Made by a program: the position numbers and the translations under genes
Notes under the pieces: model-generated
Seen by the model: the letters and a program-made list of their open reading frames with translations, nothing else
What the model was told of the DNA's origin: nothing
Databases searched by the model: none
Shown here: one piece after another, positions 1 through 64,000 of the stretch
How positions within the stretch are numbered: position 1 is the stretch's first letter
Layout: the number at the start of each line of letters is the position of its first letter
Source: a virus
Lineage: Duplodnaviria > Heunggongvirae > Uroviricota > Caudoviricetes
DNA: 64,000 nucleotides
Direction: 5' to 3' (one strand)
IMG/VR virus record: IMGVR_UViG_2925891887_000001

Positions 1-2
1 TA

Positions 3-101
3 ACTGGTGTTGCGGCTGGTACTGCCACAATCGAGGTTACTACCCAAGATGGTAGCCACAAAGCGACAGCGACCGTAGAGGTCACTGCCGCACAGGAATA
101 A
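3..101 (+). CDS. 3' end of an upstream gene; C-terminal Ig-like (Big_2-type) segment, likely head or decoration protein
   Basis: Open frame from the window edge to TAA at 99-101; the translation (GVAAGTATIEVTTQDGSHKATATVEVTAAQE) resembles the C-terminal Ig-like tail of the protein at 2761..3507. Confidence 0.4.
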   Translation, partial: TGVAAGTATIEVTTQDGSHKATATVEVTAAQE

Positions 102-145
102 CCGATATTGGGCGGCGAAAGCCGCCCAAGAGGAGAGAAAGCGTT

Positions 146-580
146 ATGAAACCAGCAAAAATTGTTTTATTAGAACCGCAATTTTCCGGTTATTCGGGAA
201 TGCTGTGTGGCGTTCAGTTCGAGAACGGGGTATCCGTAGCGGAGTTGCCTTTTATCGATCAGCAAAGGATTTGTGCCTCAATGCGAGCATCAACAGTCGA
301 GGGCAAAAATGTTTCTCCGTCTGCCGCATACAGTGATCGTGGCGAGTTGACCGCAGACCTGATTACCGAGCCAGCAGCACCTGGCATTGTGCCAATGAAA
401 CGTGGGACACCAGATGAACCGGCCAAACAGATCCAGACTTTCACACGAGAAGAGTTGGAGTCAATTGCAGACAATGAAGGCATTGCCGGTCTACGTGTGA
501 TTGGTAATCAGGTTGGTGTCAAAGCGAAAGGAATTGTCGAGATGATTGAAGGCATCCTGAAAGCACAAGGCGGTGAGTAA
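146..580 (+). CDS. hypothetical phage structural/morphogenesis protein
   Basis: 144-aa ORF, ATG preceded by AGGAGAG, position in head-tail joining region. Confidence 0.6.
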   Translation: MKPAKIVLLEPQFSGYSGMLCGVQFENGVSVAELPFIDQQRICASMRASTVEGKNVSPSAAYSDRGELTADLITEPAAPGIVPMKRGTPDEPAKQIQTFTREELESIADNEGIAGLRVIGNQVGVKAKGIVEMIEGILKAQGGE

Positions 581-1413
581 TGGCGCAGATCGACTCGTAT
601 CGTAGCGGTGAAGCTGTTTCCCTTTCATTTGCCTTCAACGTGCTGGATATCGAATCTGCTACCTACACAGTAAAGGACAGCACCGGGGCTATTCTCGTTG
701 ATGGCGAGCCGCTAGAAATTACCAGCGGTCAAATGTCGATTCCGGTTGTCGTGTCGGCTGAATATAACCAGCTCTCTGAGAAAGAGCGAGATCTGCGGTA
801 CGTCATTGTGAAGGCTGTTGCATCGGGTCTGACGCATGAAGAGCGGCAAATGTATGTTCTGCTGAATAGTTTTGAACTGTCGATACCAGAACAGTCGTTT
901 GCAACTGTCGCTGATGCTCAAATGCAGGCGATCGATATGCTGAATGGGGACACTTTGCTGTCGGATGGTGAAGGCTTAATGCGCAAGCGTCTCATTGAGG
1001 CTACCAGACGAATTAAAACTTTACCGTTCTCAATCCGCAAAATTCTACGTATCGACTTTGACCGATACGATCGCCCTCAAAATATGCTGAATGTGTATGA
1101 CATTCCGTGGGGAGCAGATGGAGCGTACCGGCATGATTTAGTCGATTGGGAAAAGATGACGCAGGAGAAGTTTGAAGAGTTCCCTGACTACTTCAAAGAA
1201 GCGTTGATGCTTGCCGTTGTCAACGAAGCGTGTGAGATCGCAAATGGCAATGATGTAGCCGCAGCACGAGAGGATGGCATTTTGTCAGAGTCCATCGGTG
1301 AAACAACCAACATGTACCGTACCGGTAAAGCTGCAAACGTGCATGTGGCTCGTAGTACCTGGCGCTTGCTGGTCAGTTACATCAACAACCGTATGATTGT
1401 TCGCCGTGCGTAA
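580..1413 (+). CDS. hypothetical phage structural/morphogenesis protein
   Basis: 277-aa ORF, start overlaps upstream stop (TAATG), same strand as the morphogenesis operon. Confidence 0.6.
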   Translation: MAQIDSYRSGEAVSLSFAFNVLDIESATYTVKDSTGAILVDGEPLEITSGQMSIPVVVSAEYNQLSEKERDLRYVIVKAVASGLTHEERQMYVLLNSFELSIPEQSFATVADAQMQAIDMLNGDTLLSDGEGLMRKRLIEATRRIKTLPFSIRKILRIDFDRYDRPQNMLNVYDIPWGADGAYRHDLVDWEKMTQEKFEEFPDYFKEALMLAVVNEACEIANGNDVAAAREDGILSESIGETTNMYRTGKAANVHVARSTWRLLVSYINNRMIVRRA

Positions 1414-1492
1414 CGCCAGTCGCATTATTTACTTTTGGTCGAAAGGGTTTTTGGCCAGTAATGAGAGCGACCGACAACAACAGGGAGAGAGC

Positions 1493-1837
1493 ATGAATAT
1501 TTCATGGCAAACAGAAATTGCGATCTACCGCTTTGGCGCAAAGAACGTTTACGGTGAGGCGCAATTACAATTCGTCAGGAAGACGAATGTCGGCGTGGTT
1601 AAGTTCGAACAGAGTAATGAGAAATCGTCAGTTCGTGCTGATAGCTCTGGTAGTCGTGGTAAGGCGAGTCTGGAGCTGTTTGATGCTGTGTTAGTAGTCC
1701 CTTTAGAAGCGGCTGTACAACTTGATGATGTACTGATCCTTGAAGGTCAAAAATTAAAGGTGTCCAGTGTTCATCGCCGCTGGGGGCTACGAGGAAGACC
1801 TGGGCATCTTGAAGTAGGGGCGAATATATGGGTCTGA
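1493..1837 (+). CDS. hypothetical protein (head-tail joining region)
   Basis: Internal ATG (MNISWQTE) preceded by AGGGAGAG; the longer 1397 start would overlap the upstream gene. Confidence 0.5.
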   Translation: MNISWQTEIAIYRFGAKNVYGEAQLQFVRKTNVGVVKFEQSNEKSSVRADSSGSRGKASLELFDAVLVVPLEAAVQLDDVLILEGQKLKVSSVHRRWGLRGRPGHLEVGANIWV

Positions 1838-2301
1838 AATACGATGCGCATCAGTTCAAACGTGCGGGGAATAGACTCAACAACAGCCAGAAAGCATTTA
1901 AGCGATATCTTATTCGGGACATGGAAAAGCTGGCGCGTTTGGTTGAGCGCCTCAGCCGTGCAATGGCCCCGCTGGAAACCGGATCTCTGGAGACAGCCAT
2001 CTTTGCCAGGGTGATTAAAGAAGGTTATTCAGGGCTGCGCATTGAGCTTTCTGTGTCTGGAGCAAAACCACGTCAGGGGCATCCGGGCGTAGAAGTCGGT
2101 GACTATGCTAAGTACATGGAGCTGGGTAAATACCGACTCGGTTATCTTTCTCGAATGAAGAACGTGACAAACCCACCAATTGCCGGTGTTAAACCCCGTG
2201 TTGGGCCACACTTTCTGGAAAGAGCGGTGGAAATTAGCGAGAAGCAGTTCTCAGAAGCGATTCTTGAGGCTGCCAGAAAAGCCGGATTTACGAGAGGTTA
2301 A
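1828..2301 (+). CDS. hypothetical head-tail connector/tail completion candidate
   Basis: 157-aa ORF tightly packed in the operon upstream of the major tail gene. Confidence 0.55.
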   Translation: MGLKYDAHQFKRAGNRLNNSQKAFKRYLIRDMEKLARLVERLSRAMAPLETGSLETAIFARVIKEGYSGLRIELSVSGAKPRQGHPGVEVGDYAKYMELGKYRLGYLSRMKNVTNPPIAGVKPRVGPHFLERAVEISEKQFSEAILEAARKAGFTRG

Positions 2302-2302
2302 T

Positions 2303-2686
2303 GTGTTTATTGAAGCGTTTGCAAGTTTGATGCAGAAGGCAAAGATTGGCACGGTCGGGACTGACATTTTCTGTCACTACTTGCCTGCCAATGTGAAATC
2401 TGGCGTCCTGCTTATTAACCCAAATACCGGTATCAGCATCGATCATGAGCTACAGGGCTTTTACCACGAATCATTCACAATAATTGTGCGTGGTTCGTCA
2501 ATTACTACGACGGTTGAGAAAGCCAATAAAATCATTGAGATGTTTCCAGTAGAGGAAACGGAATCTGGTGGTGTTTATTTTCGACTGGTACGACCGATGG
2601 CGATGCCAATCATTTATCCCAAAAATGATGGGGCATTAATAGAAGCAGGCATTCCTATTGAATTTGCTGGCTATTTATTGAATTAA
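2303..2686 (+). CDS. hypothetical tail completion/terminator candidate
   Basis: ORF immediately upstream of the major tail gene; start uncertain (GTG 2303 after GAGAGG, or ATG 2330). Confidence 0.45.
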   Translation: MFIEAFASLMQKAKIGTVGTDIFCHYLPANVKSGVLLINPNTGISIDHELQGFYHESFTIIVRGSSITTTVEKANKIIEMFPVEETESGGVYFRLVRPMAMPIIYPKNDGALIEAGIPIEFAGYLLN

Positions 2687-2760
2687 CTCAATTGGTAAGT
2701 ATATACTTACTATTAGCGCAATGAATGCGTAGAATTAACGGAAAAAGGAGTTTTCCATCA

Positions 2761-3507
2761 ATGTCTAATACCCATGTAAAAAACATCAAACTTGGTGCCT
2801 GTAAGGTGTCGTTTGGTGGTGTGGATTTGGGTTACACCAAAGGTGGTGTTCAGGTTGAAATCGCAACCGAAACGCTGAAAGTGACCGTAGACCAGCTGGG
2901 CCAGACCACGATCTCCGAGCTGATCCAGGGCCGCAACATCACCATTACTGCGCCGCTGGCTGAATCCGTGTTGAAAAACATGGTCGATCTGATGCCAGGT
3001 TCCACGCTGAGTTCTGGCGAAGATACCGTAACCATCACGTCTGCGCAGGGAGTGAACCTGATCGACGTTGCGAAAGAGTTGGTGCTGACCCCGCAGGATG
3101 CGACGGATTATGTTCTGACCATCCCTAAAGCAGCAACCGCGGGTAACTTCACCATGACCTACCAGTCTGACGACGTTCGCGTGTTCTCAGTTGAGTTTTC
3201 CGCTTACCCGGACGACGCTGGCGTGTTGGGGAAAATGAGCCTCCCAAAGCCGGTTGAGAGCGTCACGCTGACCCCGTCTTCACCGACCGTAAAAGTGGGC
3301 ACTAAAGTTCAATTGAGCGCAACCTTCACCCCGGCCGATGCAACCAATAAGACTGGCGTGTGGAGCTCTGATGCGACTGATAAAGCGACCGTAGATCAGA
3401 ACGGACTGGTAACTGGTAAAGCTGTCGGTTCAGCCAATATCACCTTCACAACTAATGACGGTGCCAAGAAGGCGACCAAAGCCGTCTCTGTAACTGCCGC
3501 AAGCTAA
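2761..3507 (+). CDS. major tail protein with C-terminal Ig-like (Big_2-type) domain
   Basis: ATG after AAAGGAG; lies directly upstream of the chaperone/tape-measure genes (lambda gpV position); Ig-like C-terminal segment. Confidence 0.7.
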   Translation: MSNTHVKNIKLGACKVSFGGVDLGYTKGGVQVEIATETLKVTVDQLGQTTISELIQGRNITITAPLAESVLKNMVDLMPGSTLSSGEDTVTITSAQGVNLIDVAKELVLTPQDATDYVLTIPKAATAGNFTMTYQSDDVRVFSVEFSAYPDDAGVLGKMSLPKPVESVTLTPSSPTVKVGTKVQLSATFTPADATNKTGVWSSDATDKATVDQNGLVTGKAVGSANITFTTNDGAKKATKAVSVTAAS

Positions 3508-3569
3508 ATTGTGATAACCCAAGAGGCCCATGGATGGGCCTCTGTATGAGTTTAAAAGGATTTTAACCA

Positions 3570-3887
3570 ATGACCAAATTACTCGATCTCGATTCCATTC
3601 TGCCTCCGAAGAAAAGCATCAAATTTGGCGGTCAGGAATATCCCATCGTTGAAATGACGGTAGGTCTGTTCGTTTCCATCAAGCAGATGGAAGGCAAAGA
3701 TCTCATGAACATGTCTCCTGTTGAGCAAGTGACAGCTTATGCAGATCTGGTTCGTAAGGTTATCCCTTCAGTACCTGACGAAGTTCTTGAAAAACTGACT
3801 GTTCCGCAACTCCAGCAGATCTTCACCTTCGCTATGGAAGTGATTGATGAAGAAAACGAAAAAGCGGCTGGCGAAGGGGCAAAGTAA
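3570..3887 (+). CDS. tail assembly chaperone (gpG-like)
   Basis: 105-aa acidic protein between major tail and tape measure genes; AAGGA RBS. Confidence 0.65.
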   Translation: MTKLLDLDSILPPKKSIKFGGQEYPIVEMTVGLFVSIKQMEGKDLMNMSPVEQVTAYADLVRKVIPSVPDEVLEKLTVPQLQQIFTFAMEVIDEENEKAAGEGAK

Positions 3888-4237
3888 TTTCCCGCGATGA
3901 ATCCGGGACAAGGACCGTCTCAATAGATCTCGGATTCTATTTCAGTCGTGTAGTTGCTCACTACGCCGTGTCGCCATTAGAGCTACTGAACGTTCCTCTC
4001 ACGATGTTCTGGATGCTCAGTCGCAATATAGACCGTCTGCGTGCGGAAGAGGATGTCCGCAACTTACAAGTCGCTCGTGCGTCCCAGGCGGATGGCGAGG
4101 CTGTGAAGGCGTTCATGGAGGGTTTGCAACTCAGGATTGGAAGACCAGTCGTAACAGATAAAGTCTACGATCCAAGCCAGGATAAGGCAGACCCTGACGC
4201 CAAAGAGCAACTGATGCAAATATTTGGCAGAGGATGA
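3570..4237 (+). CDS. tail assembly chaperone frameshift product (gpGT-like), candidate -1 programmed frameshift near 3858-3863
   Basis: The -1 frame is open from 3851 (after TGA 3848-3850) to 4237 and overlaps the last 34 nt of the gpG-like gene; the A-run GAAAAAG at 3858-3864 allows a -1 slip on AAA. Confidence 0.45.
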
Positions 4238-4244
4238 CAAGGGA

Positions 4245-7200
4245 ATGTCACAAAACGTAGAGTTTATCCTGTCGCTGGAAGACAAACAGTTTACAGCGTC
4301 AATCGATCGTGCGGGGAAACTGCTTACTCGATTTGGTGAGCAGGTAACAAAGCCTGCTCAAAAAATCCAAACCTTTGAACGCTCTTTGGGTTCGGTCGCC
4401 CGTATCATTGGCGTTCTGGAAAGCAAGCTCGATTCTACGGCAGATAAACTACAGGATGTAGCTGCCGGTTTTGAGCTTGCTTCAGATGCTACGCGTAAAA
4501 TGCGTGGCAACATCACCAGCCTCAATTCTGGTCTTAAAGCCCTGATTGAGCGCGTCGATACGACAACTTCTTCAGTAGATAAACTCACCGCGTCATTACG
4601 TAAAGTGCAATCAGAGCTAAATGATTTCTCTGATTGGGCGACCTATGCAAGCAAAAGCGCAAGCCGCTTTGGTACGGAGGTCAAAGAAGCCTCTGCGTCC
4701 GTGAGTGGCATGAATACGCGCCTTAATACCACGACGAAGCGACTCAGTAATTGGGGTGTCTCAACGAGTCAGGCTGCCGAGGGACTGAAAAAGGTTCGTG
4801 AGCAGATGGACGAAGTTATCGGACGTCAGCAACTGATTAGCAAGCCGGTACGCGTTCGTACATCTGGAGGTAGCGATGGTGGCAGCGGGCGGCGTAGCGG
4901 CTCTGGCCATAGCGGTAAAAGTAACGAAGGAGGTATGTTCTCTGGCCTTCGTGGCAACATTTTCCTGCTTGGCGAGATCGGAGATGCAGCCAGAACGGTT
5001 ACTGACATCATGTTTGGGTGGCAGAAGCCTATTGTTGAAGCTGCGGCCGAAATGGAACGTATGCGGGTGATGCTTCGAGGGTTGAATAAGGAGAAGTCCA
5101 ACCCGGGCCAGGCTGCCGCTGATGATATGAAGTACATCGTAGACATGGCTCAAAATGCGCCGTTCGCGATGCAGGCGTTAACAGACTCCTTCGTGAAGTT
5201 TCGTTCTGCTGGCTTAGATCCAACCGATGGTTCTCTGAAGGCGCTGGTGGACTCCGTTGCTCGTTTTGGTGGTGATAGTGAGCTGTTGAAACGTGCGGCT
5301 GTGGCCGTTCAGCAGATGTCCGGTAAGGGCGTTGTGTCAATGGAAGAGCTACGTCAGCAATTAGGTGAAGCCGTTCCTAACGCGATGCAGGCAATGGCAG
5401 ACGCCGCAGGCATCACTATGGGGGAACTGACTAAAGCCGTTGCCAGCGGTACGGTTGAGGCAAAACAGGCGTTGTCTCTGATGTTTGTTGGTCTGCGTGC
5501 GGAGAATGAGAACGCAGCGAAAGACATGATGCAAACCTACACAGGTGCGCTGGCGCAACTTCAGACGTCATTCACGTTATTTGCTGATCGGGTTGGTCAG
5601 GCCGGATATCTGGATTCTCTATCGAAGGGGATGAAAGAACTGGCTTCAATCATGAATAGCGCCGAAGGGATTTCGTTTGCCAATTCTTTAGGTTCGGGGT
5701 TAACAACGGCAATCGATGGGTTGCGTCAGCTTGCTCAATGGTTAGCAAAGAACCAAGAGCTGGTAATTAATCTCGGTAAGGTCGTGGCCGCGATGGTTGC
5801 GTTCAAACTGATGCGAGCAGGGATCATGGGGGTAGTTGGCGCTGGGAGCCAGATGGTTAGCACCTTTGCCACGATGGCGACCGCCATACAGACTCCATTT
5901 AACCTCGGCGCTACAGCAGTAACTCGATTCAATCGTGCGGCACGTATGGGGCTGGCTCCGATCCCCTCTCTTATTTTCGCCATCCGTGGGGCGATTACGG
6001 GGCTTAAAGGCGCTTTTGCTGGATTAACGGCGTTCATTGCAGCAAACCCTATAGGGGCAGCATTTACAGTTGCCACAGTAGCTGTTGCTGGCCTAATCAC
6101 GTACATGACCATGCTCCGCAGCGAAACTTCAAAGGTCGTTGACGAGATTAGGAAAATACCAGAGGCGATGACGGCGGCCAAACGTGCACAGATGGCGGAG
6201 TATAAAGCGCGTCTTGAGCAACAAATCACGCAAAAGGAACAAGAGTTAAAATCTGGCGAAAAGGTGGTTTATGGGCCGGGTATGGCCGGAACTACAGTAA
6301 AGATTAATCAGGATGAACGTAAGCGTATAGAAAATGAGCTAAATGACCTTCGTGAGAAACGCGATAAAACTACTGGGGCAATTGAACGCGGAGACACTGC
6401 TGTAGCCAAACGTCTTGCAAAAGATGCGGCAGAATCACAGATAGAGAAAATACGGGAAGAGAATAGAGACTTTGCGGCAACATTCGCTAAAGCTCGTCAA
6501 GAGGCTCTGGATAAGATCCAGAAAATCAATGATGACGGTTCACTTTCAGATGACGAAAAGAACAAGCTATTGGCACCGTTACGTGAAACGGTAAACAAAA
6601 GCTATCTGGAGCCTGCGCAAAAACTGGTTGATTCACTTTCTTCTCGTAAGAATGCGACCGAGAAGCAAATTGCGACTCTTAATGATCAGCTTGAAAAAGC
6701 CAAAAAGGATGGAAATACCGAGCAGATCCAGAAACTGCAAGGCAGTATTCGTGGTTATCAGGAGCATTTGGAAGCCGTTGCTCAGGAGCTGACTCAGGCA
6801 GAGTTCGAGAGAGATAACGCGGCCAAAACTGGTAAGGGCGTAATGTCAAACCAGGGGACTGTTCTTGGGTTAGGTACAACTGATAAAGCTGCTCAGAAGG
6901 CGCTGGCGCAATATATGCGAAACCAGATGGATTCTGCGACTTATCAGCGTACTTTGCCTGACGGCACTCCGATGATGGACTTCGAAGGTAAGCCGATTAT
7001 TGGGCCTAAACAACTCAAGACGCAGCTTAATTTGCAGAAAGCATCCAGCGCCAGCTCTCTGGAGAAAATGAGCGATGAAGAGCGTGCCGCAGCCATTGCT
7101 GCACTGACTAAAGCTCGTGAACAGGATGCCGCAGCCGCCGAGAAAGCAGCCCAACGATCAGCTAACGCCTCGCAGCGTGCGGCCAAGAAGGAACAGGCAG

Positions 7201-8819
7201 CGCAACAGAAACTGGCAGCCGGATACCAGAAGGCTCTGGACAAAGCCGATCAGCTTATGGGGCAAATGGGTGAAAGCTCTAAGGCTACGGTATCGTTTGA
7301 TCAGTCTCTTCGCGATACAACGAAATCGCTGACAGATTTGGCTAATGCGGTTCCTAACGAGTTCATCACTCAAGAGATGATCGACAAGGCGAAAAAACGT
7401 CTTGAAGACCTCAAAAATGCGACACCTGAATATCGCGAGATGTTTAATCGCCGCAATGTTGAGCAGATGATCTCCACCTGGGCACCGGAGGCGGATTCCA
7501 TTATTAGTGCTGGCTATACGCCGTCTCGCGAAGAGAAAGTTGCTGATTTCGAAGACACCTACAACCGCAATCTCAAAGCGTTGATAGAACTTCGTGATAA
7601 GGCGTCTGATCCTAAAGTTGTGGCGCTTTATACAAAGAAAATCAATCAACTGATTGCTGCTGGCAATACCGCGCTTATTAAAGAGACGGGGACTGCGACG
7701 CAGAAGTTGGCACTGGAATACGAAAACCTGGCAGAGCAGATCGAAAGCACCTGGACTGATTTGTTTAGTGGCTTAACTGATGTCCTGACTGATTTCGTTA
7801 TTAACGGGAAGATGAGCTTCTCCAGCCTATCTCAGTCCATTTTGAAAGATATCACCAATATGGTCGTGAAGTCGCAAATCACGCTGCCTCTAATGAACAT
7901 GTTGGGGATGGGAACCACCGCAGCTGGTAGTTCACAGAGTGGCAATTTGCTCACTGGAGTTGCTTCTGCCGTTGCCAATCAAGGTGTACGAATGGGCAAC
8001 ACTGTTAATGGCGACAAGTCGGTAGGAGAAGCCACGAAGGAGACGTCCAGTTCGGTAACTGGATTGGGGCAAACAACACAGCAGACCACCAGCGCAATTG
8101 GCACAGCAACAAATGCGATTGGTAGCTGGGTATCGGGGCTATTTGATAGCACCGAAGCCAAAGATGCTGAGACAAAAGCAGTGAAGGACTCCATCTTCTC
8201 GATGCAGAACCTCAGCTCTGTTACCGGCGCTCTGTCTGCCGCGTTTGCAATGCTTGGAGCTAATGCTTCCGGCTCTGGTAATAAGTGGTTGAATTTCGGC
8301 GCGACAGTTGCATCTGGTTTGGTTTCAGTATGGGCTGGTGGTGGATTCGATGGATTGATGTCCGGTTCTTCTGGCTCAACTTCCGGGTTCAACAATCTGA
8401 CCAGTTCTGCTGCCGATGGCACGAATGGTATTCCTGCAATTCCGAAGTTTGCAAATGGTGGCATATTCGGAAAAGACGGCGTGATCCCGCTCCGGGCATA
8501 CCAGAAAGGCGGTATCGCCAACTCACCTCAATTGGCGTTGTTTGGGGAAGGCGATATGAATGAGGCGTATGTTCCATTGCCTGATGGCCGAACAATCCCT
8601 GTAACGCTCAGTACCGATGGTATGAGTGGAGGCGGAAATGTTCTTTCTCCTGTATCAATTGAGATCAACGTCCATAGTGACGGTAGCACGACAGAATCCG
8701 GCGATACAGAAAGCATATGGAACAATGCCGCTCAACGGATGAAAGCAATCGCGCTTGAGACTATCGCTCAAGAGAAACGCCCTGGCGGATCACTCAACCC
8801 AAACACTCAACGTAACTAA
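4245..8819 (+). CDS. tail tape measure protein
   Basis: about 1.5k-aa ORF directly after the chaperone pair; long helical segments, Gly/hydrophobic central region; start uncertain (TTG 4224 or ATG 4245). Confidence 0.85.
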   Translation: MSQNVEFILSLEDKQFTASIDRAGKLLTRFGEQVTKPAQKIQTFERSLGSVARIIGVLESKLDSTADKLQDVAAGFELASDATRKMRGNITSLNSGLKALIERVDTTTSSVDKLTASLRKVQSELNDFSDWATYASKSASRFGTEVKEASASVSGMNTRLNTTTKRLSNWGVSTSQAAEGLKKVREQMDEVIGRQQLISKPVRVRTSGGSDGGSGRRSGSGHSGKSNEGGMFSGLRGNIFLLGEIGDAARTVTDIMFGWQKPIVEAAAEMERMRVMLRGLNKEKSNPGQAAADDMKYIVDMAQNAPFAMQALTDSFVKFRSAGLDPTDGSLKALVDSVARFGGDSELLKRAAVAVQQMSGKGVVSMEELRQQLGEAVPNAMQAMADAAGITMGELTKAVASGTVEAKQALSLMFVGLRAENENAAKDMMQTYTGALAQLQTSFTLFADRVGQAGYLDSLSKGMKELASIMNSAEGISFANSLGSGLTTAIDGLRQLAQWLAKNQELVINLGKVVAAMVAFKLMRAGIMGVVGAGSQMVSTFATMATAIQTPFNLGATAVTRFNRAARMGLAPIPSLIFAIRGAITGLKGAFAGLTAFIAANPIGAAFTVATVAVAGLITYMTMLRSETSKVVDEIRKIPEAMTAAKRAQMAEYKARLEQQITQKEQELKSGEKVVYGPGMAGTTVKINQDERKRIENELNDLREKRDKTTGAIERGDTAVAKRLAKDAAESQIEKIREENRDFAATFAKARQEALDKIQKINDDGSLSDDEKNKLLAPLRETVNKSYLEPAQKLVDSLSSRKNATEKQIATLNDQLEKAKKDGNTEQIQKLQGSIRGYQEHLEAVAQELTQAEFERDNAAKTGKGVMSNQGTVLGLGTTDKAAQKALAQYMRNQMDSATYQRTLPDGTPMMDFEGKPIIGPKQLKTQLNLQKASSASSLEKMSDEERAAAIAALTKAREQDAAAAEKAAQRSANASQRAAKKEQAAQQKLAAGYQKALDKADQLMGQMGESSKATVSFDQSLRDTTKSLTDLANAVPNEFITQEMIDKAKKRLEDLKNATPEYREMFNRRNVEQMISTWAPEADSIISAGYTPSREEKVADFEDTYNRNLKALIELRDKASDPKVVALYTKKINQLIAAGNTALIKETGTATQKLALEYENLAEQIESTWTDLFSGLTDVLTDFVINGKMSFSSLSQSILKDITNMVVKSQITLPLMNMLGMGTTAAGSSQSGNLLTGVASAVANQGVRMGNTVNGDKSVGEATKETSSSVTGLGQTTQQTTSAIGTATNAIGSWVSGLFDSTEAKDAETKAVKDSIFSMQNLSSVTGALSAAFAMLGANASGSGNKWLNFGATVASGLVSVWAGGGFDGLMSGSSGSTSGFNNLTSSAADGTNGIPAIPKFANGGIFGKDGVIPLRAYQKGGIANSPQLALFGEGDMNEAYVPLPDGRTIPVTLSTDGMSGGGNVLSPVSIEINVHSDGSTTESGDTESIWNNAAQRMKAIALETIAQEKRPGGSLNPNTQRN

Positions 8820-8993
8820 CTATCGACTGCCCCGACCGGGGCAGTCTCACAAGGATGTGAGATGGAAAGACAAACGTTTAATTGGTATCCAGATTACGAA
8901 TCTGAAAAGAGCGTAAAACCGAATGTAACGGTACTTAATTTTGGTGATGACTACGAGCAGCGACAGGCTCAAGGTCTTAATCGTATTAAAGAA

Positions 8994-9002
8994 GAATGGT
9001 CG
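8994..9002. repeat. IS1 target site duplication, left copy (GAATGGTCG)
   Basis: Identical 9-mer directly flanks both IS1 ends. Confidence 0.9.
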
Positions 9003-9017
9003 GGTAATGACTCCAAC

Positions 9018-9521
9018 TTATTGATAGTGTTTTATGTTCAGATAATGCCCGATGACTTTGTCATGCAGCTCCACCGATTTTGAGAACGACAGCGACTTCC
9101 GTCCCAGCCGTGCCAGGTGCTGCCTCAGATTCAGGTTATGCCGCTCAATTCGCTGCGTATATCGCTTGCTGATTACGTGCAGCTTTCCCTTCAGGCGGGA
9201 TTCATACAGCGGCCAGCCATCCGTCATCCATATCACCACGTCAAAGGGTGACAGCAGGCTCATAAGACGCCCCAGCGTCGCCATAGTGCGTTCACCGAAT
9301 ACGTGCGCAACAACCGTCTTCCGGAGCCTGTCATACGCGTAAAACAGCCAGCGCTGGCGCGATTTAGCCCCGACATAGCCCCACTGTTCGTCCATTTCCG
9401 CGCAGACGATGACGTCACTGCCCGGCTGTATGCGCGAGGTTACCGACTGCGGCCTGAGTTTTTTAAGTGACGTAAAATCGTGTTGAGGCCAACGCCCATA
9501 ATGCGGGCAGTTGCCCGGCAT
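9018..9521 (-). CDS. insB: IS1 InsB (transposase part, expressed as InsAB by frameshift)
   Basis: 167-aa ORF recognised as IS1 InsB, overlapping insA in another frame. Confidence 0.9.
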
Positions 9522-9715
9522 CCAACGCCATTCATGGCCATATCAATGATTTTCTGGTGCGTACCGGGTTGAGAAGCGGTGTAAGTGAACTGCAGTTGCC
9601 ATGTTTTACGGCAGTGAGAGCAGAGATAGCGCTGATGTCCGGCGGTGCTTTTGCCGTTACGCACCACCCCGTCAGTAGCTGAACAGGAGGGACAGCTGAT
9701 AGAAACAGAAGCCAC
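9440..9715 (-). CDS. insA: IS1 InsA
   Basis: 91-aa ORF ([40 protein letters not shown]...) recognised as IS1 InsA. Confidence 0.9.
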
Positions 9716-9770
9716 TGGAGCACCTCAAAAACACCATCATACACTAAATCAGTAAGTTGGCAGCATCACC

Positions 9771-9779
9771 GAATGGTCG
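9771..9779. repeat. IS1 target site duplication, right copy (GAATGGTCG)
   Basis: Identical 9-mer directly flanks both IS1 ends. Confidence 0.9.
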
Positions 9780-10056
9780 TTAACCTTTACCAGATCATAC
9801 AACGAAATTAATGCAATCGATGACTTCCTGACTGAGCGAGCAGGCGTTGAGTCGTTCTATTGGGTTAATCCAAGAGGAAAACGGATTGTAGTTGTATGTG
9901 ACAGTCATACGGTCAAGCGATATCAGGGGTACTGTGTCTTAACTGCTACATTCAGACAAGTATTTGAGGCTTAAGTATCTGGATAAGTAAGTACTAATTT
10001 ACTATCATTGTGGCGCTGACAGGATGTTAGCGCCTACTTATTTCAAGGATGAAACA

Positions 10057-10755
10057 ATGGGAATTAAAGCTGATATTCAGAGCTTATCTCCCTCTGCACT
10101 CATTGAGTTGTTCGTACTGGATATGTCGAACACAACTTCAGGGGGGAAGTTATTCTTCCACGCCGGAACAAACGAACTGATGCAACCTGTCGTCTGGCAA
10201 GGAGTGACATACGAGCCGTGGCCAATCAAAGCATCAGGCTTTGACAAAACTGGCCAGGGAACGTTGCCACGTCCAAAAATTCAGGTATCGAACTTTGCCG
10301 GAACCGTCTCTGCGGAAGTTCAGGCGAACGACGATCTTGTTGGCTGCCGCATTATTCGCAAGATGACGCTGGCTCGCTTCCTCGATGCCGTTAATTTTAA
10401 AGACGGCAACCCAACAGCAGATCCAAACCAACATTTCCCGGATGAAATGTGGTTTATCGAACAGAAAACGCTCGAAACTCATCAGGTTGTCGAGTTTGAG
10501 TTGTCCAGTGTGTTCGATTTGATGGGGGTGCAACTGCCGTATCGTCAGATCATTAAAAACACCTGCCCGTGGAAATACCGAGGGCCAGAATGCGGCTATA
10601 CCGGTCCATATTTCGACAAAAATAACCAGCAGACGTCTATGTCTGGTGCTGATTACTGCACAAAACGTTATGACGCCTGTAATGCGCGTCGGAATTATTT
10701 TGCCAACGGAGTGATCCATTTTGGCGGGTTTATTGGAGCTACGCGATATGGGTAA
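10057..10755 (+). CDS. minor tail protein L-like
   Basis: C-terminal cysteine cluster (CPWKYRGPECGY, CTKRYDAC) as in lambda gpL; gene order M-L-K-I-J. Confidence 0.75.
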   Translation: MGIKADIQSLSPSALIELFVLDMSNTTSGGKLFFHAGTNELMQPVVWQGVTYEPWPIKASGFDKTGQGTLPRPKIQVSNFAGTVSAEVQANDDLVGCRIIRKMTLARFLDAVNFKDGNPTADPNQHFPDEMWFIEQKTLETHQVVEFELSSVFDLMGVQLPYRQIIKNTCPWKYRGPECGYTGPYFDKNNQQTSMSGADYCTKRYDACNARRNYFANGVIHFGGFIGATRYG

Positions 10756-11545
10756 TAAAGCAATCCCTGAGCTTGGCTCTGATGTTATGCAGCAAATCTA
10801 TCTCTGCGCCATAAATCGCTACCCTAATGAAGCGTGTGGCTTTCTGGTGAGAACTAATGGCGACAAATATCGCTTTATGGAAGCGCGAAATGTTTCGGAG
10901 AACCCGCAGAACACTTTTGTAATGCACGTTGACGACATTATAGCGGCAGAGGATGCAGGTGACGTAATCGCAATCTGGCATTCACATACTGATGAATCAG
11001 CAGAAGCATCTGATGCCGATCGTGCAGGCTGTGAAGCGACGGAAGTTCCGTGGATGATTCTGGCTATTCGCAAGAATGTTGAGGGAGATGCCCCTTTCCA
11101 TTTTAGCGAGATGAATGTGATCACACCTGATGGTTTCGAAATGCCATACCTGGGTAGACCGTATGTATTTGGCGTATTCGATTGCTGGATGTTGTGTCGG
11201 GACTATTTGAAGCGTGAGTTTAACGTCGAGCTTAACCCGAACGCACACCTGCATATTCCATCGTGGTACACCGGCGATAACGACATTCTCGACCAGAACT
11301 ACCGAAACGAAGGGTTGGTACGGCTTGCGCCTGGAACAGAGCCTCAACGTGGGGACGTCTTCTTTATTCAATACGGGAAAATGCCAGATCACTGCGCGGT
11401 TTATATCGGCGATGGAATGATTCTTCATCACCAGATCGACCGTCTTAGTTGTCGTGCTTATTACGGCGGAATGTATCAGAAACATACGACGCATCACTTG
11501 CGTCACAGAGACTTGCTCAAGGGAGATGAGACGTGTCTGAGTTAG
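10748..11545 (+). CDS. tail assembly protein K-like (MPN/JAB plus NlpC/P60 domains)
   Basis: JAB-type HSHT motif region followed by Cys/His of an NlpC/P60-like domain (DCWMLC); gpK position. Confidence 0.75.
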   Translation: MGNKAIPELGSDVMQQIYLCAINRYPNEACGFLVRTNGDKYRFMEARNVSENPQNTFVMHVDDIIAAEDAGDVIAIWHSHTDESAEASDADRAGCEATEVPWMILAIRKNVEGDAPFHFSEMNVITPDGFEMPYLGRPYVFGVFDCWMLCRDYLKREFNVELNPNAHLHIPSWYTGDNDILDQNYRNEGLVRLAPGTEPQRGDVFFIQYGKMPDHCAVYIGDGMILHHQIDRLSCRAYYGGMYQKHTTHHLRHRDLLKGDETCLS

Positions 11546-12126
11546 TTCATGTGCAGCTTGGCGGACCTATGGCTAAACATTTTGGTCGCCACTGGCATCT
11601 AAAGGTGCGCAATACAAAACAGGCTCTGGATTTAATTGAAGCCAACAAGCCTGGGTTTAAAGCATGGATGAAGCGCAATATCAAAACCTATGACAGTTAC
11701 CACATCCAGATCACCAATAAACAGGGCCACAAGTGGTCTGTTGACGAAAGTGAATATCAGATGATGGGGCAGTCTGACAACATTGCCAAAATCCGCATTA
11801 CACCTGTTCCGCGAGGAAGCGGTGGATCTGCTTTTGGGTGGTTTCAGACGGTAGTAGGGGCCGCTTTGTTGGTTGTATCGGCGGTAGTGATGCCTGCTTT
11901 AGCACCTCTCGGTTTGTCACTGATGATGGGCGGCATATCACAAATCATATCGCCGCAAGCCACTAACGAAAGTGTGAGACAGGCAGATAACTCGAACTCT
12001 TATTATTTCGACGGCCCTCAAAATACAGAAAACCAGGGCAACCCAGTACAACTTATCTATGGCGAGGAAATTCTGGTTGGCTCACAGGTTGTGAGTTCTT
12101 CAATCACGATTGACCAGCTAATGTAA
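11533..12126 (+). CDS. tail assembly protein I-like
   Basis: GTG start after GGGAG; hydrophobic C-terminal segment; gpI position between K and J. Confidence 0.6.
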   Translation: MSELVHVQLGGPMAKHFGRHWHLKVRNTKQALDLIEANKPGFKAWMKRNIKTYDSYHIQITNKQGHKWSVDESEYQMMGQSDNIAKIRITPVPRGSGGSAFGWFQTVVGAALLVVSAVVMPALAPLGLSLMMGGISQIISPQATNESVRQADNSNSYYFDGPQNTENQGNPVQLIYGEEILVGSQVVSSSITIDQLM

Positions 12127-12143
12127 ACAAGGATTTTTTGAAC

Positions 12144-15100
12144 ATGGAACAGTTCAAGAAGAAAAAGCTACCGCTGTTTATTGCCGGTGCGGGTGGTAAA
12201 AAAAGCAGCAAAAGCTCTAGTCGTACACCGGTTGAAGCCGACGATACCGTAAATTCTCGTGCAATGGCCGCTATCCTCGATCTTCTTGGGGAAGGGGTAA
12301 TTGGCGGCTTAGTAAATGGCGCAAGATCTATTTTTATCGACGATCTGCCGATTGTAAATGAAGACGGTTCCTCCAACTTCAGCGGAATCACATGGGATTT
12401 TCGCGACGGTTCACAAGACCAGACTCCAATGTCTGGCTTTGATTTCGTTGAAACGCCTAAATCCGTCAATATCCAGTTAAAAAAAACACATTATGTAACG
12501 GTTTCAATCGATAACGATGAAGCTGATCGGGTTCGTGTCATCATGAAGTTTCCTTCTTTGCGAAGCATAGATAAAAAAACTGGTGACACGAACGGTACGA
12601 CTGTTGAGTACAAGTTCCAGATAGCAAATGGCGACTCAACATTTGTAGATGTGGTCGCGGAAGGTGAAAAAAGCGTTGGCATTAAGCTAACAGCAAAGAA
12701 GACCGGCGTTTATTACCGTAGCTACGAGCTGAAGCTGCCTAAGCCTGGACGCGCATACAAGGTTCGTGTAGTCCGTATTACCGATGATAACAGTAGCCAG
12801 TATCTCTATAACGATACATGGGTGGATTCAATCGGGGAAATTGTCGATACACCGATGAACTATCCAAACTCTGTTTTGGTTGGATTGAAGGTAAACTCTG
12901 AGCAATTCGGCAGCACCATGCCATCTCGCTCTTATCTGGTGCGTGGCCTAAAAATTCGAGTACCTTCAAACTATAACGAGTCCAGTAACACTTACGCTGG
13001 GGTATGGGATGGCACTTTTAAGCTGTTGTCTTCTTCGAACCCCGCGTGGATTCTCTTTGATTTGCTGACCAATGCTCGATATGGCCTTGGTCAGTATGTG
13101 TCGGAATCTATGATTGACCTTGGCCAGTTGTACCAGATTGGTCGATATTGTGACGAAGAGGTCGATGATGGCTTTGGTGGCAAAGAGAAACGCTTTGCAA
13201 TCAATACGCAGATCACCAGTCGACAGGACGCATACCGGCTAATTCAGGATATTGCCGGAGCATTCCGCGGCATGGTGTTTTGGGCTGGTGGGATGGTTAA
13301 CATCATGCAGGATAGCCCATCAGATCCGGTAATGATGTTTACCAACTCTAACGTCAAAGATGGATTGTTTACCTATAAAGGTTCTGCGCGTAAAGATCGC
13401 CCATCCGTTGCGCTCGTAACCTACAACAACAAGGAGGACGGTTATAAGCAAAACATCGAGTACGTCGAAGATCAGGACGCAATGCGCCGTTATGGTGAGC
13501 GTAAAACAGAAGTCGTAGCATTTGGCTGTACAAGCCGAGGGCAGGCTCACCGAGTTGGTTTGTGGCTTTTATATACCGCCAGAATGGAGTCGGATGTAAT
13601 TACATTTACTGCCGGCTTAGACGCGTCATTTCTGATGCCTGGTGAAACCGTTCTGATTCAGAACAAATATCGCGCAGGCAAACGTAACTCAGGTCGAATT
13701 GTGGCGTTTACCAAAAACAGCGTCACACTCGATGCGCCTGTGTCGTTAGCCAAAGGCGGCTGCTTTATTCGAATACTGAATCAGGAAGGCAAAATCGTTG
13801 AACGCGATGTTCTTGAAACTGGCGAAAATATAACAAAAGTTACGTTTTCAAAAGCCCTGTCTTCGGCTGAAACGCCTGTTTTGAACGGCGTCTGGACTAT
13901 TACAGAACCAGACCTCGAACCTATGCGCGTTCGCATCGTTAACATCGCGCAGGGGGAAACGCCGGGTAGCTTTGACATCACCGCTGTTGAGAACAATCCG
14001 TCTAAATATGAGGCAATCGACAATGGTGCAACGCTGATCCCACAGAATACGACGGTATTGGACCCAACTTACTCCAAGCCATCTAATCTGCAAATCACTG
14101 AAGGGACTTATCTCTCAAGCCCGGGCAACCTGTCAGTAAAACTGACTGCAACATGGGAAGGGAAATCTCCAGAGTATTGGATCAGTTGGCGACGTTCTGA
14201 TGAAAACAATGTATCGAACTGGCAATCGGCGCGTGTAACCGAAGAGCAATACGAAATCGTTAATGTCGCGGAGAATGGACGCTACGACTTCCAGCTGTAT
14301 GCGGTTTCATTCAACGGTAAAAAAACAGAGATTATCAGTACCGTTTATCAGGTGTTGGGCACAATGACACCGCCGGATGCCCCAACGTCATTAACGGCCG
14401 TTGGAGACTATCGTAATGTGATACTGAATTGGGTTAATCCAGATTCGGTAGACCTTGATCACATTAATGTTTACGCATCCCAGACCAACAATCTGGATAC
14501 GGCGAAACTGATCGCAGAGTCTGCAAGCACCACCTTTACACATGCTGGTCTTGGGGATAGCGAAACGTGGTATTACTGGGTTCGAGCATCGAACAAGCGA
14601 GGTATGTTAAGTCCTCCGAACTCAAACTTGGGTACAGAGGCGACAACTCGCGATGTACTGTCGTTCCTGACTGGCAAAATTACATCTTCCGAGCTTGGTC
14701 AGGCTCTGCTTGAGGACATCAACAGCAAAGCCTCTCAAGAAGCAGTTGACGAGTTAAATGAGCATATCAACCAGAGCGTCGAATCTTTGGAGGGGGCGGT
14801 AAACGACGTTAAGGAAGATATAGCTGAATTAGATAAGCAGTTCAGCGATAACCTCGCGGATTTTGAAATAAAATTCAACGAGCGTAGCGATGCTTTGGAG
14901 AACGCACAAACCGAGCTTAAAGGTGAGGTTTCGGCAACGATCGACAAGGTCAATGAAGCGTTTGAAAAAATTGATGCTACTGATGCTGCAATTGTTGAAA
15001 TCGAAAACACCGTATCTGAACACGATAAAGCTCTCGCTAATACAGTCGAGGCAATAAAGGCTGCAAGAGATGAAGCGGCGGCTCTTATTGCTAAGGAAAG

Positions 15101-16871
15101 CGAGGCTCGTGTTGAAGGCGATGCTGCAAACGCTAAACAACTGGAAGTGTTGCAGTCAACGGTAGAGGAAAGCTCCGCTGCCGTTGAAGAAATGAAAAAG
15201 ACGGTTGCAGAGGTCGATCGTGCCAGTGCAGAACTGACTACGAACATTGAAGCGTTAGCTAAAACAAATATTGACCTGGCTCTTCGTCAAGATGAAGACC
15301 AGCACAAGCAGATGGTCAATAACGCGAAGATCGCAACAACACAGAAAACCTTTGCTGATGATATGTCCGCAATGGCCACGAAGGTTGAGGAAATTCGCGT
15401 AGAAATTGGCGAAGACATTAAGGCCAGTATTCTGGAAGAGTCCACCGCTCGTGCCGATGGCGATGAAGCGTTGGCAAAGCGTGTCACTCAGCTGCAATCT
15501 AAGTTTGAAGGAGATATCAGCGCGGCGATTAGTACAGAGCAGGAGGCTCGTACATCTGCCGATGAAGCTCTGACGACACAAATCACTCAGCTTGAGTCGA
15601 AAGTAAGCAACGATATCGTCGCAGCTATTAAGGAAGAGCAAGAAGCCCGAGCAACGGAAGATTCGGCTCTGGCAAGCCAGATCACCCAACTTCAGGCAAA
15701 AGTTGATGATGATATTTCTGCTGCAATACGCAGTGAGCAGGAGGCCCGAGCAAGCGGGGACTCTGCGTTAGCCAAACAAATAAACCAGCTTCAGTCAAAG
15801 GTTGACGGTGATATATCCGCTGCCATCACTCAGGAGCAGGAGGCCAGAGCAAGTGCTGACCAGGCGCTCTCACGAGAAATTAACAGCCTGCGAGCACAAA
15901 CCGGAACTGATATTGCCGCAGCGGTTGCTGTAGAGACAAAAGCAAGGACTGATGCCGATAGTGCATTGTCTACCCAGATTACGTCTCTTACAGCAAAAGC
16001 TAATGATCTCAAGGCGTCTCTTGCCAGAGAAACAACGGCTCGTGCAGATGGTGATACCGCTTTAACAAAAGAGGTTTCAAGTTTAAAAGCACAGACAGCG
16101 AAAGATATTAGTGCGGCCGTTGCAGTTGAAACGCAGGCTCGAACTGATGCTGACTCGGCGTTGTCGTCTCAGATCACCAAGCTGACCTCTCAATACAAAG
16201 AGGATATTAAAGCGGCTGTAGCAACCGAAACGAAAACGCGTACAGAGCAAGATGCTGCATTGGCGACTCAAATCACAAACTTAGAGTCTCAAACGGCAGC
16301 CAACATTTCCGCGGCGGTCACAACTGAAACGAAAGCGAGAACGCAGGCAGATAATGCTCTGAGTGGGCGAATCGATACTCTGAAAGCAGAGGTGAATGGA
16401 AATACCGCGACAATTCAACAGCAGGCAACAGCTATTGCTGATACCAACAAAAAAGTGTCAACCGCGTGGACGTTGAAAATGGAGACTTCAACGAGCGGAG
16501 GGCAGAAGTATGTTGCCGGTATTGCGCTTGGTATTGACACCACTGGGCTATCTCAGTTTTTGGTTCAGGCGGACAGGTTTGGTTTGGTCAACTCTGTTAA
16601 CGGGAAGATCACAACGCCATTTGTTATCGAAAACAGTATCGCCTATATGAATGGAGCGTATATCAAGGATGGCACAATCACCAATGCAAAAGTAGGCGAT
16701 CTGCAATCTACCAATTTTGTTAGCGGTAGATCTGGATGGCGGTTCGGCAAAAATGGAACGCTTGAGATCAACGGTAATAGCGGCGGCAATGGGCGATTGG
16801 TTATAAATGGTCAGCGGATTGACGTTTATGACGATAACAACGTCCTACGAGTAAGAATTGGCCGTCTGTGA
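12144..16871 (+). CDS. tail tip/host specificity protein J-like with long coiled-coil repeat shaft
   Basis: about 1575 aa; N-terminal region with gpJ-like features, then about 12 in-frame 31-32 aa repeats, C-terminal distal domain. Confidence 0.8.
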   Translation: MEQFKKKKLPLFIAGAGGKKSSKSSSRTPVEADDTVNSRAMAAILDLLGEGVIGGLVNGARSIFIDDLPIVNEDGSSNFSGITWDFRDGSQDQTPMSGFDFVETPKSVNIQLKKTHYVTVSIDNDEADRVRVIMKFPSLRSIDKKTGDTNGTTVEYKFQIANGDSTFVDVVAEGEKSVGIKLTAKKTGVYYRSYELKLPKPGRAYKVRVVRITDDNSSQYLYNDTWVDSIGEIVDTPMNYPNSVLVGLKVNSEQFGSTMPSRSYLVRGLKIRVPSNYNESSNTYAGVWDGTFKLLSSSNPAWILFDLLTNARYGLGQYVSESMIDLGQLYQIGRYCDEEVDDGFGGKEKRFAINTQITSRQDAYRLIQDIAGAFRGMVFWAGGMVNIMQDSPSDPVMMFTNSNVKDGLFTYKGSARKDRPSVALVTYNNKEDGYKQNIEYVEDQDAMRRYGERKTEVVAFGCTSRGQAHRVGLWLLYTARMESDVITFTAGLDASFLMPGETVLIQNKYRAGKRNSGRIVAFTKNSVTLDAPVSLAKGGCFIRILNQEGKIVERDVLETGENITKVTFSKALSSAETPVLNGVWTITEPDLEPMRVRIVNIAQGETPGSFDITAVENNPSKYEAIDNGATLIPQNTTVLDPTYSKPSNLQITEGTYLSSPGNLSVKLTATWEGKSPEYWISWRRSDENNVSNWQSARVTEEQYEIVNVAENGRYDFQLYAVSFNGKKTEIISTVYQVLGTMTPPDAPTSLTAVGDYRNVILNWVNPDSVDLDHINVYASQTNNLDTAKLIAESASTTFTHAGLGDSETWYYWVRASNKRGMLSPPNSNLGTEATTRDVLSFLTGKITSSELGQALLEDINSKASQEAVDELNEHINQSVESLEGAVNDVKEDIAELDKQFSDNLADFEIKFNERSDALENAQTELKGEVSATIDKVNEAFEKIDATDAAIVEIENTVSEHDKALANTVEAIKAARDEAAALIAKESEARVEGDAANAKQLEVLQSTVEESSAAVEEMKKTVAEVDRASAELTTNIEALAKTNIDLALRQDEDQHKQMVNNAKIATTQKTFADDMSAMATKVEEIRVEIGEDIKASILEESTARADGDEALAKRVTQLQSKFEGDISAAISTEQEARTSADEALTTQITQLESKVSNDIVAAIKEEQEARATEDSALASQITQLQAKVDDDISAAIRSEQEARASGDSALAKQINQLQSKVDGDISAAITQEQEARASADQALSREINSLRAQTGTDIAAAVAVETKARTDADSALSTQITSLTAKANDLKASLARETTARADGDTALTKEVSSLKAQTAKDISAAVAVETQARTDADSALSSQITKLTSQYKEDIKAAVATETKTRTEQDAALATQITNLESQTAANISAAVTTETKARTQADNALSGRIDTLKAEVNGNTATIQQQATAIADTNKKVSTAWTLKMETSTSGGQKYVAGIALGIDTTGLSQFLVQADRFGLVNSVNGKITTPFVIENSIAYMNGAYIKDGTITNAKVGDLQSTNFVSGRSGWRFGKNGTLEINGNSGGNGRLVINGQRIDVYDDNNVLRVRIGRL
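15440..16390 (+). repeat. in-frame tandem repeat region (about 12 x 31-32 aa units, EQEAR..D.AL..QI.QL.SKV..DISAAI) within the J-like gene
   Basis: Periodic repeat visible in the translation; nucleotide copies are diverged. Confidence 0.6.
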
Positions 16872-16964
16872 TGGTGGAAAAAAAATTTTATATCGGTAAA
16901 AATAGGTAGGTATATACTTAATGGCGGGCAAGGATAGCCCGCCAAATCAAGGAGCATATTCAAC

Positions 16965-19900
16965 ATGTGGTACAGGGAAGGTACTATCACATTTACACAG
17001 GGCAGCAATACTCTGGTTGGGGCAGGGACAGCCTGGAACGTAACAGCTAATGGTGTGTTGCCGGGGATGATCGTCATTGGCCCCGACAATAAGCTGTATG
17101 AGATCAAGCGCGTAACCAGTGATACGAACATTGTTCTCTCAGAACCTTATACCGGCGAAACTCAGTCTGAAGTTCCGTGCCGAATCATTACGACCTATGA
17201 AGGCGACTTAACACAGTTTAGCGCGCGCTTTACTGCGCTAATGTCGCGTATGTCGGCTGATTCCAAGTCCATACGCAGTTGGTTGACTGCGCTGGATGAG
17301 GTGACAATCGAGCGTGAAGACGGTACAGAAGTGACCGTTAAGCCGCTAATGCAGATCGTCAACGAGCACAACGAAAACGTTGAGTGGTATAAAAATAACA
17401 CTGACGCGATTGATGCTGCTGGCGACAAAGCTCGTGAGGCGGCGGCCAGTGCTGCCGCAGCAGCAAAAAGCGCCAATGCCGCTGGAGAAAAAGCCTCTCA
17501 AGCGTCTCAAAGTGCATCCGCTGCGGCATCCTCACAAAGTGCCGCAAGTGCGAGTGCAACTGCTGCGAAAAAATCTGAAACGAATGCTGCAGCGTCACAA
17601 AAATCTGCAGCCACTTCTGCATCCACCGCGACCACGAAGGCGTCAGAAGCTGCCACCTCAGCCCGGGATGCGGCGGCCTCAAAAGAGGCAGCGAAATCAT
17701 CAGAAACGAGCGCAGCCTCGAGCGCCAGTAATGCCGCTTCCTCGGCAACGGCGGCAGGAAATTCCGCGAAGGCGGCAAAAACGTCCGAGACGAACGCCAG
17801 GTCTTCTGAAACGGCAGCGGGACAGAGCGCCTCGGCTGCGGCAGGCTCAAAAACAGCGGCTGCGTCGTCTGCCAGTGCCGCGTCAACAAGTGCCGGGCAG
17901 GCCTCAGCCAGTGCCACCGCCGCCGGAAAATCGGCAGAAAGTGCCGCATCGTCTGCTTCAACTGCCACAACGAAGGCTGGCCAAGCCACTGAACAGGCCA
18001 GCGCAGCAGCGAGGTCTGCTTCCGCAGCGAAGACATCCGAAACGAACGCGAAAGCGTCGGAAACCCGTGCAGAATCCTCAAAAACGGCAGCCGCATCGTC
18101 CGCCAGTTCGGCGGCGTCATCGGCATCATCGGCGTCTGCTTCAAAAGATGAGGCGACCAGACAGGCGTCAGCAGCGAAGGGCAGCGCCACGACGGCATCC
18201 ACGAAAGCAACAGAGGCGGCAGGCAGTGCGACGGCAGCATCTCAGAGCAAAACTGCTGCTGAATCCGCTGCGACCCGTGCGGAAGCTGCTGCTGATCGTG
18301 CTGAAGAGATTGCCGGTGCAGTTGCGATGGAAGACGCAAGCCTTACAACTAAAGGTGTTGTGAAACTTAGCAGTGCTGTCGACAGCACCAGTGAATCGCT
18401 GGCCGCAACGCCAAAAGCAGTTAAAGCAGCCAATGACAATGCGAATAGCAGGGTGCCATCTAACCGAAAAGTTAACGGTAAAGCACTGACTGCGGATATC
18501 AAATTAACGCCGAAAGATATTGGTACTTTAAATTCAGTAACGATGTCTTTCTCTGGCGGGGCAGGGTGGTTCAAACTGGCTACGGTTACCATGCCACAAG
18601 CGAGTTCCATCGTTTACATCGCATTGATTGGTGGCGCTGGTTACAACGTCGGCTCCCCACATCAGGCAGGCATTTCAGAACTGGTTCTACGAGCAGGCAA
18701 TGGAAACCCCAAAGGGATTACAGGTGCTTTGTGGAAGCGTACAGCTGTCGGATTAACGAATTTCGCCTGGATCAACACATCCGGCGATACATATGATATT
18801 TACGTTGAGATTGGCAATTATGCGACTCGTGTAAATATCCATTGGGATTGTACTGCAAATGCGACAGTTTCTATTTATACCTCGCCAACATATTCAGCGA
18901 GTAAGCCTTCCAGCGTTACCGATGGTGTTGTTTATACGATGTATAGCACACATCAGAAACCGACGCCGTTAGATATTGGAGCACTGCCAACAACCGGAGG
19001 AACAGTTTCAGGTCCGTTGTCTGTTACAGGTGGATTAACTGGTTCATTGAATGGTAATGCAAGTACAGCCACGAAATTGCAGACGGCAAGATCTATCGGT
19101 GGAGTTGTTTTCGACGGTTCTGCAAATATTAACCTTCCAGGTGTAAACACTACGGGTAATCAGAACACCACTGGTAATGCTGCAACTGCTACAAAACTTC
19201 AGACTGCAAGAAAAATATCCGGTGTTCCATTTGATGGTTCTACTGATATCACTTTAACCGCTGCGCATGTTGCCGCTTTCGCAAGAAGGGCAACAGGGTC
19301 ATATGCGGATGCTGATGGTGGCGTGCCGTGGAATGCTGAATCTGGTGCTTACAATGTAACTAGAACAGGCGACACCTATATTCTTGCCAACTTTTATACC
19401 GGTGTAGGTAGTTGCCGGACCCTGCAGATGAAGGCGCATTACAGAAATGGAGGTCTGTTCTACCGTTCCTCAAGAGATGGCTATGGTTTTGAAAGTGGTT
19501 GGGAGCAGGTTTACACGACTGGATTTATGCCTCAGCCGGCTGATATAAACGCGCCAACCGCTGCCGCTGGATGGTTAAATAGTGGTAACGGAACGGCATT
19601 TACGACTGCTCAATTTATAACTTGGCTAAATAATCAGGGGGCATTTACAAACAAACATTGGATCGCACGGTGCTCATGGACTTACGCCAACAATAATTAT
19701 ATAGACGACACTGGTTGCGGTAGGATCGATCTATCTGGTTCCGTGATTGAGGTGTTTAGTAATAAGGCAACAAGCCACTACACTATTCGTGTTACAACGA
19801 CAACAACATCGGGTCATGGTGGTGTTAACAATGCGGAATTTATTTATGTGTACAATGGAAGTGATTATGCACCAGGCTGGCGTCGTTCTTATAACACTAG

Positions 19901-21263
19901 AAACAAACCAACAGCTTCTGATGTAGGAGCATTACCGCTTTCAGGTGGCACATTATCTGGAGGGTTAACATCTTCTGGTGAGATCATTTCAAAATATGCA
20001 AATGGTTTCCGCATTGCTTACGGTAAGTTTGGGTTCTTTATCCGTAATGATGGGGTGAACACATATTTCCTGCTAACAGCATCAGGAGACACATTAGGTT
20101 CATGGAACGGTTTGCGACCTATTACAATTAATAATACCAGCGGTGCTGTATCAATTGGTAATGGACTAAATGTGACTGGTGGCGTAAATGGTAGTTTGAA
20201 CGGTAATGCTTCAACAGCTACGAAGTTGCAAACAGCGAGAAACATCAATGGTGTTAAGTTTGATGGTTCAGGCGATATCAATATTAATACATTGGTATCT
20301 CGTGGCCGAGTTACGGCGTTAAGCGGCTCTACTCAAGGCACTGCTGGCATTCAAATGTATGAGGCGTACAACAATAGCTACCCGACCACGTATGGCAACG
20401 TATTGCACATGAAAGGTGCGAGTGCTGCTGGTGAGGGCGAGTTGCTTATTGGCTGGAGTGGTACGAGCGGTGCACATGCGCCAGTTTTCATTCGCTCACG
20501 AAGAGATAACACAGGTGCAGCATGGTCAGCGTGGGCGCAGGTATATACCGCTAAGGATTCAATCCCTGGTGTGAATACAACTGGTAATCAGAACACTACT
20601 GGTAATGCCGCAACCGCCACAAAATTGCAGACAGCAAGGAAAATTGCTGGTGTGGCGTTTGATGGCTCTGCCGATATAACTTTGACTGCGGCTAACCTTA
20701 ATGCTTACACGAAAACAGAGGTAGCAAACCTTCTAAGTTCCTATGCAAGCAGATCATCACTGACAGGCTATAGTGGCAACCTGGATATTGTTGCTGAAAC
20801 ACTGGTTGTCAAATCAGGCGGTAGTGGAGGGTTTGCTATATGGGATATTGGCACAACTACTAGCGGTGCCAATATGTACATTGATCCAAACCCAGGTATC
20901 AATACAGTTTGGCGTTCAACGTCTTCAAGGCGCTATAAAAAGGATATTGAAACATTACAAGATCGATATGCTGATGAACTTTTGTCATTAAGACCTGTTT
21001 GGTATCGTTCAATTTGTCGAGGTGACCGAAAGGATTGGGGGTATTACGGCCTTATTGCTGAAGAGGTTGGTGAGATTGCCCCGCAATATGTCCATTGGCG
21101 TGAACCAACAAATAATGATTCTCCAGAAGATATTTCCTCAAATGGTATGGTCGCTGAAGGAGTGATGTATGAGCGTTTGGTTGTACCACTCATTTATCAT
21201 ATTCAGCAATTGACCAAAAGGGTTGAGGAGCTTGAAACGAAGTTAAATTCACCTAAAGAATAA
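16965..21263 (+). CDS. tail fibre protein with Ala/Ser-rich low-complexity region, four phage-fibre repeat modules and C-terminal S74-type intramolecular chaperone domain
   Basis: AAGGAG RBS; repeated ATKLQTAR.I.GV.FDGS.DI.L modules; C-terminal segment containing SRRYKKDIE typical of the auto-cleaving chaperone domain. Confidence 0.85.
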   Translation: MWYREGTITFTQGSNTLVGAGTAWNVTANGVLPGMIVIGPDNKLYEIKRVTSDTNIVLSEPYTGETQSEVPCRIITTYEGDLTQFSARFTALMSRMSADSKSIRSWLTALDEVTIEREDGTEVTVKPLMQIVNEHNENVEWYKNNTDAIDAAGDKAREAAASAAAAAKSANAAGEKASQASQSASAAASSQSAASASATAAKKSETNAAASQKSAATSASTATTKASEAATSARDAAASKEAAKSSETSAASSASNAASSATAAGNSAKAAKTSETNARSSETAAGQSASAAAGSKTAAASSASAASTSAGQASASATAAGKSAESAASSASTATTKAGQATEQASAAARSASAAKTSETNAKASETRAESSKTAAASSASSAASSASSASASKDEATRQASAAKGSATTASTKATEAAGSATAASQSKTAAESAATRAEAAADRAEEIAGAVAMEDASLTTKGVVKLSSAVDSTSESLAATPKAVKAANDNANSRVPSNRKVNGKALTADIKLTPKDIGTLNSVTMSFSGGAGWFKLATVTMPQASSIVYIALIGGAGYNVGSPHQAGISELVLRAGNGNPKGITGALWKRTAVGLTNFAWINTSGDTYDIYVEIGNYATRVNIHWDCTANATVSIYTSPTYSASKPSSVTDGVVYTMYSTHQKPTPLDIGALPTTGGTVSGPLSVTGGLTGSLNGNASTATKLQTARSIGGVVFDGSANINLPGVNTTGNQNTTGNAATATKLQTARKISGVPFDGSTDITLTAAHVAAFARRATGSYADADGGVPWNAESGAYNVTRTGDTYILANFYTGVGSCRTLQMKAHYRNGGLFYRSSRDGYGFESGWEQVYTTGFMPQPADINAPTAAAGWLNSGNGTAFTTAQFITWLNNQGAFTNKHWIARCSWTYANNNYIDDTGCGRIDLSGSVIEVFSNKATSHYTIRVTTTTTSGHGGVNNAEFIYVYNGSDYAPGWRRSYNTRNKPTASDVGALPLSGGTLSGGLTSSGEIISKYANGFRIAYGKFGFFIRNDGVNTYFLLTASGDTLGSWNGLRPITINNTSGAVSIGNGLNVTGGVNGSLNGNASTATKLQTARNINGVKFDGSGDININTLVSRGRVTALSGSTQGTAGIQMYEAYNNSYPTTYGNVLHMKGASAAGEGELLIGWSGTSGAHAPVFIRSRRDNTGAAWSAWAQVYTAKDSIPGVNTTGNQNTTGNAATATKLQTARKIAGVAFDGSADITLTAANLNAYTKTEVANLLSSYASRSSLTGYSGNLDIVAETLVVKSGGSGGFAIWDIGTTTSGANMYIDPNPGINTVWRSTSSRRYKKDIETLQDRYADELLSLRPVWYRSICRGDRKDWGYYGLIAEEVGEIAPQYVHWREPTNNDSPEDISSNGMVAEGVMYERLVVPLIYHIQQLTKRVEELETKLNSPKE

Positions 21264-21323
21264 ACAACTTCAATCGGGGCTGGAGCTAAACCAGCCCCTG
21301 CTTAAAAGTATAAGGATATATTT

Positions 21324-21578
21324 ATGAGCTATGGTGCACAGGTTTGGTCGCCATCAAGACAGGAGATGGTCAATGCGTTGGCCCCTGTTTATTACCTCGA
21401 TTATTTTACTCCCTCTGGTTCAGGAAGTAGAACATATGAGGTTGAGGCGGGATTGGGAATCGACTATTACATAATGGACGTAACCAATGGAAAGTACACA
21501 AGTCTTACGGTTTCTGGAAATACCATTTCGTGGTCTGGAGCTAGTGGTAATTTAAACATATTGGTTTTTCAAAAATAA
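21324..21578 (+). CDS. hypothetical protein (tail fibre-associated)
   Basis: 84-aa ORF after the tail fibre gene; lower GC than flanking genes. Confidence 0.5.
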   Translation: MSYGAQVWSPSRQEMVNALAPVYYLDYFTPSGSGSRTYEVEAGLGIDYYIMDVTNGKYTSLTVSGNTISWSGASGNLNILVFQK

Positions 21579-22186
21579 TGTACGGAAGCAAGATATATCG
21601 ATCTGACGGGAAGGTCTGGATGTCTCCTTCTTTGTCTCCTATCGTTTTTCAGAGAAAGCAGGTTGTTTCTTTGTCCGGCGGGACAGAGTTTAACACCAAA
21701 ATATCTCCAGATCGTTCACCGATTATTTTTGTTGCCTATTCGAAAGCTGTTTCATTAATAGCCAACAGAATAGTGCGTAACAACCAGGTGATTTACAGTT
21801 TCGGAGGTCAGGGTAGCGACTCTAGTGCCACGATATACGTATTTTCGAAAGGTATAGCCAAAAAAGAAACTTGGGGCATGAGTTTTTTCAATGCACAAGG
21901 GGAGGAAATCTATAATACGGCAAATATCCCACTTTCATTTACCTTTCTTAATAATACGGAGTGGAACAGCTCTGGAGGGCATGTTTTTGATTACCCTCCA
22001 GCGATAATCCCAACATATGCGAATGTGTTCGCTGTTCCAGTACCGGGCGGAGCCATGACAATGGTTTATGGATATGCGGCATATGGAAATACTGTTAGCT
22101 CGATATTCGTAAACCAACTTAATGGCGGCCATAGTTTTAGCGTAAATGGCAGAGTACCGGTAATAAATAGAAATCTGTATAACTGA
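21578..22186 (+). CDS. hypothetical protein (tail fibre-associated)
   Basis: 202-aa ORF with start/stop overlap to the upstream gene. Confidence 0.5.
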   Translation: MYGSKIYRSDGKVWMSPSLSPIVFQRKQVVSLSGGTEFNTKISPDRSPIIFVAYSKAVSLIANRIVRNNQVIYSFGGQGSDSSATIYVFSKGIAKKETWGMSFFNAQGEEIYNTANIPLSFTFLNNTEWNSSGGHVFDYPPAIIPTYANVFAVPVPGGAMTMVYGYAAYGNTVSSIFVNQLNGGHSFSVNGRVPVINRNLYN

Positions 22187-22193
22187 TGAGTAG

Positions 22194-22427
22194 ATGATGA
22201 AAAGATTATTTCTAACAATAGCTGTTGTTCTCTCTCTTACTGGCTGCCAGAAATTGCCGACACCTATATGTTACGGTGAGGCTATCATTGGTGGACAGGA
22301 GACAGTCATACCCATATATGCTGTTAAAAAAGTGAACGACTATACCTTATACAAAGCGGGTAGCATCTATAACTGGCGATGGGTAGGAGTAGGTGCTTTC
22401 TCATCAGTCCGTTGCAATGCTGAATGA
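22194..22427 (+). CDS. small lipoprotein, candidate Cor-like superinfection exclusion protein
   Basis: Signal peptide with lipobox LTGC; 77 aa; located between tail fibre genes and the lysis cassette. Confidence 0.45.
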   Translation: MMKRLFLTIAVVLSLTGCQKLPTPICYGEAIIGGQETVIPIYAVKKVNDYTLYKAGSIYNWRWVGVGAFSSVRCNAE

Positions 22428-22508
22428 TAGGTAAGTACACACCTACAACAAAAGGGTGAAATGTGATATAAATCCGCCATCCCGATTTGACTTTTCATGG
22501 AGGAAAAC

Positions 22509-22832
22509 ATGTCGAACGAGATGGCGGGCGTTACAACAGAGCAAGTTGAGCGTATTGCCGCGATCGTTGCTCGGGAGGTTGTTGGCAAATTAGGTAAAGA
22601 GCTACGTGAAGAAATTGGCCAGGAGGTCAACGATCAGCTGAAAACCTACTTTGGTGATATGACCCCGGCGCAACATAGTATTCAACACTCCAACCTGGAC
22701 AAACTCCTTAACCGGTTAGATTCCATCTCAAGTGGGTTCTTTGGCGGCATTGTTTCTAAAATAACGTCGTTCATTATTACCGCACTGCTTTTGGGGTTAG
22801 CCGCGTATGGCGTAAAAAATGGACTGCAATAA
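22509..22832 (+). CDS. membrane protein, holin candidate
   Basis: GGAGG RBS; single C-terminal hydrophobic helix; first gene of the putative lysis cassette. Confidence 0.4.
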   Translation: MSNEMAGVTTEQVERIAAIVAREVVGKLGKELREEIGQEVNDQLKTYFGDMTPAQHSIQHSNLDKLLNRLDSISSGFFGGIVSKITSFIITALLLGLAAYGVKNGLQ

Positions 22833-22845
22833 CAGGAGATCAAGG

Positions 22846-23538
22846 ATGAAGACTCCGAGAGGTATTCGTAATAATAACCCCGGTAATCTTGATAAAGGAT
22901 CACCGTGGCAAGGTCTGGTTGCGAATCCAGACGAACCGCGCTTTTGCACGTTTAAAGACCCTGTTTGGGGGATTCGTGCACTGGCGGTGACTCTAATTAC
23001 CTACCACGACAAGCGTCGCGCAAAAGACGGCTCAAGTATCGATACCATTCGTGAAGTTATTGAACGTTGGGCACCGCCGAATGAAAACAACACTGACGCC
23101 TACATTAATGAGGTGTCTAAAGCCGTTGGTGTAACCGCAGACATGATTATCGATCTGCATGATTACGACATTCTTCGACCTTTGGTTGAGGCAATCATTC
23201 GCCATGAGAATGGGCGAGGTCCGCTAAAAACGCTGAACACCTGGTATGCGGCAGAAGTTATTGAGGAAGGTCTGCGTCGAGCTGGCGTCGTTAAGCCGGT
23301 GAAAACCGTGAAGGCTGTTCCTGTAACTAAAGAAACAGCAGGCGCAACTGTTACAGCAGGTATTGGTCTGGCGCAGCTGGCCGATGTTATGCCGCAGGTT
23401 TCCGCTGCTATGGATAAAGCACAAGGTCATATCTCTAGCGGGGATACAGTACGCATCATCTTCGGTATTGCCACTATTGTTGTGGCTGGATTTATCGCCT
23501 GGTCGCAGGTAAGAAGACACCAGAAAGGGATGGTCTAA
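22846..23538 (+). CDS. lysis cassette protein, candidate endolysin with C-terminal membrane anchor
   Basis: CAGGAG RBS; conserved-looking RGIRNNNPGN N-terminal motif; sits between holin candidate and spanins; C-terminal hydrophobic helix. Confidence 0.35.
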   Translation: MKTPRGIRNNNPGNLDKGSPWQGLVANPDEPRFCTFKDPVWGIRALAVTLITYHDKRRAKDGSSIDTIREVIERWAPPNENNTDAYINEVSKAVGVTADMIIDLHDYDILRPLVEAIIRHENGRGPLKTLNTWYAAEVIEEGLRRAGVVKPVKTVKAVPVTKETAGATVTAGIGLAQLADVMPQVSAAMDKAQGHISSGDTVRIIFGIATIVVAGFIAWSQVRRHQKGMV

Positions 23539-23539
23539 T

Positions 23540-23791
23540 ATGCTAGGCAGCCTGATGACAAAGCTAAAAGTTGCTTTGATTACGCTGGCTGCCGTTCTTT
23601 TCGTTCTGGTCGGCGCTTACACGATGGGCGGAAATGCGGCGCGACGAGCAATGGAAGAGAAGGCAAAACAGGAAGACAGAAAACGACTTCAAAGCACAGT
23701 GGATGTCAAAAATGAAACGGTTAATGAAGTGCGGCAAAAAGATGCCTCTGGTGTTCATCGCGAGCTGTTTGATAAATGGGTGCGTGATTAA
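23540..23791 (+). CDS. i-spanin (Rz-like)
   Basis: N-terminal transmembrane anchor followed by a charged helical periplasmic region; an o-spanin candidate is embedded in the +1 frame. Confidence 0.6.
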   Translation: MLGSLMTKLKVALITLAAVLFVLVGAYTMGGNAARRAMEEKAKQEDRKRLQSTVDVKNETVNEVRQKDASGVHRELFDKWVRD

Positions 23792-23939
23792 GACGCAGGC
23801 TCCAGGCGTGCTATTCTGCGATGCTGCAAATCCTATCTATGTGAGTAGAGAGGATTTTATGACTGAGGAAACGGAGCGACAGTTGCTTATCCACAATACG
23901 ATAGGTGAAAGGCTGTGTGAGTGGGGGCACCTGAACTGA
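23703..23939 (+). CDS. o-spanin (Rz1-like lipoprotein), partly nested in the i-spanin gene
   Basis: Short signal peptide with lipobox (FIASC) in an ORF that begins inside the i-spanin gene in another frame; start uncertain (ATG 23703 or 23712). Confidence 0.5.
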   Translation: MSKMKRLMKCGKKMPLVFIASCLINGCVIKTQAPGVLFCDAANPIYVSREDFMTEETERQLLIHNTIGERLCEWGHLN

Positions 23940-24163
23940 GTCGATGATTGATGAGTGGTCTCAGTTTACCTTTTATCCTAAAGATGGCATCTTCACTCAT
24001 ATACACGCCTGTTCACTCAAGCTCATGTTGAATCATTTAGTAATTTGATGTAGATTTATTAGGCATCCACGTAAGTGGGCACATACAGGCTACGCATCCT
24101 CGTAGCCTTCAACCCCGAGAGGGGTGCCGCAATGACACTTGTGTTAACGGCTAAGGTGGATAT

Positions 24164-24583
24164 ATGCTAAATTATCATGACAATACGCGTTCTATGCAGA
24201 CGATCCGCACCAATACTGCGGTCATCGACAGCTTTCCTATGCGTATTCACAACAGTGAAGACGCAGTAGAAGTGCGACGTATGTTGTGCCGTGAATCAGC
24301 TAACCGCCAGCACTTCATCGTCACTTTTAAGAGCGATGTGGCGCGTGCCGAAAAGATCTCTAATTCTACGTCACTGGTTAAACCGTTGGCCGAGGTTGTC
24401 GCTAACGGTAAACGAACCTCTTTTGTTTTAGATGTTGCTGAACAATATCCTGACTTGAAGTGTTTAGATCGTGATATTTCTTCACGAATCAAACAAGTTG
24501 TAGAGTCTTTTATGAAGAAATTCTGTAAAATCGATGATATGGAACCATCAACGGCACAGAATACTTCATGGCACCATCTCTAA
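24164..24583 (+). CDS. hypothetical protein
   Basis: 139-aa ORF, first gene after a 220-bp non-coding gap following the lysis genes. Confidence 0.5.
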   Translation: MLNYHDNTRSMQTIRTNTAVIDSFPMRIHNSEDAVEVRRMLCRESANRQHFIVTFKSDVARAEKISNSTSLVKPLAEVVANGKRTSFVLDVAEQYPDLKCLDRDISSRIKQVVESFMKKFCKIDDMEPSTAQNTSWHHL

Positions 24584-25341
24584 TTGGTCAGGCGAACAGA
24601 TTAATCCCTGAAATAGAAGACTACAGCAAGGTCTTGTCTGAAATGCCGAGAGCGACGAGAATTATCGCTCTCGGTGAGTTCTATTTTATCTCCCGAGGTT
24701 TCGATCTAATTCGATTTACCGAATACGAGCTTGTTGATTCGGCCTATGAACGCTGTATTGTTGGCGAGTGTCTTGAGTCATGTGATCCTGATTACCAAGA
24801 GCAGGAAGTTAAGCGACTCAAACGTGCTGGTTACACACCTCTTGAGATAGGAGCAGAAATTGAATCCTACAAGTTGCATGTGGGGCAGCCAGTCCAAACA
24901 GTCTTCCGCGTGGCCTACTGCGAGTTTCCAATCAAGGATAAATCTGGAGTAAAAGTCAGCGCCAAGCAGATTAGAGGGGTTTTTACTCATGCTGATTATA
25001 TGGGATTAGGCATCGCAAGTTTTGCTTACCTTTATCTCGTAGATAAGTATCAGTACTTGGTTTGCGATACGTTACAGACGGTAAAAGGCGCAACTCTTTG
25101 GGCTGTGAGTATGCGCAAACATGGACTGGTCGAAATTTACGATACGAAGAACGAAAATTTTATAGAGGAATTGGGTGAGGATGCCTGTGGCGTAAGTGGT
25201 TTTATTCCGTGGGATATCGGTAAGTCTGACGGAGGCCAGATGCGAAGACGTGAAGAGTGGGGGACTAATAAAATCAATCTCACCCCAGGTGCTTGTACTC
25301 ATATAGTGAACATTCTGACTAAACGATCTATGAATCAATAA
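24568..25341 (+). CDS. hypothetical protein
   Basis: 257-aa ORF followed by a hairpin plus T-run terminator. Confidence 0.55.
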   Translation: MAPSLIGQANRLIPEIEDYSKVLSEMPRATRIIALGEFYFISRGFDLIRFTEYELVDSAYERCIVGECLESCDPDYQEQEVKRLKRAGYTPLEIGAEIESYKLHVGQPVQTVFRVAYCEFPIKDKSGVKVSAKQIRGVFTHADYMGLGIASFAYLYLVDKYQYLVCDTLQTVKGATLWAVSMRKHGLVEIYDTKNENFIEELGEDACGVSGFIPWDIGKSDGGQMRRREEWGTNKINLTPGACTHIVNILTKRSMNQ

Positions 25342-25342
25342 A

Positions 25343-25366
25343 CCCGCTACGGCGGGTTTTTTGTTA
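25343..25366 (+). terminator. Rho-independent terminator
   Basis: CCCGCTACGGCGGG hairpin followed by TTTTTTGTT. Confidence 0.7.
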
Positions 25367-25490
25367 TTAAGCCCCCCCTATGTACCTATCATTAAACCTT
25401 TACACCGCAGCCGTAGGCATTTAGGCTATATCACATATAAGAAAACAAGTTGTTTCAGACGATAATTATATACGCAAAGGGAACTCTCCA

Positions 25491-26159
25491 ATGACCAAGA
25501 TCTTTGTGGTTGGCGGCACAAAGGGCGGGCCTGGCAAATCCACCGTTGCCCAGCAAATTGCCGTTTGCCTGAAAGTCAAAAAGAAGAAGAAGGTTTATAT
25601 TACCGATATAGATATTCAGCGCACGACAACGAGCTGGTGTGAAGACCGTCGACAGAACGAAGACCTTGAGCTGATTCCTTTCGCATACGTTCAGGATGAC
25701 ATCATTAAGCACCTAAAATCGCTTCAGGGTAGAGCTGAGTTTGTAGTGGTAGATGCTGGTGGCTTCGACTCCGAAATTCAGCGACAAGCGATGCTGATGG
25801 CTGACGTTATCATTATCCCGCTGCGTCCTAAGCGTCGTGATTTGAAATCTTTACGTGACATCGATCCTATTATCGACAATGTTCGCAATGTAAACGATAA
25901 AGTGAAGGTCCGCGCGGTCATGAACCAGTGCCCGGCTTTGCCATCACAAGTGTCTCGCATTCTGGCGGCTAAAGAGATTGTTGAGACGTTTGGCATCGAG
26001 TCTGCGCCAGTCAATCTATATAACCGCAACGTCTATGATGATGCGGAAGAGTCTGGTCGTTCTATCTTTGAAATGACCGGTAGCGAGCGCGACAAAAAGG
26101 CGGAAGCCGAGTTTGAAGAATTTGTAGATTATCTGTTGAGTCTGGAGGAAGAAGAATAA
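25491..26159 (+). CDS. parA: ParA-family partition ATPase
   Basis: N-terminal deviant Walker A (GGTKGGPGKST), about 220 aa, followed by a small overlapping gene. Confidence 0.75.
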   Translation: MTKIFVVGGTKGGPGKSTVAQQIAVCLKVKKKKKVYITDIDIQRTTTSWCEDRRQNEDLELIPFAYVQDDIIKHLKSLQGRAEFVVVDAGGFDSEIQRQAMLMADVIIIPLRPKRRDLKSLRDIDPIIDNVRNVNDKVKVRAVMNQCPALPSQVSRILAAKEIVETFGIESAPVNLYNRNVYDDAEESGRSIFEMTGSERDKKAEAEFEEFVDYLLSLEEEE

Positions 26160-26518
26160 TGTCCATGAAAATGGGTGACCTAGCAAAGCGCAAAGAGCCT
26201 GATGCACCGGCTAAGAACACAACTCCTTTGCGCCAACCAGTCAGACCACAGGGACGCCCGACTCGTGGCAAAGAGAAAATTAAAAGCCGCACAATGTCAC
26301 TGGAGGACGAATACTTCGAACTGCTGGAGATGATGAAGTTCATCCCTCGCTTCGAGAAGTTCACTCGTTCTGACGTGATTCGTGCTGCTATTTTCCATCT
26401 TGCGGAGAAGACACCGCAGGAAATCGAGGACATCGTGAAACTTAACGAGGCGATCACAGCTGCCGATGTCACGATGCGTACCGATGAAATTAAACGCGAG
26501 TTGATGAAGAAAGGGTGA
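26159..26518 (+). CDS. small partition/centromere-binding protein candidate (ParG-like ribbon-helix-helix)
   Basis: 119 aa, basic N-terminus, RHH-like segment (RTMSLEDEYFELLEMM...SDVIRAAIFHL); start overlaps parA stop. Confidence 0.5.
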   Translation: MSMKMGDLAKRKEPDAPAKNTTPLRQPVRPQGRPTRGKEKIKSRTMSLEDEYFELLEMMKFIPRFEKFTRSDVIRAAIFHLAEKTPQEIEDIVKLNEAITAADVTMRTDEIKRELMKKG

Positions 26519-26569
26519 TTATATTGGGCGTTTGTTACGCCCAATATATGAGTTGAAGGATAGACACCA

Positions 26570-28276
26570 ATGGAATCGATAGAAGTATTTTTAAAAAATT
26601 TTTTGGACTCAGATCATCGGGTTGCTGTCATAAAAGGAAATTGGGGAGTAGGTAAAACGCATTATTGGAATAGCTTTTATACTAAACATTCTAAAAAATT
26701 AGATTTTAATGCATATTCATATGTTTCTTTGTTTGGAATAAATTCTATTGGAGACATTAAAAAAGCTCTTTATCATTGTGCCACACCAATTAATGAAAAG
26801 AAATATAAAGAACTGATTTTATCTGAAACGGATCGAACTATGATTCGTTATAGAAATGGGTTTTGGGGATGGTTGAAATACAACTCCTTGTCAAAATTTA
26901 TAATACATTTTGGAAAGAACGATTTTTTTGGGTTCAAAACTGATAATCTGCTGTCATCTCTTGAGTATAAATTTGTTAATAATTATTTGGTTTGCATTGA
27001 TGATATTGAACGAAAAGGTAGTGCGCTAGAAATTAAAGAGATTATGGGGGTAATTGATGAGTTGGCAAGAAGAAAAAATTGCAAGGTTGTTCTAATATTA
27101 AATGAAGATAACTTACATGAAGAAACTGCACAACAACAGTTTTTAGAGTATAGAGAAAAAATAATTGATGTGGAAATAAAATACGATCCCACGCCTGAGA
27201 AAAACTTAAGAAAAGTTTTTTATGAGACTGACCCTGATTTTCTTTTGTTAAAAAACCTAGCAAATGATTTAAACATCAAAAACATTAGAATATTAAATAA
27301 AATAAAATCATCTCTAGTTATATTTAGAGATGTGCTAAAGTTAGCAGAGGATAAGGTTAGAGAAAGTTTTATTAATAGATTGGTCTTATTTTCAGTGGTT
27401 TACTATTTTGGTGTTCCTAGCGTTGATTATGCTTCATTTAAGGAGTCAATCAAAAATATACATGCATTCGACTATATGTTAGATGATAAAGATGAAAAGG
27501 AAGAAGTTAACTCTGTATATTCATTTGTTAATAGCCTTGATGTTATTTATGAACGAGCAGAAAGTGCTTTCGATGATGATATAGATTTTTACCTTAAGAA
27601 CGGTTATGTTTCTTCTGAAAGCAATATTCTAAATATAATAAAAGAAAAAAATGAACAATATAGAGATAATAGGGTTTTATGTGAGGTTTATAAAATTTGG
27701 GATGTTTTTAGAAACTCTTTTAAAGATAATGAATCAGAGTTTATTTTTCAAATTGAGCGCGTAATTAACGATAGTCTGTTGCGTATACCAATTGGACAGT
27801 TCGTAGGTTTAATAAATGTCCTAATTAAATTGGATAGAGATTGTAATAATATTATAGAGGCATATGCAGATGCTTTTGTTAATAAAGACAATGCGTATGC
27901 TACATTTAATTCTTTGCGAGTAGAGATCTTCGGAAATGAAGAATTAGGTTTCAGAATTGAAAAAAAATTGAAAGATAGAAATCCAGATGACTATAACTTA
28001 GATAAAATTATAAAAAAAATAGCTGGTGGAAGATTTAACCATAGTGATGTGAATATTCTTAACAGTTTTTCTAAAGATGATTACGTAAACTGGATATTAT
28101 CCTGTGATCAGGATGCTTTGAATTTAGTAGAAGAGACTATGCTCAAGTTCAAGGGTATGCAACACCCGACAGACGAACAGAAGAGCATCACTGATAAAGC
28201 AATAGAAGCTTTGGAGGAAGTTGCTTCAAAATCAACACTTAATAAGCTGCGTGTTAATAAAATACTCAATCATTAA
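26570..28276 (+). CDS. KAP-family-like P-loop NTPase, strongly AT-rich cargo gene
   Basis: Walker A in KAP style (GNWGVGKTHYW), Walker B (LVCIDDIER); codon usage and base composition differ sharply from neighbours. Confidence 0.6.
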   Translation: MESIEVFLKNFLDSDHRVAVIKGNWGVGKTHYWNSFYTKHSKKLDFNAYSYVSLFGINSIGDIKKALYHCATPINEKKYKELILSETDRTMIRYRNGFWGWLKYNSLSKFIIHFGKNDFFGFKTDNLLSSLEYKFVNNYLVCIDDIERKGSALEIKEIMGVIDELARRKNCKVVLILNEDNLHEETAQQQFLEYREKIIDVEIKYDPTPEKNLRKVFYETDPDFLLLKNLANDLNIKNIRILNKIKSSLVIFRDVLKLAEDKVRESFINRLVLFSVVYYFGVPSVDYASFKESIKNIHAFDYMLDDKDEKEEVNSVYSFVNSLDVIYERAESAFDDDIDFYLKNGYVSSESNILNIIKEKNEQYRDNRVLCEVYKIWDVFRNSFKDNESEFIFQIERVINDSLLRIPIGQFVGLINVLIKLDRDCNNIIEAYADAFVNKDNAYATFNSLRVEIFGNEELGFRIEKKLKDRNPDDYNLDKIIKKIAGGRFNHSDVNILNSFSKDDYVNWILSCDQDALNLVEETMLKFKGMQHPTDEQKSITDKAIEALEEVASKSTLNKLRVNKILNH

Positions 28277-28448
28277 TAGATTATGACCTGCTTCCGTATG
28301 TATTTAATAAGTTACTTATTATTTGTATATACAGAAGCAGGTCTTTTAAAGACGCCCACCAGAACAAGTCCCTTCCGTTTCCACTTCCAAAAACTGCCAC
28401 CAGTCGCTATCATCCGCTCATTGTGATAAGTAAGTAACTACCTACCAG

Positions 28449-29198
28449 GTGAGCCACATGAGCCAAATCTTTTTCGATACCATCGACAACGACCAGTACG
28501 ACTTCATGACAGAGTGGAATACCGCTGTTATGGACAAGTGGGTTGCTGAAAACATTGGTTTGTCGCGCTGCAAAGACGAGGCTGAACTGTTTGAGACGAA
28601 GTGGTTTGATTACCGCGATATGCATCCTCTCATGGCCACCTGTCTGTTTACGGAGGCATACAAACGTCAGTACTCAAATATCATGCTGACGCACGGTCGT
28701 GAACACTTTGAAACAGCTCCGTTCACCACCGGGTTAAAACGCTTGCCTTATCAGGAGTTGTCGACTGCTAATAAAACGTCGCTATGGAAAGCACGCCAGT
28801 TTGCGGATCGCTATTGCTGCTCATACGACTACTTTATCTCCACTGTTCTTTCCGCAGCTGCACGACGTCTGTGGGACAAGCTGCCTCGCCCACAGCATTT
28901 GTGGCAGCCAGAACTGATTGAGATATTTGAAGAGAAATTAGCCAGACGCGCAACAACCCGTCTGGATGACTCTCTGGTTAGCTTTAAGCATATGGGAGAC
29001 ATGCAGTTCAACCCGATTCAGGAAAGCTATTTTGAGTGGATTCTGGAGCGTTTGCGCACCATCCCTCGCAGTAAGCGCATACGCGCAATTTTCTCCGCTA
29101 TCTGGCTAATGGAAATCGTTCCAGAGCGCCTTATTTCCGCCCACTTTCCAGAAGAACTGGAAGAAGCACGGCGGTTTATTGATCCCCTATCTAATTAA
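28449..29198 (+). CDS. hypothetical protein (upstream of replicative helicase)
   Basis: 249-aa ORF; GATAAGTAAGTA motif upstream. Confidence 0.5.
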   Translation: MSHMSQIFFDTIDNDQYDFMTEWNTAVMDKWVAENIGLSRCKDEAELFETKWFDYRDMHPLMATCLFTEAYKRQYSNIMLTHGREHFETAPFTTGLKRLPYQELSTANKTSLWKARQFADRYCCSYDYFISTVLSAAARRLWDKLPRPQHLWQPELIEIFEEKLARRATTRLDDSLVSFKHMGDMQFNPIQESYFEWILERLRTIPRSKRIRAIFSAIWLMEIVPERLISAHFPEELEEARRFIDPLSN

Positions 29199-29219
29199 CT
29201 AATACTAGAAAACAATTTG

Positions 29220-29232
29220 TTTAAAAAACAAA
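29220..29232. promoter_or_regulatory. AAACAATTTGTTT palindrome upstream of the helicase gene
   Basis: 13-bp perfect palindrome; near-identical copies at 48876-48888, 57309-57321, 42839-42852 and 25442-25455, each 20-45 bp upstream of a start codon. Confidence 0.5.
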
Positions 29233-29241
29233 GGAAAGCAC

Positions 29242-30582
29242 ATGACCGAACTTTGCCATACAGGACGCGGGCTGTCCGAAGAGTTTGATGAAGATTTCCA
29301 GAACAGACTGACGGCATATTTTTGTCGTGATCACGAGTTTCTTACTCGTGCGGGAGATCTGGTTGTGCCTAGCCAATTTGCCAATGCGGCCAATGCCATA
29401 TTGGTTAATATGGTTTCGGGCTATTACCGTATGTACAAGAGCGCGCCCTCTTCATCTGCAATTCTGGATATGCTTAAGCGTGCGAAACGCGATAAGACTA
29501 TCCGTGAGGAACTATTCGCCGATGTTGTTGTTGCGTTTAAGCGCATCCTTGCAGAAAAATTGTCCGATACCTCGTACATGGTTGACCAGGTATCAACCTT
29601 CGCAAAAAGCGTAGCGTTTGATGATGCTCTGATTAAGGCTGCTGAACTGAAAGAGAAGGGCGACTTTCAGGGGGCGATGGCAATCATGGCCAAGGTTCAG
29701 CAGATTGGATCGAACGAAGCGACCGGAATCTATGACTACTACACCTCCGCAAGTGAGCGATTGAAAGCGCGTGAATATGAGGCTTCAGAGGAGTATGTAC
29801 CAAACAGTATTACAACTGGACTCCCTCTTCTCGATAGGTTGCTGTACCAAAAAGGCTGGGCAAAGCGCGAAATGGTGCTCTTCATGGGGTTCGCTAAATC
29901 CGGTAAATCGACCGCAATGGGTGAGTTTTCCATAAACGCAACGCTTGCTGGCTACAATGTTCTGTATCTCTCGCTGGAGGTTCACACCAACATTTTGTCC
30001 GACCGTTTTGATGCAAGATTGTCGGAGACGGAAATGTCCAAGTTGGTGGAACGGCGCGATGAAGTTCATCGTAAGTTGGCAGAGTTGGGAGCCTCTAAGG
30101 GGATTGGTAGTTTGTGGGTTGTTGAGCGTCCGTCAGGAAGTATGTCACCGGCAGATCTGGACCGTATGCTTAACAGCATGAAAGCCAACGGCATGGTGCC
30201 TGACATGGTTGTTGTCGACTACGCAGATTTGATGCGTGCCAGTTATGACCTTCGTGATGATCGCGCCAACATTCGTAGTATCTACACCGATTTACGTGCT
30301 CTTTATGACAAGCATAACGTTGCTGGGATCACGGCATCGCAGACAAACCGTGAAGGTGGCGCGTCAGAAGTTGCCACAATGATGCACGCTGCCGACAACA
30401 TCGAAAAAGTACGTATTGCTGACCTGGTAATAACGATCAACAAAACCGAAGAAGAAGAAGCGAAAGGAGAGGCTCGTCTCTACTTTGCCGGTTCACGTAA
30501 CCAGCAGGGAGGGATCAGCATTCGCGTTAAACAAAACCTCGAACAAATGCGCTTCATTGAGCGAATCTTAGACGTTACCTAA
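29242..30582 (+). CDS. DnaB-like replicative helicase
   Basis: Walker A (GFAKSGKST), DnaB-type Walker B (VVVDYADLM), about 446 aa. Confidence 0.75.
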   Translation: MTELCHTGRGLSEEFDEDFQNRLTAYFCRDHEFLTRAGDLVVPSQFANAANAILVNMVSGYYRMYKSAPSSSAILDMLKRAKRDKTIREELFADVVVAFKRILAEKLSDTSYMVDQVSTFAKSVAFDDALIKAAELKEKGDFQGAMAIMAKVQQIGSNEATGIYDYYTSASERLKAREYEASEEYVPNSITTGLPLLDRLLYQKGWAKREMVLFMGFAKSGKSTAMGEFSINATLAGYNVLYLSLEVHTNILSDRFDARLSETEMSKLVERRDEVHRKLAELGASKGIGSLWVVERPSGSMSPADLDRMLNSMKANGMVPDMVVVDYADLMRASYDLRDDRANIRSIYTDLRALYDKHNVAGITASQTNREGGASEVATMMHAADNIEKVRIADLVITINKTEEEEAKGEARLYFAGSRNQQGGISIRVKQNLEQMRFIERILDVT

Positions 30583-30591
30583 AAAATAAGC

Positions 30592-31845
30592 GTGGAGAAC
30601 ACCTCCACGCTTGATTCATTGGTGAAACAACTTTTCTTTTGCCAAACCACAAAAGAAAAACACATGAGCCTTTATGTTATATCAACATTTAGGTTGGTCA
30701 CAATATTGCCTGTTAAAAGTGGAATTATCGTGAGCGAGCTGAAAGAGCTAATTGCCGAATTAGATTTTGAACAATGGTTGGATACTGAAGGTATCGTTTA
30801 TCGACGTGGAGGCGTGAGTGCTCGCGGTCGTGAAGTGAATATCAAAGAGTGTCCGGTATGCGGCAGCTCCAACTGGAAGGTATATTTCAATCTGACCAGT
30901 GGCGTCGGCAAATGCTTCGCTGGTGATCATCCCGAAGAGATTCAGTTCAATAAGCTGGTCTTCCTCAAGCACTACAGCGGTAAATCACGACGACAGTTCG
31001 AGGAATATGTGCAGAACGCTCTTCTTTCCCAGGGGTGGACACCAAAGAAAGAAGAGCTAGTGCTTGCAAGCACAGTCGAGTTAGAGGGGCCAGTTGCACT
31101 CCCTCGTCATTACGAGCTTCCTATAGATGGCCGTCTTCCAGACTATCTGGTTGAACGAAACATATCACCTGAAATGGCAAAGTATTTTGACCTACGATAC
31201 TGCGTCGAAGGCAAGCACGCTTATGTAGATCCGTATACAGATCAGGTAAAAGGGCAGATATTCGATATGCGAATACTGATACCGGTTTACGATCTGGATG
31301 GGGTAATGAAGACATTTCAGGGACGAGACATTACCGGTACAGCAGAACGCCGCTACCTCTTTCCTATGCAGCTTCCAGCTTCAGGTAAATTTCTCTACAA
31401 CGGCCATAATGCAGTCGGCAAACAGACTGTAGTTGTCTGTGAGGGTTCGTTCGATGTTATGGGGGTCAAACGAGCTATTTTCGACGAAGAAACATTACGT
31501 GATTACGTGGAGCCAATAGGAACGTTCGGGATGCATCTATCTGGCAACACCACTCAGGATGCAGAAGATCAGTTGGGCGCGTTCCTGACGCTCAAGGCGC
31601 GTGGATTACGTAATGTGATCATGATGTGGGATAGTGAAAAGCAAGCTATACGAAACACGATGGCCGCAGCCAGGCGACTGACCAGTATTGGTCTTAATGT
31701 CAAAGTTGCGTGTTTGGGCGAGGAAGGACTCGACCCCGGCGATGCGACACCGGGGCAGATTATCAAAGCCTACTATTGCGCAAAACCTTATTCACGACAG
31801 CTTGAACTTTTAAGCAAGGTAAAAGGTATAGCAGCATTAGTTTGA
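30592..31845 (+). CDS. DNA primase (zinc ribbon plus TOPRIM)
   Basis: CPVCGSSNW...CFAGDH zinc-binding motif and TOPRIM-like acidic motifs (VVVCEGSFD); start uncertain. Confidence 0.65.
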   Translation: MENTSTLDSLVKQLFFCQTTKEKHMSLYVISTFRLVTILPVKSGIIVSELKELIAELDFEQWLDTEGIVYRRGGVSARGREVNIKECPVCGSSNWKVYFNLTSGVGKCFAGDHPEEIQFNKLVFLKHYSGKSRRQFEEYVQNALLSQGWTPKKEELVLASTVELEGPVALPRHYELPIDGRLPDYLVERNISPEMAKYFDLRYCVEGKHAYVDPYTDQVKGQIFDMRILIPVYDLDGVMKTFQGRDITGTAERRYLFPMQLPASGKFLYNGHNAVGKQTVVVCEGSFDVMGVKRAIFDEETLRDYVEPIGTFGMHLSGNTTQDAEDQLGAFLTLKARGLRNVIMMWDSEKQAIRNTMAAARRLTSIGLNVKVACLGEEGLDPGDATPGQIIKAYYCAKPYSRQLELLSKVKGIAALV

Positions 31846-33090
31846 ACCAGTATTAGTCACGTAAACATTGACCGAAAATGATTTAACTTCTGTGTTGAAG
31901 TTGTCAGTCATTACCGCGAGGTAGGCATTCTTGGTATCTCTGAATTGCTTCAGGATGATTTGAACGTTATCGGTGCAAACAAACGAGGTAGCCAGATTGC
32001 CTCCTTTCTCTGAAAAATCCTTCAAGAAGGTGCAGTCAACTTTGCCATCATTAGCGGTGAAGACGGCATCATCACCCTGCCAGGTAAATGTTGCGTTAAC
32101 GCCTTTATCAATGGATTTAGCAATAAGTCGCTGAGTGTCAGATTTGGCATTTTGCTGTTTTGAAGGCGAACGGAACGTACCTTTTGCTTTCATTGCAGCA
32201 ACGTTTTCGCAGCCCGTTTCGTCATCTTTATCGCAAGCAGCTTGGTAAAGCTCTGATGCTTTCCGATAATCCTGTTTGACGCCCAATCCCTTAAGATACA
32301 TGTAACCAAGGTGGTTCATGGCATAATCATTTCCTAAGCTGATTGCTTGTTCTAAAAGACTTCTGGCCTTCGAATAGTCTTTTTTTATACCTTCTCCATG
32401 CATCAACTTGTATCCAAGCGCGCTCATGGCGTTATTATTTCCTAATTCAGCTGCTTTCAAGTACCACTTAATTGCCTCTTTATTGTTGCGCTTAACAGCA
32501 ACACCATCGTCGTACATAGAGCCTAGCCCATACATTCCTGCGGCATTTCCACTATCCGCAGCCTTTTTATAAGATTTAAATGCTTTCTTGTAATCTTTCG
32601 GAACTCCCTTACCGTATTGATATAAATATCCCATATAGGCAAGCGAAGGTATATCACCAGCTTCTACTGCTAGTTTGTGATATTTTAAAGCAGCTTCTGG
32701 GTCCTCCTTTCCAGTCCAACCTCGTTCGTATATAACGGCAAGATTATGGTAAGCACTGCCGTTGCGAGCATTTCCTGCTAGTTTGTAGTACTCAACGGCC
32801 TTATTTAGATCTTTATCTACTCCCTTCCCAATTGTGTACATAACCCCAAGCGCATAATATGCTACTTTATCTCCCTTTTCTGCGGCGAGATCGATCCACT
32901 TCTTGGCCTCTACTAAATCCTCATCAAAGCCATTAGCCCCATCCAAATAATTTGTCCCTAACGCACTTTGTGCTGTGGTATCTCCTGCGGTGGCGGCGTC
33001 GATCAGCGTTTGTTTATTATCTGCGTTAACGTATCCAGGGCCGAAAAGCAAAGCTAATGCCAGCAACGATGAAGGTTTTATGAGTTTCAT
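31837..33090 (-). CDS. secreted Sel1-like repeat (TPR-like) protein
   Basis: Signal peptide then multiple about 36-aa repeats of Sel1 type (A..YYKLAA..G...A...LG.MY..G.GV..D); only large minus-strand gene in the replication block. Confidence 0.7.
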   Translation of the reverse strand: MKLIKPSSLLALALLFGPGYVNADNKQTLIDAATAGDTTAQSALGTNYLDGANGFDEDLVEAKKWIDLAAEKGDKVAYYALGVMYTIGKGVDKDLNKAVEYYKLAGNARNGSAYHNLAVIYERGWTGKEDPEAALKYHKLAVEAGDIPSLAYMGYLYQYGKGVPKDYKKAFKSYKKAADSGNAAGMYGLGSMYDDGVAVKRNNKEAIKWYLKAAELGNNNAMSALGYKLMHGEGIKKDYSKARSLLEQAISLGNDYAMNHLGYMYLKGLGVKQDYRKASELYQAACDKDDETGCENVAAMKAKGTFRSPSKQQNAKSDTQRLIAKSIDKGVNATFTWQGDDAVFTANDGKVDCTFLKDFSEKGGNLATSFVCTDNVQIILKQFRDTKNAYLAVMTDNFNTEVKSFSVNVYVTNTGSN

Positions 33091-33317
33091 ATTTTATGTT
33101 CTGTTGATATAGGATGAACAGTTTAGACGCGGCAAGCGTCAAGTGTGCGAAAAGGGTACTTAAATTTAGTTAATCTGTCAGCTTTGATAATTTATGAACT
33201 GTAAAGTTGATGTGATATTAATCACTGATGGAAATAATGAGCTATGGAATTATTGTGACACGGCTCGTGTTTTGGTTAACTAATACCTACGATAAATATA
33301 AATAAAGGGAAGTCAAA

Positions 33318-33731
33318 ATGAGCAAAAAGAAGTTGATTTTAACAGGTGCTTTATTGTCGTTGTTTGCATTAGTTGGGTGTAAGCCTACAGACGAGAAGGC
33401 TATTACTCTGGGCCAACAGGCAATTGCGGATGATATGAAAGATCCCACGTCGGTGATGTTTAGGAAAGATAAGTTTGTCAGGACTGATCATGATGATGGG
33501 AGTGTGACAGGCTTTGTGTGTGGTGAATTAAACGCCAAAAATGGCTTTGGTGCATACGTGGGCTATCACTCATATGTTGTTGAACTCGAAATGAAGCCAA
33601 AGGGCATGTTTTCAAAAGGGGTGGTATACAAAATCCTATCGAAGTCGTTGGCACCTAATGATCCTCATGATTTACAGCGTTATAAGCAGGTCTACAGAAA
33701 GATGTGCAACAGTGAGGCTGTAGCTCATTAA
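33318..33731 (+). CDS. lipoprotein, function unknown
   Basis: Signal peptide with lipobox LVGC; AGGGA RBS. Confidence 0.55.
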   Translation: MSKKKLILTGALLSLFALVGCKPTDEKAITLGQQAIADDMKDPTSVMFRKDKFVRTDHDDGSVTGFVCGELNAKNGFGAYVGYHSYVVELEMKPKGMFSKGVVYKILSKSLAPNDPHDLQRYKQVYRKMCNSEAVAH

Positions 33732-33856
33732 AGGTGAATGCTGGGCTGAGGATATGCCCGGCATCTTAGTATAAAGAACTATTGCACCTAAAATGATAAG
33801 TAGATACATACTTAAGTTTTTGTAAGAATACTTTCATCCGTTAGCTAGGAGTTGGT

Positions 33857-34639
33857 ATGAAAGAAGAAATTAAGAGATTAGCCTGCAACATCATTGATAA
33901 AACTGGTTTAGAAATCAGCGAGAGCAATCGGCTAGACATCATTGAAAAAGCCGTCAATACGGCAATGGATCATATCGCCACTCGTTTGGTCGAGATCCCT
34001 CTACCGGGGCTACCTTATCTGAAGGTTAAGTTGTGCGTATGGGACGAACCTGCACATGCACGACGTTCTGCATTAGTTGTTTTTGTACGCAAAGAAAACT
34101 TACGAACTCTAAAAGTGCAGGTTGGGGCGTGGTTTGATGGCAGAGTCATCTATACAGATACCATTATCTGTCCTCCAGGTGACGAACATATTGAAGCCGT
34201 TATTCGAGAATCAATTCGAGCTATGCGTAGTTTAGCTTTGCTGGAAGACAAGCAAAACTTTGAAGATTACTTGCTGTCGGTAAAAGCTGAACCAACATTG
34301 TCTCTGAAAGCCGATTTCGTCACCCCGACAAATCTGTTGGAGGTTTTGATTAATAAAGGGGCTAATGATGCTGTAAACCTAATCAGGGAGAGCGAATATT
34401 CGACTCTTTGGGACATGTGCAAAAGCCAGTTGGATCTTGTGCATATCATTGTTGATGCGGGTAAGGCGTGTGATGGCGTAATGGCGGAATTTGCTGGGAA
34501 GATGGTCAGGATTGCTAACGAATTACCGATGATAGAGCAAGAGGCCAAATCATACGCCACCAATCATGTCACAGAGCTTCTTGCCCCCTATCGCTTAGAA
34601 AGCGATCAGCGCAAGATGATTAGCTGGGGAAGTTGGTAA
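33857..34639 (+). CDS. hypothetical protein
   Basis: 260-aa ORF with AGGAG RBS. Confidence 0.55.
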   Translation: MKEEIKRLACNIIDKTGLEISESNRLDIIEKAVNTAMDHIATRLVEIPLPGLPYLKVKLCVWDEPAHARRSALVVFVRKENLRTLKVQVGAWFDGRVIYTDTIICPPGDEHIEAVIRESIRAMRSLALLEDKQNFEDYLLSVKAEPTLSLKADFVTPTNLLEVLINKGANDAVNLIRESEYSTLWDMCKSQLDLVHIIVDAGKACDGVMAEFAGKMVRIANELPMIEQEAKSYATNHVTELLAPYRLESDQRKMISWGSW

Positions 34640-34706
34640 GCTCTCTGTGTGTCGTTTTTTACGCAAATAATGATAAGTAAGCACAAGATTATTTCTGGCG
34701 GTAATT

Positions 34707-35177
34707 GTGAAAGCTGATTTGTCAAAAGTCCCTTCTATTTCAGGAAATAACGGTTATTCACTTCGTTGTGAGGAAGTAAAGATAAACGGTGAGTCGGCAT
34801 ATTGCAGCTACTCCGTTTGCCAGCACACCATTCTTGCCTTCAAAGAAAACCGTCTTCCTCGAACGTCTTTCCAGTCGTGCGCAACCGCTATTAAAGCAGG
34901 CAAATGCAAGGCGTTAAAAATGATGGTTGAAGAGATTCGTAAAGGAGAATCTCTGTATTTCGAAGATATGACCGCACTCATTAAGGAGGTTGAAGAACGG
35001 AATAAACAAGCCAGAACTATAAAACGAAAACGTGACAGTGTAACGATTAATAGCATGGTTAAGAAGAGCGCCACATCACAAACAGCGATCACTGACGTGT
35101 ATGCGGCGTTGATTGAAGAAACAACAAAAGAAACACATGAGCAAATCGATCAACATATGGAGGCAAAACAACAATGA
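34707..35177 (+). CDS. hypothetical protein
   Basis: 156-aa ORF; start uncertain; stop overlaps ligase start. Confidence 0.45.
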   Translation: MKADLSKVPSISGNNGYSLRCEEVKINGESAYCSYSVCQHTILAFKENRLPRTSFQSCATAIKAGKCKALKMMVEEIRKGESLYFEDMTALIKEVEERNKQARTIKRKRDSVTINSMVKKSATSQTAITDVYAALIEETTKETHEQIDQHMEAKQQ

Positions 35178-36496
35178 AAAAGTTGATCGCACTTAAGCAT
35201 AAGCTGGACGAAATGAAAGCTATAGGAACCAATGCAAAAAAAGAGGCATTGGCCAACATGGATGACTTTGAACAAAGCATGGTTTCATTGATGCTCAACC
35301 CTTTCATCCGTTTTGGGGTAAAGAAATACAAAGTGGCAGAGCCGCTTAGTGAGTCCATCCCAAGTGACGTAAAAGCCATTGATGTACTGAATAAGCTGGC
35401 CTCTCGCGAGCTAACGGGGAACGCAGCAATAGCAGCTGTTGAGTCTATCGTGGCGTCAATGTGCGCCGATGGGCAGGACGTGTTCCGTCGTTTCCTCTTA
35501 AAAGACCCGAAAGCAGGTGTTGGGATTAGCCTATGCAACAAGGTTTTTGAAAATCCCATTCCGAAATTCGAGGTGCAGCTGGCGTCACCGTATAAAGAAA
35601 AAGGCGACAAATACCCCTTCAAGCCAAATCCTAAAGCAAAATGGCCGATGATTGGCAGTCTTAAGCTCGATGGTTTGCGAGTAATTTGCGAGGTTATTGT
35701 TGACGAGGAAGAGGTTAACTTCCTTTCTCGTACTGGTAATCCAATCACGTCTCTCGATCACCTAAAGCCAGCAATGCTCGAATTAGGCAAACTTTCAGGC
35801 CACAAACACATCTTCTTCGATGGTGAAGGAACAGCCGGTTCATTTAACCAGTCCGTATCTGCATTGCGCAAAAAGAACGTGCAGGCAATTGGCGCTATTT
35901 ATCATGTTTTCGACTTCTTCCTACCGGAATGGCGAGCACAGGCTAAATCCAAAGAGTATGCAAAGACAGGTATGAAGCTGAAAGAGCGCCTGGCTATTCT
36001 CGTGGCGTTGTTCAAAAACGATCGCAGTGAAGGCTACACACAAGACATTCACCTGCATCCGTTCTATATCATCCATAGCCACGAAGACTTCATCGAACGC
36101 TTCATGAAACGCCTGGACGATAATGAAGAAGGGGAGATGGGCAAAGATCCGAACTCTGTTTACGAGTTTAAACGTACCCGCAGCTGGTGGAAGTTAAAAG
36201 ACGAAGATTCAGAAGATGGTGAAATTATCGATTTTGAGCCGGGCGATCCGGACTCTGGTTTTGCCAACACGCTTGGAAAAATTGTTATTCGTCTTGAAAA
36301 CGGCGTCATCGTTCGTGCGAGCGGTATTAAGCATAAATATCTGGACGAGATCTGGAACAACAAAGAGAAGTACCGTGGTCGTATTGTTGAGGTTCATTGT
36401 CACGAGAAAACACCGGATGGCAGCTTACGCCACCCCCGACTGAAATGGCCGCGTTGCTTACGCGATACAGAAGATCGAATCGGAGATAAAGAATGA
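35174..36496 (+). CDS. ATP-dependent DNA ligase
   Basis: Adenylation motif I KxDG (SLKLDGLRV) and ligase-size ORF. Confidence 0.8.
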   Translation: MKKLIALKHKLDEMKAIGTNAKKEALANMDDFEQSMVSLMLNPFIRFGVKKYKVAEPLSESIPSDVKAIDVLNKLASRELTGNAAIAAVESIVASMCADGQDVFRRFLLKDPKAGVGISLCNKVFENPIPKFEVQLASPYKEKGDKYPFKPNPKAKWPMIGSLKLDGLRVICEVIVDEEEVNFLSRTGNPITSLDHLKPAMLELGKLSGHKHIFFDGEGTAGSFNQSVSALRKKNVQAIGAIYHVFDFFLPEWRAQAKSKEYAKTGMKLKERLAILVALFKNDRSEGYTQDIHLHPFYIIHSHEDFIERFMKRLDDNEEGEMGKDPNSVYEFKRTRSWWKLKDEDSEDGEIIDFEPGDPDSGFANTLGKIVIRLENGVIVRASGIKHKYLDEIWNNKEKYRGRIVEVHCHEKTPDGSLRHPRLKWPRCLRDTEDRIGDKE

Positions 36497-36672
36497 TGCT
36501 CGGCTGGATGATTGCATTTTTAGCAGTTGGTTTTTTCATAGGTATTGTGGTGATGTCCAGTTGCATCAATGACTACATTAAAAGCGGTGTTATAGAAAGA
36601 CGCGGTCGTATTTATCGCATTGTAGAAATAACCAACACCCTGAAGGAGATTAAGGATGATCGTATTAAGTAA
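36493..36672 (+). CDS. small membrane protein (59 aa)
   Basis: Not in the ORF track (below 60 aa); ATG overlaps ligase stop; one TM helix; paralogous to 36868..37020. Confidence 0.4.
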   Translation: MMLGWMIAFLAVGFFIGIVVMSSCINDYIKSGVIERRGRIYRIVEITNTLKEIKDDRIK

Positions 36673-36871
36673 ACGGGAGAAGGAAACGCTTCATGAAATC
36701 AGTAAGTGGCCGGAGTTCCCTGAGTACTGGAAGCCTAAAACGCGAGCTAAGTTAGAGCGTTTAGGGTTGGTTGCAAACGTTTCTGAAACGTGGTGTTCGG
36801 CCAACTACCAGTTAACTGATAAAGGGAAAGTATTGCTACAGCAATTAGTAGAATCAGGAGTGTTAAAATGA
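36656..36871 (+). CDS. hypothetical small protein
   Basis: 71-aa ORF with AAGGAG RBS. Confidence 0.5.
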   Translation: MIVLSKREKETLHEISKWPEFPEYWKPKTRAKLERLGLVANVSETWCSANYQLTDKGKVLLQQLVESGVLK

Positions 36872-37020
36872 TTCCATACATCTCATTAGCTTTTATGGGT
36901 GGCTTCCTTATCGGCTTCGGCATCTGTCGTGATTTAGTTAAGCAGGAACTTAAAACCAAAACACTGTGCATCGGAAAGCGTGTGTATCGGGTAGTTCATG
37001 AAACAAAGGTGAAAAAATGA
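36868..37020 (+). CDS. small membrane protein (50 aa), paralogue of 36493..36672
   Basis: ATG overlapping upstream stop; TM helix followed by a shared basic motif (RVYRVVHETK versus RIYRIVEITN). Confidence 0.4.
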   Translation: MIPYISLAFMGGFLIGFGICRDLVKQELKTKTLCIGKRVYRVVHETKVKK

Positions 37021-37307
37021 GCAATTTAACTTCTTGGGAATGGTGGTTGGCCACCTATTTCTTAGCGGCCGGAGTCGCATTCGCCTTTTACGTAGGTCAG
37101 TTAGTCGTAAAACTGTTGCTGATTAAATTTGCTAGTCATAAACGTATCGATGATGGTCTGTGGCGTCTTGGCGCCCTGGTGGAAACTCGCTACGGGCAAC
37201 TTAAGGAGAACGAAACCATTACTATCCAAGCGAAACGATTCACTGCCACCATTACAAGAACACCTAGTCGTAGAGTGGCCTTGATCAAAAAAGTCACAAC
37301 CGAATAA
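37017..37307 (+). CDS. small membrane protein
   Basis: 96-aa ORF, N-terminal TM helix, ATGA start/stop overlap. Confidence 0.5.
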   Translation: MSNLTSWEWWLATYFLAAGVAFAFYVGQLVVKLLLIKFASHKRIDDGLWRLGALVETRYGQLKENETITIQAKRFTATITRTPSRRVALIKKVTTE

Positions 37308-37316
37308 AAACATATT

Positions 37317-37338
37317 GATAAGTATTTACTTACTTATC
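37317..37338. promoter_or_regulatory. perfect inverted repeat GATAAGTA-N6-TACTTATC, member of the recurrent GTAAGTA motif family
   Basis: Read directly from the sequence; related palindromes recur in many intergenic regions. Confidence 0.5.
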
Positions 37339-38085
37339 TTTTGTGTATAAGATGACTTTGTTTTCGTTGAGACGCGACTGTTTGAACTTAAATACAAGTG
37401 CAAACGAAGAAGTCTATCTGGCAGTAGCCTAATAAGCCAAACACCAGCGAGGTCAGTTTCCAGCCTCGTTACCGAAATGGGACACACTGAGCGAGTGTGA
37501 TTGCAGAACGCAGGAGGGAACATTCATGTTCCCTCCGATGAAGTAACAGAATGGGCGGTTGGTATATTTTCAACTCCATATGACTCCCGGATTCTTAGCC
37601 ACTGACCGCCCATCCTGTTACGTCATTTTGTTCAATTATGTCGTTTATACTGGGTTAAAAAGCGGCGACGTAGCCCGGCTGGTATGGTTAGCCAGCACAC
37701 AACGTTGAGGCCATTACATTTTTATCAATTCTAAGGTTCTATTCACAGAGATACCGGCGAGCGTTGATATGTAACATGTTGGGCAAACATTCAATCGGAG
37801 TAGTGGCCTCAACGTTGTGAAGACGGGATTGTTGTGTAGGTTTAACCACTGTTGCCATTGGTGCCTGTTTTCACAACAAATGATTCCATACATCACATTG
37901 TATAAATTACAAAGTAGGTGCTGTCCTCAGAAACATCATCTACTTAAAGATTTTGCCTTCTACTATTGAGCGAAGTCGAAAGCGTCTGGCACTAACGAAA
38001 AGTGCAAGTAGCGGTGCGTTTCCTGGCAGAAACTAAACCGTCGCGATTGGCACTGTTGAGTAATAAATACTGGCAGTGCTGAATT

Positions 38086-38160
38086 GATGGTGTAGCTCAG
38101 CGGTAGAGCAGTTGGCTGTTAACCAACTGGTCGGTGGTTCGAATCCACCCACCATCGCCA
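38086..38160 (+). tRNA. tRNA-Asn (anticodon GTT)
   Basis: Cloverleaf read by eye: acceptor GATGGTG/CACCATC, anticodon loop CTGTTAA, T-loop GGTTCGAATCC, encoded CCA. Confidence 0.8.
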
Positions 38161-38165
38161 ATTTA

Positions 38166-38252
38166 GGGGAGTTAGTCCGTAGAGGTAGCGGTGTAGACTG
38201 TAAATCTACTGTCATGGCGACTCGGGTGGTTCGACTCCATCACTCCCCACCA
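38166..38252 (+). tRNA. tRNA-Tyr (anticodon GTA), long variable arm
   Basis: Acceptor GGGGAGT/ACTCCCC, anticodon loop CTGTAAA, T-loop GGTTCGACTCC, encoded CCA. Confidence 0.75.
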
Positions 38253-38256
38253 AATT

Positions 38257-38332
38257 GCCGGTTTAGCTCAGTTGGTAGAGCAGTCGCTTTGTAAGCGAAT
38301 GGCCAGCGGTTCAAGTCCGTTAACCGGCACCA
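38257..38332 (+). tRNA. tRNA-Thr (anticodon TGT)
   Basis: Acceptor GCCGGTT/AACCGGC, D-arm AGCTCAGTTGGTAGAGC, anticodon loop TTTGTAA, T-loop GGTTCAAGTCC, encoded CCA. Confidence 0.75.
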
Positions 38333-38652
38333 ACACAACAGGTAAGAGCATTGGGCGAATCGGCGATACTGACCCACAAGGCCGTAAATCGATAGAGTCA
38401 GACCAGTGCTCTTACCGTTGTGAGGAAGTGCAGCTCTTTGAAGCAACCAGAAGATAAGCATCTGGCTTCACAACACAACGATAATATCATTACGGTTAAT
38501 CGTCGTTCATGTGCACAATGACTGGTCGAAAGGTAGTGATCTTACCGTTGTGATGAATGCACAGGCTGATGTGCCGCAACTACAGTAGTGCGCGCTTTGC
38601 GGGGCTTGCTACAACCCTGTGTCGGAGTTCAGCACCGACCATCACAATAGCT

Positions 38653-38739
38653 GGAGAGTAGGGAGCATGGTGCTCAAGCGGTCTTGAAAACCGTCCCATT
38701 GTGCAAACGATGATGGTTCGATTCCATTACTCTCCGCCA
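38653..38739 (+). tRNA. tRNA-Ser (anticodon TGA), long variable arm
   Basis: Acceptor GGAGAGT/ACTCTCC, anticodon loop CTTGAAA, T-loop GGTTCGATTCC, encoded CCA. Confidence 0.7.
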
Positions 38740-38894
38740 GACACAGCGTTGAGCGGTTTGGCCTTTTAATCAACTCGATTAAGACTCCGCTAACATAAAC
38801 CAGACCGCTCAACGCTGTGATAGATAATTACGGCAGACGTTCTTAACCATAGCTTGCTAACATCCTAGCAACACTTTTTTCAGCGCAAAATTCA

Positions 38895-38918
38895 AAGGGG
38901 CTTCGGCCCCTTTTTTGT
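38895..38918 (+). terminator. Rho-independent terminator closing the tRNA cluster
   Basis: AAAGGGGC-TTCG-GCCCC hairpin followed by TTTTTTGTT. Confidence 0.75.
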
Positions 38919-38931
38919 TGAACAGTGCAAT

Positions 38932-40194
38932 TTACTTTGCATAGTCGCCCAATTTTAATATTTCGCGCTTATATTCATTAACCATGCTACTGGATTCAGT
39001 ATAAATTCGATTTAAAAGATTATCGTTATCTTTATTTTCATTTATCTTAATTAGTGCTAATTTATATTCATAGTCATCAAATGCCACAATTAAATGGTGG
39101 CCTGGGATTATATCTTCGTCACTCTTAAAGTATATATCTTCAAGTATGTAATCTAGTTGATTAGATTTTCTTTTCTCGATGTAATCTTCAGCCATAGCTA
39201 TTACATCATTCCTGTCATTTAACCTGTTTTTTTCGGAAGGCACATCTTCGTAATGTTGCACGATTGAACAACCAATAAGGCGTGGGATGTAAACGTCAAA
39301 ATGAGTAACTCTATCATTCGCGGTTTTAAGTAGTTCCTCAAAGTAGTTTCTTACATGTAAAGGCAACTTCTCAAAGTAATCATTAATTATAGGAGAACAA
39401 GGAGTTTTATAATTCATAAGAACCGACGGTACGAGCTTTGGGTGTCGAAACATCCAGTCCCTTTTAACGTCCGATGGAACATAATAACTTTTAATGATAT
39501 TATCAAAATAATTTATCATTCGAGATTTGAATATTTTGTTGAATCTAAGGTTTATGAATGTATCCAGATAAGGCATATTTGAATAAGCATCATCAAAAAA
39601 TATTTCATCATTGAAAAAATCATATTTATTCAATAAACAACACAGTTTTTCCGAATTAATATGTTCACAATAATCGATTTTTAATCCAAAGATAGCAATG
39701 ATCAACTTCATCTGAGGTGGGATTTTAAAAATTAATTGTGACACATACGCTCTTTTTTCCTTGAGACATTCCCCATCAATATAAAATGAACCATCCACAT
39801 ACTCAAATATATTAATAATATGCTTCACATACTGTATTACCTCATGCTGTCTTACCAATGGATAATATAGTCTATGTAACTCATCGCTGTTTAAATTAAT
39901 TTTGTGTTTATCGATAATTTGTTTTGCAAGAAGACATAACTCATCATGTTGATTTAATAAGGAATCAAACCATTGTTTAAATGCACTCTTTCGCATTTCG
40001 AACAATGATTCAGTTGTTAATTGAAGGGCTGAAAAAGCTGCTTTTGCACTTTTTCTCGCTTCGTAGGCATTCCATGCTGTTGCTATAAAAGCAAATGCTG
40101 TAGCCAATGTTCCAACAGTTTGACCATTTAAAACAACCCAATCCCAAAAAATGACGGTGAGCAGTAGTATAATAATGAAAATTAAAAAAGGCAT
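38932..40194 (-). CDS. AT-rich membrane-anchored protein of unknown function (cargo gene)
   Basis: 420-aa ORF, two N-terminal hydrophobic helices, strongly AT-rich, adjacent to tRNAs and an integrase. Confidence 0.55.
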   Translation of the reverse strand: MPFLIFIIILLLTVIFWDWVVLNGQTVGTLATAFAFIATAWNAYEARKSAKAAFSALQLTTESLFEMRKSAFKQWFDSLLNQHDELCLLAKQIIDKHKINLNSDELHRLYYPLVRQHEVIQYVKHIINIFEYVDGSFYIDGECLKEKRAYVSQLIFKIPPQMKLIIAIFGLKIDYCEHINSEKLCCLLNKYDFFNDEIFFDDAYSNMPYLDTFINLRFNKIFKSRMINYFDNIIKSYYVPSDVKRDWMFRHPKLVPSVLMNYKTPCSPIINDYFEKLPLHVRNYFEELLKTANDRVTHFDVYIPRLIGCSIVQHYEDVPSEKNRLNDRNDVIAMAEDYIEKRKSNQLDYILEDIYFKSDEDIIPGHHLIVAFDDYEYKLALIKINENKDNDNLLNRIYTESSSMVNEYKREILKLGDYAK

Positions 40195-40368
40195 GTATGT
40201 ATTTCACTCTACTAACTATAAAATATTAGGCTAATGTTAACCAAACAATGCCTTAATTAATAGATTGATCGAGGCTTTAATAGCTTTATAATGCAGACTT
40301 TAAAGATAAGTATGCACATACCTATCTTCTTTGTAAGTAAAGTTGCATATCAATTCTATGAGGTAACA

Positions 40369-40614
40369 ATGACGATCACTATCTACGGACGAGATAACTG
40401 CTCATACTGCAAACGTGCGGTCGAGCTGGCGAAGCAACTAAAGGGACATGGCTACGGTGATTATGAGTACATCGACATCACCACTGCCGGTATCGACAAG
40501 GAAAAACTAAGTGAAATTGTTGGTAAACCGGTAGAGACTATCCCCCAAGTGCTGATCGATGGCCAACCGATTGGCGGATACACAGAACTGGCTGCATACG
40601 TCAGCACCCTCTGA
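40369..40614 (+). CDS. glutaredoxin-like protein (NrdH/NrdC-like, CxxC)
   Basis: MTITIYGRDNCSYCKRA... with GAGGT RBS; about 81 aa; followed by a terminator. Confidence 0.7.
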   Translation: MTITIYGRDNCSYCKRAVELAKQLKGHGYGDYEYIDITTAGIDKEKLSEIVGKPVETIPQVLIDGQPIGGYTELAAYVSTL

Positions 40615-40632
40615 TTTTAACGGCTCACAGGA
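40611..40632 (+). terminator. Rho-independent terminator
   Basis: CGGCTC-ACAG-GAGCCG hairpin followed by TTTTTA. Confidence 0.65.
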
Positions 40633-40824
40633 GCCGTTTTTATTCCCACCAAACTCACTCCCGTTTCCCTTAAAATTCAAAAAACAACGTCAAAATGATT
40701 CCATACCTACTATGTATGGAATCATTACTGAAAATGAGTTACTTTTACTCTTGATCCTATAAGAATCTATGCCTAATATACTGTTTACTTATACAGTAAA
40801 TCGGCGTAACTCGGTGATTGTCAT

Positions 40825-41928
40825 ATGAAAAATAGCTTTGACAGAGCACGCGCTGCGGAGAACACCTCAAAAGAGGCGATTGAGTATCTCGAAAGAGCAT
40901 CTCAAATGCAGGCCGTTATGATCTCGCAGGTCAGCAATGACATGAGATTCTCGGACGCATTCATGTTATTCACTCGCTTATCTCTGCTGATAACAAGACG
41001 TCGGCCAGAGATCGCTGTTCATTGTATTTTGATACATGTTTTGCCGCACATTGCCGATGTAAAAGTAAGTGACATTAATAGGTTCATGGTGAACCAACTG
41101 GTCAACCCACTAATACTGGATGGCAAAATTGTTATGGGCCGCCGCGTTTTCTCTCTGATGAAGCAGTTCCTTAGCTGGTGCGCCTTCCAGGGGATGATAG
41201 ACGTGTCACCGTTAAACGATATGTCACTAAACAAAGTTGCCGGTGGCGCAAAGCCCACACCTCGCGAGCGGAAGCTGACCGACGCAGAGGTATGGGTGTT
41301 CTGGAATATATGGGACTACTTCAATGTGTGCGCTGGTACAAAATGGGCGGCCAGGCTGTGTCTTGTATCCGCAAGACGACCTGACGAAGTACTGCGGGCT
41401 AAAAAAAGTGAGTTCAATCTTAAGCGTGGGGTTTGGAATCAAGGCAAGAGGAACAAATCTGCCCGTGAGCATTCGCTGCCTTTAAGCACATTAATGCGCA
41501 CATGTATTGAAGAGTTGTTCGAATACGGTAAAGGCAGCCAGTGGCTCGTGCCTTCGAATAAAAAAATCGGGAAAGACCTTCCTATGTCTAAAGTGGCAAT
41601 AGCCCAGGCATTACGTCGTATCCTGGAACGACCAGAACTGATGGAGCTTGAGCCATTTACACCCCGAGACTTGCGCCGTACTGCGCGTAGTTACTTCCCA
41701 GCATTAGGCATAAGCCAGGAGGTCTCACGCAAAATCATGAACCACAGTCTTGAGGGGATAGATCGAGTCTACGACCGGCACGATTATATGGACGAGATGC
41801 GAGACGCCTTAGAAAGTTTCTCGACGTACATCGCATCAATCGTAGAGCAACCGGATTTAGACGAAATTGACCACAAATTCAAGGGAGATCGTCTATCAAC
41901 AGAGCTTATTCGTGTAAATTTTTCATAG
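40825..41928 (+). CDS. tyrosine recombinase/integrase
   Basis: C-terminal catalytic signature (RDLRRTARSY ... HS..G.DRVYDRHDY); 367 aa. Confidence 0.75.
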   Translation: MKNSFDRARAAENTSKEAIEYLERASQMQAVMISQVSNDMRFSDAFMLFTRLSLLITRRRPEIAVHCILIHVLPHIADVKVSDINRFMVNQLVNPLILDGKIVMGRRVFSLMKQFLSWCAFQGMIDVSPLNDMSLNKVAGGAKPTPRERKLTDAEVWVFWNIWDYFNVCAGTKWAARLCLVSARRPDEVLRAKKSEFNLKRGVWNQGKRNKSAREHSLPLSTLMRTCIEELFEYGKGSQWLVPSNKKIGKDLPMSKVAIAQALRRILERPELMELEPFTPRDLRRTARSYFPALGISQEVSRKIMNHSLEGIDRVYDRHDYMDEMRDALESFSTYIASIVEQPDLDEIDHKFKGDRLSTELIRVNFS

Positions 41929-42309
41929 AGACTTTATGGCCTCAACAACCTTTTGTGATGCGCCTTTCTCTTTACCGAATCGCTCGTTATATGCAGCAAG
42001 AACCTGTTTTTCGTCCTCGTTAAGAGGAGCGGTGCCTTCTTTGTATAAAAATGCTGCGAGTTCAGGTTGGCGTTCTTCCAGCACCATCATCATAAGACGA
42101 CTTGGCTCAATACCCAGCGCCAGCGCCAACGGACGAACCTTATCGATAGGCAAAGGAATTTTGCCACTTTTAATTAAAGAAAGGTTGTTGGCATTTTTAT
42201 AACCAATAAGTCTGGCTATTTGGGCCTGACTCATAGGTGAGGATTCAATCAGCCCTGCGATAAAAGCGGCATAGCGACTTTCTATAAATTCAATCTTGTT
42301 GTCAGACAT
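41923..42309 (-). CDS. HTH (XRE-family) transcriptional regulator
   Basis: Helix-turn-helix segment QAQIARLIGYKNANNLSLIKSGK; divergent from 42560..42772 across an AT-rich intergenic region. Confidence 0.65.
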   Translation of the reverse strand: MSDNKIEFIESRYAAFIAGLIESSPMSQAQIARLIGYKNANNLSLIKSGKIPLPIDKVRPLALALGIEPSRLMMMVLEERQPELAAFLYKEGTAPLNEDEKQVLAAYNERFGKEKGASQKVVEAIKSL

Positions 42310-42559
42310 TGTTACAACCTTTGCGCGTTCAATTCTCTCTGGTAAGTGCTTACCGATATTACATCAAAGGTTAGGGTTGTAAAGCTATTATCATTTTTTC
42401 GATAGGCACTTAAAAGACCGGTTAAAGGCCATTGCACGGAGAAAAATTAGCCCAAAACAGGTAAGAAAATTAACTTGCATATGATATGAATGTATTCAGT
42501 ATTGATATAAATTTTAGTAGTATTCCTTACCATAGTATAAGTTAGAATGGATTGATTGA

Positions 42560-42772
42560 ATGAACACCACTATTTCCAGCCTAATCGCTCTTGAGATCGG
42601 ACACGTACAGAAATTAGCTGATGAGTGTGTAGCTGACATCCTCACCGATCTACCGAATGAGCAGATTCAGGTTGGTGTGAATGACACAACTGGCTTTATA
42701 TTCGAACTTAACAACAAACGCTTCACGCTTCTCAATATCGGCTCCGGGTCTTTAGCCGTCAGAATCTGTTAA
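42560..42772 (+). CDS. hypothetical small protein
   Basis: 70-aa ORF divergent from the HTH regulator gene. Confidence 0.4.
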   Translation: MNTTISSLIALEIGHVQKLADECVADILTDLPNEQIQVGVNDTTGFIFELNNKRFTLLNIGSGSLAVRIC

Positions 42773-42870
42773 CCCCTCTTCTCCCTGCGCGAATGGCTTA
42801 GTTCCCTGTTCGCGCAGTGCTACATTAAACACACTAGTAAATAATTTGTTTTCATAACAAAGGATTAGCC

Positions 42871-44979
42871 ATGTCTAAAAAACGTTCCATCAAAGAGGTT
42901 CAGGACTTCCGTGACAGTGTAAAACGAGTAGTCGCTCTCCTTTCAGGTAAAAACATCCCTGTTGCAGAACGAGGGGACGACGCTTATGTACGCTATAACG
43001 ATGATGGAGAGCCAATTCTCGTAAACATCCCATCAATCCCGGATAACGCAACACCGGCATTGATGAATGCTGTGCGCGGATTTCTCGATCATGAGGTTGC
43101 TCACATTTTGTTTACCGATATTCGTGTGTCCAACAAAATGAGAGAAAAAGGACGCGTTCCTTCCTGGTCGCTATGGAATGCCTTAGAAGACGTGTTCATC
43201 GAGCGAAAAATGGGTCAGGTCTTTAACGGAACAAGACGTAATCTGATGGCAACTCAGCGCCTTATAATCGAAAAAGTCTTTAAACCAAAGGCTTCAGAGG
43301 CTATTGCTTATTGTGGCAAAGATCAGCGCGCGCTTTTTCTAAACTTCTTTCTCTGTCCGGTTGTAAGAGCCTGGGATGGCCAAGCACCGTTCGTAGATTT
43401 CATGGATGAACATTGGCCTGTCATTGAGAAACCAATTTCATTATTAAAAGAACATGGTATCGATGTGGCCGTGCGTAACATGTCTTGCACCGAGGATTGT
43501 GTAAAGGTGGCTGCGACCATAGCTAAGATCCTCAAAGACACTGAAAGTGAAAGCAAAGGTAAGGAGTCAGCTCCGGGAAAAACTTCCGATCCTTCAGACG
43601 CTGACCAGACGGATGCCTCTGGAGAAAACAATGAAGACAACGAAGATCATGAGACTCCCTCAGTGTTAGATAATCACAAATCTATCAAATCAGAATCACA
43701 TAGTAAGTACAAACATGATAATAACAACAGTGATGATTCAGATAATTCTGAATCATCAGAAACAATATTCGATGATACAGAAAATGATAAAGAGGTATCA
43801 GATTCTGATGCTTCTGATAACGCGGCGTCAGAATCATTAACCGCTGACCACGAAAAAAGAAAAACGACAGAAGACGGCTCTTCAGATATCCCAACTCCGT
43901 CAAAAATGAGTCTGGAAGAGGCTTTAGAGGAGCTGGATAGCATAGAAGATGAAGTCGGAGGCATGACAGAAGATGCTCTATCCGAAACGATTAAAAGCGA
44001 GTTAACAGAAAGCTCGAAAAGCGAATACAGGCCATACAATCGCTCATACGACTTCATCGGCTCGATTGATCAGGCAGAAGCCCATATCAAACGGCTTATT
44101 AAAACATTCTCCGATATTGATTTGGGAGGATATCCAATCAGCCGCTATCGCATCGTTCCTGAAGGCAACCAGCTCTTCGACAAATATATTGAAAAGCATC
44201 TTTCGTCAGGTGTTTCGTCGACGCTGGCAAAAGACCTGGAGCGAGCAATAGCAAGCAGAAACAGAGTTCAGTTTATACCGGGCCAGCGTCGGGGGCGCAT
44301 TCATGGTTCTAGTATCTACAGATTAGCAATGAATGATGCTCGCGTGTTTCGTAAAAAAGAAGAATCTAAAGCCGTTAACGCCTGTGTTCAACAAGTGATT
44401 GATTTATCAGGTTCAATGAGTGGTATAACGATTAAACTGGCTCTTGCAAGTGCATATACCATCGCCGATGCCCTTGATCGAATAAATGTTCCCAACATTA
44501 TCACTGGCTTCACTACATTTGGTAGTCATATGGCGGCAGGAGAACTTAAGGCTGTCAAGTATGAGTTCTCTCGCTTTGAATCTTTAATGCTACCTATCAT
44601 CAAAAATTGGAATGAAAAGGTAAATTCTCGCGAAGTTCGCTCACGTATGGGGTGCGTAGGCTACACATTCCCACTTCTTAATAACGTGGATGGTGAAAGC
44701 ATAGCCAGCCTTGCATCGTTATTTTCCGGTCGCATGGAGGACAGGAAGATCATGCTTGTTCTGAGTGATGGCGCGCCGTGGGCTGTTGGGAGAGGTTTTG
44801 ACGCTCATTTGCGTTCAGTTGCGAAGCAAATTGAAACGCAGACTGATATTGATTTGATGGCAATTGGCATCATGACTGACGCACCGGAGAGATTTTACTC
44901 AAATCATGCCCTGGTAACGAGCGTTGATAGTCTTGGTTCATCTGTAGTTACTGAACTATCTCGTATCATTTTAAAGTGA
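42871..44979 (+). CDS. von Willebrand factor A (vWA) domain protein with acidic Asp/Glu/Ser-rich linker (CobT-like)
   Basis: MIDAS motif DLSGSMSG in the C-terminal part; long acidic low-complexity segment; paired with the downstream AAA+ gene. Confidence 0.65.
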   Translation: MSKKRSIKEVQDFRDSVKRVVALLSGKNIPVAERGDDAYVRYNDDGEPILVNIPSIPDNATPALMNAVRGFLDHEVAHILFTDIRVSNKMREKGRVPSWSLWNALEDVFIERKMGQVFNGTRRNLMATQRLIIEKVFKPKASEAIAYCGKDQRALFLNFFLCPVVRAWDGQAPFVDFMDEHWPVIEKPISLLKEHGIDVAVRNMSCTEDCVKVAATIAKILKDTESESKGKESAPGKTSDPSDADQTDASGENNEDNEDHETPSVLDNHKSIKSESHSKYKHDNNNSDDSDNSESSETIFDDTENDKEVSDSDASDNAASESLTADHEKRKTTEDGSSDIPTPSKMSLEEALEELDSIEDEVGGMTEDALSETIKSELTESSKSEYRPYNRSYDFIGSIDQAEAHIKRLIKTFSDIDLGGYPISRYRIVPEGNQLFDKYIEKHLSSGVSSTLAKDLERAIASRNRVQFIPGQRRGRIHGSSIYRLAMNDARVFRKKEESKAVNACVQQVIDLSGSMSGITIKLALASAYTIADALDRINVPNIITGFTTFGSHMAAGELKAVKYEFSRFESLMLPIIKNWNEKVNSREVRSRMGCVGYTFPLLNNVDGESIASLASLFSGRMEDRKIMLVLSDGAPWAVGRGFDAHLRSVAKQIETQTDIDLMAIGIMTDAPERFYSNHALVTSVDSLGSSVVTELSRIILK

Positions 44980-45074
44980 ACAAAACAGCCTTAACGATAA
45001 GTAACCACTTACGATATATAATGATATATTTATATAAGAAGTTGAACGCTCATTAGAGAACAAAGGAAAAACGC

Positions 45075-46310
45075 ATGACGACTACTGCACTGCAAAATGA
45101 AAAAAATCCTTCTGATTACCTTGTTTGCAAGTGGTGCGGCAAATCATTTCACTATTTTAAGTCCCATGTAGCCAATGGTAATTGCGAGGGCATTCCTGAG
45201 TCAGTAAAAGATGCCGATCCTGACACCGTACTGAAAATGTACACAACGCAGTTTCCAGATGAACCAACGCTATCGAAAAAGGCACTTGATGCAATTCAAG
45301 CTAAACGTGCCGAGCAAAAAAGCGAAATGGCCAAATCTTCTGGCTTGACCAGTAGCCCTGGCTACACAGGCACAGTTGAGTACAAGACAGATCTGGTCGC
45401 AGCTCACGAACTGCTAAACGTAACAGTGGAAGAACTCGGAACAAAACGTGGGACGCCGCTCATGGTTAGCGTCAACGTCAATACGCCGTATCCAGAGTTC
45501 GTTCCCGAAGTGAAGAAAGGCTACGTATATGGCGACTTCGAACTGATCAAAGATATTTTCATGATGCTTGAACTTGGCATACCTGGCTATTTGTGGGGTC
45601 ATGCAGGAACAGGCAAATCGTCATTGCCTACACAGCTATGTGCTTTGCTCAATCGTCCGTTGATCCGTGCCCAACATACAGCATCAATGGAAGAGGCACA
45701 TGTTACGGGGCAAATTCTGGCGCGTGATGGCTCTACGTATTTCGAACCTGGCTTGCTTGCGCTCGCAATGAAGCATGGCTGGGTTTACCTCGCGGATGAA
45801 TACGACTTTGCGTTTCCACAAATTCTTGGCGTGTATCAGCCAGTGCTGGAAGGTGAAGCGTTGGTCATCAAAGAGGCAACTCCAGAATGGCGTCGCATTA
45901 CTCCGCATGAACGGTTTGCTTTCATTGGCACTGGCAACACGAACGGATCTGGTGATGAAACCGGCTTGTACCAGGGTACAAACATCCAGAACGCCGCGAA
46001 CTTTTCGCGTTTTGGCATCGTTTCGAATGTGAAATACATGAGCAAAGACGCAGAGATCAACATGTTGACAAATGCAGGCATCGTGGATGAATACGCTGAA
46101 AAGATGGTTAAGTTTGCCGGTATCGTTCGCGATGGATACGAAGAACACCTCATTAGTCAGCCAATTGGCCCTCGTGAACTTTTGTTGTCGGCCAAGATTG
46201 GAATGATGCGAGGCGACTTTGTGACAGGTATTGAGCGTTCTTTCATTAACAAACTCCCTTCAGCTTCTGCACAAGCGGCTCGTGAAGTTGTTCAAAAAAT
46301 ATTTGGTTAA
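45075..46310 (+). CDS. MoxR/CobS-like AAA+ ATPase
   Basis: Walker A GHAGTGKSSL, Walker B-like VYLADEYD; 411 aa. Confidence 0.65.
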   Translation: MTTTALQNEKNPSDYLVCKWCGKSFHYFKSHVANGNCEGIPESVKDADPDTVLKMYTTQFPDEPTLSKKALDAIQAKRAEQKSEMAKSSGLTSSPGYTGTVEYKTDLVAAHELLNVTVEELGTKRGTPLMVSVNVNTPYPEFVPEVKKGYVYGDFELIKDIFMMLELGIPGYLWGHAGTGKSSLPTQLCALLNRPLIRAQHTASMEEAHVTGQILARDGSTYFEPGLLALAMKHGWVYLADEYDFAFPQILGVYQPVLEGEALVIKEATPEWRRITPHERFAFIGTGNTNGSGDETGLYQGTNIQNAANFSRFGIVSNVKYMSKDAEINMLTNAGIVDEYAEKMVKFAGIVRDGYEEHLISQPIGPRELLLSAKIGMMRGDFVTGIERSFINKLPSASAQAAREVVQKIFG

Positions 46311-46490
46311 TCGTGCGTAAAGGATGTTTCGGCTCTCTTATCGCTGCTTCTGAAACTGGTAAGGCTTGTCTGGTGTGTCCAGACAAGCCCGATTGTCACC
46401 AATCAGCAAAAGAAGTTGCGATTTCGATGCATGGGAAGTTCGTAGGCTTCCCCAATGACAAAATCAAAAAAACCAGAAAGGTAAAAACAC

Positions 46491-48854
46491 ATGAAGGCAC
46501 TGATGGTTCGAACTGACTTCTCACTTGGGGAGTCGGCTCTAAAAGCAGAAAACGCGGTGAAGATTGCCAGAGAAGCTGGCTACACCGCTGTAATTTCAGC
46601 AGATAGCATGAATATTGCGAGCGTTATTCCACTACAACGTGCCGCTGGTGACGACATGGCGGTTATTTGTGGTGTGAAACTAAACATTGTTGATGATCCC
46701 ACATACGAGCACCGGGCTAAACTTGCTAAAGAATCTATGAGATGTATGGAATCATTAGAGCGAGGACGTAACTACTCGTTTACCGCTCTAATTAAAAATG
46801 AGAAAGGATATCGCGACATCTGCGAACTAATGACGGCGGCCAACACACGAGAACAGTTCTACTTTGTACCGCGTCTCTCGCTCGAACAGTTGGTTTCTAC
46901 ATATGCCAAAGGCAACATCATCCTGCTTACTTCCGACATCGGTAGCGTGTTCCAACGCAACGATTTTGCAAAAATCATAAGCACACTGATTACAGCGGGT
47001 GGAAAAGACAACTTCTATAGTGTGGTTTATCCGCACCCTACCCCATTCTACGACCAGATTAACGTCCGGGCGATGAAAGTCGCCAGCGCATTGAAAATAG
47101 AGCCAGTGGCGTTCTATCCCGCTTATTACGAATCGATCGACGATGCAGACATTAAAGACATTGCGCACATGGTTACGAACAACATCAAAATCGACCAGCC
47201 GCATCGTCTGCGTATCCCCCACCAGCGAGATAACGCCGTCAATGGTCGCCGCCATCTCCTTGAGGCGCTTAAAGCCTTCTCCGTTCGCATGGATGTGCCG
47301 GTAACAGCTGCAATGGCCTCAACAACGCAGGATACCATTATCGATGCCTGCACATGGCGCTGGCATGAATTGCCGCCAGCACTGCCAAAGATGGCAGACG
47401 ACGAGCCTGCAACGCTGATGAAACTGGCTGTTGCAGGGCTGCGTAAACGTCTTACCACAAAAGAGTTTGGCTACACACCACCTGCTTCTGAGAACAGGGT
47501 TTATGTTGAGCGGCTAAAGTACGAAATGGACACGCTGACTCGCCTGGGATTCTGTGGTTACTTCCTGATGGTGCGCGATCTGATGAATCATAGTCGTGAA
47601 ACTGGCATTCCCGTTGGGCCTGGTCGTGGTTCCTCTGCCGGTTCTCTGGTGGCGTGGTGCATAGGCATAACCAACGTCGACCCAATCCGTCACGGTCTTC
47701 TGTTTGAGCGTTTCATCAACCCTGAGCGTCTCGACTTGCCGGATGCGGACTTGGACTTCAGCCAGGCACGTCGCCATGAGGTGATCGAGTATCTGAATGA
47801 ACGCTACGGCGAAGATTACGTTGCAGGCATTCCGAACTTCACCTACCTGGGCGCAGCCTCTGCACTACGTGATACCGCTCGTATTTATGGTGTGGAGTCC
47901 GCAGATATGGCGGTATCAAAAGAGCTGAAGAACGTCGAGGATGATAGCCTTCCATTGGAGGAGCTGCGCGAACAACTGGCAAGTCTCGACAAATACGCAA
48001 CAAAATATCCTGATGCATTCAATGCAGCCTGCAAGTTACAAAGCCTTATGCGTGGCTTTGGTAGACATGCGGCAGGGATGATCGTAGCAGGTGTTCCTCT
48101 GACAGAACGTACACCGGTTGAACGCCGTGGTGACGCGCGTTGTATCGCATTTGACAAGCGTTACTGCGAGGCTATGGGCCTAATTAAGCTGGACGTGCTT
48201 GGCCTGGCAACTCTCGATTTGCTCGATAGTGCAAAACGCTACATAAAAGAGAACACAGGTGAAGATATCAATCTTGATGCCATTTCTCTTGAAGATCGCA
48301 AGGTGCTGGATGGTTTTGCTGCAGGGTATACACAGGGCGTATTCCAGCTTGAATCAGGCCCAATGCGCAAGCTGCTTAAAGATTTAGGTGGTGGAATTGA
48401 GCCAATGAGCTTTAAAACGGTCGTCGCTACAACTGCGCTCTTCCGACCTGGCCCGATTCAATCCGGCATGTTGGACGATTATGTGTCCGTGGCCAAAGGC
48501 TTCATGGCCCCACATTCCTTACACCCAATGCTGGACGACATCTCTCGCGACACAAACGGAGTTCTGATTTATCAGGAACAGATCATGGCTGCTACGCGAA
48601 TCTTGGCGGGGTTCTCAATGGCGGAAGCAGACTCGGTCAGGAAAGCGATCGGGAAAAAAGATATGGAGAAAATGAAATCCATTGGCGGCGACTTCATTAA
48701 GCGAGCGGAGGAAGGCTGGGTGACAGTGTCACTGGATGATGGTTCTACGAGAAAAATCCATAAAGCAGCACGCCTACTTTGTGCTGATGGTGAGCGTCGC
48801 ACTTATGCCGAAGCAATGGCAATAAATGCCGACATAACGAGCTTCGATATTTGA
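46491..48854 (+). CDS. DNA polymerase III alpha-type (DnaE-like) replicative polymerase, N-terminal part
   Basis: Polymerase core block GRGSSAGSLVAWCIGITNVDPIRHGLLFERFINPER; ORF ends in non-conserved sequence just before the finger-domain motif. Confidence 0.75.
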   Translation: MKALMVRTDFSLGESALKAENAVKIAREAGYTAVISADSMNIASVIPLQRAAGDDMAVICGVKLNIVDDPTYEHRAKLAKESMRCMESLERGRNYSFTALIKNEKGYRDICELMTAANTREQFYFVPRLSLEQLVSTYAKGNIILLTSDIGSVFQRNDFAKIISTLITAGGKDNFYSVVYPHPTPFYDQINVRAMKVASALKIEPVAFYPAYYESIDDADIKDIAHMVTNNIKIDQPHRLRIPHQRDNAVNGRRHLLEALKAFSVRMDVPVTAAMASTTQDTIIDACTWRWHELPPALPKMADDEPATLMKLAVAGLRKRLTTKEFGYTPPASENRVYVERLKYEMDTLTRLGFCGYFLMVRDLMNHSRETGIPVGPGRGSSAGSLVAWCIGITNVDPIRHGLLFERFINPERLDLPDADLDFSQARRHEVIEYLNERYGEDYVAGIPNFTYLGAASALRDTARIYGVESADMAVSKELKNVEDDSLPLEELREQLASLDKYATKYPDAFNAACKLQSLMRGFGRHAAGMIVAGVPLTERTPVERRGDARCIAFDKRYCEAMGLIKLDVLGLATLDLLDSAKRYIKENTGEDINLDAISLEDRKVLDGFAAGYTQGVFQLESGPMRKLLKDLGGGIEPMSFKTVVATTALFRPGPIQSGMLDDYVSVAKGFMAPHSLHPMLDDISRDTNGVLIYQEQIMAATRILAGFSMAEADSVRKAIGKKDMEKMKSIGGDFIKRAEEGWVTVSLDDGSTRKIHKAARLLCADGERRTYAEAMAINADITSFDI

Positions 48855-48902
48855 GAATTAATTTATAAGATAAGAAAACAATTTGTTTAGTGAGTCTTAG
48901 AA

Positions 48903-49637
48903 ATGCCGAGTACGAAGTACAAAATCACAGAAGAATGGTTACGTCAGCGTTACATGGTTGACCTGATGAGAAAAGAAGACATTGCCGCCGAAGCTGGTTG
49001 CAGCAAGGCAAATATTGACCGCTTATTAGCCAAATGGGGGATCAGGCGCGGAAGCGCGCGGATCTCCGCTACCCCAGCCTGGAATCGTGGCAAAAACAAA
49101 AATAATGACGAACGTATGAAGCGTCTCTCCGAAGCCCGGACTGGCACTGGCAACCCTATGTATGGGAAAACCTCGTGGAATGCCGGTCTGCGTGCTGATA
49201 TCGATGAGCGAGTGGCCACCGTTTCGAAAAAGCTAACCGGCAGAACAATCCGCGCGGAGACGAAGGAAAAGCTGGCGGCTGCCAAACGCGGAAAGATCGG
49301 AGAAGAAGCGAACAACTACAAAGGTGGCATCATCGTAAAAACCAACGGCTACATGATGCAGCTGGTTGGTAACAATGGCGTTTCGCAATACGAATACGTT
49401 CATCGATTGATAGCGAAAGAACGTCTCGGTCGGGAGCTACGTGACGATGAACATGTCCACCATATTAACCGCGATACGATAGATAACGCCCCTGGGAATC
49501 TTGTAGCACTTCCAGAAGACGCCCACATTCGCCTGCATAGTGAAATGCGTGAAGAGATATGGAGCTGGGAGCGCCAACGGAACTGGCTGGCCTCCAATGG
49601 GTATGAGTTCGTGAAGATTGATGAGGTGACTGCATGA
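48903..49637 (+). CDS. HNH homing endonuclease inserted within the split DnaE gene
   Basis: HNH motif (HHINRDTIDNAPGNLVALPEDAHIRLH) and repeated basic NUMOD-like motifs (WNRGKNK, MYGKTSWNAGL). Confidence 0.75.
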   Translation: MPSTKYKITEEWLRQRYMVDLMRKEDIAAEAGCSKANIDRLLAKWGIRRGSARISATPAWNRGKNKNNDERMKRLSEARTGTGNPMYGKTSWNAGLRADIDERVATVSKKLTGRTIRAETKEKLAAAKRGKIGEEANNYKGGIIVKTNGYMMQLVGNNGVSQYEYVHRLIAKERLGRELRDDEHVHHINRDTIDNAPGNLVALPEDAHIRLHSEMREEIWSWERQRNWLASNGYEFVKIDEVTA

Positions 49638-50803
49638 AAATTACCGGTGTTGTCGAAGAGAGCAATGGCCTGACGCACGAACGAGCCGAAGAAATCTGGA
49701 ATATGTTTGAGAAATCCGGCGCGTATGCCTTCAACAAATCACACTCTGTTGCTTACTCCTTAATCAGTTATCAATCTATGTGGTTGAAAACTCATTATCC
49801 CGCAGAGTTTTTCGCTGCTGCTCTCACTATTCTTGGCGAAGATAAACACCAGGGGCTGGTTAAAGATGCGCTGACCTATGGCATTCGCGTATTGCCACCA
49901 GACGTTAACGTGTCATCTAACCGAATCGAGATCCGCACGCTTGAAGATGGCAGCCAGGTGCTGTATGCGCCCTTCTCTGCTGTGAAGGGGTGTTCTGAGA
50001 ATGGCTGCCAAGCCATCATGAGAGCGCGAGAAAAAGTTGGCGGCAAATTCGAGTCACTGGCGCAATTCGAAGAAGCTGTCGAGAAACGTGCCTGTAATAG
50101 TCGAGTGCGCGAATCGCTGCAAAAAGTAGGGGCGTTTGCATCCATCGAGCCAGGCAGTCTGCCAGCAACTGATCCAGAGCGCCTACGCGACCAGGCTGAA
50201 TTGATGGGAAACCTTGTCATAGACGCAGTTAAAGCCTCACGTCCGTTTGAGATGAACCCCAAACGTTCGGCTGAAATTAACGTACTCATGACGCGGATGG
50301 CGGCTGAAATGGGCTTAGGTGATGAACTAATCCGCCCCAGCATTGGTATTAAGCCGAAAATCATGATCATTCTGGACAATGCGAACGGCAATGATGCTCG
50401 AACCGGTTACTTTATGGAGAACGGATACGACGACTTTAAGGCCAAGCTATTGACGGCTGGAGATTTACGCATGGGCGATCTCTATGTCACAGGTGTTTGC
50501 AAGAAGGTTAAAGACAAAGAAAAAGACTACACCAAAGACGAGATCGGCCAGTTCACCGACTTTATGCGTGAAGAGATCAATCTGGTGCGTCCGACCTATG
50601 TGCTGACGTGTGGCAGCCGGGCAACTTCATTGTTTAACAACAAAAACAAGCCATCCGATTTGGTCGGCAGGAAGGAGTATCTTCCAGACCTTGACGTTAC
50701 TGTCTTTTACGGGTTTAACCCCAACATTCTTTACTTCAGACCTGAAGAGGGAGAACGACTAGAAGCGATATTAGCCGACGTAGCAGAAACTATTAAGACG
50801 TGA
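49634..50803 (+). CDS. DnaE-like polymerase, C-terminal part
   Basis: Begins with the conserved finger motif region (GAYAFNKSHSVAYSLISYQSMWLKTHYPAEF); own ATG overlapping the HNH stop. Confidence 0.75.
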   Translation: MKITGVVEESNGLTHERAEEIWNMFEKSGAYAFNKSHSVAYSLISYQSMWLKTHYPAEFFAAALTILGEDKHQGLVKDALTYGIRVLPPDVNVSSNRIEIRTLEDGSQVLYAPFSAVKGCSENGCQAIMRAREKVGGKFESLAQFEEAVEKRACNSRVRESLQKVGAFASIEPGSLPATDPERLRDQAELMGNLVIDAVKASRPFEMNPKRSAEINVLMTRMAAEMGLGDELIRPSIGIKPKIMIILDNANGNDARTGYFMENGYDDFKAKLLTAGDLRMGDLYVTGVCKKVKDKEKDYTKDEIGQFTDFMREEINLVRPTYVLTCGSRATSLFNNKNKPSDLVGRKEYLPDLDVTVFYGFNPNILYFRPEEGERLEAILADVAETIKT

Positions 50804-50810
50804 TCCAATA

Positions 50811-50836
50811 AACATGGCCATAAAGGCCATGTTTTC
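50811..50836 (+). terminator. Rho-independent terminator
   Basis: ACATGGCC-ATAAA-GGCCATGT hairpin followed by TTTT. Confidence 0.65.
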
Positions 50837-50905
50837 CCTTATCCCCTCACCCCCCCTATCTTCAAGCTCATTGCCTCATCATTACAATGATATAATCAAT
50901 ACAAA

Positions 50906-51361
50906 ATGATAAGTGATAAGGAAATGTGCATGATCGCCGATATTTACGAGAAAATAATGTCTGATCTCGAGTTTGACCGAGACAATCTGGAGGAAGTCTG
51001 GCGTAGACAACCCCGCCTTTTAATGGAGTATGGCTCAAAACTCGCTCATGCAGAAAGAAGTGTCGCAGAGGCAAAACTTAACCTTGAAGCTGTTGAAGCA
51101 AAGCTATACGACACAGAGCGTAAGAACTTGAGTATGAACGGCATTAAGTTCAACGAATCTGTACTGGACGCTAAGGTTAAAACAAACCCACAGTATCTGT
51201 CTAAAAGGCAGAAGTTGGATGAAGCACGGCACATCGCAGACATATACAAACATGCTGTCGCCGCCTTTTCGCATCGCCGAGACATGATCGTTCAGGCGTC
51301 AAAGATGGCCATCGTTGAATTAGAGCGATTAGGCTCTGAACGCTTTATTACTCCCCGTTGA
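50906..51361 (+). CDS. hypothetical protein (possible recombination mediator)
   Basis: 151-aa helical ORF immediately upstream of the SSB gene; function not supported by motif. Confidence 0.45.
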   Translation: MISDKEMCMIADIYEKIMSDLEFDRDNLEEVWRRQPRLLMEYGSKLAHAERSVAEAKLNLEAVEAKLYDTERKNLSMNGIKFNESVLDAKVKTNPQYLSKRQKLDEARHIADIYKHAVAAFSHRRDMIVQASKMAIVELERLGSERFITPR

Positions 51362-51478
51362 TTTTTGATAGATAATAAGTAAGTACTGATCTATCATTTA
51401 ACAGCTCGAAAGAGCCACGAATGAACGAAAGCCCAACGCGCATAGCGCCATCGGCCAAATCACAACAAGGAGAAACAC

Positions 51479-52507
51479 ATGTCTAAGACATTACTTGATT
51501 TGCTTAACAAAACTCGTGAAGACATTGCCGCCAAACGTGGTAACAACGTTGATCTGACTCGCTTAAAAGACGGCGTCAACTATATCCGCATCTTCCCGAA
51601 TAAAGACGACCCAAACGGTAAGTTCTTCCAGACTTTCGGTATGCACTACGTTAAGTATCAGAACGAGGAAGGTAAAGAAGCAACCAACGCTTATATTTGT
51701 GAGCAACATACTCACGGTCGCGCTTGTCAGCTATGCGAAATGGTGATGGAAGGTCGCGCTCGTCACAAGGGTAACAAAGCAATGGAAGAACGCATCGGTC
51801 AAATGCGTGCCACTCCTCGCTACCTGGTCAACGGCATTCTTTCTGCTCGTGAGGATTTCGCAGATGCTGAGAAATGCCAGTTAATCGAGCTGCCGTCTAC
51901 TGTATTCGATGATATCTGCAAAGCAATCACCGAAGACATCGCTGATGATATCGGCAATCCACTGAGCAAAGAGGAAGGCTACGCATTCCTGATTAAACGT
52001 ACTGGCTCTGGTCGCGATACCAAATATGACGTCTCGCCTAAGCGTAAAGTCTACAAAGGCGATATCGAAGATAAATTCTGGAATACCCAGCATGATCTGA
52101 TCGCATACGCAAATCAGGCTGATGAAACTCGTCTTCTGTCGACAGTTCGCACTATGGGTCGTCTGATTGGCATCGCTGCACCAACTGCCGCAGCATCTGC
52201 ACCAGCAATTTCCTCAACCGCGAAAACATCGGCTGCGGCACTACCTGGATTTGGCTCTGTCACTGGTCATACGGAGGGTGCGACTGCTGTAGCTACCGCT
52301 CATACCCCAGCTTCTGAACCAACCAGTCTGGTTGATGAAGAAATCCTCCGTGCCGTTGAAACTGAATTTAAACCAGAAGCAAGTCCCGCTGCCGTTGCAG
52401 TATCAGTCAAAGAGTCTGAAGCAGTCGCAACGACATCTGTAGCAGCCGCATCTGCGACGGAAGATGAAGGTCTGGATGACCTACTGAGAGAGCTGGACTC
52501 TCTGTAA
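51479..52507 (+). CDS. single-stranded DNA-binding protein (T4 gp32-like)
   Basis: Zn-binding His/Cys cluster (HTHGRACQLCE), Ala/Ser-rich linker and acidic C-terminal tail (EDEGLDDLLRELDSL). Confidence 0.6.
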   Translation: MSKTLLDLLNKTREDIAAKRGNNVDLTRLKDGVNYIRIFPNKDDPNGKFFQTFGMHYVKYQNEEGKEATNAYICEQHTHGRACQLCEMVMEGRARHKGNKAMEERIGQMRATPRYLVNGILSAREDFADAEKCQLIELPSTVFDDICKAITEDIADDIGNPLSKEEGYAFLIKRTGSGRDTKYDVSPKRKVYKGDIEDKFWNTQHDLIAYANQADETRLLSTVRTMGRLIGIAAPTAAASAPAISSTAKTSAAALPGFGSVTGHTEGATAVATAHTPASEPTSLVDEEILRAVETEFKPEASPAAVAVSVKESEAVATTSVAAASATEDEGLDDLLRELDSL

Positions 52508-52523
52508 TCCCATTACGTGACCA

Positions 52524-52552
52524 GTAAGGCGTCTACGGACGCCTTACTTTTT
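52524..52552 (+). terminator. Rho-independent terminator
   Basis: GTAAGGCGTC-TACG-GACGCCTTAC hairpin followed by TTTTT. Confidence 0.7.
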
Positions 52553-52567
52553 GGAAGGAATGTACCG

Positions 52568-53512
52568 GTGAATTATCTCTTCGTAGATGGCAATAGCCTG
52601 GGTTATTACCACCAACAATCTGACAAATTGCACAACGGCGAAATGGAAGTACAGGCTGCTTTCGGCTTTGTTAAGAACGTCCGTCGTTATGCCTCCATCC
52701 TCCATGCCCGACCTATGATTCTTTGGGATGGATTTAGTGACAAGCGTCGCGACTTTTACCCGGACTACAAAGCAAATCGCGACGACGATCCTGATATGAA
52801 AAAGATGAAGGAAGGCTTTGCTATCCAGAAGCCATACATCCTCAAAATGATGACCGCGCTTGGAGTTACCCAACTCATTGCAAAAGATGCAGAAGCGGAT
52901 GATCTGGCCGGGCTGCTGGTATCCCGCATGGCACCGCAGCCAACCGTTGAACACATCTATCTGTTAACAGGCGATAGCGACTGGCTTCAGTTAGTTCGTG
53001 AAAACGTAAGCTGGGTAAGCCTGCGTGAAGACGCCAAAAACAAGCAGGTTAATTTTGAGCAATTTGCGGAGCTGACAGGATTCGCTACTCCTCGCGCATT
53101 TTTGGAAGCAAAAGCATTACAAGGCGATAAATCGGACAACATTAGCGGTGTTGGTGGCATTGGTGCTGGCGGTGCGAAAGAGCTGCTGCATGAATGGGGA
53201 AGTGTCGCAACGATGGTACGCGGCATCAACGACGGCTCAATCGTGGTTGACAAAGGACGCCATAAGACCGCCTTCAACAAACTAGCGAAGAATGCCTTCA
53301 ACGAGAAAACAGGCTGTCGAATGCTCGAAGCGTTCAAGAGAAACATCACGCTAATGAACCTGATTGAGACGAAGTTTCCGCCTACCGAAATCGAAACAAT
53401 CAAAGGCAATCGTGACGTGAAAGCATTCGAGCAACTGTGCTACGAGCTGAATTTCCGTTCGTTCCTTGAAGACCTTGAAGTGTATGTTCTTCCATTCGAA
53501 AGGTATTGCTAA
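52568..53512 (+). CDS. 5'-3' exonuclease/flap endonuclease (RNase H-like)
   Basis: N-terminal LFVDGNSLGYY and H3TH-type glycine-rich segment (GDKSDNISGVGGIGAGGAKELL); GTG start after GGAAGGA placed downstream of the terminator. Confidence 0.75.
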   Translation: MNYLFVDGNSLGYYHQQSDKLHNGEMEVQAAFGFVKNVRRYASILHARPMILWDGFSDKRRDFYPDYKANRDDDPDMKKMKEGFAIQKPYILKMMTALGVTQLIAKDAEADDLAGLLVSRMAPQPTVEHIYLLTGDSDWLQLVRENVSWVSLREDAKNKQVNFEQFAELTGFATPRAFLEAKALQGDKSDNISGVGGIGAGGAKELLHEWGSVATMVRGINDGSIVVDKGRHKTAFNKLAKNAFNEKTGCRMLEAFKRNITLMNLIETKFPPTEIETIKGNRDVKAFEQLCYELNFRSFLEDLEVYVLPFERYC

Positions 53513-53778
53513 TGCTTAAATCAATTATTAATGGCGCTACAACCACCCCTGCCCAACTGGCAAAAGAGATTGTCTTTTATCACGGTGAGTACGCTGTCAT
53601 CGCACTGCCGTCAATTCTAGGCGCTGCCGGAATGAAAGCGACAGATCGCGAGTTTGGATTAGTCAGCGAGCAGGTCGTAAAAATCCTCGCTCGTGTATCC
53701 AGACTCCTTAACCACGATGCGATTGTATTCGATGAATCCGCCGCTTTAAAACGAATCAACGAAACAAAAGGAGCCTGA
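53506..53778 (+). CDS. hypothetical protein
   Basis: 90-aa ORF between the exonuclease and recA. Confidence 0.45.
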   Translation: MLMLKSIINGATTTPAQLAKEIVFYHGEYAVIALPSILGAAGMKATDREFGLVSEQVVKILARVSRLLNHDAIVFDESAALKRINETKGA

Positions 53779-53780
53779 TC

Positions 53781-56120
53781 ATGGCAAAAGGAAAATCCGC
53801 ACTGGCACTTGCTCTGAAAAAGAAAATCGGTAGCAACGACGAAATTCAGAAAGTAACTCATTGGATTGATACAGGCTTTCCACCGTTAAACAAAGCTATT
53901 TCTGGTCGTTACGATGGCGGCTTCCCATGTGGTCGTATCGTCGAAGTATTCGGTCCTCCAAGTGCAGGGAAATGTGTTACCGCAGACACCATGCTGCTGA
54001 CGGAGCGTGGAATGGTAACAGTGAAAGAGTTGTTTGAGATTGAAGGGTACAAAGCGACATGCACTACTCGCGATGTAGAGCATAACGTTGGACTCATCAA
54101 TGAAAATGGCGTGATAGAGAAGACCTCACACCTGACATGGAACAACCGTCGCAAATTCAAGCGTATTAAGCTGGCATCAGGCGGTTATATCGAGGCTACG
54201 TTCCGTCACCCAATCCGTGTGGTTGACGACTTAGGTAATGTCGTCTGGCGACATGCTGAAAAAATCAGTGTAGGCGACACGATTCCTTCAATGGTTGGCA
54301 CACATCAATTCGGCGATCAGCACCTGGATGCCAATATCGCAAAACTGATGGGCTATTTAATTGCTGACGGATACGTCGCCTCTGAAAATTCAGTGAATTT
54401 TTCTAACACAGATCCTTTCATCAAGGATGAGTACTACCGCCTCATTTCGCTGGTATCAGACAAGATGCCAGTTACGAGAAAACATAACGGCTCGGAAGAC
54501 CATGTGCTGTTTAGCAAAGAGGTGCGTTCGCTGCTTTTTAAAGAATATGGTCTGGAGTATGAGAAAGCTGCTGGCAAGCAGGTTCCGTTGAGTGTGCGTC
54601 GCGCCAATAGCGAGGCTCAAATTGCATTCCTTCGCGGCTACTTTGAGCTGGAATGCCACGTCAATGATGGTCGCTGCATTGAGGTTGTGAGCGCGAGTGG
54701 GCTGCTGCTACAGCAAATTCGCCTCATGCTCCTGAATCTGGGGATTACGTCAACTATCTCTGAAAAACACGTCGCGGGTTATGAAAATACATATTACCGG
54801 CTGTCATTCAGTGGCTCTAATTACGACCTTTTTCTGTCAACGATTGGTTTCGAATCTCCGGCACGTTTATCAGTGGCAACCAAACGGGACATTGGTTTTG
54901 ACCGCACTTACTCAGGCTATGTTCCGCACATCAGCGGCTTAGTGAAATCACTCTACGAGTCGCTCACCAAGACCACCCGTGAAGACTACGCTCTGGTAGA
55001 CCACGTTATTGGCCGCGGCGATCGTGTCGGAATAGACAAACTGCGAGAAATCTATGTCTCCTTCATTGGCAGAAAGAATCGTTTTAACGAGCATCTGTTT
55101 GCACAACTGGCAGCGGTAATTGGCTCTAACTTGTTCTACGACGAAGTCGTGGCTATTGAGGAAGGTGAAGCACCAACGTTCGACGTAGCGATGCCGGAAA
55201 CACACTCTTTCTGGTCTAACGGGATTATCAGCCACAACACATTCCTTGCAACAGCAGCGATGATCTCCGCTCAAAAACAAGATGGTCTGGCGGTATTCCT
55301 CGATCATGAAAACAGTTTTGACGTTGGCCTGGCTGTAGCCAATGGCCTGAACGCAGATGAGGATGACGGTCAGTGGGTCTACAAACAGCCGGATACCTTC
55401 GAAGACTCCGTAGAGCTGATCGGCACAATCCTCAAGCTGGTGCGCGACGAAGAGCTTATTCCGGAAACAGCCCCTATCTGCATCGTAGCCGACTCTCTGG
55501 CGTCGATGGTTCCGAACTCGAAGGCTGAGAAGTTCGACAAGATGGCAGAAGGCACTGCGAAAGACAAAGATCAGCTGAACATGAACGACAACACGGCGCT
55601 GGCGCGCGCGACAAGTGCGAACTTCCCTACTCTGGCGCTTTGGGCGCGTAAGTACAACGCGTGCATCATCTTCTTGAACCAGGTGCGTACCAAAATTGGT
55701 GTGATGTTTGGCGATCCGACTACGTCTCCGGGTGGCGACTCTCCGAAGTTCTACGCTTCTGTACGTATCCGTCTTGGTGCATCGGTGATGAAGGATGGTA
55801 AAGAGAAGATCGGCCAGGACGTAGGCGCAGAATGCATCAAAAACAAAGTTGCACCACCGTATGGCAAATGCACCTGGAAATTCTACTTCGATCCTACTCG
55901 TGGCCTCGACGTTATCGAATCGCTCGTCGAGTACATGCTGGAAGAAGGATACCTGCCAAAGAACGCCAGCGGGCGAGTTGAAATTGGTGACAAGAAATAC
56001 ACCAAATCGCAGATCGTCGAGATGTATCGGGAGAAGCCACTGGCTGAAATCATTGCGGCTTTGCAGGCAATCGACGACCGAAGAGCAAAAGACAACCCCA
56101 CCGAGTCAGTAGAAGAGTAA
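53781..56120 (+). CDS. recA: RecA recombinase precursor containing an intein
   Basis: Exteins (64 + 293 aa) align to bacterial RecA (GRIVEVFGPPSAGK | TFLATAA..., IIFLNQVRTKIGVMFGDPTTSPGG, KFYASVRIRLG); intein residues begin with Cys and end HN before Thr. Confidence 0.85.
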   Translation: MAKGKSALALALKKKIGSNDEIQKVTHWIDTGFPPLNKAISGRYDGGFPCGRIVEVFGPPSAGKCVTADTMLLTERGMVTVKELFEIEGYKATCTTRDVEHNVGLINENGVIEKTSHLTWNNRRKFKRIKLASGGYIEATFRHPIRVVDDLGNVVWRHAEKISVGDTIPSMVGTHQFGDQHLDANIAKLMGYLIADGYVASENSVNFSNTDPFIKDEYYRLISLVSDKMPVTRKHNGSEDHVLFSKEVRSLLFKEYGLEYEKAAGKQVPLSVRRANSEAQIAFLRGYFELECHVNDGRCIEVVSASGLLLQQIRLMLLNLGITSTISEKHVAGYENTYYRLSFSGSNYDLFLSTIGFESPARLSVATKRDIGFDRTYSGYVPHISGLVKSLYESLTKTTREDYALVDHVIGRGDRVGIDKLREIYVSFIGRKNRFNEHLFAQLAAVIGSNLFYDEVVAIEEGEAPTFDVAMPETHSFWSNGIISHNTFLATAAMISAQKQDGLAVFLDHENSFDVGLAVANGLNADEDDGQWVYKQPDTFEDSVELIGTILKLVRDEELIPETAPICIVADSLASMVPNSKAEKFDKMAEGTAKDKDQLNMNDNTALARATSANFPTLALWARKYNACIIFLNQVRTKIGVMFGDPTTSPGGDSPKFYASVRIRLGASVMKDGKEKIGQDVGAECIKNKVAPPYGKCTWKFYFDPTRGLDVIESLVEYMLEEGYLPKNASGRVEIGDKKYTKSQIVEMYREKPLAEIIAALQAIDDRRAKDNPTESVEE
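53973..55238 (+). mobile_element. intein (422 aa) with LAGLIDADG homing endonuclease domain, inserted in the RecA Walker A motif between K and T
   Basis: In-frame element CVTADTMLL...IISHN followed by +1 Thr; LAGLIDADG-like motifs LMGYLIADGYV and FLRGYFELECHV. Confidence 0.8.
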
Positions 56121-56124
56121 ACAC

Positions 56125-56148
56125 AAGGCGTCCACAGGACGCCTTTTT
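56125..56148 (+). terminator. Rho-independent terminator
   Basis: AAGGCGTCC-ACA-GGACGCCTT hairpin with TTTTT. Confidence 0.7.
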
Positions 56149-56211
56149 ATCTCTTGAAAATATATAAGTACTTACTTATTATTTTCGCATAACAACCACA
56201 TAGGAAAACAC

Positions 56212-56412
56212 ATGATCAAAATCTATCTATTGGCAGTAGCCACAGGCGTTTCAGTGGCTCTCATCTACGGTTTACTGGTTCCGTCGCTGATTTCTACCAA
56301 GAGTGATTTAGCCGTCATGTTTGGAGTTATCGTTGGTTTTGGTGCTCCTGTAATCGGTCTTATTGCTGGTCGTAAGTTTATCAACTCATTAATCAAAGCA
56401 AAGGGGAAATAA
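56212..56412 (+). CDS. small two-helix membrane protein (partner of the SPFH protein)
   Basis: 66 aa, two hydrophobic helices, 4 nt upstream of the SPFH gene. Confidence 0.5.
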   Translation: MIKIYLLAVATGVSVALIYGLLVPSLISTKSDLAVMFGVIVGFGAPVIGLIAGRKFINSLIKAKGK

Positions 56413-56415
56413 GTA

Positions 56416-57246
56416 ATGAAGAAAGGTTTACTTGCAGTTGCTCTGGCGGCTATTTGCACAATGGGTCTTACTGGCTGTGATCGCGTGGAGCCTGGATACG
56501 TTGGCATCAAAGTAAACAAATTAGGTGAAGACAAAGGGATCGGTGAAGTGGTTGGCGTTGGTCGCCAATGGACAGGTCTTAACACCGAACTTTACGTATT
56601 CCCGACCTTCAAACAAATGAAGACCTACGACGAACCGTTCACATTCCAGATGAGTGACGGTACTGCTATTGGTCACAAAATTGGCGTTGCGTATCTGGTT
56701 AATCGTGACAAGGTAACGACGGTGTTCCAGACCTATCGCAAAGGCGTAGACGATATCACCGAATCAGATCTGCGTCAGAAAATTGCCGACTCTCTAAACC
56801 GTTTGGCCAGCCGTATGACCACTGACTCATTTATCGACGGTGGTAAGGCGCAATTGCTGGACAACGCACTGAAAGATATTCAGAAAGAGATGTCTCCGGT
56901 TGGTATTGAGGTACTGAGCCTGTCATGGGTTGGAAAGCCTGATTACCCAAAAACCGTCATTGAATCTATCAACGCCAAAGTAACGGCTAACCAGCGTACT
57001 CTGCAACGTCAGCAGGAAGTTGAACAACGTAAAGCTGAGGCGAATATGCTACGTGAACAGGCTAATGGTGAAGCTGATGCTATCCGTGCTCGTGCGCAAG
57101 CAGAAGCAGACGCCATTCGTCTGCGCGGTGAAGCTCTGCGTCAAAACCCGAACGTTATGGAACTGGAAGCCATCAATAAATGGAATGGCCAGTTACCGCA
57201 GTACATGACTCAAGGGGCTAACACTCCTTTCATTACAGTGAAATAA
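56416..57246 (+). CDS. SPFH/Band-7 (stomatin/HflC-like) domain lipoprotein
   Basis: Lipobox LTGC; SPFH-like core followed by Ala/Glu/Arg-rich helical segment (EADAIRARAQAEADAIRLRGEA). Confidence 0.6.
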   Translation: MKKGLLAVALAAICTMGLTGCDRVEPGYVGIKVNKLGEDKGIGEVVGVGRQWTGLNTELYVFPTFKQMKTYDEPFTFQMSDGTAIGHKIGVAYLVNRDKVTTVFQTYRKGVDDITESDLRQKIADSLNRLASRMTTDSFIDGGKAQLLDNALKDIQKEMSPVGIEVLSLSWVGKPDYPKTVIESINAKVTANQRTLQRQQEVEQRKAEANMLREQANGEADAIRARAQAEADAIRLRGEALRQNPNVMELEAINKWNGQLPQYMTQGANTPFITVK

Positions 57247-57262
57247 CTCCCCTAAAAAGTTC

Positions 57263-57288
57263 AGGCGTCCAGTTGGACGCCTTTTTTA
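57263..57288 (+). terminator. Rho-independent terminator
   Basis: AGGCGTCC-AGTT-GGACGCCT hairpin followed by TTTTTTAT. Confidence 0.7.
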
Positions 57289-57337
57289 TCGCAATTATCT
57301 TATTAAGAAAATAATTTGTTTAAAAGGATAAGAAAAC

Positions 57338-57763
57338 ATGACAGCTATTAAGAAACTCTACGATGCCGCAAACGTGGCTCTGGATGTTATTGATGATGAA
57401 GCAGCAAAAGGCTTTCCTGAACCTGATTGGGCGCATCAGCTACGAAACGCTATCGCAGAAATGACCCCACCAGATCCAACCCCCGAGGAGACAGACTGGC
57501 AGCGATTCATCCGTATGTACGCTCAGGAAATAGGTCCAACGCCAACGGCAGAGCAGGCAATGCTGCTGAAATACTTCAAAGAGGCGGGAGAGGATTTACC
57601 AATTGATGACTCAGCATATTGGTTCCACTGCGCATGGCGTAAGTATGACGTGATATTCACACAAGGCATGGGAAGCAAAGATATGGTTGTGTGGCATCTA
57701 CTCCATATAGACACAGCCGTTGACAGAGTTATTGAACAGTTTTTCCCTAAACAAGAAGATTGA
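57338..57763 (+). CDS. hypothetical protein
   Basis: 141-aa ORF preceded by the AATAATTTGTTT palindrome. Confidence 0.5.
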   Translation: MTAIKKLYDAANVALDVIDDEAAKGFPEPDWAHQLRNAIAEMTPPDPTPEETDWQRFIRMYAQEIGPTPTAEQAMLLKYFKEAGEDLPIDDSAYWFHCAWRKYDVIFTQGMGSKDMVVWHLLHIDTAVDRVIEQFFPKQED

Positions 57764-57818
57764 TCGCCTATTCATAACTAACAAAATAAGTAAACACTAA
57801 CCACAAAAGGAAAAACAC

Positions 57819-58094
57819 ATGAGAGTTTTAGTTCGAATCGTTACCAGCACTGTCTATGACGTGTTTCCGCTTTTTATGGTCAAAGTCGATGGCCTTAACG
57901 ATGAAGAAACTGACGCGCTGATCCAGCGTACTCTTGTTGAATATACAGGTCATGACGCTGATTCAGTGATGGTTGATGACGATGGTGTTTGTTGGCATAA
58001 CGGCAACTGTTGGTACGTAGAAGAGACTCAACAAATCAGTAATGAAGATGCTGAACATCTTGAGCGTATTTTAAGCATCAGCACTTTTGAGTGA
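57819..58094 (+). CDS. hypothetical protein
   Basis: 91-aa acidic ORF with the conserved AAAGGAAAAACAC leader. Confidence 0.5.
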   Translation: MRVLVRIVTSTVYDVFPLFMVKVDGLNDEETDALIQRTLVEYTGHDADSVMVDDDGVCWHNGNCWYVEETQQISNEDAEHLERILSISTFE

Positions 58095-58309
58095 GTTTAC
58101 AGTAAAGTTTATATAAGTTAGTATCTACCTATCATGAAGATTTTTATTGAATACTTGTTACTCATCGTTTCAATAGCTTTTGTCATCGACTGCATTTTCA
58201 CTGGTGTCATTCGTAAAGTCTTTTCCCCGGTGCACGACGTAGTCATAAACGCTTTGGCTATCGTGCTCGTATTTAATTCAGCATTTGATGTAATCAAAGA
58301 GGTGGCAGC

Positions 58310-58645
58310 ATGAAGACCATCCCATTCGCGCTGTTGTTTCTTTCTTCGATCGTTGTGGCCGACACCACTGTTTATCAGTGTGAAATGTCTGTAGCCGACG
58401 TTAAGAATGGCGCTCTTACCGACGTCATAAAAGCACCATATGGAGCGATGGTCGTAGACAGCGGCGACCAGTTCTATGTTGTGCGTGACGATCGAGTGTT
58501 GTCATCCCCATATCTCACAAATCGTAATGGCAAATTAACCGGCGTCGGAGAAGACCACTTCGTATACAACAAATACAAGGGCTTCTATGGCGTTCACGCT
58601 TCTCAGCAAAGCTACCTTTTCGATGACTGCAAGGAGGTTGGGTAA
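58310..58645 (+). CDS. secreted protein with signal peptide, function unknown
   Basis: 111 aa, N-terminal signal peptide (MKTIPFALLFLSSIVVA). Confidence 0.5.
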   Translation: MKTIPFALLFLSSIVVADTTVYQCEMSVADVKNGALTDVIKAPYGAMVVDSGDQFYVVRDDRVLSSPYLTNRNGKLTGVGEDHFVYNKYKGFYGVHASQQSYLFDDCKEVG

Positions 58646-58857
58646 TGGCATTAACACTGGCAGGTCTGGAAATCGAGAAAACAAGCGGCTACTGGCGTGC
58701 TAAGGGTTTCAAGCAGCCTGGCATTCTTGAGCGTCTGGAACGTGAAGATGGGTATATCGTCCACCAGCGGCGTGAATGGCGTATGTACGATCCAGAAACA
58801 GGAAAACTGACTACAAAAGCCGGAACACTTTGGGGTCTGTTAAAGAAAATACACTAA
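58645..58857 (+). CDS. hypothetical small protein
   Basis: 70-aa ORF with ATGA overlap; followed by hairpin 58867..58888. Confidence 0.45.
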   Translation: MALTLAGLEIEKTSGYWRAKGFKQPGILERLEREDGYIVHQRREWRMYDPETGKLTTKAGTLWGLLKKIH

Positions 58858-58904
58858 ATGCAAACTGACTGCGGCACGTTCCGCAGTCATATTTCATAGT
58901 CGTC

Positions 58905-59437
58905 ACCGCTGACAGCATACACAATCAACTACCGCTGATAGCATATCGAGAGTCTATCTCACCGCTCACAGCATACTTTACTCGATTCTTTACCGCTGAC
59001 AGCATACTTAAGAAATTGCATGAATAATGTGTCCCGGTATGGGTATAACCAGAACAAAATTACCGCTGGCAGCATACGAATGTCTGACATATACCATTAA
59101 TTACCGCTGATAGCATATCCAAACAAAAATTCCTCAATAACACACCGCTGACAGCATACGTTCTATCAGGGAGTAGCAGGCAATAAATGCCTTTCACTAC
59201 AAGCAACCAGCGCAATAGCAATAGAATGTTAGTGAGCGCAAACCTATATGGAATGCACTCTTCGAGGTTAGTAACCACTGGGGAGGTATGACAGAGCATT
59301 GAGTGGTGATAGATGATTTACCGCTCACAGCATACGTTCATCTCACTATACCGCTGGTAGCATATCTTTAACCGTTCACAGCAAACTTTTCAGAAAAATA
59401 GCCGCTGATAGCATACATTTCACCGCTGACAGCATAT
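58905..59437 (+). repeat. iteron array downstream of rep: about 12 direct copies of a 16-bp unit (consensus ACCGCTGACAGCATAC), incA-like
   Basis: Copies read at 58905, 58931, 58961, 58992, 59062, 59103, 59144, 59320, 59350, 59371 (degenerate), 59401, 59422, all in the same orientation. Confidence 0.85.
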
Positions 59438-60531
59438 CAAAGCAGTTTGAGACTATTGGAAAGGATCTCAATCATCTTGATATTTTCAGGCGTCAAATTC
59501 TGCGAAAGTTCGGTTATCTTGTTGATAATGTTCTGTTTGGCATCAATTTCCCCAGCTTTCTCATCTGGTTTTTTGGGTTCGATGTCTTCAGGTTTTGGCG
59601 GTGCGACTTTGAGTTTTGGATTGCGGCTGTGAATCTGGATATAGATCGACCGCCCACGCTTAATCTCGCTGTATTCGAGATAGCCCAAATCTTGGAGAGC
59701 TTTTAAGCCGTTACGTATAGTCTGATTCTGCGAGCTGACATTCCTGCTACTCAAATTGAGTCGCGCACGCAATCGAGCAAGCGATACCGGCGCAGGCTTG
59801 GTTGGAAGACTTTCGATGAAGGTGTACAGAGCCTGTGCTGTTTCTTTGCGTGGTAGCTTATTGATAACCTTTAACTGCAAAAGAACCTTATGGTCAAAGC
59901 GATATAGTTCGGCCAGCTTCGGTTCTGCATAGAACACCACCGTATCTTTCTGCTCGTTGTAGTCCACGCTATTGATGAGGTGCACCATCAGAAGCGAGAT
60001 CTTGTTAGAGCCGTCGACGTTCTTTTCTTCATACGTTCTCTGGAAAGACAGAGTTGTACGCATGATCTTCAAAAGACTGTTTGTAAGCCGGTCGCGGAGT
60101 GTTTTGCGGATCTGTGACGATGGATAGCCACAAAACTTAGCAAATTTCGTGATGCTTAACTCGACACGACCGTTAGGTTCGCCGTATTCTGCCAGCGAAC
60201 GCACAACGCCCACCCACGTTTTGAAATCATGATCCATGTCGAGACGAGGACCGGTTATCTTGATATCGGAATAGCCTTCAGAACGGGCTACTTCGAGCTG
60301 GACAAGCTCCTTTGAAGCATCGATCTCATTTGGCTTGTTACGTTTACTGTATTTTGTTCCCTTAAGCGTGGGGACGAACAACCCCAGTCGCATCAACGCA
60401 ATTGGTTGGACTGTATTGTTGCTATTAGGGACAAGTTCCCCTGTGTACAATTCAAGGGAACCTTCTTCAAAGTTGTCGATGTTATCTTCTACTTCTTTGT
60501 TATTTTTACCTTTTTTATTTTTTGTGGACAT
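59437..60531 (-). CDS. replication initiator (iteron-binding Rep protein) candidate
   Basis: 364-aa ORF flanked on both sides by the same 16-bp iterons; basic N-terminus; start MSTKNKKG at the DnaA-box-like TGTGGACA pair; assignment from replicon architecture, not from a protein motif. Confidence 0.6.
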   Translation of the reverse strand: MSTKNKKGKNNKEVEDNIDNFEEGSLELYTGELVPNSNNTVQPIALMRLGLFVPTLKGTKYSKRNKPNEIDASKELVQLEVARSEGYSDIKITGPRLDMDHDFKTWVGVVRSLAEYGEPNGRVELSITKFAKFCGYPSSQIRKTLRDRLTNSLLKIMRTTLSFQRTYEEKNVDGSNKISLLMVHLINSVDYNEQKDTVVFYAEPKLAELYRFDHKVLLQLKVINKLPRKETAQALYTFIESLPTKPAPVSLARLRARLNLSSRNVSSQNQTIRNGLKALQDLGYLEYSEIKRGRSIYIQIHSRNPKLKVAPPKPEDIEPKKPDEKAGEIDAKQNIINKITELSQNLTPENIKMIEILSNSLKLL

Positions 60532-60551
60532 GTGGACACCTTTGTCATTCA

Positions 60552-60653
60552 ACCGCTGACAGCATACTTGATTTGCCGCTGACAGAATACCAAAAACAGT
60601 TGGCAGCATACGGTGAACCGCTGACAGACTATCAATTACCGCTGACAGCATAC
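60552..60653 (+). repeat. iteron array upstream of rep (origin-proximal, about 5 copies at roughly 21-bp spacing)
   Basis: Copies at 60552, 60575, 60596 (degenerate), 60617, 60638 of the same 16-bp unit. Confidence 0.8.
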
Positions 60654-60693
60654 ATGAACATGACTTCAGACCAGTCGTGGCGCGGCTTACAGC

Positions 60694-60766
60694 GATCGGG
60701 GATCTTATTTGATCTATATAAGGATCTATCTATGGATCTCTTTATTAGGATCTATCCTGTGGATAT
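60694..60766. promoter_or_regulatory. origin-associated AT-rich region with six GATC sites and a DnaA-box-like 9-mer (TGTGGATAT)
   Basis: GATC at 60694, 60701, 60711, 60723, 60735, 60749 within GGATCT-type repeats; TGTGGATAT at 60758-60766. Confidence 0.6.
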
Positions 60767-60852
60767 GTGAATAATTAAAACAGGCATTTACTACCTTCGG
60801 CGCACCTGGTGGGTTATCGTTGCCTCGGCTAACAATCACAGAAAAATGACAT

Positions 60853-61497
60853 ATGGATCTAAAACGCACGCGCTGGGTTCGTCGTCTTGAAGACGGCTCC
60901 TACACTATCGAATCAAATTCCAACCTGAATAAGCAGAAGTTGCTTTGTGACATCTGCGGTATAGCGGCGAAGTGCCCGATCTACGAAACCAGAATTAAAC
61001 TTGATAAGGCTGGTGTGAATTTTCATTTAAACAGTTGCATCAGGTACGTTCCATTACTCGCATTTCGTAAACCGATCATCGGATTGGATGCTCCCTACTT
61101 CAACACACTCCGTTCAGGTGTGACGTGGCGAGATCGTTTATCACCAGACAAGCTGATTTGCCTCGTATCCGCAGACACAGGGAAAATCATCCGTTTTGGG
61201 AAAGTAGACAAGGTTTACTCAGGCCCAGTAGACGAAATGTTGCGGAAACACAGCCGGTTTAATCATCTCTGTATGGGTGGTGAGAAAATCGAGAAGGTAG
61301 AAGAAGTGATCCGCAAATCCTACGGACACTTTCTGACCAAAGATAGCCTGCTCACCGCAATCTACATCAGACATGTAAAACGTGAGTTCGACCTCGAATA
61401 CCACAGCGAAGAAGAGCTTAACCTTGTTGACCCACGTCCAAAAGCTGGCGTCATAAGCATAAACGCAGCGCGTAAAAAGCCCACTGACGCGCTGTAA
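60853..61497 (+). CDS. hypothetical protein
   Basis: 214-aa ORF downstream of the origin region. Confidence 0.5.
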   Translation: MDLKRTRWVRRLEDGSYTIESNSNLNKQKLLCDICGIAAKCPIYETRIKLDKAGVNFHLNSCIRYVPLLAFRKPIIGLDAPYFNTLRSGVTWRDRLSPDKLICLVSADTGKIIRFGKVDKVYSGPVDEMLRKHSRFNHLCMGGEKIEKVEEVIRKSYGHFLTKDSLLTAIYIRHVKREFDLEYHSEEELNLVDPRPKAGVISINAARKKPTDAL

Positions 61498-61751
61498 CCC
61501 TCCAGATCGTATATTGGCGTAGATAGAATCTACGCCCCCTCAAAATAGCTCTCATAGCGTTCTACAGTGATCCTGTCTTATTTTTAGTCATACAGACAAG
61601 CAAAGTTGCGCCACAACAAATAGGTATATACTTACTTATAAATTTTGTATATTAAGGCGCTCGTTTCATTCCTAACATACCGTTATGCATAGTTGTTTAC
61701 CTTCTCATTGCTCTTAGAATTTGTATCAAAATAATCACAAAGGAAAAACAC

Positions 61752-62837
61752 ATGACTTTGCCATACGGCGTCATTTCTGACTGCCACTACCACAAATGGG
61801 ATGCGTTCTCCACGACGAACGCAGAGGGGCTTAACTCCAGACTTGAAATACAGTTGGAAGCAACGAAAGAAGCAGCCATCGCCATGAAGAAGGCCGGTTG
61901 TAAGTACATGTTGGTTGCCGGTGATACATTTCACGTCCGAGGAACTGTGTCCCCTTCTGTTTTGCATTACGTAACTGAAACGTACAAGTGGATTATCAAC
62001 GAGCTTGATCTGACAGTAGTAATGCTGGCCGGTAATCACGATCTTGAAACCAACGATTCAGTATATAGCGCCAACGCAGCAGCATCGCTGAGTTCTATCG
62101 GCGTGGTAATCGTATGTGGCAAACGCCCACACTCAATAAAAATTGGTGATGTGACTGTCCACCTGATTAGCTGGCGTAACAATCATGCGGAGCTTATCAG
62201 CGATCTGAAAGCATTACGTAAGAGCGTAGAAGGTGACAATCATGACGTTGTTATCCATACATCCATTAACAAAGCCATTCCAACAATGCCTGACGTCGGT
62301 ATCGATGCGCAGGAGTTAAAGGATATCGGCTTTCGTCTCGTGCTTAGTGGGCATTACCACAACCACAAAGAGGTCATTCCTGGAGTTATCAGTGTCGGTG
62401 CACTGACTCATCAAAATTGGGGAGATGTTGGATCTCTGGCTGGCTACATGATCGTAAACCCGGACGGCAGTTTCAGTCACTACGAAACCAGTGCGCCTAA
62501 ATTCATTAACCTGGAAGATGATGTTGCTGATGACCAAATTCGCGGCAACTACGTGCGTTTCCGCGCCGTAATTGAGAACGATGAAGAAGGCATTAAGTAC
62601 CAGAACATCCTCAAAACAATGGGTGCAAAAGGTGTCGTGTGCAACTTCATCCGTAAGTCATCAATGATGGAAGGGACAGCCAGCACAACTGAAACCAGCA
62701 AAATCGATAGCCTGGGAGAGTCGGTATCTGCTTATTGCAAGATTGTCCACGATACTGACGGCGGATTTGATCTGAGCAAATTGGATATTTTGTGTCAGGA
62801 AATCCTCACCGAAGCGGAGAGTTCGGAGGCTGTGTGA
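61752..62837 (+). CDS. sbcD: SbcD/Mre11-like metallophosphoesterase nuclease
   Basis: Phosphoesterase motifs (SDCHYH, AGDTFH, LAGNHD, SGHYHNH); conserved AAAGGAAAAACAC leader. Confidence 0.75.
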   Translation: MTLPYGVISDCHYHKWDAFSTTNAEGLNSRLEIQLEATKEAAIAMKKAGCKYMLVAGDTFHVRGTVSPSVLHYVTETYKWIINELDLTVVMLAGNHDLETNDSVYSANAAASLSSIGVVIVCGKRPHSIKIGDVTVHLISWRNNHAELISDLKALRKSVEGDNHDVVIHTSINKAIPTMPDVGIDAQELKDIGFRLVLSGHYHNHKEVIPGVISVGALTHQNWGDVGSLAGYMIVNPDGSFSHYETSAPKFINLEDDVADDQIRGNYVRFRAVIENDEEGIKYQNILKTMGAKGVVCNFIRKSSMMEGTASTTETSKIDSLGESVSAYCKIVHDTDGGFDLSKLDILCQEILTEAESSEAV

Positions 62838-63070
62838 AGCAAAGTCGTTATGGGAGCTTTCGAGACTTTGCCATCACGATGAAAAGACTTGAACGAGGCC
62901 AGACGGTGATGTTTCACAAGCCCTACCCGCCACAAGGAAATCCCGTAGCGTTTTATCTTGGAAGGTTAACAAGAAAAGGCGTATTGAGGCGCAGATCCTT
63001 CCCGGCGCATACGGAGTTCAGATTGAAAGAAGGTCAAAAGCTAACACACGGTATCAAAGGTGTTATATGA
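62792..63070 (+). CDS. hypothetical small protein (uncertain)
   Basis: 92-aa ORF overlapping the end of the sbcD-like gene; may not be expressed. Confidence 0.3.
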   Translation: MSGNPHRSGEFGGCVKQSRYGSFRDFAITMKRLERGQTVMFHKPYPPQGNPVAFYLGRLTRKGVLRRRSFPAHTEFRLKEGQKLTHGIKGVI

Positions 63071-64000
63071 AGTTTTTAAAGCTCCAGGTTGAGAATTTTA
63101 TGGCTATCGCCAGCGCGGAGGTCGAGTTAGATCAGCGTGGTTTAGTGCTCATTCAGGGTGTTAATAGTGATGATAGTTCCGCATCAAGTAATGGCTCTGG
63201 AAAGTCAACGCTAATGAATAGCCTGATGTGGTGTCTTTATGGCGAAACAGCTCATGGTGTGAAGGGTGACGATGTGTTGTCTACCGACCATGAAAAGAAC
63301 TGTCGTGTTGCAGTAACCATCGAGGATGAAGGCAAAAGATATGCGATCATTCGTCACCGTAAACACAAAGAGTTCAAAAATCGGCTTATCGTTCGTGGTG
63401 AAGACGGCGATATGACGAAAGGCAAAGATGCGCTGACGCAAGAGTTCGTCGAGCGTCTGATCGGTGCATCTAAAGAGGTTTTCATGGCTTCCATCTATGC
63501 AAGCCAAGAAGCTATGCCAGATTTACCTGGAATGTCCGACAAAAACCTCAAAACCATCGTAGAAGAAGCCGCTGGCGTTGACAGACTGACACGCGCCTAC
63601 GCTATTGCTCGTGAGCGAGCTAATGCAGCTGCCGCACGTATGGATGTGGTTAAAACCAAATTGGAGTCGACAATCTCGACCATTGAGGCAACACAGTCAG
63701 AAATTGAGTCAGCGAAAGCCTCCTCTGAATCATGGGAGCAAGAGCGTTCTAAACGTTATGACGATGCCCTGGCTGGGCTGGCCAGTGCCGAAGTTGAGTT
63801 AACGGAAGTTGAACTTGAGATCCGCACTCTTCCCGAACAGATCCGTGATACCGAGAAGGCAATCGAAAGTGAGCGCAAAAAGTTAGCCTCAAAAGAAGAA
63901 CATGACGCCAAGTTGCTCAAAGTTCGTGGTGCGATAACTGATATTCGGGCAAGCATCAAAGCTACAGAAAATAGTCAGGCTGATGCAATGAACCGCGCGC
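63067..64000 (+). CDS. sbcC: SbcC/Rad50-like ATPase, 5' part (truncated by the window end)
   Basis: N-terminal Rad50-type Walker A (LIQGVNSDDSSASSNGSGKSTLMNSL) followed by coiled-coil sequence; ORF runs to the window edge. Confidence 0.7.
   Translation, partial: MKFLKLQVENFMAIASAEVELDQRGLVLIQGVNSDDSSASSNGSGKSTLMNSLMWCLYGETAHGVKGDDVLSTDHEKNCRVAVTIEDEGKRYAIIRHRKHKEFKNRLIVRGEDGDMTKGKDALTQEFVERLIGASKEVFMASIYASQEAMPDLPGMSDKNLKTIVEEAAGVDRLTRAYAIARERANAAAARMDVVKTKLESTISTIEATQSEIESAKASSESWEQERSKRYDDALAGLASAEVELTEVELEIRTLPEQIRDTEKAIESERKKLASKEEHDAKLLKVRGAITDIRASIKATENSQADAMNRA

Follow-up and report, generated by a model that had tools for sequence, protein, structure and literature searches.

The 64,000-nucleotide stretch analysed here (the window) very probably belongs to a temperate siphovirus of the SSU5 supergroup, one kept as a low-copy circular plasmid. 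Read in reverse complement, it matches the circular E. coli plasmid p22AR0322A (NZ_CP195468.1, 109,442 bp) with 2 mismatches in 64,000 bases and represents 58% of that element; its bases 1-25000 align to the record in a single piece at 100% identity. The first-pass annotation had proposed a phage-plasmid layout and called for nucleotide and protein comparison with phage-plasmids, which bore the proposal out: Cyrano (pLF82, OV696614) aligns to 72-86% of the window at a nucleotide identity of 96-97%, Salmonella phage SSU5 (NC_018843) shows ~80%, and the gene order is common to all. Moreover, each of the parts listed there (tail, lysis and par genes, an iteron replicon, helicase, primase, ligase, split DnaE, single-strand-binding protein, flap endonuclease, RecA, SbcCD and tRNAs) was found in the window. 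The architecture is already known, having been published for the SSU5 supergroup (PMC7969092); it is an ordinary one for the family, and a claim of novelty is unsupported. Cyrano has been reported at 5.5 copies per cell, with ciprofloxacin induction and DNase-protected genomes 32-fold over background (PMC9928086), and the copy number, induction and virion production that may be expected of p22AR0322A are extrapolated from Cyrano and SSU5.

Cyrano shares with the window the RecA intein (its recA is also of 2,340 nt), the RepA replicon, ParA, and the tail and lysis genes, but it differs in an intact 1168-aa DnaE, an intact gpM-type gene, three tRNAs instead of four and the presence of KacT and HicAB toxin-antitoxin genes, as well as in lacking the cor cluster, the KAP NTPase and the Sel1-repeat gene. 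In the case of SSU5, synteny at ~80% identity runs from the tail fibre, cor, lysis, parA, helicase, primase, ligase, tRNA, cobT/cobS-like and dnaE genes through the single-strand-binding protein, exonuclease, recA and repA to sbcCD, whereas its recombinase (358 aa) has no intein, its polymerase gene is uninterrupted, it has one tRNA, and the tyrosine recombinase/repressor pair is missing at the window's position.

The lambda-like virion genes announced by the first-pass annotation are present as far as the tail is concerned; the capsid, portal and terminase genes lie beyond the window, on the remainder of p22AR0322A. The left part of the window reads as follows.

146-8819, plus strand: head-tail joining and tail shaft genes (Pfam; Cyrano/PGAP annotation), with two small chaperone-position ORFs (Cyrano/PGAP annotation)
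2303-2686, plus: tail terminator (Pfam Phage_tail_terminator_6)
2761-3507, plus: Ig-domain tail tube protein (Pfam Big_2)
4245-8819, plus: tape measure with lambda-type C-terminal domain (Pfam TMP_3, Tape_meas_lam_C)
10057-16871, plus: lambda-type tail tip genes (Pfam; gpI-like by annotation)
10057-10755, plus: gpL homologue (Pfam Phage_tail_L, 7e-97)
10748-11545, plus: gpK homologue (Pfam NLPC_P60 and Prok-JAB)
11533-12126, plus: gpI-like ORF, without a Pfam match and named from the PGAP and Cyrano annotations
12144-16871, plus: gpJ homologue (Pfam FNIII-A_GpJ, Phage-tail_3, Phage_Tail_Tip)
16965-21263, plus: tail fibre, intact ORF of 1432 aa, mosaic in its distal part (Gp34_trimer, Peptidase_S74)
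21324-22427, plus: three accessory membrane genes (PHROGs families 557, 425 and 1119)
22194-22427, plus: Cor superinfection-exclusion lipoprotein (PHROGs)
22509-23939, plus: lysis cassette of putative holin, endolysin and Rz/Rz1-type spanins (PHROGs; SSU5 and Cyrano annotations agree), including an Rz-like spanin (phrog_1026)
22846-23538, plus: endolysin (PHROGs phrog_873, 9e-89)
25491-26518, plus: partition locus (Pfam, for ParA)
25491-26159, plus: small Walker-type ParA (Pfam MipZ, AAA_31, CbiA, ParA)
26165-26518, plus: ParA partner, 119 aa (PHROGs unknown-function family, with a weak ribbon-helix-helix-like match)
26570-28276, plus: KAP-family P-loop NTPase, GC 34%, candidate defence gene (Pfam KAP_NTPase; PADLOC PDC-S49, 2e-21)

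The putative holin is identified from its position and the SSU5 and Cyrano annotations. The three genes of the cor cluster occur in SSU5 and are missing from Cyrano, and the KAP NTPase occupies a variable slot where Cyrano and SSU5 carry other genes. The N-terminal 698 aa of the fibre are near-identical to the Cyrano fibre, and bases 17489-19234 are 95.5% identical to the lambdoid phage phi458. PGAP flags this fibre gene, which on examination is an intact ORF.

Between the tape measure and the gpL homologue the tail module is broken, as had been noticed from the sequence.

8862-9002, plus: 5′ fragment (47 codons) of a gpM-type minor tail protein gene (sibling allele; PGAP pseudogene)
9003-9770, minus: IS1, 768 bp, insA/insB (ORF translations, terminal repeats; PGAP IS1A-family transposase)
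9771-9974, plus: 3′ fragment of the gpM-type gene (sibling allele; PGAP pseudogene)

The 23-nt inverted repeats at the IS1 termini and the 9-bp target GAATGGTCG, duplicated at 8994-9002 and 9771-9779, confirmed the disruption, and the interrupted gene could be named a gpM homologue from the uninterrupted 111-aa allele of the sibling plasmid pCR-0543_1 (Pfam Phage_min_tail, 5e-35). This sibling is 100% identical over the remainder of bases 1-25000 and keeps the gene intact, so the insertion is recent and private; it is found only in p22AR0322A, the sole single-piece full-length match to bases 1-25000. Since gpM is essential in lambda, p22AR0322A can probably no longer build tails and is probably confined to the plasmid state.

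Such an interruption raises the broader possibility that p22AR0322A, and perhaps many of its relatives, are decaying phage-plasmids that yield no infectious particles and are held by their replicon, partition and accessory genes. A split dnaE with its C-terminal piece flagged as a pseudogene by PGAP would fit, as would metG and apbC, two chromosomal genes that the plasmid has acquired beside a remnant of IS1. In this line, the abstract of one paper describes an SSU5-like Klebsiella plasmid as specifically not acting as an active phage (PMC8969562), so that membership of the SSU5 family is no guarantee of phage activity. We consider this reading possible but doubtful, since the IS1 insertion is so young, the remaining tail, lysis and replication ORFs examined (the flagged fibre included) are intact, purifying selection on both DnaE pieces is strong, and Cyrano, at 96-97% identity, makes virions. 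The preferred reading is still that of a temperate siphovirus maintained as a plasmid, whose replicon lies at the other end of the window.

58901-59437, plus: eleven iterons downstream of repA, at the P1 incA position (repeat search; P1 annotation)
59437-60531, minus: repA, 364-aa iteron-binding initiator, from the ATG at 60531 (Pfam Rep3_N)
60548-60774, minus: origin region (iterons, GATC sites and DnaA-like boxes in P1 oriR order)
60548-60653, minus: four listed iterons, plus a degenerate fifth one visible in the sequence
60694-60752: six GATC sites within 59 bp
60758-60774: two tandem DnaA-like boxes

In total there are 15 direct copies of the iteron ACCGCTGACAGCATAC, 11 downstream and 4 upstream of repA. 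Each DnaA-like box has one mismatch, and such near-matches are not enriched across the window. A kinship with P1 that had been advanced as conceptual turned out to be closer than that, with RepA 46% identical to P1 RepA (E = 3e-86) and an origin laid out as P1 oriR: DnaA boxes, a GATC cluster, iterons overlapping the repA promoter region, repA itself and a second iteron block. The differences are nevertheless clear. The iterons are of another sequence and number 4-5 plus 11, whereas P1 has 5 plus 9; the par locus lies 33 kb away and encodes a small Walker-type ParA, whereas parA, parB and parS are adjacent in P1; and the P1 virion is a myovirus, while the element studied here is a siphovirus. 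No centromere was identified, and no convincing repeats lie near the par locus.

The remaining genes, apart from dnaE and recA, belong mostly to replication and recombination.

29242-36496, plus: replication genes (Pfam; PGAP)
29242-30582, plus: DnaB-like helicase (Pfam DnaB_C)
30730-31845, plus: primase (Pfam DNAG_N/Toprim_2)
31837-33090, minus: Sel1-repeat gene (Pfam Sel1)
35174-36496, plus: ATP-dependent ligase (Pfam DNA_ligase_A_M)
38086-38739, plus: four tRNA genes, Asn(GTT), Tyr(GTA), Thr(TGT) and Ser(TGA) (ARAGORN; three of the four confirmed by Rfam)
40825-41928, plus: tyrosine recombinase (Pfam Phage_integrase)
41923-42309, minus: divergent helix-turn-helix putative repressor (repressor in Cyrano; helix-turn-helix regulator by PGAP)
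42871-46310, plus: CobT-like VWA protein and CobS-like AAA ATPase (Pfam CobT, CobT_C, AAA_5)
50930-53512, plus: UvsY-like mediator (named from the Cyrano annotation only), T4 gp32-type single-strand-binding protein and 5′-3′ exonuclease (Pfam; Cyrano annotation)
51479-52507, plus: single-strand-binding protein, T4 gp32-type rather than bacterial (Pfam gp32, 2e-67)
52568-53512, plus: 5′-3′ exonuclease of the flap-endonuclease family (Pfam 5_3_exonuc_N, 5_3_exonuc)
61752-62837, plus: SbcD-like nuclease, complete (Pfam Metallophos; PGAP/Cyrano)
63067-64000, plus: first part of an SbcC-like ATPase, cut by the window end (PGAP/Cyrano annotation)

From this gene content a life cycle can be proposed. 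In the plasmid state, the P1-type RepA would initiate at the DnaA boxes, Dam-site cluster and iterons, the second iteron block behind repA would cap copy number in the manner of P1 incA, ParA and its small partner would segregate the copies, and the helix-turn-helix repressor would hold off the lytic genes. After induction, the element would deploy its own replisome (DnaB-like helicase, primase, DnaE, gp32-type single-strand-binding protein, 5′-3′ exonuclease and ligase) and a recombination set of RecA, SbcCD and a RuvC-like gene outside the window; a lambda-type tail would be built, and holin, endolysin and spanins would lyse the cell.

The first-pass annotation had described virion genes fused to a plasmid backbone, a wording that we find misleading because the genes run colinear with those of SSU5 throughout. 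A chimeric assembly, or a lambdoid prophage recently fused with an unrelated plasmid, could be suspected from the mosaic patches, such as the fibre segment 95.5% identical to lambdoid phages, from the tRNA region with 83-85% identity to P1, P7 and D6, and from the single low-GC gene at 26570-28276. We regard it as extremely improbable: SSU5, Cyrano, an independently sequenced and assembled sibling from another country and over 90 further complete plasmids all share the module order, and outside the low-GC gene composition and strand skew are uniform. A recent fusion is likewise unsupported. Practically no credence is left either for an integrated prophage with the tyrosine recombinase as its integrase, a reading suggested by the presence of that gene and of the divergent repressor-like gene. 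The p22AR0322A record is a closed circular plasmid, SSU5 is entirely without this recombinase, and the element's dnaE, present in 243 of 5,426 complete E. coli genomes, was plasmid-borne in all 245 occurrences and chromosomal in none. Cre resolves dimers in P1, and by analogy a similar role in dimer resolution is more likely for the recombinase of this plasmid prophage.

The best new lead is the dnaE gene itself, where a split polymerase had been correctly recognized.

46491-48854, plus: DnaE N-terminal piece, 787 aa, with PHP, palm/NTPase and finger domains (Pfam; alignment to Cyrano DnaE)
48903-49637, plus: free-standing HNH homing endonuclease, 244 aa, NUMOD3 and HNH_3 (Pfam)
49634-50803, plus: DnaE C-terminal piece, 389 aa (Pfam HHH_6; alignment)

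The endonuclease was found in 22 of the 243 element-bearing complete E. coli genomes, always plasmid-borne, and the split arrangement occurs in plasmids from five countries. The carriers agree at 96-100% over ~270-360 nt upstream of the endonuclease and ~90 nt downstream of it, whereas identity of these stretches to the uninterrupted allele is only 47-75%; outside this tract the carriers differ. At the sequence level, these co-conversion tracts on both flanks give the cassette a clear homing signature. The same dnaE site holds an unrelated endonuclease in a Klebsiella plasmid.

It might be argued that the split dnaE is dead and that host DNA polymerase III performs lytic replication: PGAP calls the C-terminal piece an incomplete pseudogene, the N-terminal piece is frameshifted, according to PGAP, in the carrier pSTEC388_1, and neither intein nor intron rejoins the pieces. 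We hold this to be unlikely. Both reading frames remain open, in the window as well as in five other carriers examined (E. coli, Cronobacter and Klebsiella), and the C-terminal piece begins with an ATG of its own, which shares bases with the stop codon of the endonuclease (ATGA) and has a Shine-Dalgarno-like GAGGTG upstream. Moreover, dN/dS is 0.01-0.05 across both pieces, and between E. coli and Cronobacter the co-converted tract (121 codons, 25 synonymous and 4 nonsynonymous changes) shows a dN/dS of 0.037 with a dS equal to that of the endonuclease, whose own dN/dS is 0.20. Judged by this substitution pattern, the gene is still under purifying selection while split. No intein halves or intron were found at the split, and the two pieces total only 8 residues above the intact 1168-aa Cyrano DnaE in the alignment; protein trans-splicing is therefore excluded, and the separately translated pieces most likely associate non-covalently.

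The split DnaE of cyanobacteria is comparable in the place of its break, which falls just before the finger-domain FNKSHS motif, against ~25 residues upstream of that motif in the window; but there a split intein joins the halves, and in the window intein halves are lacking. Another parallel is nrdA/mobE of the Aeromonas phage Aeh1 (PMC3045599, PMC2988022), where a free-standing endonuclease ORF also sits inside an essential replication-related gene, the insertion provides a stop and a new start codon, and both halves are conserved. The present case, known here from sequence, differs in that the target is a C-family (DnaE) polymerase in a phage-plasmid and that two unrelated HNH families share an identical site across host genera.

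The RecA intein proposed by the first-pass annotation was likewise upheld by Intein_splicing and LAGLIDADG domains within the Walker A motif.

53781-56120, plus: RecA precursor, 779 aa, exteins of 64 and 293 aa (Pfam RecA, Intein_splicing, LAGLIDADG_3)
53973-55238, plus: RecA intein, 422 aa, LAGLIDADG (Pfam; splice residues)

It is inserted between K and T of Walker A (GPPSAGK/T) and shows the residues canonical for splicing (Cys1, His-Asn at its end and Thr at +1), from which splicing is predicted; removal of this P-loop intein would be needed for RecA function. Altogether, the suspected traffic of selfish elements is supported by three real elements of three classes with very unequal population frequencies: IS1 in one plasmid, the intein in 119 and the HNH cassette, with its homing signature, in 22 of the 243 element-bearing genomes.

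Whole-sequence comparisons placed the window in a single family. In megablast searches against phage and plasmid collections all three thirds pointed to the same relatives, which are the Escherichia phage-plasmids Cyrano (pLF82) and CMS-2020a (96-98% identity), the Salmonella phage SSU5 (fully syntenic, with nucleotide identity of about 80% across 48-72% of the window) and more than 1,300 enterobacterial plasmids of about 105-115 kb, mostly non-mobilizable. Among complete E. coli genomes, bases 1-25000 matched at 100% and in a single piece the plasmid p22AR0322A (NZ_CP195468.1, circular, 109,442 bp), from a human isolate of New Zealand, and when this plasmid was rebuilt from three stretches, the window followed it as the reverse complement over its whole length, spanning the origin of the record. 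Two single bases differ (C/T at position 11650 and G/C at 59998), and therefore the window derives from a near-identical record or version and not exactly from the RefSeq entry. Outside the window, p22AR0322A carries the major capsid, portal and terminase genes, nrdAB, thymidylate synthase and dfrA51. The element thus combines an extrachromosomal replicon (a circular 109-kb record with RepA, iterons and ParA) and a packaging, head, tail and lysis set, in which one gpM-type tail gene is broken by IS1, with the gene repertoire of the SSU5 supergroup, a membership judged by identity and synteny. This supergroup of phage-plasmids was already published (Pfeifer et al. 2021, PMC7969092). A dual life style as stable plasmid and infectious virion was shown for the relative Cyrano, which is kept at 5.5 copies per cell, its protected genomes reach 32-fold over background, and it is induced by ciprofloxacin (PMC9928086).

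A first-pass annotation had read the window as a phage-plasmid, and the circular plasmid with its replication, partition and phage genes, together with the synteny to SSU5 and Cyrano, supports this reading. Every item of its parts list was found, two of them under more exact names: the flap endonuclease gene is present and encodes a 5'-3' exonuclease family protein (Pfam), and the SSB is a single-strand-binding protein of T4 gp32 type. Two possibilities would have undone the reading, a chimeric assembly and an element found only in integrated form, and both fail. The order of modules is common to SSU5, Cyrano, the Houston sibling plasmid pCR-0543_1 and more than 90 further complete plasmids, and the initial 1,510 bases of dnaE from the element, found in 243 of the 5,426 complete E. 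coli genomes (about 4.5%), occur at 245 places that are all on plasmids and never chromosomal. The architecture is textbook for phage-plasmids, and the sequence is an existing, annotated RefSeq plasmid record; the sole lead worth following is a conserved split DnaE, broken at a site used by two families of endonucleases.

The split polymerase, already noticed in the first-pass annotation, was borne out as three consecutive reading frames:

46491-48854, + strand: N-terminal DnaE piece, 787 aa, with PHP, palm and fingers
48903-49637, + strand: endonuclease ORF, 244 aa, NUMOD3/HNH_3
49634-50803, + strand: C-terminal DnaE piece, 389 aa

A split intein was rejected: the two pieces align end to end with the single 1168-aa DnaE of Cyrano and exceed it by just 8 residues, which leaves no room for intein halves. 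An intron was likewise rejected, as no Rfam hit was obtained at gathering score in the whole window or at E <= 1 in 48600-49900, and the non-coding sequence at the interruption amounts to only 48 nt. The locus is therefore neither a 'fractured gene' of the split-intein kind nor an intron-interrupted gene. The C-terminal piece has its own ATG, overlapping the stop of the endonuclease (ATGA) and preceded by GAGGTG. The interruption falls where a 48-residue insert ends, which DnaE of this family carries in the finger domain when compared with Thermus Pol III alpha (residues 788/789); the regions concerned are residues 740-787 of Cyrano DnaE and 48700-48854 and 49634-49700 of the window. In cyanobacteria the DnaE split intein lies about 25 residues beyond this point, immediately before FNKSHS.

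The HNH cassette occurs in 22 of the 243 complete E. coli genomes carrying this dnaE, and its endonuclease found no close relative in the phage collection, where the best match reached 27% identity. The split arrangement recurs in four carriers, of Korean, Canadian, US and Chinese origin, and sliding identity among carriers and an uninterrupted allele was used to look for a homing signature. Among carriers, the 270-360 nt immediately preceding the endonuclease and some 90 nt directly following it agree at 96-100%, whereas the same stretches show only 47-75% identity to the uninterrupted allele; beyond these flanks the carriers diverge from each other, one of them being identical to Cyrano (100%) over the remaining C-terminal piece. 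Such shared flanks in differing backgrounds argue that the cassette has moved into different dnaE alleles with co-conversion of its flanks. With its domain, its presence/absence polymorphism and this co-conversion, the ORF qualifies as a free-standing homing endonuclease, for which site-specific cleavage of the uninterrupted allele is predicted.

More sensitive plasmid searches extended the picture beyond E. coli. The same cassette was found in Cronobacter at 90% identity, and Klebsiella and Enterobacter plasmids carry both flanks around a different insert annotated as a NUMOD4 HNH endonuclease. Both flanks with a non-matching insert were seen in 8 of 40 evenly spaced rows of matches, 6 of those 8 listing a NUMOD4 endonuclease, so the split state may be common in these two genera. 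In the K. pneumoniae plasmid pF77_2 (NZ_CP026138.1, stretch L014, 892-5144) the N-terminal piece has exactly 787 codons, a NUMOD4-type HNH ORF occupies the same dnaE site, and the C-terminal piece begins with MKIAKVISEQEGL (MKI...); this endonuclease and that of the window share only 28% identity over 57 residues.

Regarding selection on the pieces, the tract that travels with the cassette and the endonuclease show similar synonymous divergence between E. coli and Cronobacter (dS of 0.39 and 0.32), with a dN/dS of 0.037 for the tract versus 0.20 for the endonuclease, and all four changes in the opening 30 codons of the C-terminal piece are synonymous. Across whole pieces, E. coli carriers also show a low dN/dS (0.01-0.05), although this is weaker evidence because the invasions may be younger than much of that divergence. 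In one carrier the N-terminal piece is frameshifted. On these ratios and distributions, the split state is widespread and seemingly selected, and we infer that the two pieces would make a working polymerase without covalent joining, for which the pieces of Aeh1 nrdA offer a precedent (PMC3045599). The broader proposal that dnaE of the SSU5 supergroup is a homing hot spot, where invasion by at least two unrelated HNH families has led to an intein-free split C-family polymerase of two separately translated, non-covalently joined polypeptides spreading across enterobacterial genera, stands in our view at about an even chance. No account of a split DnaE or of a homing endonuclease in dnaE was found for phage-plasmids in the literature covered by our search. 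A split replicative polymerase under apparent selection is relevant to the way essential enzymes withstand being broken up by selfish DNA.

A second selfish element interrupts the recombinase gene, where the RecA intein proposed from the sequence was upheld by Pfam domains and junction residues. The 779-aa ORF contains RecA, Intein_splicing and LAGLIDADG_3 domains, and the intein occupies residues 65-486, where it separates K from T in Walker A (GPPSAGK/T). The junctions read GPPSAGK / C...SHN / T, with Cys first, His-Asn last and Thr at +1, and the exteins total 357 aa against the 358 aa of the intein-less SSU5 recombinase. These features are those of a class 1 intein with a LAGLIDADG endonuclease domain, whose splicing activity is predicted. 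Its DNA occurs in 119 complete E. coli genomes, always plasmid-borne, or roughly one in two of the 243 carriers, and Cyrano has the intein as well; no paper tying phage-plasmids to a recA intein was found in the literature covered by our search. Both interrupted genes exemplify how annotation pipelines mislabel SSU5-type elements: RefSeq names the RecA precursor (53781-56120) only 'LAGLIDADG family homing endonuclease' and marks the C-terminal DnaE piece (49634-50803) as a pseudogene, while another plasmid calls the latter uracil-DNA glycosylase.

The plasmid replicon resembles that of P1 in both protein and layout. RepA is 46% identical to P1 RepA (E = 3e-86; solved structures gave no sequence match at E <= 1), and the iteron ACCGCTGACAGCATAC is present in fifteen listed direct copies, of which eleven lie behind repA and four before it; a fifth, degenerate copy on the front side can also be seen in the sequence. 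Along the direction of repA there follow two tandem DnaA-like boxes, six GATC sites, the front iterons, an ATG at 60531, repA and the rear iterons. The six GATC sites lie within 59 bp, compared with 0.4 per 100 bp over the whole window. The tandem boxes carry one mismatch each and are weak evidence; since DnaA boxes are not enriched over the window as a whole (12 found versus 15 expected), only the position of these two was counted. The annotated P1 record keeps the same order, with a DnaA box, five Dam sites, five incC iterons, repA and nine incA iterons, which altogether indicates a P1-type RepA iteron replicon homologous to that of P1. PGAP gives a RepA of 404 aa starting upstream of the front iterons (59437-60651), and a 364-aa protein from the ATG at 60531 likely suits the P1 arrangement better.

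The IS1-disrupted tail gene was also confirmed. The element (9003-9770, 768 bp) carries insA/insB and terminal inverted repeats of 23 nt, is flanked by the 9-bp target duplication GAATGGTCG, and cuts the gpM-type gene after codon 47; the empty site is found in the Houston sibling, which has an intact gene of 336 nt and is 100% identical over bases 1-25000 except for one IS1-sized gap. As p22AR0322A is the only uninterrupted full-length match to those bases among complete E. coli genomes, the insertion is recent and private. In lambda, gpM is required for tail tip assembly, and for this reason the p22AR0322A copy is probably tail-defective. Both plasmids, one with IS1 and one intact, offer a natural pair in which the passage to a plain plasmid through loss of a tail gene is testable. 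Elsewhere in the plasmid (83105-86477 of NZ_CP195468.1, outside the window), full-length metG (methionine-tRNA ligase) and apbC, normally chromosomal genes, stand beside an IS1 remnant and look like an IS1-mediated capture.

The tail genes are of the lambda type. Pfam identified the tail terminator, an Ig-domain tail protein, a tape measure with the lambda C-terminal domain and homologues of gpL, gpK (JAB plus NlpC/P60) and gpJ, and the gpM homologue was recognised through the intact allele of the sibling; the gene at the gpI position had no Pfam match and is so called only in the PGAP and Cyrano records. PHROGs identified the endolysin and a spanin of Rz-like type, and a putative holin was assigned solely from its place and from the way SSU5 and Cyrano are annotated. 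The tail fibre, a pseudogene for PGAP, is a continuous ORF of 1432 aa whose start lies 94 nt beyond the gpJ-type gene. Over the N-terminal 698 aa it almost equals the Cyrano fibre, and positions 17489-19492 have 85-95.5% identity to genes for side tail fibres in lambdoid phages (phi458, 2H10, ev099 and others), which makes the gene a mosaic. In the maintenance and replication backbone, ParA is a small Walker-type ATPase, its 119-aa neighbour had no family assignment, and a search around the par locus turned up no convincing centromere repeats. The helicase, primase, ligase, CobT/CobS-like pair, tyrosine recombinase and glutaredoxin were confirmed, as were four tRNAs and a complete SbcD, whereas SbcC runs off the end of the window. 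Six ORFs (24164-25341, 28449-29198, 33318-34639, 38932-40194, 50906-51361 and 60853-61497) had no Pfam, NCBIfam or PADLOC match; PHROGs, run on the first and fourth of these, gave only families of unknown function.

Relative to Cyrano and SSU5, the window departs at a small number of fixed positions, with the following occupants among others:

Variable slots of the window
21324-22427, after the tail fibre and before the holin: cor-containing trio of membrane genes, in SSU5 and not in Cyrano
26570-28276, after the par locus: KAP-family P-loop NTPase, 34% GC, PADLOC candidate defence family PDC-S49 (2e-21)
After the primase, opposite strand: Sel1-repeat gene
38932-40194, minus strand: 420-aa protein, PHROGs family 18168, function unknown

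The cor trio includes the Cor superinfection-exclusion lipoprotein, two genes of unknown function occupy the slot of the KacT toxin pair of Cyrano, and the slot of the KAP NTPase holds other genes in Cyrano and SSU5. The counterpart of the last slot in Cyrano is CYRAN_43, an accessory gene reportedly expressed 723-fold above local background in lysogens (PMC9928086). Finally, the tRNA cluster (38086-38762) has 83-85% identity to the tRNA-Asn/Thr region of the phage-plasmids P1, P7 and D6 and 90% to phage vB_EcoM-Ro157c2YLVW, and includes a tRNA-Tyr absent from Cyrano; the likeness to P1, P7 and D6 and the extra tRNA suggest that this module has been swapped between unrelated families of phage-plasmids.

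Follow-up and report, generated by a model that had tools for sequence, protein, structure and literature searches.

An AT-rich palindrome of 20–26 bp recurs in the intergenic regions of the SSU5-like phage-plasmid analyzed here, and on balance we lean towards reading its copies as operators of one phage XRE-type repressor, placed in the promoters of essentially all lytic-cycle units. These units would comprise the tail, tail fibre, lysis, replication and recombination genes, the nucleotide-metabolism genes of Cyrano, and the tRNA region. The stretch of DNA under analysis (the window, 64,000 nt) is ~98% identical to E. coli phage Cyrano. A preliminary description had listed 13 palindromes, all of which are present, and scans added sites at 57785 and 58112 as well as a core copy at 42341. 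The AAGTA/TACTT half-sites then reported are there, but the unit is longer, a 20–26 bp palindrome with the consensus (AT)GATA(A/G)GTAAGT·ACTTAC(T/C)TATC(AT), where the raised dot marks the dyad centre. Each half-site consists of two tandem 4-bp units, TAAG-TAAG, and the dyad can be written (GA)TAAG-TAAG-T·A-CTTA-CTTA(TC). Information content is restricted to positions -13 to +13. The palindromes score on both strands and have only a weak polarity, seen in an upstream half (by gene direction) that is more conserved than the downstream half and in the central dinucleotide, which is CA at 20 and TG at 4 of the sites near a start codon. The sites in the window, with their orthologues, are:

2695..2710, plus strand: GTAAGTATATACTTAC palindrome upstream of an Ig-domain tail protein gene (ORF 2725-3507), overlapped by the promoter-like match TTGAAT-18-TATACT (2678-2707); orthologues at Cyrano 9021 and SSU5 9066.
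9982..10003, plus strand: GATAAGTAAGTACTAATTTACT, with a perfect left half and a degenerate right half, upstream of the minor tail protein L gene (10024-10755); promoter-like match TGGATA-17-TATCAT (9980-10008), then a GC-rich hairpin (10012-10034); orthologues at Cyrano 15528 and SSU5 15588.
16901..16922, plus strand: AATAGGTAGGTATATACTTAAT, upstream of the tail fibre gene (16965-21263); orthologues at Cyrano 22447 and SSU5 21936.
22426..22447, plus strand: GATAGGTAAGTACACACCTACA, upstream of the holin gene and lysis cassette (from 22497); orthologue at Cyrano 26656 and a variant in SSU5 at 27473.
28425..28446, plus strand: GATAAGTAAGTAACTACCTACC, heading the operon with the DnaB-like helicase and primase genes, dyad centre 23 nt from ATG 28458; orthologues at Cyrano 31295 and SSU5 33599.
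33795..33816, plus strand: GATAAGTAGATACATACTTAAG, upstream of ORF 33857-34639 and followed by TTTTTGTAAGAAT, an extended -10-like element; orthologues at Cyrano 34729, SSU5 38177 and L072 1096.
34672..34693, plus strand: GATAAGTAAGCACAAGATTATT, a half-site-dominated copy upstream of ORF 34707-35177 and of the ligase gene; orthologues at Cyrano 35606 and SSU5 39086.
37317..37338, plus strand: GATAAGTATTTACTTACTTATC, the best copy, with the top weight-matrix score on both strands, heading a 1.6-kb ORF-free region with tRNA-Asn, Tyr, Thr and Ser (38086-38739).
40305..40326, plus strand: GATAAGTATGCACATACCTATC, upstream of a glutaredoxin gene (ATG 40369, Pfam match); the dyad lies at about +7 to +28 relative to an upstream near-consensus promoter-like match, TTGATC-16-TATAAT (40265-40292, 10/12 positions).
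44996..45017, plus strand: GATAAGTAACCACTTACGATAT, upstream of a CobS-like AAA ATPase gene (45075-46310), with TATAAT next; orthologues at Cyrano 45263, SSU5 45123 and L072 11336.
51374..51395, plus strand: AATAAGTAAGTACTGATCTATC, upstream of a gp32-like SSB gene (51479-52507), filling the spacer of the promoter-like match TAGATA-17-TATCAT (51369-51397).
56159..56184, plus strand: AATATATAAGTACTTACTTATTATTT, between a terminator (56125-56145) and ORF 56212-56412; promoter-like match TTGAAA-17-TATTAT (56154-56182, 10/12 positions).
57785..57806, plus strand: AAATAAGTAAACACTAACCACA, a newly added half-site copy, dyad centre 24 nt from ATG 57819; orthologues at Cyrano 59072 and SSU5 57745.
58112..58133, plus strand: TATAAGTTAGTATCTACCTATC, newly added, abutting ATG 58134 and scoring better on the minus strand; promoter-like matches at 58096-58124 and 58108-58135; orthologues at Cyrano 59398 and SSU5 58073.
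61619..61640, plus strand: AATAGGTATATACTTACTTATA, upstream of an sbcD-like gene (61752-62837), with TTTTGTATATTAAGG next; orthologues at Cyrano 63198 and SSU5 63079.

Replication and metabolism genes preceded by the motif include those for helicase, ligase, SSB, sbcD, nrdA, and thyX.

Tests that made no use of the earlier site list (shuffles, pattern searches with mismatches, and a k-mer comparison) found the same element. GATAAGTA occurred in 9 copies against 1.52 expected from shuffles, and 0/100 shuffles reached 9. The pattern ATARGTA-N6-TACYTAT with at most two mismatches gave 11 matches against 0.49 expected (0/100 shuffles reached 11), placing the palindromes far above the shuffled controls that the preliminary description had proposed as a check. 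In an unbiased comparison of intergenic and coding k-mers, TACTTA and TAAGTA were the two most enriched hexamers. Equal frequency in coding DNA would have spoken against a regulatory element; TACTTA occurred 14 times in intergenic and twice in coding sequence (p = 1e-12). The claimed intergenic placement also held, as every strong palindrome is intergenic and no match of at least 17 bits to a weight matrix built from the sites falls in coding sequence, where the best true match has 10 bits.

The motif occupies orthologous intergenic positions in Cyrano and SSU5 and is found in Klebsiella-type loci, Yersinia pFra/pMT1, Moellerella, KpPF25, and related Salmonella plasmids. An exact 22-mer scan of IMG/VR with the 37317..37338 copy returned dozens of SSU5-like contigs with the copy at the same locus. 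Acinetobacter plasmids carry the motif as ATTAGTAAGYRCTTACTAAT, and it is also present in Rhizobium/Sinorhizobium phage-plasmids of 60% GC. GC-rich viral contigs (57-65% GC), several of which match Rhizobium phage-plasmids, held 112 unique sites, all intergenic. The operator-like motif is almost invariant across hosts of three orders. Rhizobium phage RHEph10, whose host genus is shared with motif-bearing phages, lacks the motif entirely (zero copies). In its place, within an unchanged architecture that keeps the -35 and -10 elements, it carries about 18 copies of GTCAGTCAAT·ATTGACTGAC (e.g., TTGACG-17-TACCAT between terL and portal). This swap suggests that the reader is encoded by the phage and is not a host factor, and points to the dyad as a separate, phage-specified recognition element.

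Sigma-70-like promoter matches overlapped the dyad in the direction of the gene at 5/15 sites in the window, 21/69 in enteric relatives, and 25/83 in GC-rich relatives, while matches in the mirrored direction numbered 0, 8, and 6, respectively. At GC-rich sites a -35 TTG was found at 20/83 in the gene direction vs 0/83 mirrored, and the averaged logo of enteric sites had no -35 signal. The start of the -10 fell into two discrete modes, at +7 and -14 from the dyad centre. In the commoner, class A, the dyad fills the 17-bp spacer and its final TAT or TAC doubles as the opening trinucleotide of the -10 hexamer (TTGnnn-[dyad, 17 bp]-TAYnnT). In class B the dyad comes directly after the -10 and covers the predicted transcription start. 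As a repressor operator would, the dyad is predicted to overlap core elements of a host-type promoter (-35, spacer, -10, or +1), and variation in where it lies with respect to the -10 is typical of such operators. Near-consensus promoters such as TTGCAA-17-TACAAT should not need an activator. Tool-defined promoter overlap was seen at only about a third of the enteric sites, and many of these sites could be activator-dependent. Several sites (58112, 28425, 57785, and 34672) leave only 12-25 nt ahead of the start codon, so that a class A start would fall inside or beyond the ribosome-binding site. The palindromes were earlier suggested to be either operators or a phage-specific promoter class; dyads that coincide with gene-directed promoter matches fit both readings combined, and the operator side is favored.

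The candidate reader is an HTH gene in the window, associated with these features:

41923..42309, minus strand: gene for a 128-aa XRE-type HTH protein, homologue of CYRAN_45 'putative repressor'.
42383-42356, minus strand: predicted HTH gene promoter TTTACA-16-TAATAT, with the core palindrome GGTAAGCACTTACC immediately after it (42354-42341).
42341-42354: the 14-bp core copy GGTAAGTGCTTACC added by scans, within the HTH gene's own promoter.

The protein has a weak Pfam HTH_19 match, its NCBI name is XRE regulator, and the N-terminal part of its AlphaFold model adopts a Cro/CI-type fold, with matches that include P22 c2, 434 Cro, C.AhdI, and Stl. A homologue is expressed in the LF82 lysogen and was regarded there as the master repressor (PMC9928086). 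The element thus encodes a candidate HTH repressor with an operator-like dyad at its own promoter. This arrangement of promoter and core palindrome is kept in Klebsiella-type loci, whose HTH protein is 66-69% identical, and a palindrome of the element's own type lies upstream of the HTH homologue in each of Acinetobacter, pLM21S1, L222, and RHEph10. The gene is syntenic in all lineages, adjoining cobT or integrase; no homologue was found in the available DNA of some GC-rich loci (e.g., L009). At the start of helix 3, the RHEph10-type protein reads GWTQSNM where TAAG-type elements have G(Y/F/I)(K/E/T)(N/A)xN(N/M). The operator swap and the helix-3 change amount to a single evolutionary event, and Moellerella, with GYTAHNN, shows that these positions are not strictly diagnostic. 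SSU5 lacks the HTH gene and keeps the palindromic sites, so the HTH protein cannot be an essential activator. Also counting against the repressor reading, the family is only 25-40% identical (the HTH segment being its most conserved part) while the operator is near-invariant, which is unusual for immunity repressors, and for a single HTH a half-site of 10 bp is long.

Under the repressor reading, the HTH protein in the plasmid prophage would sit on all sites and block host RNA polymerase. The pair of identical 4-bp units within every half-site makes a dimer of dimers the probable bound form. Through the core copy at its own gene's promoter, the protein would also hold down its own expression. 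About 25 promoters would be freed at once if the repressor were lost, for instance following DNA damage (Cyrano is ciprofloxacin-inducible). The dimeric regulator first suggested for these palindromes agrees with the dyad symmetry and with the candidate XRE repressor, but the tandem units suggest a tetramer over a simple dimer.

The palindrome could instead belong to an activator-dependent promoter class similar to P1 late promoters, at which an early phage protein recruits or remodels host RNA polymerase at middle and late operons. We consider this unlikely, although several features recall it. The annotated P1 late promoters, which depend on Lpa and host SspA, consist of AAGT(T/G)ACTT, 4 nt, and TAnnAT (e.g., LPs AAGTTACTTatctTACAAT). 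They share with the window the letters of an AAGT/ACTT inverted repeat just upstream of a TAnnnT -10, lack a -35, as the enteric sites usually do, and stand in many copies before morphogenesis and lysis operons. About 25 copies per genome before lytic operons is typical of middle and late promoter classes, the family has P1 modules in common (tail fibre, tRNA genes, Cra), and the better-kept upstream half and the CA bias of the central dinucleotide are what an activator site might display. The half-site position resembles an activator-bound -22 box, with the dyad centre near -19.5 in the window motif vs -21 in P1. The P1 box, however, spans 9 bp, has its odd centre near -21 to -22, and stands 4 nt from the -10, whereas the window dyad is 20-26 bp with an even centre and 3 nt from the -10. 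The dyad also takes two or more positions relative to the -10, the motif precedes replication genes and not late genes alone, and good -35 hexamers with a 17-bp spacing occur at many GC-rich copies and at some in the window. No Lpa homologue was found by tblastn against the window, Cyrano, and SSU5 (best E 0.7) or with a family HMM against 25,740 ORFs from these three and the IMG/VR loci retrieved (best E 0.9); P1 Lpa itself matches Pfam PF25716 at 3e-57, and that family is confined to P1-like elements. With an inner repeat of AAGYRCTT, the even centre, no Lpa, and -35 elements at some sites, we did not class the sites as Lpa-dependent late promoters of the P1 type.

Another phage protein might read the same operators, either the product of a small gene divergent from the HTH gene, as a Cro-like partner, or a small helical protein. 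The options considered were ORF 42560-42772 (HTH-divergent, and ribbon-helix-helix in rhizobial members), ORF 36656-36871, and the CYRAN_123 family next to terS; the latter two are small helical proteins with, by eye, a putative winged-helix look. Tandem 4-bp units suit the tetrameric binding typical of ribbon-helix-helix proteins, and in pLM21S1, RHEph10, and L222 the HTH gene has such a gene as its divergent neighbour, but no enteric counterpart of it is detectable. CYRAN_123 homologues are kept in GC-rich relatives, where a motif copy lies upstream of terS, and ORF 36656-36871 is just upstream of the best site. Sequence, Pfam, and PDB comparison gave no support for any of these as DNA binders, and a core palindrome at the gene's own promoter was found at the HTH gene and at none of them. 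We regard such a reader as quite improbable. An RNA hairpin (processing, stability, or weak termination) or a DNA cruciform is very improbable indeed, even though several copies occupy the gap that separates a stop codon from the following ribosome-binding site, T runs follow some of them (37339, 33817, and 40327), and AT-rich perfect palindromes can extrude as cruciforms. Across 46-65% GC genomes the motif's sequence, not its pairing, is conserved. An arm-pair test of the 112 sites revealed no covariation beyond independent half-site preferences and an anti-correlated centre pair; with no compensatory arm changes, we rejected an RNA hairpin element. A·C mismatches are tolerated at 40306 and 28426, the copies at 34672, 57785, and 44996 are half-site-only, directional -35 elements accompany sites, and genuine GC-rich terminators are used elsewhere (56125, 57263, 25340, and 38894).

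The proposed repressor network resembles several known systems in part. Like P1 under C1, it would be a plasmid prophage silenced by one repressor with many operators over a ~100-kb genome. The annotated 17-bp C1 operators (Ossb, Oc4, OrepL, Orlf, Olpa, and Oc1a-e) overlap lytic sigma-70 promoters, and the repressor gene is autoregulated, as proposed here. C1 is unrelated to XRE HTH proteins, however, and its operator is asymmetric (ATTGCTCTAATAAATTT), whereas the window operator is symmetric, 20-26 bp, and located in the spacer and -10. P1 late operons are controlled indirectly via Lpa, while the window motif directly precedes structural and lysis operons. The gp71 stoperators of mycobacteriophage L5 are 13-bp, asymmetric, orientation-dependent sites that block elongation; a point in common is that a single repressor site recurs some 25-30 times in short gaps between genes, some of them with no obvious promoter. 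The window sites were not classed with stoperators, being symmetric, scoring on both strands, and mostly overlapping promoter elements. Cro/CI-type (XRE) repressors such as 434 and P22 c2, and C-proteins, match the candidate in HTH fold and in palindromic operators overlapping promoters. P22-type half-sites also contain TAAG...CTTA, and restriction-modification C-proteins bind paired dyads as tetramers, a further likeness to the candidate. Lambdoid repressors differ in having 2-6 operators in one immunity region vs about 25 promoters genome-wide here, and the window operator is longer than theirs and made of tandem 4-bp units.

SSU5-like phage-plasmids form the largest known phage-plasmid supercommunity (PMC7969092), which includes Y. 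pestis pMT1/pFra, S. Typhi pHCM2, and resistance-carrying Klebsiella and E. coli elements (PMC9600943). Our literature search found no paper on lysis-lysogeny control of these elements, and the palindrome appears to be undescribed to date. More tentatively, and with somewhat less than even confidence, we suggest that one XRE-type repressor clamps about 25 promoter-embedded tandem-unit operators as a tetramer in a network that is near base-for-base the same across the SSU5/pHCM2/pKpn/pMT1 supergroup, the Acinetobacter AB group, and rhizobial phage-plasmids, with unit swaps (GTAA to GTCA) defining immunity types; such a network would act as master switch for the largest phage-plasmid lineage. 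If confirmed, the operators would provide a full map of lytic promoters with a named candidate master repressor, make immunity groups, including the GTAA and GTCA types, predictable from sequence, and offer a handle for curing or inducing SSU5-like plasmids. They would also raise the question of why an operator stays near-invariant in hosts as different as alpha- and gamma-proteobacteria. The P1 scheme, in which many dispersed operators answer to one repressor, would extend to an unrelated and far more widespread lineage, and the master switch of a lineage with carriers of antibiotic-resistance and virulence genes would become predictable and manipulable from sequence.

The palindrome family in the window, a 20–26 bp AT-rich site in intergenic DNA, is real. 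All 13 of the AAGTA/TACTT palindromes in the preliminary description were present where it had placed them, and three counts were independent of that list. GATAAGTA was seen 9 times against 1.5 expected from shuffled sequence. In a k-mer comparison of intergenic and coding DNA, the most enriched hexamer was TACTTA (14 intergenic vs 2 coding, p = 1e-12) and the second was TAAGTA. The degenerate pattern ATARGTA-N6-TACYTAT, allowing up to two mismatches, had 11 matches in the window versus 0.49 expected. A weight matrix derived from these sites scored nothing at 17 bits or more within genes and located additional sites at 57785 and 58112; a 14-bp copy of the core lies at 42341–42354. The shuffle controls and intergenic-coding tests rule out chance or AT-richness as the origin of the palindromes, and a small mobile element (MITE) is ruled out because the shared part is only 20–26 bp and the flanks are unrelated. 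A strict 9-of-10 palindrome finder did not recover the families, as its criterion was too stringent. Searches of the accessible literature turned up no account of the motif.

The aligned sites form a 22–26 bp palindrome, (AT)GATA(A/G)GTAAGT·ACTTAC(T/C)TATC(AT), each half of which consists of two tandem TAAG units. Across 69 non-redundant enteric-type sites the whole information content fell within −13 to +13 of the centre, and the half lying upstream by gene direction was more conserved than the downstream half. The arms showed no covariation beyond independent half-site preferences, and an RNA hairpin was rejected on this ground. The centre pair was anti-correlated because CA/TG is preferred there, and several copies were half-sites only. 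The missing covariation and these half-site copies argue for a protein reading double-stranded DNA rather than for a hairpin.

The window has a GC content of 46%. Over three quarters of a queried 8-kb stretch (37000–45000) it shares ~98% identity with Escherichia phage Cyrano (the pLF82 plasmid prophage) and CMS-2020a, both SSU5-like phage-plasmids. Following the Cyrano annotation, the gene order runs from head-tail, tail, tail fibre and lysis genes through partition and toxin-antitoxin genes, a replication/recombination block and a tRNA cluster to an integrase/repressor module, repA with iterons, and sbcCD. About ten 16-bp iterons (ACCGCTGACAGCATAC) at 58880–59060 and 59318–59436, on both sides of the repA region (59437–60651, minus strand), and GATC-rich GGATCTAT repeats upstream of it (60700–60760) look like a plasmid origin. 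The DNA polymerase III alpha gene, a single 3.5-kb gene in Cyrano and SSU5, occupies three ORFs (46491–48854, 48903–49637, 49634–50803), and a RecA-like ORF within 53781–56120 is 779 aa long, compared with 358 aa for its SSU5 equivalent; inteins or inserted homing elements may account for this. On the minus strand the window has two insertions that Cyrano lacks, both probably accessory cargo (moron) genes: an ORF pair between minor tail genes M and L (9018–9744) and a 420-aa ORF (38932–40194) replacing the highly expressed CYRAN_43 of Cyrano. The 1.6-kb stretch without ORFs downstream of the best palindrome (37339–38931) carries tRNA-Asn, Tyr, Thr and Ser genes similar to those of P1, P7 and D6. 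Expression of this region in the LF82 lysogen has been reported, listed under CYRAN_40, an annotated gene that overlaps it. An unexpected finding in a phage-plasmid was that CYRAN_114, a ‘transcriptional regulator’ outside the window (Cyrano 100780–101301), belongs to the FljA family of phase-1 flagellin repressors (PF03614, E = 1e-80).

Other repeated elements were also present. Another motif is dispersed through the window: AAAAYAATTTGTTT (palindrome AAACAA-T-TTGTTT), with 5 matches versus 0.17 expected, 30–50 nt upstream of the start codons of parA, a dnaB-like gene, cobT, ORF 48903 and ORF 57338. None of these five genes carries the main palindrome, and the motif may be a second regulator’s site or a translational operator. 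Many replication-block genes have an almost identical translation-initiation region in front of them, ACAAAGGAAAAACAC-ATG. The arms CCTGCTTCCGTAT...ATACAGAAGCAGG form a long inverted repeat whose AT-rich loop holds a compressed main motif (AATAAGTTACTTATT) followed by TTTGTATATAC; Cyrano and SSU5 each have this repeat at two places.

Repeated elements other than the main palindrome
25442–25455, plus strand, AAAAYAATTTGTTT
29209–29222, plus strand, AAAAYAATTTGTTT
42838–42851, plus strand, AAAAYAATTTGTTT
48875–48888, plus strand, AAAAYAATTTGTTT
57308–57321, plus strand, AAAAYAATTTGTTT
45059–45074, ACAAAGGAAAAACAC-ATG
51462–51478, ACAAAGGAAAAACAC-ATG
56197–56211, ACAAAGGAAAAACAC-ATG
57802–57818, ACAAAGGAAAAACAC-ATG
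61737–61751, ACAAAGGAAAAACAC-ATG
28287–28341, inverted repeat in the window
Cyrano 31174 and 78094, same inverted repeat
SSU5 33472 and 78318, same inverted repeat

The full Cyrano genome and Salmonella phage SSU5 had the main motif at orthologous intergenic positions. Each of the two carries ~22–25 sites in the interval from 2 to 85 kb and a further one ahead of the ParB-terS late operon; the 85–105 kb region has none. IMG/VR scans with two motif versions returned >200 loci, and about half of those from the first scan were SSU5-like. Many others had 57–65% GC, several exact copies of GTAAGTAAGYRCTTACTTAC each, and zero nucleotide similarity to the window; all 112 unique sites in these GC-rich loci were intergenic. 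The sole GC-rich locus searched for relatives (L193) matched Rhizobium phages B1VFA, V1VFA-S and RHph_X66 and plasmid prophages such as Sinorhizobium pLM21S1. Intergenic enrichment also occurred in Y. pestis pFra, Moellerella and one Klebsiella plasmid, and Acinetobacter phage-plasmids had the form ATTAGTAAGYRCTTACTAAT with the inner core unchanged. Thauera pTX1, fetched as a homologue of the helix-turn-helix (HTH) protein discussed below, proved to be a conjugative plasmid and is no relative.

Many of the sites overlap promoter-like elements, and in the GC-rich relatives the layout is evident. One example, TTGCAA-[GTAAGTAAGCACTTACT]-TACAAT, comprises a sigma-70 −35, a 17-bp palindrome as spacer and a −10 that begins with the final three bases of the palindrome. 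TTG stood at the −35 position of 20/83 GC-rich sites in gene direction and 0/83 mirrored. Promoter-like matches overlapped the dyad in gene direction at 21/69 enteric, 25/83 GC-rich and 5/15 window sites, versus 8, 6 and 0 in the opposite direction, where the mirrored strand served to control for composition. The −10 start fell into two discrete modes relative to the dyad centre: +7, with the dyad within the spacer (class A), and −14, just upstream, with the dyad over the transcription start (class B). At sites near a start codon the central dinucleotide was polar (20 CA vs 4 TG). Promoter-like matches in the window as a whole were depleted (51 vs ~97 expected; sigma-70-like matches against dinucleotide shuffles, 8 vs 22.6, 24 vs 41.6, 18 vs 27.1 and 1 vs 5.5), which suggests selection against spurious promoters.

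Promoter-like matches at palindromes in the window (promoter scan)
2678–2707, on a palindrome
9980–10008, on a palindrome
51369–51397, on a palindrome
56154–56182, on a palindrome, TTGAAA-17-TATTAT
58096–58135, on a palindrome
Immediately upstream of the 40305 copy, TTGATC-16-TATAAT (10/12)

The best candidate for the motif’s reader is a 128-aa XRE-type protein (41923–42309, minus strand), the Cyrano ‘putative repressor’ CYRAN_45. In the LF82 lysogen this protein is expressed and has been treated as the master repressor. Its structure model has a Cro/CI-type HTH domain, and its promoter, TTTACA-16-TAATAT, is directly followed by GGTAAGCACTTACC, an arrangement kept in Klebsiella-type loci. Homologues, found in 969 plasmid and 19 phage records, adjoin cobT or integrase in E. 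coli, Klebsiella, Salmonella, Yersinia, Moellerella, Acinetobacter, pLM21S1, B1VFA-type phages and Rhizobium phage RHEph10. In every case checked outside the enteric group (Acinetobacter, pLM21S1, locus L222 and RHEph10) a palindrome of the genome’s own type lay upstream of the homologue. RHEph10 had zero copies of the TAAG motif and ~18 of another palindrome, GTCA(G/A)TCAAT·ATTGA(C/T)TGAC, in the same architecture at orthologous positions (e.g., TTGACG-17-TACCAT in the terL-portal gap). Both tandem units were altered together (GTAA to GTCA) with the −35 and −10 unaltered, which looks like a swap in operator specificity (GTCAGTCAAT and GTAAGTAAGT operators), with RHEph10 gp41 as the counterpart of the window HTH protein. 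The HTH family shares 25–40% identity overall with the HTH segment most conserved, and helix 3 begins GWTQSNM only in the swapped-operator lineage. Two points weaken the operator reading: the operator is unusually invariant for so divergent a repressor family, and several sites leave too little room before the start codon to fit a class A promoter.

Other readers fared less well. A host factor is unlikely and was set aside, since RHEph10 and B1VFA-type phages share a host genus and have different palindromes. A sigma factor is encoded between cobS and dnaE in RHEph10 (39826–40461) and pLM21S1 (6449–7090); the corresponding position in enteric members holds just a 67-aa ORF (window 46313–46516). 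The sigma factor was rejected as the common reader because tblastn found no enteric homologue and pLM21S1 has both the sigma factor and the TAAG motif. Twenty small proteins scanned against Pfam and PHROG included no further clear DNA-binding candidate, and PDB sequence searches were empty. SSU5 keeps all sites without the integrase-repressor module, so the HTH protein cannot be a required activator. An activator-dependent promoter class like that of P1 late genes is kept alive by the annotated P1 late promoters (AAGT(T/G)ACTT, 4 nt, TAnnAT), whose half-site letters and position are strikingly like those of the window sites. We consider such an activator model improbable. The sites do not belong to the P1 late class itself: the geometry differs, no homologue of the P1 late activator Lpa emerged from tblastn or a family HMM search covering the window, Cyrano, SSU5 and the fetched IMG/VR loci, many copies have good −35 hexamers, and replication genes are among those that the motif precedes.

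The proposal of operators for one regulator, or a phage promoter class, holds up, with dyads overlapping promoter-like elements and a candidate repressor carrying a copy at its own promoter. From these sequence comparisons, we judge the palindromes to be operators set within promoters, by which a single phage repressor would silence every lytic operon, with the dispersed operators of the P1 repressor C1 as the nearest analogue.

What the first reader, a model, noticed from the sequence alone, without database searches (positions are those of the whole stretch)
3848..3887. Candidate -1 programmed frameshift joining the gpG-like and gpT-like chaperone frames
The ORF downstream of the 105-aa chaperone gene is open in the -1 frame from 3851, overlapping the last 34 nt of the gpG-like gene, and has no convincing own start. 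The overlap contains GAAAAAG (3858-3864), where tRNA-Lys can re-pair one base back. This is the conserved G/GT mechanism of long-tailed phages, but the slippery site is not the canonical XXXYYYZ heptamer.
Basis: partly seen in the sequence, partly recalled or inferred. Interest (0 to 1): 0.5.

Follow-up and report, generated by a model that had tools for sequence, protein, structure and literature searches.

The report
Tail chaperone frameshift, slip site relocated
This SSU5-like phage-plasmid almost certainly makes its tail assembly chaperone pair by the ordinary lambda-style -1 frameshift, but comparison with relatives puts the slip on A_AAG at the last codon before the stop (3881-3884), not on GAAAAAG.

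Summary
A 105-aa ORF (3570-3887) lies between the major tail gene and the tape measure gene. The -1 frame is open from 3851 to 4237, has no start codon before GTG 3968, and the overlap contains GAAAAAG.

The general interpretation, a G/GT-type -1 programmed frameshift, is well supported. The proposed slip site is not.
- In SSU5 and 30 of 80 close relatives, a synonymous GGC>GGT change puts a TGA in the -1 frame between GAAAAAG and the G stop.
- In more distant relatives GAAAAAG is absent.
- Every relative keeps G(C/T)A_AAG followed directly by TAA or TAG.
- The A at the third position of codon 104 is the only invariant one of 22 four-fold degenerate sites in the gene. Lys105 is AAG in 59 of 59 distinct genes.
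- Remote relatives carry canonical G_GGA_AAG or G_GGA_AAC at or near this position.
- A stem-loop starts 8 nt downstream (3893-3950). It recurs in all lineages, but its statistical support is modest.

The predicted product is a 222-aa GT fusion with the junction ...AAGEGAK|VISRDESG.... No experimental data exist. This is a new, so far unannotated member of a known mechanism that uses a minimal slip motif. In passing, the major tail gene carries C_CCA_AAG at its Ig-domain boundary (3243-3249).

The parts
2725..3507 (+). Major tail (tube) protein gene with a C-terminal Big_2 Ig-like domain. It is the upstream neighbour that defines the synteny.
   Evidence: Pfam Big_2, E 4.9e-23. PHROG hits to major tail proteins and Ig-domain proteins. 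SSU5 annotation.
3570..3887 (+). G-like tail assembly chaperone ORF: 105 aa, ATG 3570, stop TAA 3885-3887.
3879..3884 (+). GCA_AAG, the proposed slip site. tRNA-Lys re-pairs from AAG 3882-3884 to AAA 3881-3883 (A_AAG tetramer 3881-3884). Base 3884 is read twice.
   Evidence: G(C/T)A AAG is present in every relative examined. The third base of codon 104 is the only invariant one of 22 four-fold sites, and Lys105 is AAG in 59 of 59 genes. In L103 the -1 frame is open for only 7 nt before the stop.
3885..3887 (+). Zero-frame stop TAA, immediately 3' of the slip codon. It is a possible part of the signal (a 'shifty stop').
   Evidence: TAA or TAG directly follows AAG in all SSU5-like sequences and in remote relative L104. 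A functional role is inferred, not shown.
3884..4237 (+). T segment in the -1 frame: 117 codons (VISRDESG...IFGRG) plus stop TGA 4235-4237. It is translated only as the C-terminal part of a 222-aa GT fusion.
   Evidence: Translation. phrog_1131. In the stretch before the first start codon, variable sites by codon position are 12/3/23, and all indels are multiples of 3. The first start codon in this frame wanders from +26 to +131 among relatives.
3893..3950 (+). Candidate stimulatory stem-loop starting 8 nt after AAG. The lower stem is 3893-3898 with 3945-3950. The upper stem is 3899-3906 with 3930-3937.
   Evidence: MFE -17.9 kcal/mol, z -1.0. Upper stem: 99% of cells paired, one compensatory change, 32 of 500 shuffles as good. 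Lower stem intact (6 of 6 pairs) in 20 of 26 distinct sequences and 5 of 6 in two more. Stem-loops with different sequences lie 5-8 nt after the slip sites of remote relatives.
3858..3864 (+). It is not conserved and is at most a minor extra site in this clade.
   Evidence: Absent in L088-L097 and L099-L103. Cut off from T by a -1-frame TGA in 30 of 80 close relatives.
3872..3874 (+). CGA in the -1 frame here. It is TGA in SSU5 and many relatives (GGC>GGT, synonymous in G), which closes the -1 frame upstream of the true slip site.
4245..8819 (+). Tape measure protein gene, the downstream neighbour that defines the synteny.
   Evidence: Pfam TMP_3 (E 4.3e-27) and Tape_meas_lam_C (E 6.1e-13).

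Best explanation
Genes 3570-3887 and 3884-4237 form a lambda G/GT-type tail assembly chaperone cassette of an SSU5-like phage-plasmid.

Most ribosomes terminate at TAA 3885 and make the 105-aa G protein. A small fraction, probably a few percent, slip back one base on the hexanucleotide GCA_AAG: tRNA-Lys leaves AAG 3882-3884 and re-pairs on AAA 3881-3883. These ribosomes then read GTA ATT TCC... and finish a 222-aa GT fusion with the junction ...AAGEGAK|VISRDESG....

Two features probably help the slip. One is a stem-loop that begins 8 nt downstream (3893-3950). The other may be slow decoding of the stop codon that abuts the slip codon.

By analogy with lambda, the G parts coat the tape measure protein and the T part recruits the major tail protein.

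Shown here: the frame layout, family-wide conservation of the motif and of the T reading frame, and selection at the nucleotide level. Inferred: the slip itself, its rate, the roles of the stem-loop and the stop, and the protein functions.
For: 1. Synteny. The order is major tail (Big_2), then G, then T, then tape measure.

2. The T frame is translated from the G stop onward. The sequence V-I-S/T-R-D/E-E-S-G...SID(L/F)GFYFSRV is conserved. Variable sites by codon position are 12/3/23 before the window's first start codon. Indels are multiples of 3.

3. There is no conserved start. The first ATG/GTG/TTG lies between +26 and +131 in different lineages. Gene callers give T lengths of 74 to 131 aa.

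4. The -1 frame is open for only 10 nt before the G stop in 30 of 80 close relatives and in most distant ones, and for only 7 nt in L103. This confines the shift to GCA AAG.

5. G(C/T)A_AAG + TA(A/G) is invariant in all lineages, down to about 48% G identity.

6. Among 59 distinct G genes, only codon 104 has an invariant third base out of 22 four-fold degenerate columns. Lys105 is always AAG, whereas the other Lys columns shared across the set, apart from Lys98 (AAA in 53 of 53), mix AAA and AAG.

7. Remote phrog_893 relatives with a homologous T segment carry G_GGA_AAG + TAG at the same position (L104), or G_GGA_AAC 15 nt upstream of the stop (Rhizobium phages, L106 and L107).

8. Stem-loops lie 5-8 nt after the slip site in most of the 14 lineages folded, clearest in the remote relatives, where the arm sequences differ.

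9. A_AAG is the most slip-prone tetramer in E. coli, reaching 5.6% with a strong stimulator. NNA_AAG sites are used by IS1222 and occur in B. subtilis cdd (PMC4066793 and PMC5009743).

10. In relatives, the neighbouring major tail gene uses C_CCA_AAG + stop to reach its Ig domain in the -1 frame. This is the same design.
Against: - There are no protein or reporter data for any member of the family. No paper on it was found.
- A_AAG without a stimulator is barely above background in E. coli reporters, about 0.15%.
- The stem-loop in the window itself is not better than shuffles (z -1.0; 24 of 200 fold as well). It has one compensatory pair and 32 of 500 shuffles match it. Its arms lie in constrained coding sequence.
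- From my own knowledge, UAA-U and UAG-U are efficient termination contexts, which weakens the 'slow stop' idea.
- G has no Pfam chaperone hit and only weak fold similarity to chaperones. The T model matches nothing informative.
- The G of AAG is also the first base of the Val codon in the T frame, so part of the AAG invariance could reflect coding in T.
Confidence: 0.8

Rival explanations
1. One reading: the -1 slip takes place on GAAAAAG (A_AAA, 3860-3863). The fusion would be ...DEENEK|SGWRRGKVISR....
For: In this window the -1 frame is open from 3851, and tRNA-Lys can re-pair perfectly from AAA to AAA. Lys98 is AAA in all 53 genes that have Lys at that position. A low level of slippage here cannot be excluded in the clade that has GGC at 3870-3872.
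Against: - A -1-frame TGA separates it from T in SSU5 and 30 of 80 close relatives.
- The motif is absent in L088-L097 and L099-L103, which keep the T frame.
- A_AAA is the weakest of the six active tetramers in E. coli; measured rates for the six run from 0.26% to 5.6% for A_AAG.
- The sequence just downstream folds no better than chance (z +1.29), and the conserved stem-loop lies 29 nt away.
Confidence: 0.07
2. T is made as a separate protein. It would start at GTG 3968 or at a non-canonical codon near the G stop, or arise by termination-reinitiation after the G stop.
For: Public records annotate T as a separate hypothetical protein. Some lineages have an ATG or GTG 26-29 nt after the G stop. 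An AAGGGG stretch lies upstream of ATT 3887 in the window.
Against: - The first start codon moves from +26 to +131 between lineages, while the 28 codons upstream of the window's GTG are more conserved than the rest of T and vary mainly at third positions.
- The codon after GTA is ATT, ATA, ATC, GTT, GTA or GAA in different relatives, so no start is conserved there.
- Independent initiation does not explain the invariant synonymous A at 3881.
- Remote relatives have canonical slippery heptamers at or near this position.
Confidence: 0.06
3. The frame change is made in the RNA, by polymerase slippage on an A run, or the arrangement is a decayed gene with no function.
For: There are short A runs: five A at 3859-3863 and three A at 3881-3883.
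Against: From my own knowledge, these runs are far shorter than those known to cause transcriptional slippage. The arrangement, the T protein sequence and the motif are conserved across lineages whose G proteins share only about 50% identity. That excludes a decayed gene.
Confidence: 0.02

Closest known systems
Phage lambda G/GT tail assembly chaperone frameshift (Levin, Hendrix and Casjens 1993; Xu, Hendrix and Duda 2004, 2013, 2014; summarised in PMC5009743)
   Same: Two overlapping ORFs lie between the major tail gene and the tape measure gene. The second ORF is in the -1 frame and has no start of its own. The slip is near the 3' end of G and involves tRNA-Lys on AAG. The expected outcome is a low fusion-to-G ratio. 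Remote relatives of this family carry lambda's own heptamer G_GGA_AAG.
   Different: In the SSU5 clade only the 3' half of the heptamer survives (GCA_AAG or GTA_AAG), so the P-site tRNA cannot re-pair. The slip codon is the very last sense codon, directly before the stop. The G and T proteins have no detectable sequence similarity to Pfam chaperone families.
Tetramer or hexanucleotide -1 frameshift sites Z_ZZN / NNA_AAG: IS3, IS1222 (G_CGA_AAG), B. subtilis cdd (A_CGA_AAG) (PMC4066793, PMC5009743)
   Same: A single tRNA-Lys slips from AAG to AAA. The preceding codon ends in A. From my own knowledge, GCA and GUA are read by tRNAs with broad wobble, and the review links broad wobble in the preceding codon's tRNA to higher slippage. 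A downstream structure lies within the usual 5-9 nt spacing.
   Different: The context is a phage tail chaperone gene rather than an insertion-sequence transposase. The stop codon directly abuts the slip codon. The stimulator is a bipartite stem-loop of modest stability, not a demonstrated pseudoknot.
'Shifty stop' frameshifting: a P-site tRNA slips while a stop codon waits in the A site, as in prfB CUU_UGA (+1) (Weiss et al. 1987; PMC5009743)
   Same: A slip-prone codon is followed directly by a stop codon, so termination and frameshifting would compete.
   Different: The direction is -1, not +1. No Shine-Dalgarno-like element sits at a helpful distance. A role for the stop codon was not tested here.

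Membership tests
G/GT-type tail assembly chaperone frameshift cassette | Two overlapping ORFs located between the major tail protein gene and the tape measure protein gene | tested here: met
   Gene order is 2725-3507 (Big_2 major tail), 3570-3887, 3884-4237, 4245-8819 (TMP_3 and Tape_meas_lam_C). SSU5 has the same order.
G/GT-type tail assembly chaperone frameshift cassette | The downstream ORF is in another frame, lacks its own initiation signal, and is conserved as protein right across the junction | tested here: met
   It is in the -1 frame. The first start codon moves from +26 to +131 among lineages. The stretch before it has 12/3/23 variable sites by codon position, and all indels are multiples of 3.
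G/GT-type tail assembly chaperone frameshift cassette | A slippery sequence inside the overlap that is conserved among relatives | tested here: met
   A_AAG is invariant in all lineages. The synonymous A of codon 104 is the only invariant one of 22 four-fold sites. Remote relatives have G_GGA_AAG or G_GGA_AAC.
G/GT-type tail assembly chaperone frameshift cassette | A canonical X_XXY_YYZ heptamer | tested here: not met
   The site reads G_GCA_AAG in the window, and A_GCA_AAG or C_GTA_AAG in relatives. The P-site codon cannot re-pair. Published non-heptamer sites exist, so this feature is typical rather than obligatory.
G/GT-type tail assembly chaperone frameshift cassette | The G protein is related to known tail assembly chaperones | tested here: inconclusive
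G/GT-type tail assembly chaperone frameshift cassette | G and GT are both produced in a fixed low ratio, both are needed for tail assembly, and both are absent from virions | not testable with these tools
   This needs protein analysis and genetics. No published data were found.
NNA_AAG / Z_ZZN minimal -1 frameshift signals | An in-frame A_AAG preceded by an NNA codon whose tRNA has broad wobble | tested here: met
   The sequence is GCA_AAG or GTA_AAG in every relative. That the tRNAs for GCA and GUA are broad-wobble is my own knowledge. The link between wobble and slippage is from PMC5009743.
NNA_AAG / Z_ZZN minimal -1 frameshift signals | A stimulatory RNA structure 5-9 nt downstream | tested here: inconclusive
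   A stem-loop at 3893-3950 starts 8 nt after AAG. A downstream stem-loop including the upper stem is predicted in most of the 14 lineages folded. There is one compensatory pair, 32 of 500 shuffles match it, and the window's z is -1.0.
NNA_AAG / Z_ZZN minimal -1 frameshift signals | Measured -1 frameshifting that depends on the motif | not testable with these tools
   This needs a reporter assay or mass spectrometry.

The most novel reading that the evidence does not exclude
The SSU5 family may use a stripped-down recoding module twice in neighbouring tail genes. The module is an NNA_AAG slip codon placed directly against the stop codon, with a stem-loop 5-8 nt downstream.

At the end of G it is GCA_AAG-TAA. 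In several lineages it is also found at the end of the tube domain of the major tail gene, as C_CCA_AAG-stop.

If the stop codon is a working part of the signal, competition between release factor and the -1 slip would set both the G:GT ratio and the ratio of plain to Ig-decorated tail tube subunits. Both ratios could then respond to the host's termination capacity.
Probability: 0.25. Interest if true: 0.5.

Novelty: new member of a known kind. Interest (0 to 1): 0.33.

Why it matters
SSU5-like phage-plasmids are common in Salmonella, E. coli, Klebsiella, Cronobacter and Yersinia, and they are followed in work on the spread of resistance genes. In all 12 GenBank phage records found here, and in hundreds of database proteins, the two chaperone ORFs are listed as unrelated hypothetical proteins with arbitrary start codons.

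Recognising the frameshift gives these genes a function, a correct 222-aa product and a defined junction.

The case also shows a method. The right site was found by comparing relatives: a stop codon in the alternative frame, and one invariant synonymous base. The most obvious A run in a single sequence was misleading.

Mechanistically it is a natural example of a minimal A_AAG site derived from a canonical G_GGA_AAG heptamer. That makes it a convenient system for measuring how much a stop codon and a modest stem-loop can compensate for the loss of P-site re-pairing.

Tried and rejected
- **Small hairpin 3890-3908** (-8 kcal/mol, 5 nt after AAG) as the stimulator. It shows no covariation. Its outer pairs are eroded by synonymous changes in L089, L092-L095 and L099. 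It overlaps the better conserved upper stem. An H-type pseudoknot combining the two is geometrically possible but was not tested.
- **Shine-Dalgarno-like stimulator** (GGTGA or GAAGGGG upstream of the slip site). It lies only about 6 nt from A_AAG, which from my own knowledge is too close for -1 stimulation, and it varies among relatives.
- **+1 frame.** It closes 13 nt after the G stop in the window's clade.
- **Rfam.** No known RNA family matches in 3500-4300.
- **Sequence-based assignment of G and T.** Pfam gives nothing for either protein. The PDB sequence profile gives nothing for G. A scan of 59 remote homologues gave only two marginal Phage_TAC_7 hits. The T fold model (pLDDT 66) has no informative match.
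- **Literature.** No paper on an SSU5 tail frameshift was found. Licznar et al. 2003 could not be opened, so the NNA_AAG rule is cited through the 2016 review.
- **Searches for remote loci.** Scans of viral contigs with the wide alignment and with single remote proteins mostly failed. Four remote loci were obtained by other routes.

Full report
**Observation**

- A 105-aa ORF runs from ATG 3570 to TAA 3885-3887.
- The -1 frame has TGA at 3848-3850 and is then open from 3851 to TGA 4235-4237.
- The first ATG/GTG/TTG in that frame is GTG 3968.
- GAAAAAG lies at 3858-3864, read as GAA AAA GCG in the zero frame.

The overlap holds three in-frame Z_ZZN tetramers: A_AAC at 3854, A_AAA at 3860 and A_AAG at 3881. 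From the window's long ORFs, 0.16 A_AAR tetramers would be expected in 11 codons. This is a Glu/Lys-rich tail, so the mere presence of a motif says little.

**Context**

The window is an SSU5-like phage-plasmid. It is 93% identical over this region to Klebsiella phage ST13-OXA48phi12.3 and 84% identical to Salmonella phage SSU5.

The gene order is the classical siphovirus one:
- major tail protein with a C-terminal Big_2 domain (2725-3507);
- the 105-aa ORF;
- the -1 frame ORF;
- a 1524-aa tape measure protein starting at 4245 (Pfam TMP_3 and Tape_meas_lam_C).

The two small ORFs belong to phrog_893 and phrog_1131, both of unknown function. They have no Pfam match. All annotated GenBank relatives list them as two separate hypothetical proteins. 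Database versions of the second ORF have called lengths of 74, 77, 83, 86, 89, 108, 109, 116 and 131 aa. Such disagreement is expected for an ORF that has no real start.

**Where the shift can happen**

I collected 80 close relatives from IMG/VR, 7 genome loci and 15 loci for more divergent homologues.

In SSU5 and 30 of the 80 sequences in the close set, codon Gly101 is GGT rather than GGC. That creates TGA in the -1 frame at the position of window 3872-3874, between GAAAAAG and the G stop. The -1 frame is then open for only 10 nt before the stop.

The same holds in most distant lineages. In L103 the open stretch is only 7 nt.

In relatives whose G protein is 50-70% identical (Photorhabdus, Raoultella, a Klebsiella lineage and several metagenomes), GAAAAAG is gone and the sequence reads GAA GCC GCN. 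The T frame is nevertheless kept.

A slip at GAAAAAG therefore cannot be the family's mechanism. The only stretch open in all of them is the equivalent of 3878-3884, which reads GCA AAG or GTA AAG and is always followed directly by TAA or TAG.

**Selection at the nucleotide level**

Among 59 distinct 318-nt G genes, 22 codon columns carry a four-fold degenerate codon in every sequence. In 21 of them the third base varies. The single invariant one is codon 104 (GCA or GTA), whose third base is the first A of A_AAG.

That base is synonymous in G. It lies upstream of the point where the T frame starts to be read. Coding therefore does not explain its constancy, but a slip-site requirement does.

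Lys105 is AAG in 59 of 59 genes. The other Lys columns that are shared across the set mix AAA and AAG, except Lys98, which is AAA in all 53 genes that have Lys there.

**Remote relatives**

A profile search found 436 distant homologues of G. All 59 that I sampled fall in phrog_893, and many end in Lys.

Four remote loci, 25-40% identical in G, have a recognisably homologous T segment with the IDFGFxFxR motif:
- L104 has G_GGA_AAG, lambda's own heptamer, followed directly by TAG. This is the same position as in the SSU5 clade.
- Rhizobium phages RHph_N1_10 and RHEph10 (L106, L107) have G_GGA_AAC 15 nt before the stop.
- L105 has CAG GGG AAG TAA, with the -1 frame open for only 10 nt.

The SSU5 clade thus carries the 3' half of a canonical heptamer whose P-site half has been lost (GGA has become GCA or GTA).

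**The T frame is translated from the junction**

The amino-acid sequence V-I-S/T-R-D/E-E-S-G-x-x-T-V/I-S-I-D-L/F-G-F-Y-F-S-R-V is conserved in all lineages.

In the 30 alignment columns between the G stop and the window's GTG, variable sites by codon position are 12, 3 and 23. In the rest of T they are 40, 25 and 74. All indels are whole codons.

The first start codon in this frame lies at +26, +29, +83, +101, +104, +113, +116, +119, +128 or +131, depending on the lineage. The codon after GTA is ATT, ATA, ATC, GTT, GTA or GAA. Neither a canonical nor a non-canonical start is conserved.

**Downstream RNA**

A small hairpin at 3890-3908 (-8 kcal/mol) is present in close relatives. It shows no covariation and decays in distant ones.

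A larger stem-loop is better conserved.
- Upper stem, GAAUCCGG 3899-3906 with UCGGAUUC 3930-3937: paired in 198 of 200 cells across 25 distinct sequences. There is one compensatory change (U-A to G-C in Photorhabdus, through a synonymous Gly codon change) and four pairs with wobble-compatible single changes. However, 32 of 500 shuffles do as well.
- Lower stem, 3893-3898 with 3945-3950: fully paired in 20 of 26 distinct sequences, 5 of 6 pairs in two more, and 3 of 6 in the four sequences of the L090-L095 lineage. In that lineage the upper stem is instead extended to 14 bp.

The structure starts 8 nt after AAG.

In the window it is -17.9 kcal/mol with z -1.0, which is not significant on its own. 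Other lineages reach z -2 to -3.4.

The remote relatives have stem-loops of different sequence 5-8 nt after their own slip sites, with z -4.7, -1.5, -2.3 and -2.8.

I take this as moderate evidence for a stimulatory stem-loop. It also gives independent support for the position of the slip site, because nothing comparable follows GAAAAAG (z +1.29).

No Rfam family matches.

**Mechanism and rivals**

The best explanation is a -1 slip of tRNA-Lys from AAG 3882-3884 to AAA 3881-3883. Reading then continues with GTA, and the product is a 222-aa fusion...AAGEGAK|VISRDESGTR....

Published E. coli data make this plausible. A_AAG is the most slip-prone tetramer, at 5.6% with a strong pseudoknot but only about 0.15% alone (PMC4066793). 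NNA_AAG sites are used by IS1222 and occur in B. subtilis cdd. They work better when the NNA codon is read by a tRNA with broad wobble (PMC5009743). From my own knowledge, GCA and GUA are such codons.

The constant position of the stop codon suggests that it contributes, but this is inference.

Rivals:
- GAAAAAG as the main site is excluded for the family. It remains possible only as a minor extra event in this clade.
- Independent initiation or reinitiation does not explain the conserved segment upstream of any start, the invariant synonymous A, or the canonical heptamers in remote relatives.
- Transcriptional slippage is unlikely because the A runs are too short.
- Gene decay is excluded by the conservation.

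**Protein identity**

The T model (pLDDT 66) matches nothing informative.

Membership in the chaperone families therefore rests mainly on synteny and on the recoding architecture, not on sequence similarity.

**Comparison and novelty**

This works like lambda G/GT and is best filed as a new, unannotated member of that kind. Its slip signal is a minimal hexanucleotide rather than a heptamer, a motif type already known from insertion sequences. I found no paper that describes it for SSU5-like elements.

It is not surprising to a specialist. Its value lies in correct annotation of a widespread family of phage-plasmids and as a natural example of heptamer decay.

**Seen in passing**

The major tail gene carries C_CCA_AAG in frame at 3243-3249, at the boundary between the tube domain and the Big_2 domain.

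In lineages L090-L095, L097, L099-L101 and L103, the same heptamer is followed directly by a stop, and the Ig domain lies in the -1 frame (K|VxVTGVTVxP...). There the Ig domain would be added by a -1 frameshift that uses the same 'A_AAG plus stop' design.

In the window the zero frame runs on into the Ig domain, and the -1 frame stops after two codons (TGA 3255-3257). A slip there would give a tube protein without the Ig domain.

Noticed in passing
window 3243-3257 (major tail gene 2725-3507); L090, L092, L094, L095, L097, L099-L101, L103: C_CCA_AAG, the most slip-prone heptamer in E. coli, lies in frame at the boundary between the tube domain and the Big_2 Ig domain. In the window the zero frame continues into the Ig domain, and the -1 frame stops after two codons (TGA 3255-3257), so a slip would give an Ig-less protein of about 177 aa. 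In several related lineages the same heptamer is followed directly by a stop and the Ig domain lies in the -1 frame. There the domain would be added by a -1 frameshift. About 29 close relatives have lost the heptamer.
   Followed up: partly
window 3884-4237 and public records (SSU5_013/014, PhiR41_1, Cyrano and others): All annotated GenBank relatives list the chaperone pair as two unrelated hypothetical proteins. Database versions of the T ORF have at least nine different called lengths, from 74 to 131 aa. This reflects the lack of a true start codon.
   Followed up: yes
window 3890-3908 versus 3899-3937: The small hairpin (UCCCG...CGGGA) and the conserved upper stem share bases 3899-3908, so they are mutually exclusive as drawn. 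They could combine into an H-type pseudoknot: stem 1 would be 3890-3894 with 3904-3908, and stem 2 would be 3899-3903 with 3933-3937. It would start 5 nt after A_AAG, as in IS3. This was not tested, because the folding tools do not handle pseudoknots.
   Followed up: partly
window 2180-2686 and 4224-4245: Two mechanical ORF calls start too early. For ORF 2180-2686 (TTG start), the PHROG profile begins at residue 42 and the SSU5 homologue is 127 aa, so the real start is probably near 2303, just after the stop of the preceding gene. The tape measure gene most likely starts at ATG 4245, which is preceded by AAGGGA, and not at TTG 4224.
   Followed up: no
L105 (metagenome relative), G stop region: One remote relative ends in CAG GGG AAG TAA, with the -1 frame open for only 10 nt. 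The only re-pairing available there is tRNA-Gly on G_GGG, one codon before the last. This would be another non-heptamer variant of the same cassette.
   Followed up: no

Follow-up and report, generated by a model that had tools for sequence, protein, structure and literature searches.

An IS1A insertion splits the gpM-like minor tail gene of an SSU5/Cyrano-like phage-plasmid of Escherichia coli

A complete IS1A element interrupts gene M, the gpM-like minor tail gene, of an SSU5/Cyrano-like E. coli phage-plasmid. The insertion was found in the stretch of 64,000 nucleotides of DNA analysed here (the window). Very probably it has knocked out M, so that tails are lost and the element lives on by vertical transmission as a plasmid. 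In the proposed course of events, an active IS1A copy would have jumped into codon 47/48 of M and duplicated 9 bp of target DNA.

The window corresponds in reverse complement to plasmid p22AR0322A (NZ_CP195468.1) of E. coli 22AR0322, a circular molecule of 109,442 bp from a human screening swab in New Zealand, and differs from it by two SNPs, at positions 11650 and 59998. Three annotated collections contained no record identical to the window, NZ_CP195468.1 being the closest with these 2 SNPs. In RefSeq, p22AR0322A already carries the annotation of an IS1A transposase between two 'phage tail protein' pseudogene halves. The p22AR0322A replicon harbours RepB, two ParB-family genes, a complete set of head, tail and lysis genes and four tRNAs, as well as nrdAB, thymidylate synthase, the trimethoprim-resistance gene dfrA51, DNA polymerase, primase, helicase and ligase. 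The structural region (window 1..9002) displays 95.8% nucleotide identity over 100% of its length to Escherichia phage Cyrano (pLF82), and 80.1% over 98% to Salmonella phage SSU5. Because of these identities the element is, as judged from its sequence, an SSU5/Cyrano-like phage-plasmid of the SSU5 group. The phage-plasmid context assumed in the first-pass annotation is borne out by the circular plasmid, its RepB and ParB-type genes and the SSU5/Cyrano-like structural module. Common to Cyrano, SSU5 and the present element are a circular plasmid of ~109 kb, RepB, ParB-type partition, a lambda-like tail module, a tRNA cluster and nucleotide-metabolism genes. However, both phage records run across the 5' part of M, which is annotated as 'putative minor tail protein M' in the SSU5 record, while M is split by IS1 here. 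Genomes protected from DNase and siphovirus particles with long tails have been shown to be released by Cyrano, which responds to ciprofloxacin (PMC9928086). Since Cyrano virions have been shown, intact members of the SSU5 group are real phages; for the IS1::M element, virion production is predicted to be lost.

The element has several further features outside the tail module. The tRNA cluster (Asn-GTT, Tyr-GTA, Thr-TGT and Ser-TGA) is located at 38086..38739. An HNH endonuclease gene interrupts the DNA polymerase III alpha gene (window 46491..50803; record 9729..14041), and a 780-aa ORF of the LAGLIDADG homing-endonuclease family lies near the polymerase gene (window 53781..56120; record 4412..6751). 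Both the HNH and the LAGLIDADG ORF are also present in the sister plasmid pCR-0543_1 discussed below, and they look like homing-element insertions in replication genes. Outside the window (L004 33105..36534, record 83105..86534), chromosome-type metG and apbC adjoin a 132-bp remnant of an IS1 end. The remnant shares 99.2% identity with the IRL end of the full-length IS1, relative to which it is inverted. Its position beside metG and apbC suggests an older IS1-mediated capture of chromosomal DNA. Together with the new IS1, the remnant is a possible substrate for inversion.

The IS1 in gene M, at 9003..9770 on the minus strand, is 768 bp long, with its transposase genes antisense to the tail operon. 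It is 100% identical (768/768 bp) to copies annotated as 'IS1-like element IS1A' in many E. coli genomes. Its left end, GGTAATGACTCCAACTTATTGAT, and its right end, the reverse complement of GGTGATGCTGCCAACTTACTGAT, form terminal inverted repeats, the IRR end at 9003..9025 and the IRL end at 9748..9770, that match at 18 of 23 bases. Two frames are found on the minus strand, insA (9440..9715; 91 aa), encoding a zinc ribbon and HTH (PF03811, 1.3e-21; PF12759, 4.7e-31), and the insB' frame (9018..9521), encoding the DDE domain (DDE_Tnp_IS1; PF03400, 2.3e-78), all with scores far over the cut-offs. They are joined into the InsAB' transposase (9018..9715, minus strand) by a -1 frameshift at TTAAAAAAC, a motif of the A6C type at IS1 position 305. 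The RefSeq record of the near-identical plasmid also labels the IS1 transposase with 'programmed frameshift'. A length of ~768 bp, imperfect inverted repeats of ~23 bp (GGTRATG...) and insA/insB' with an A6C -1 frameshift are the characteristics of the IS1 family. In size, repeats, frames, frameshift and 9-bp duplication this is a standard copy of the IS1A of E. coli and Shigella; it does not differ from other IS1A copies, and its location alone is particular. The complete IS1 proposed earlier at this position is confirmed by the length of 768 bp, the presence of both ends and the full identity to IS1A. IS1 is common in E. coli, being present in 4971 of 5426 complete genomes at a median of 11 places.

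The element is abutted on both sides by the 9-bp sequence GAATGGTCG, the left copy of the target duplication at 8994..9002 and the right copy at 9771..9779. A search of both strands of the 64-kb window found GAATGGTCG nowhere else. The probability of a chance exact 9-mer at a fixed position is ~4e-6, and a duplication of 9 bp is within the range of 8-11 bp for the IS1 family. The empty site, with one copy of GAATGGTCG, is seen in the sister plasmid pCR-0543_1 and in a draft contig (L012). The identical 9-bp duplication on both sides of IS1, reported earlier from the window, is thereby corroborated.

Deletion of IS1 and one repeat in silico yields an open reading frame (8862..9002 joined to 9780..9974) coding for 111 aa. 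The first-pass annotation had predicted that removal of IS1 restores a 112-aa frame; the frame is indeed restored, but its length is 111 aa, 112 being the number of codons including the stop. The restored protein spans positions 1-108 of the 108 of PF05939 (Phage_min_tail) with 120.6 bits against a cut-off of 39. It also matches the lambda 'Tail tip protein M' (8iyk_M; PDB 8IYK chain M) with E = 9.7e-10 and 41.6 bits, its residues 4-107 aligning with residues 2-106 of lambda gpM. The gene order tape measure-M-L-K-I-J is the lambda order, according to Pfam matches and the RefSeq annotation of the neighbours. The profile, the lambda match and the gene order all uphold the assignment as a gpM-like gene in the lambda M position. 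Like lambda gpM, M occupies the slot between the tape measure gene and L and covers the whole PF05939 profile; the similarity is modest, however, and M is split here, so that the protein is not made.

In its present state the gene consists of a 5' fragment (codons 1-47; 8862..9002, plus strand), preceded by the ribosome-binding site AAGGA, and a 3' fragment (codons 48-111 and the stop; 9780..9974, plus strand). These fragments cover PF05939 positions 1-44 and 45-108, respectively, and are thus exactly complementary on the profile. RefSeq describes the corresponding pseudogene halves on p22AR0322A as 'phage tail protein, missing C-terminus' (5') and 'missing N-terminus' (3'). As had been noticed earlier, the gene is cut after residue 47 and reads into IS1: the resulting fusion ORF (8862..9083, plus strand) encodes 73 aa, composed of M residues 1-47 and 26 residues from the IS1 right end. 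Neither the gene-position collection nor the protein collection contains this exact product of 73 aa; on draft contigs, gene callers give an IS1 fragment or a contig-end partial in its place. Between the stop at 9753..9755 and the end of the gene, the frame of the 3' fragment contains no ATG, GTG or TTG, and a translation restart of this fragment is ruled out for lack of an in-frame start after that stop. A second M copy serving as a backup on the plasmid was likewise ruled out by tblastn, which finds the two halves only and no other M homologue on the 109-kb plasmid.

The 3' part of M is also matched by a CRISPR spacer. The type I-E array on the chromosome of E. coli EC42405 (NZ_CP043414.1, ~1175319..1175351; bovine, France) contains a spacer of 32-33 nt that is a perfect match to window 9907..9938. 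The protospacer flank is GTC, a non-canonical I-E PAM.

The genes around M are all on the plus strand. The tape measure protein gene (4245..8819; PF20155, PF09718) is located directly upstream and encodes 1524 aa when counted from the start given in RefSeq; its longest ORF begins at 4224. The first gene downstream is the minor tail protein L gene (10057..10755; PF05100, 6e-97), which is open to possible polarity. It is followed by the K gene with JAB and NlpC/P60 domains (10748..11545), the I gene (11533..12126) and a J-like tip fibre gene (12144..16871), all three assigned by Pfam and RefSeq annotation. A GC-rich hairpin, CTGCCCCGACCGGGGCAG (window 8828..8845), is found between the tape measure stop and the M start. 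Another, GGCGCT(11 nt)AGCGCC followed by TACTTATTTC (window 10012..10034), lies between M and L, in a gap of 82 bp that is long for a tail operon. A candidate second tail lesion, in the tail-fibre gene, was rejected. RefSeq lists this gene on p22AR0322A as a pseudogene 'missing N-terminus', which is an annotation inconsistency; in the window the ORF (16965..21263) is open and encodes 1432 aa, and its DNA is identical in pCR-0543_1, where the gene is called intact.

In classical lambda genetics, M is among the genes needed for tail formation. The lambda gpM is the distal tail protein, and six copies make up the ring by which the J/L/I/H tip complex is attached to the first ring of the tube (PMC10721106). 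Extrapolating from lambda, M is probably an essential tail gene in this phage-plasmid as well. Functional tails are not expected from the IS1::M plasmid because the 47-residue stub, covering PF05939 positions 1-44 of 108, would lack most of the small gpM fold. As the 3' fragment has no in-frame start and the plasmid no M paralogue, loss of tails and infectious particles is very likely, by inference from the lambda system. In the proposed mechanism, the absence of a gpM ring coupling the J/L/I/H tip to the tube would leave tails unassembled, and induction would produce no more than heads that lack tails and cannot infect.

Expression of L, K, I and J could be lowered in addition by polarity. 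IS1 insertions are classically polar in either orientation, and for that reason expression of these four genes may drop too. Polarity is also possible because translation ends at 9083, leaving 973 nt of untranslated RNA before L. The C-over-G composition of this stretch is mildly rut-like only, and a scan for promoters and terminators around the insertion gave counts not over the shuffled expectation. Precise excision of IS1 via the 9-bp repeats is possible but rare, and the lesion would in principle be reversible, such an excision restoring M. One SSU5-like E. coli phage-plasmid has been reported to be non-inducible, the cause not being known (PMC9600943).

Since the plasmid maintenance functions are untouched, vertical persistence of the element is possible. 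RepB and ParB-type functions would keep it replicating and segregating, turning the lesion into a vertically inherited plasmid trait. The insertion would probably be neutral to the host and deleterious only to the horizontal spread of the element. Gene inactivation that turns phage-plasmids (P1-like) into plasmids has been documented (Pfeifer and Rocha 2024, PMC10879196). The present case has in common with the P1-like defective phage-plasmids that a phage function is lost to a mobile element while plasmid maintenance continues. It differs in being a single, very young and potentially reversible lesion, with no gene loss and no gain of conjugation.

The age of the insertion is indicated by a sister plasmid with an empty site. 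Plasmid pCR-0543_1 (NZ_JBSWAS010000002.1) of E. coli strain 205 from Houston is collinear with the window, encodes an intact 111-aa M and differs by 3 substitutions over the span of the window. A comparison of the two complete plasmids, p22AR0322A and pCR-0543_1, gives 7 substitutions besides the IS1 and an ISEc12, the latter present in pCR-0543_1 only. This ISEc12 (IS21 family; L007 ~30007..32309) is private to pCR-0543_1 and located in a non-structural region, so that the sisters differ mainly by one IS each. Five sites in the window are variable among the three sequences. Because the window has the majority allele at all five, the IS1 is, on this comparison, its sole departure from the inferred common ancestor shared with the intact sister. 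At two of the five sites the change is confined to p22AR0322A, and both of these changes are non-synonymous, giving P40S in tail assembly protein I and I218M in RepB. The window stands beside the two plasmids as a third member of the clone, which bears the IS1 and looks ancestral. With an empty-site sister just 3 SNPs away over the window's span, the insertion is evolutionarily very young. Typical bacterial substitution rates would put its age, as a rough inference, at years to decades.

The junction was also sought in other assemblies. The exact tape-measure allele occurs in 232 blocks of a public-assembly collection, of which the 24 longest contigs were read. M is intact in 19 of these 24. 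Two continue for 126 nt within IS1 and have the same junction as the window (among them L013, GCA_033900625.1). The other three stop exactly at base 9002, including a contig of 108,672 bp (L014, GCA_024387605.1), a length near 109,442 minus 768. Partial M proteins at contig ends give a similar picture. N-terminal partials of 47 aa are found on 3 contigs and C-terminal partials of 67 aa on 3. N-terminal partials of 46 aa are found on 12 contigs and C-terminal partials of 65 aa on 14 according to the cluster listing, or 15 as read by look-up. The longest contigs with a partial M at the insertion point are 108,667-108,674 bp. The 46-aa/65-aa class (12-15 contigs) breaks a few bases inside the repeat, with contigs starting from 9776, and is attributed to the IS1 event from this match in size (108,667-108,674 against 109,442 minus 768) and by sequence identity, no IS1 being visible in these contigs. 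No PLSDB record has the occupied site, and the 32-nt left junction AAAGAAGAATGGTCGGGTAATGACTCCAACTT has 0 matches in IMG/VR and in JGI metagenomes.

Because the same junction is present in independent assemblies, and because the window and p22AR0322A are separated by a 2-SNP gap, the IS1::M allele is, on the sequence record, inherited within a lineage and neither an artefact nor private to one isolate. The first-pass annotation had suggested that the element may persist as a defective phage-plasmid, and this is favoured by the junction, or a break at its position, in the RefSeq plasmid and several drafts. Its alternative of a recent transposition in the sequenced isolate holds in the evolutionary sense of recent, not in the sense of an event private to that isolate.

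An intact M is the rule in complete genomes. The locus was matched in 219 of 5426 complete E. coli genomes, 218 times on a plasmid and once just as a chromosomal CRISPR spacer, and it is split in one record only of the 219, p22AR0322A. In PLSDB, M is intact in 405 of 406 matching plasmids of the SSU5/pHCM2/pMT1 group, which span E. coli, Shigella, Enterobacter, Citrobacter, Salmonella pHCM2 and Yersinia pMT1. The exception is pEC7518-111k (L017, NZ_CP085184.1, locus ~3035..4192), where M is mostly missing and the genes from L onward are kept. From this plasmid a deletion appears to have removed the tape measure gene along with the 5' part of M. This is a second, independent tail-module lesion in the plasmid group. 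According to a recent survey, the structural gene region of SSU5-group elements is avoided by ISEc9 insertions (bioRxiv 10.1101/2025.09.12.675607). Since a broken M is so rare in complete genomes and in PLSDB, M is, by this distribution of sequences, under purifying selection across the SSU5 group, and the IS1::M allele is a rare, recent exception. Draft assemblies hold further contig ends inside M. N-terminal partials of 44 aa are found on 30 contigs (Shigella sonnei), of 45 aa on 8, of 49 aa on 6 and of 51 aa on 4; their clustering has no baseline, as only lengths 44-53 were queried. The C-terminal partials begin at residues 25, 32, 65 and 67, and some of the contigs ending inside M (M protein cluster; L009, L015, L016) are 107-111 kb. 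These contig ends could represent other IS hits in M or an arbitrary linearisation of circular contigs.

Three other explanations have been weighed against the knock-out and plasmid persistence described above. That the insertion is an assembly artefact, or a transposition confined to the sequenced culture, might be thought of in view of the abundance of IS1 in E. coli genomes, the finding of the occupied site in just one complete genome and the lack of the junction in IMG/VR and JGI metagenomes. However, the 9-bp target duplication is perfect, the window and NZ_CP195468.1 are both occupied yet 2 SNPs apart, the draft contigs L013 and L014 have the identical junction or end exactly there, and partial M proteins of further assemblies break at the insertion point. 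This explanation is already largely refuted and is extremely improbable. It is also quite unlikely that M is knocked out while phage spread continues, helped by a gpM-like protein of a co-resident prophage or by an IS1-free subpopulation of plasmids. Elements of this group are multicopy, Cyrano being present at ~5.5 copies per cell (PMC9928086), and mixed or revertant copies may exist; the 9-bp repeats permit precise excision, and occurrence of the allele in many assemblies could mean horizontal as well as clonal spread. Against this, lambda gpM aligns weakly with the M protein, gpM must fit the tube and tip partners specific to its element, which makes cross-complementation unlikely, the complete assemblies show one occupied state, and precise excision of IS1 is rare.

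Selection for the insertion would be a further possibility: a costly temperate phage would become a stable plasmid on losing its tail, and insertions would strike this part of M recurrently. The persistence of the allele in a lineage, the partial M proteins (44-51 residues) at contig ends of many assemblies of E. coli and Shigella sonnei, the lesion in pEC7518-111k and the known conversion of phage-plasmids into plasmids (PMC10879196) are in line with such selection. Yet a tail knock-out leaves induction and lysis intact and would bring the host little gain, M is intact in >99% of complete plasmids, and the lineage shows no further decay, with 2 extra SNPs only. The partials, moreover, come from the restricted range of lengths queried, and assemblers linearise circular contigs arbitrarily. 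Selection is therefore considered very unlikely, and a knock-out of M by IS1A with vertical persistence of the plasmid is the preferred explanation.

As an IS1 knock-out of a structural phage gene the event is of an ordinary kind. A near-identical RefSeq record already carries its annotation, and its significance beyond annotation is small. Curators should record this Cyrano/SSU5-like phage-plasmid, intact in other respects, as tail-defective and so as probably not phage-transmissible. According to a bolder proposal, considered unlikely, IS1::M would mark a lineage that is on its way to becoming a pure plasmid and is carried along with clinical E. coli clones or passes between them, and insertions would recurrently hit M codons 44-51 in phage-plasmids of E. 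coli and Shigella sonnei. If this were true, domestication by tail inactivation would have happened repeatedly and might be selected for. The near-isogenic pair formed with the intact pCR-0543_1 provides a natural test of gpM essentiality and of the persistence of defective elements. The insertion adds one more dated example of insertion sequences eroding phage functions in phage-plasmids.
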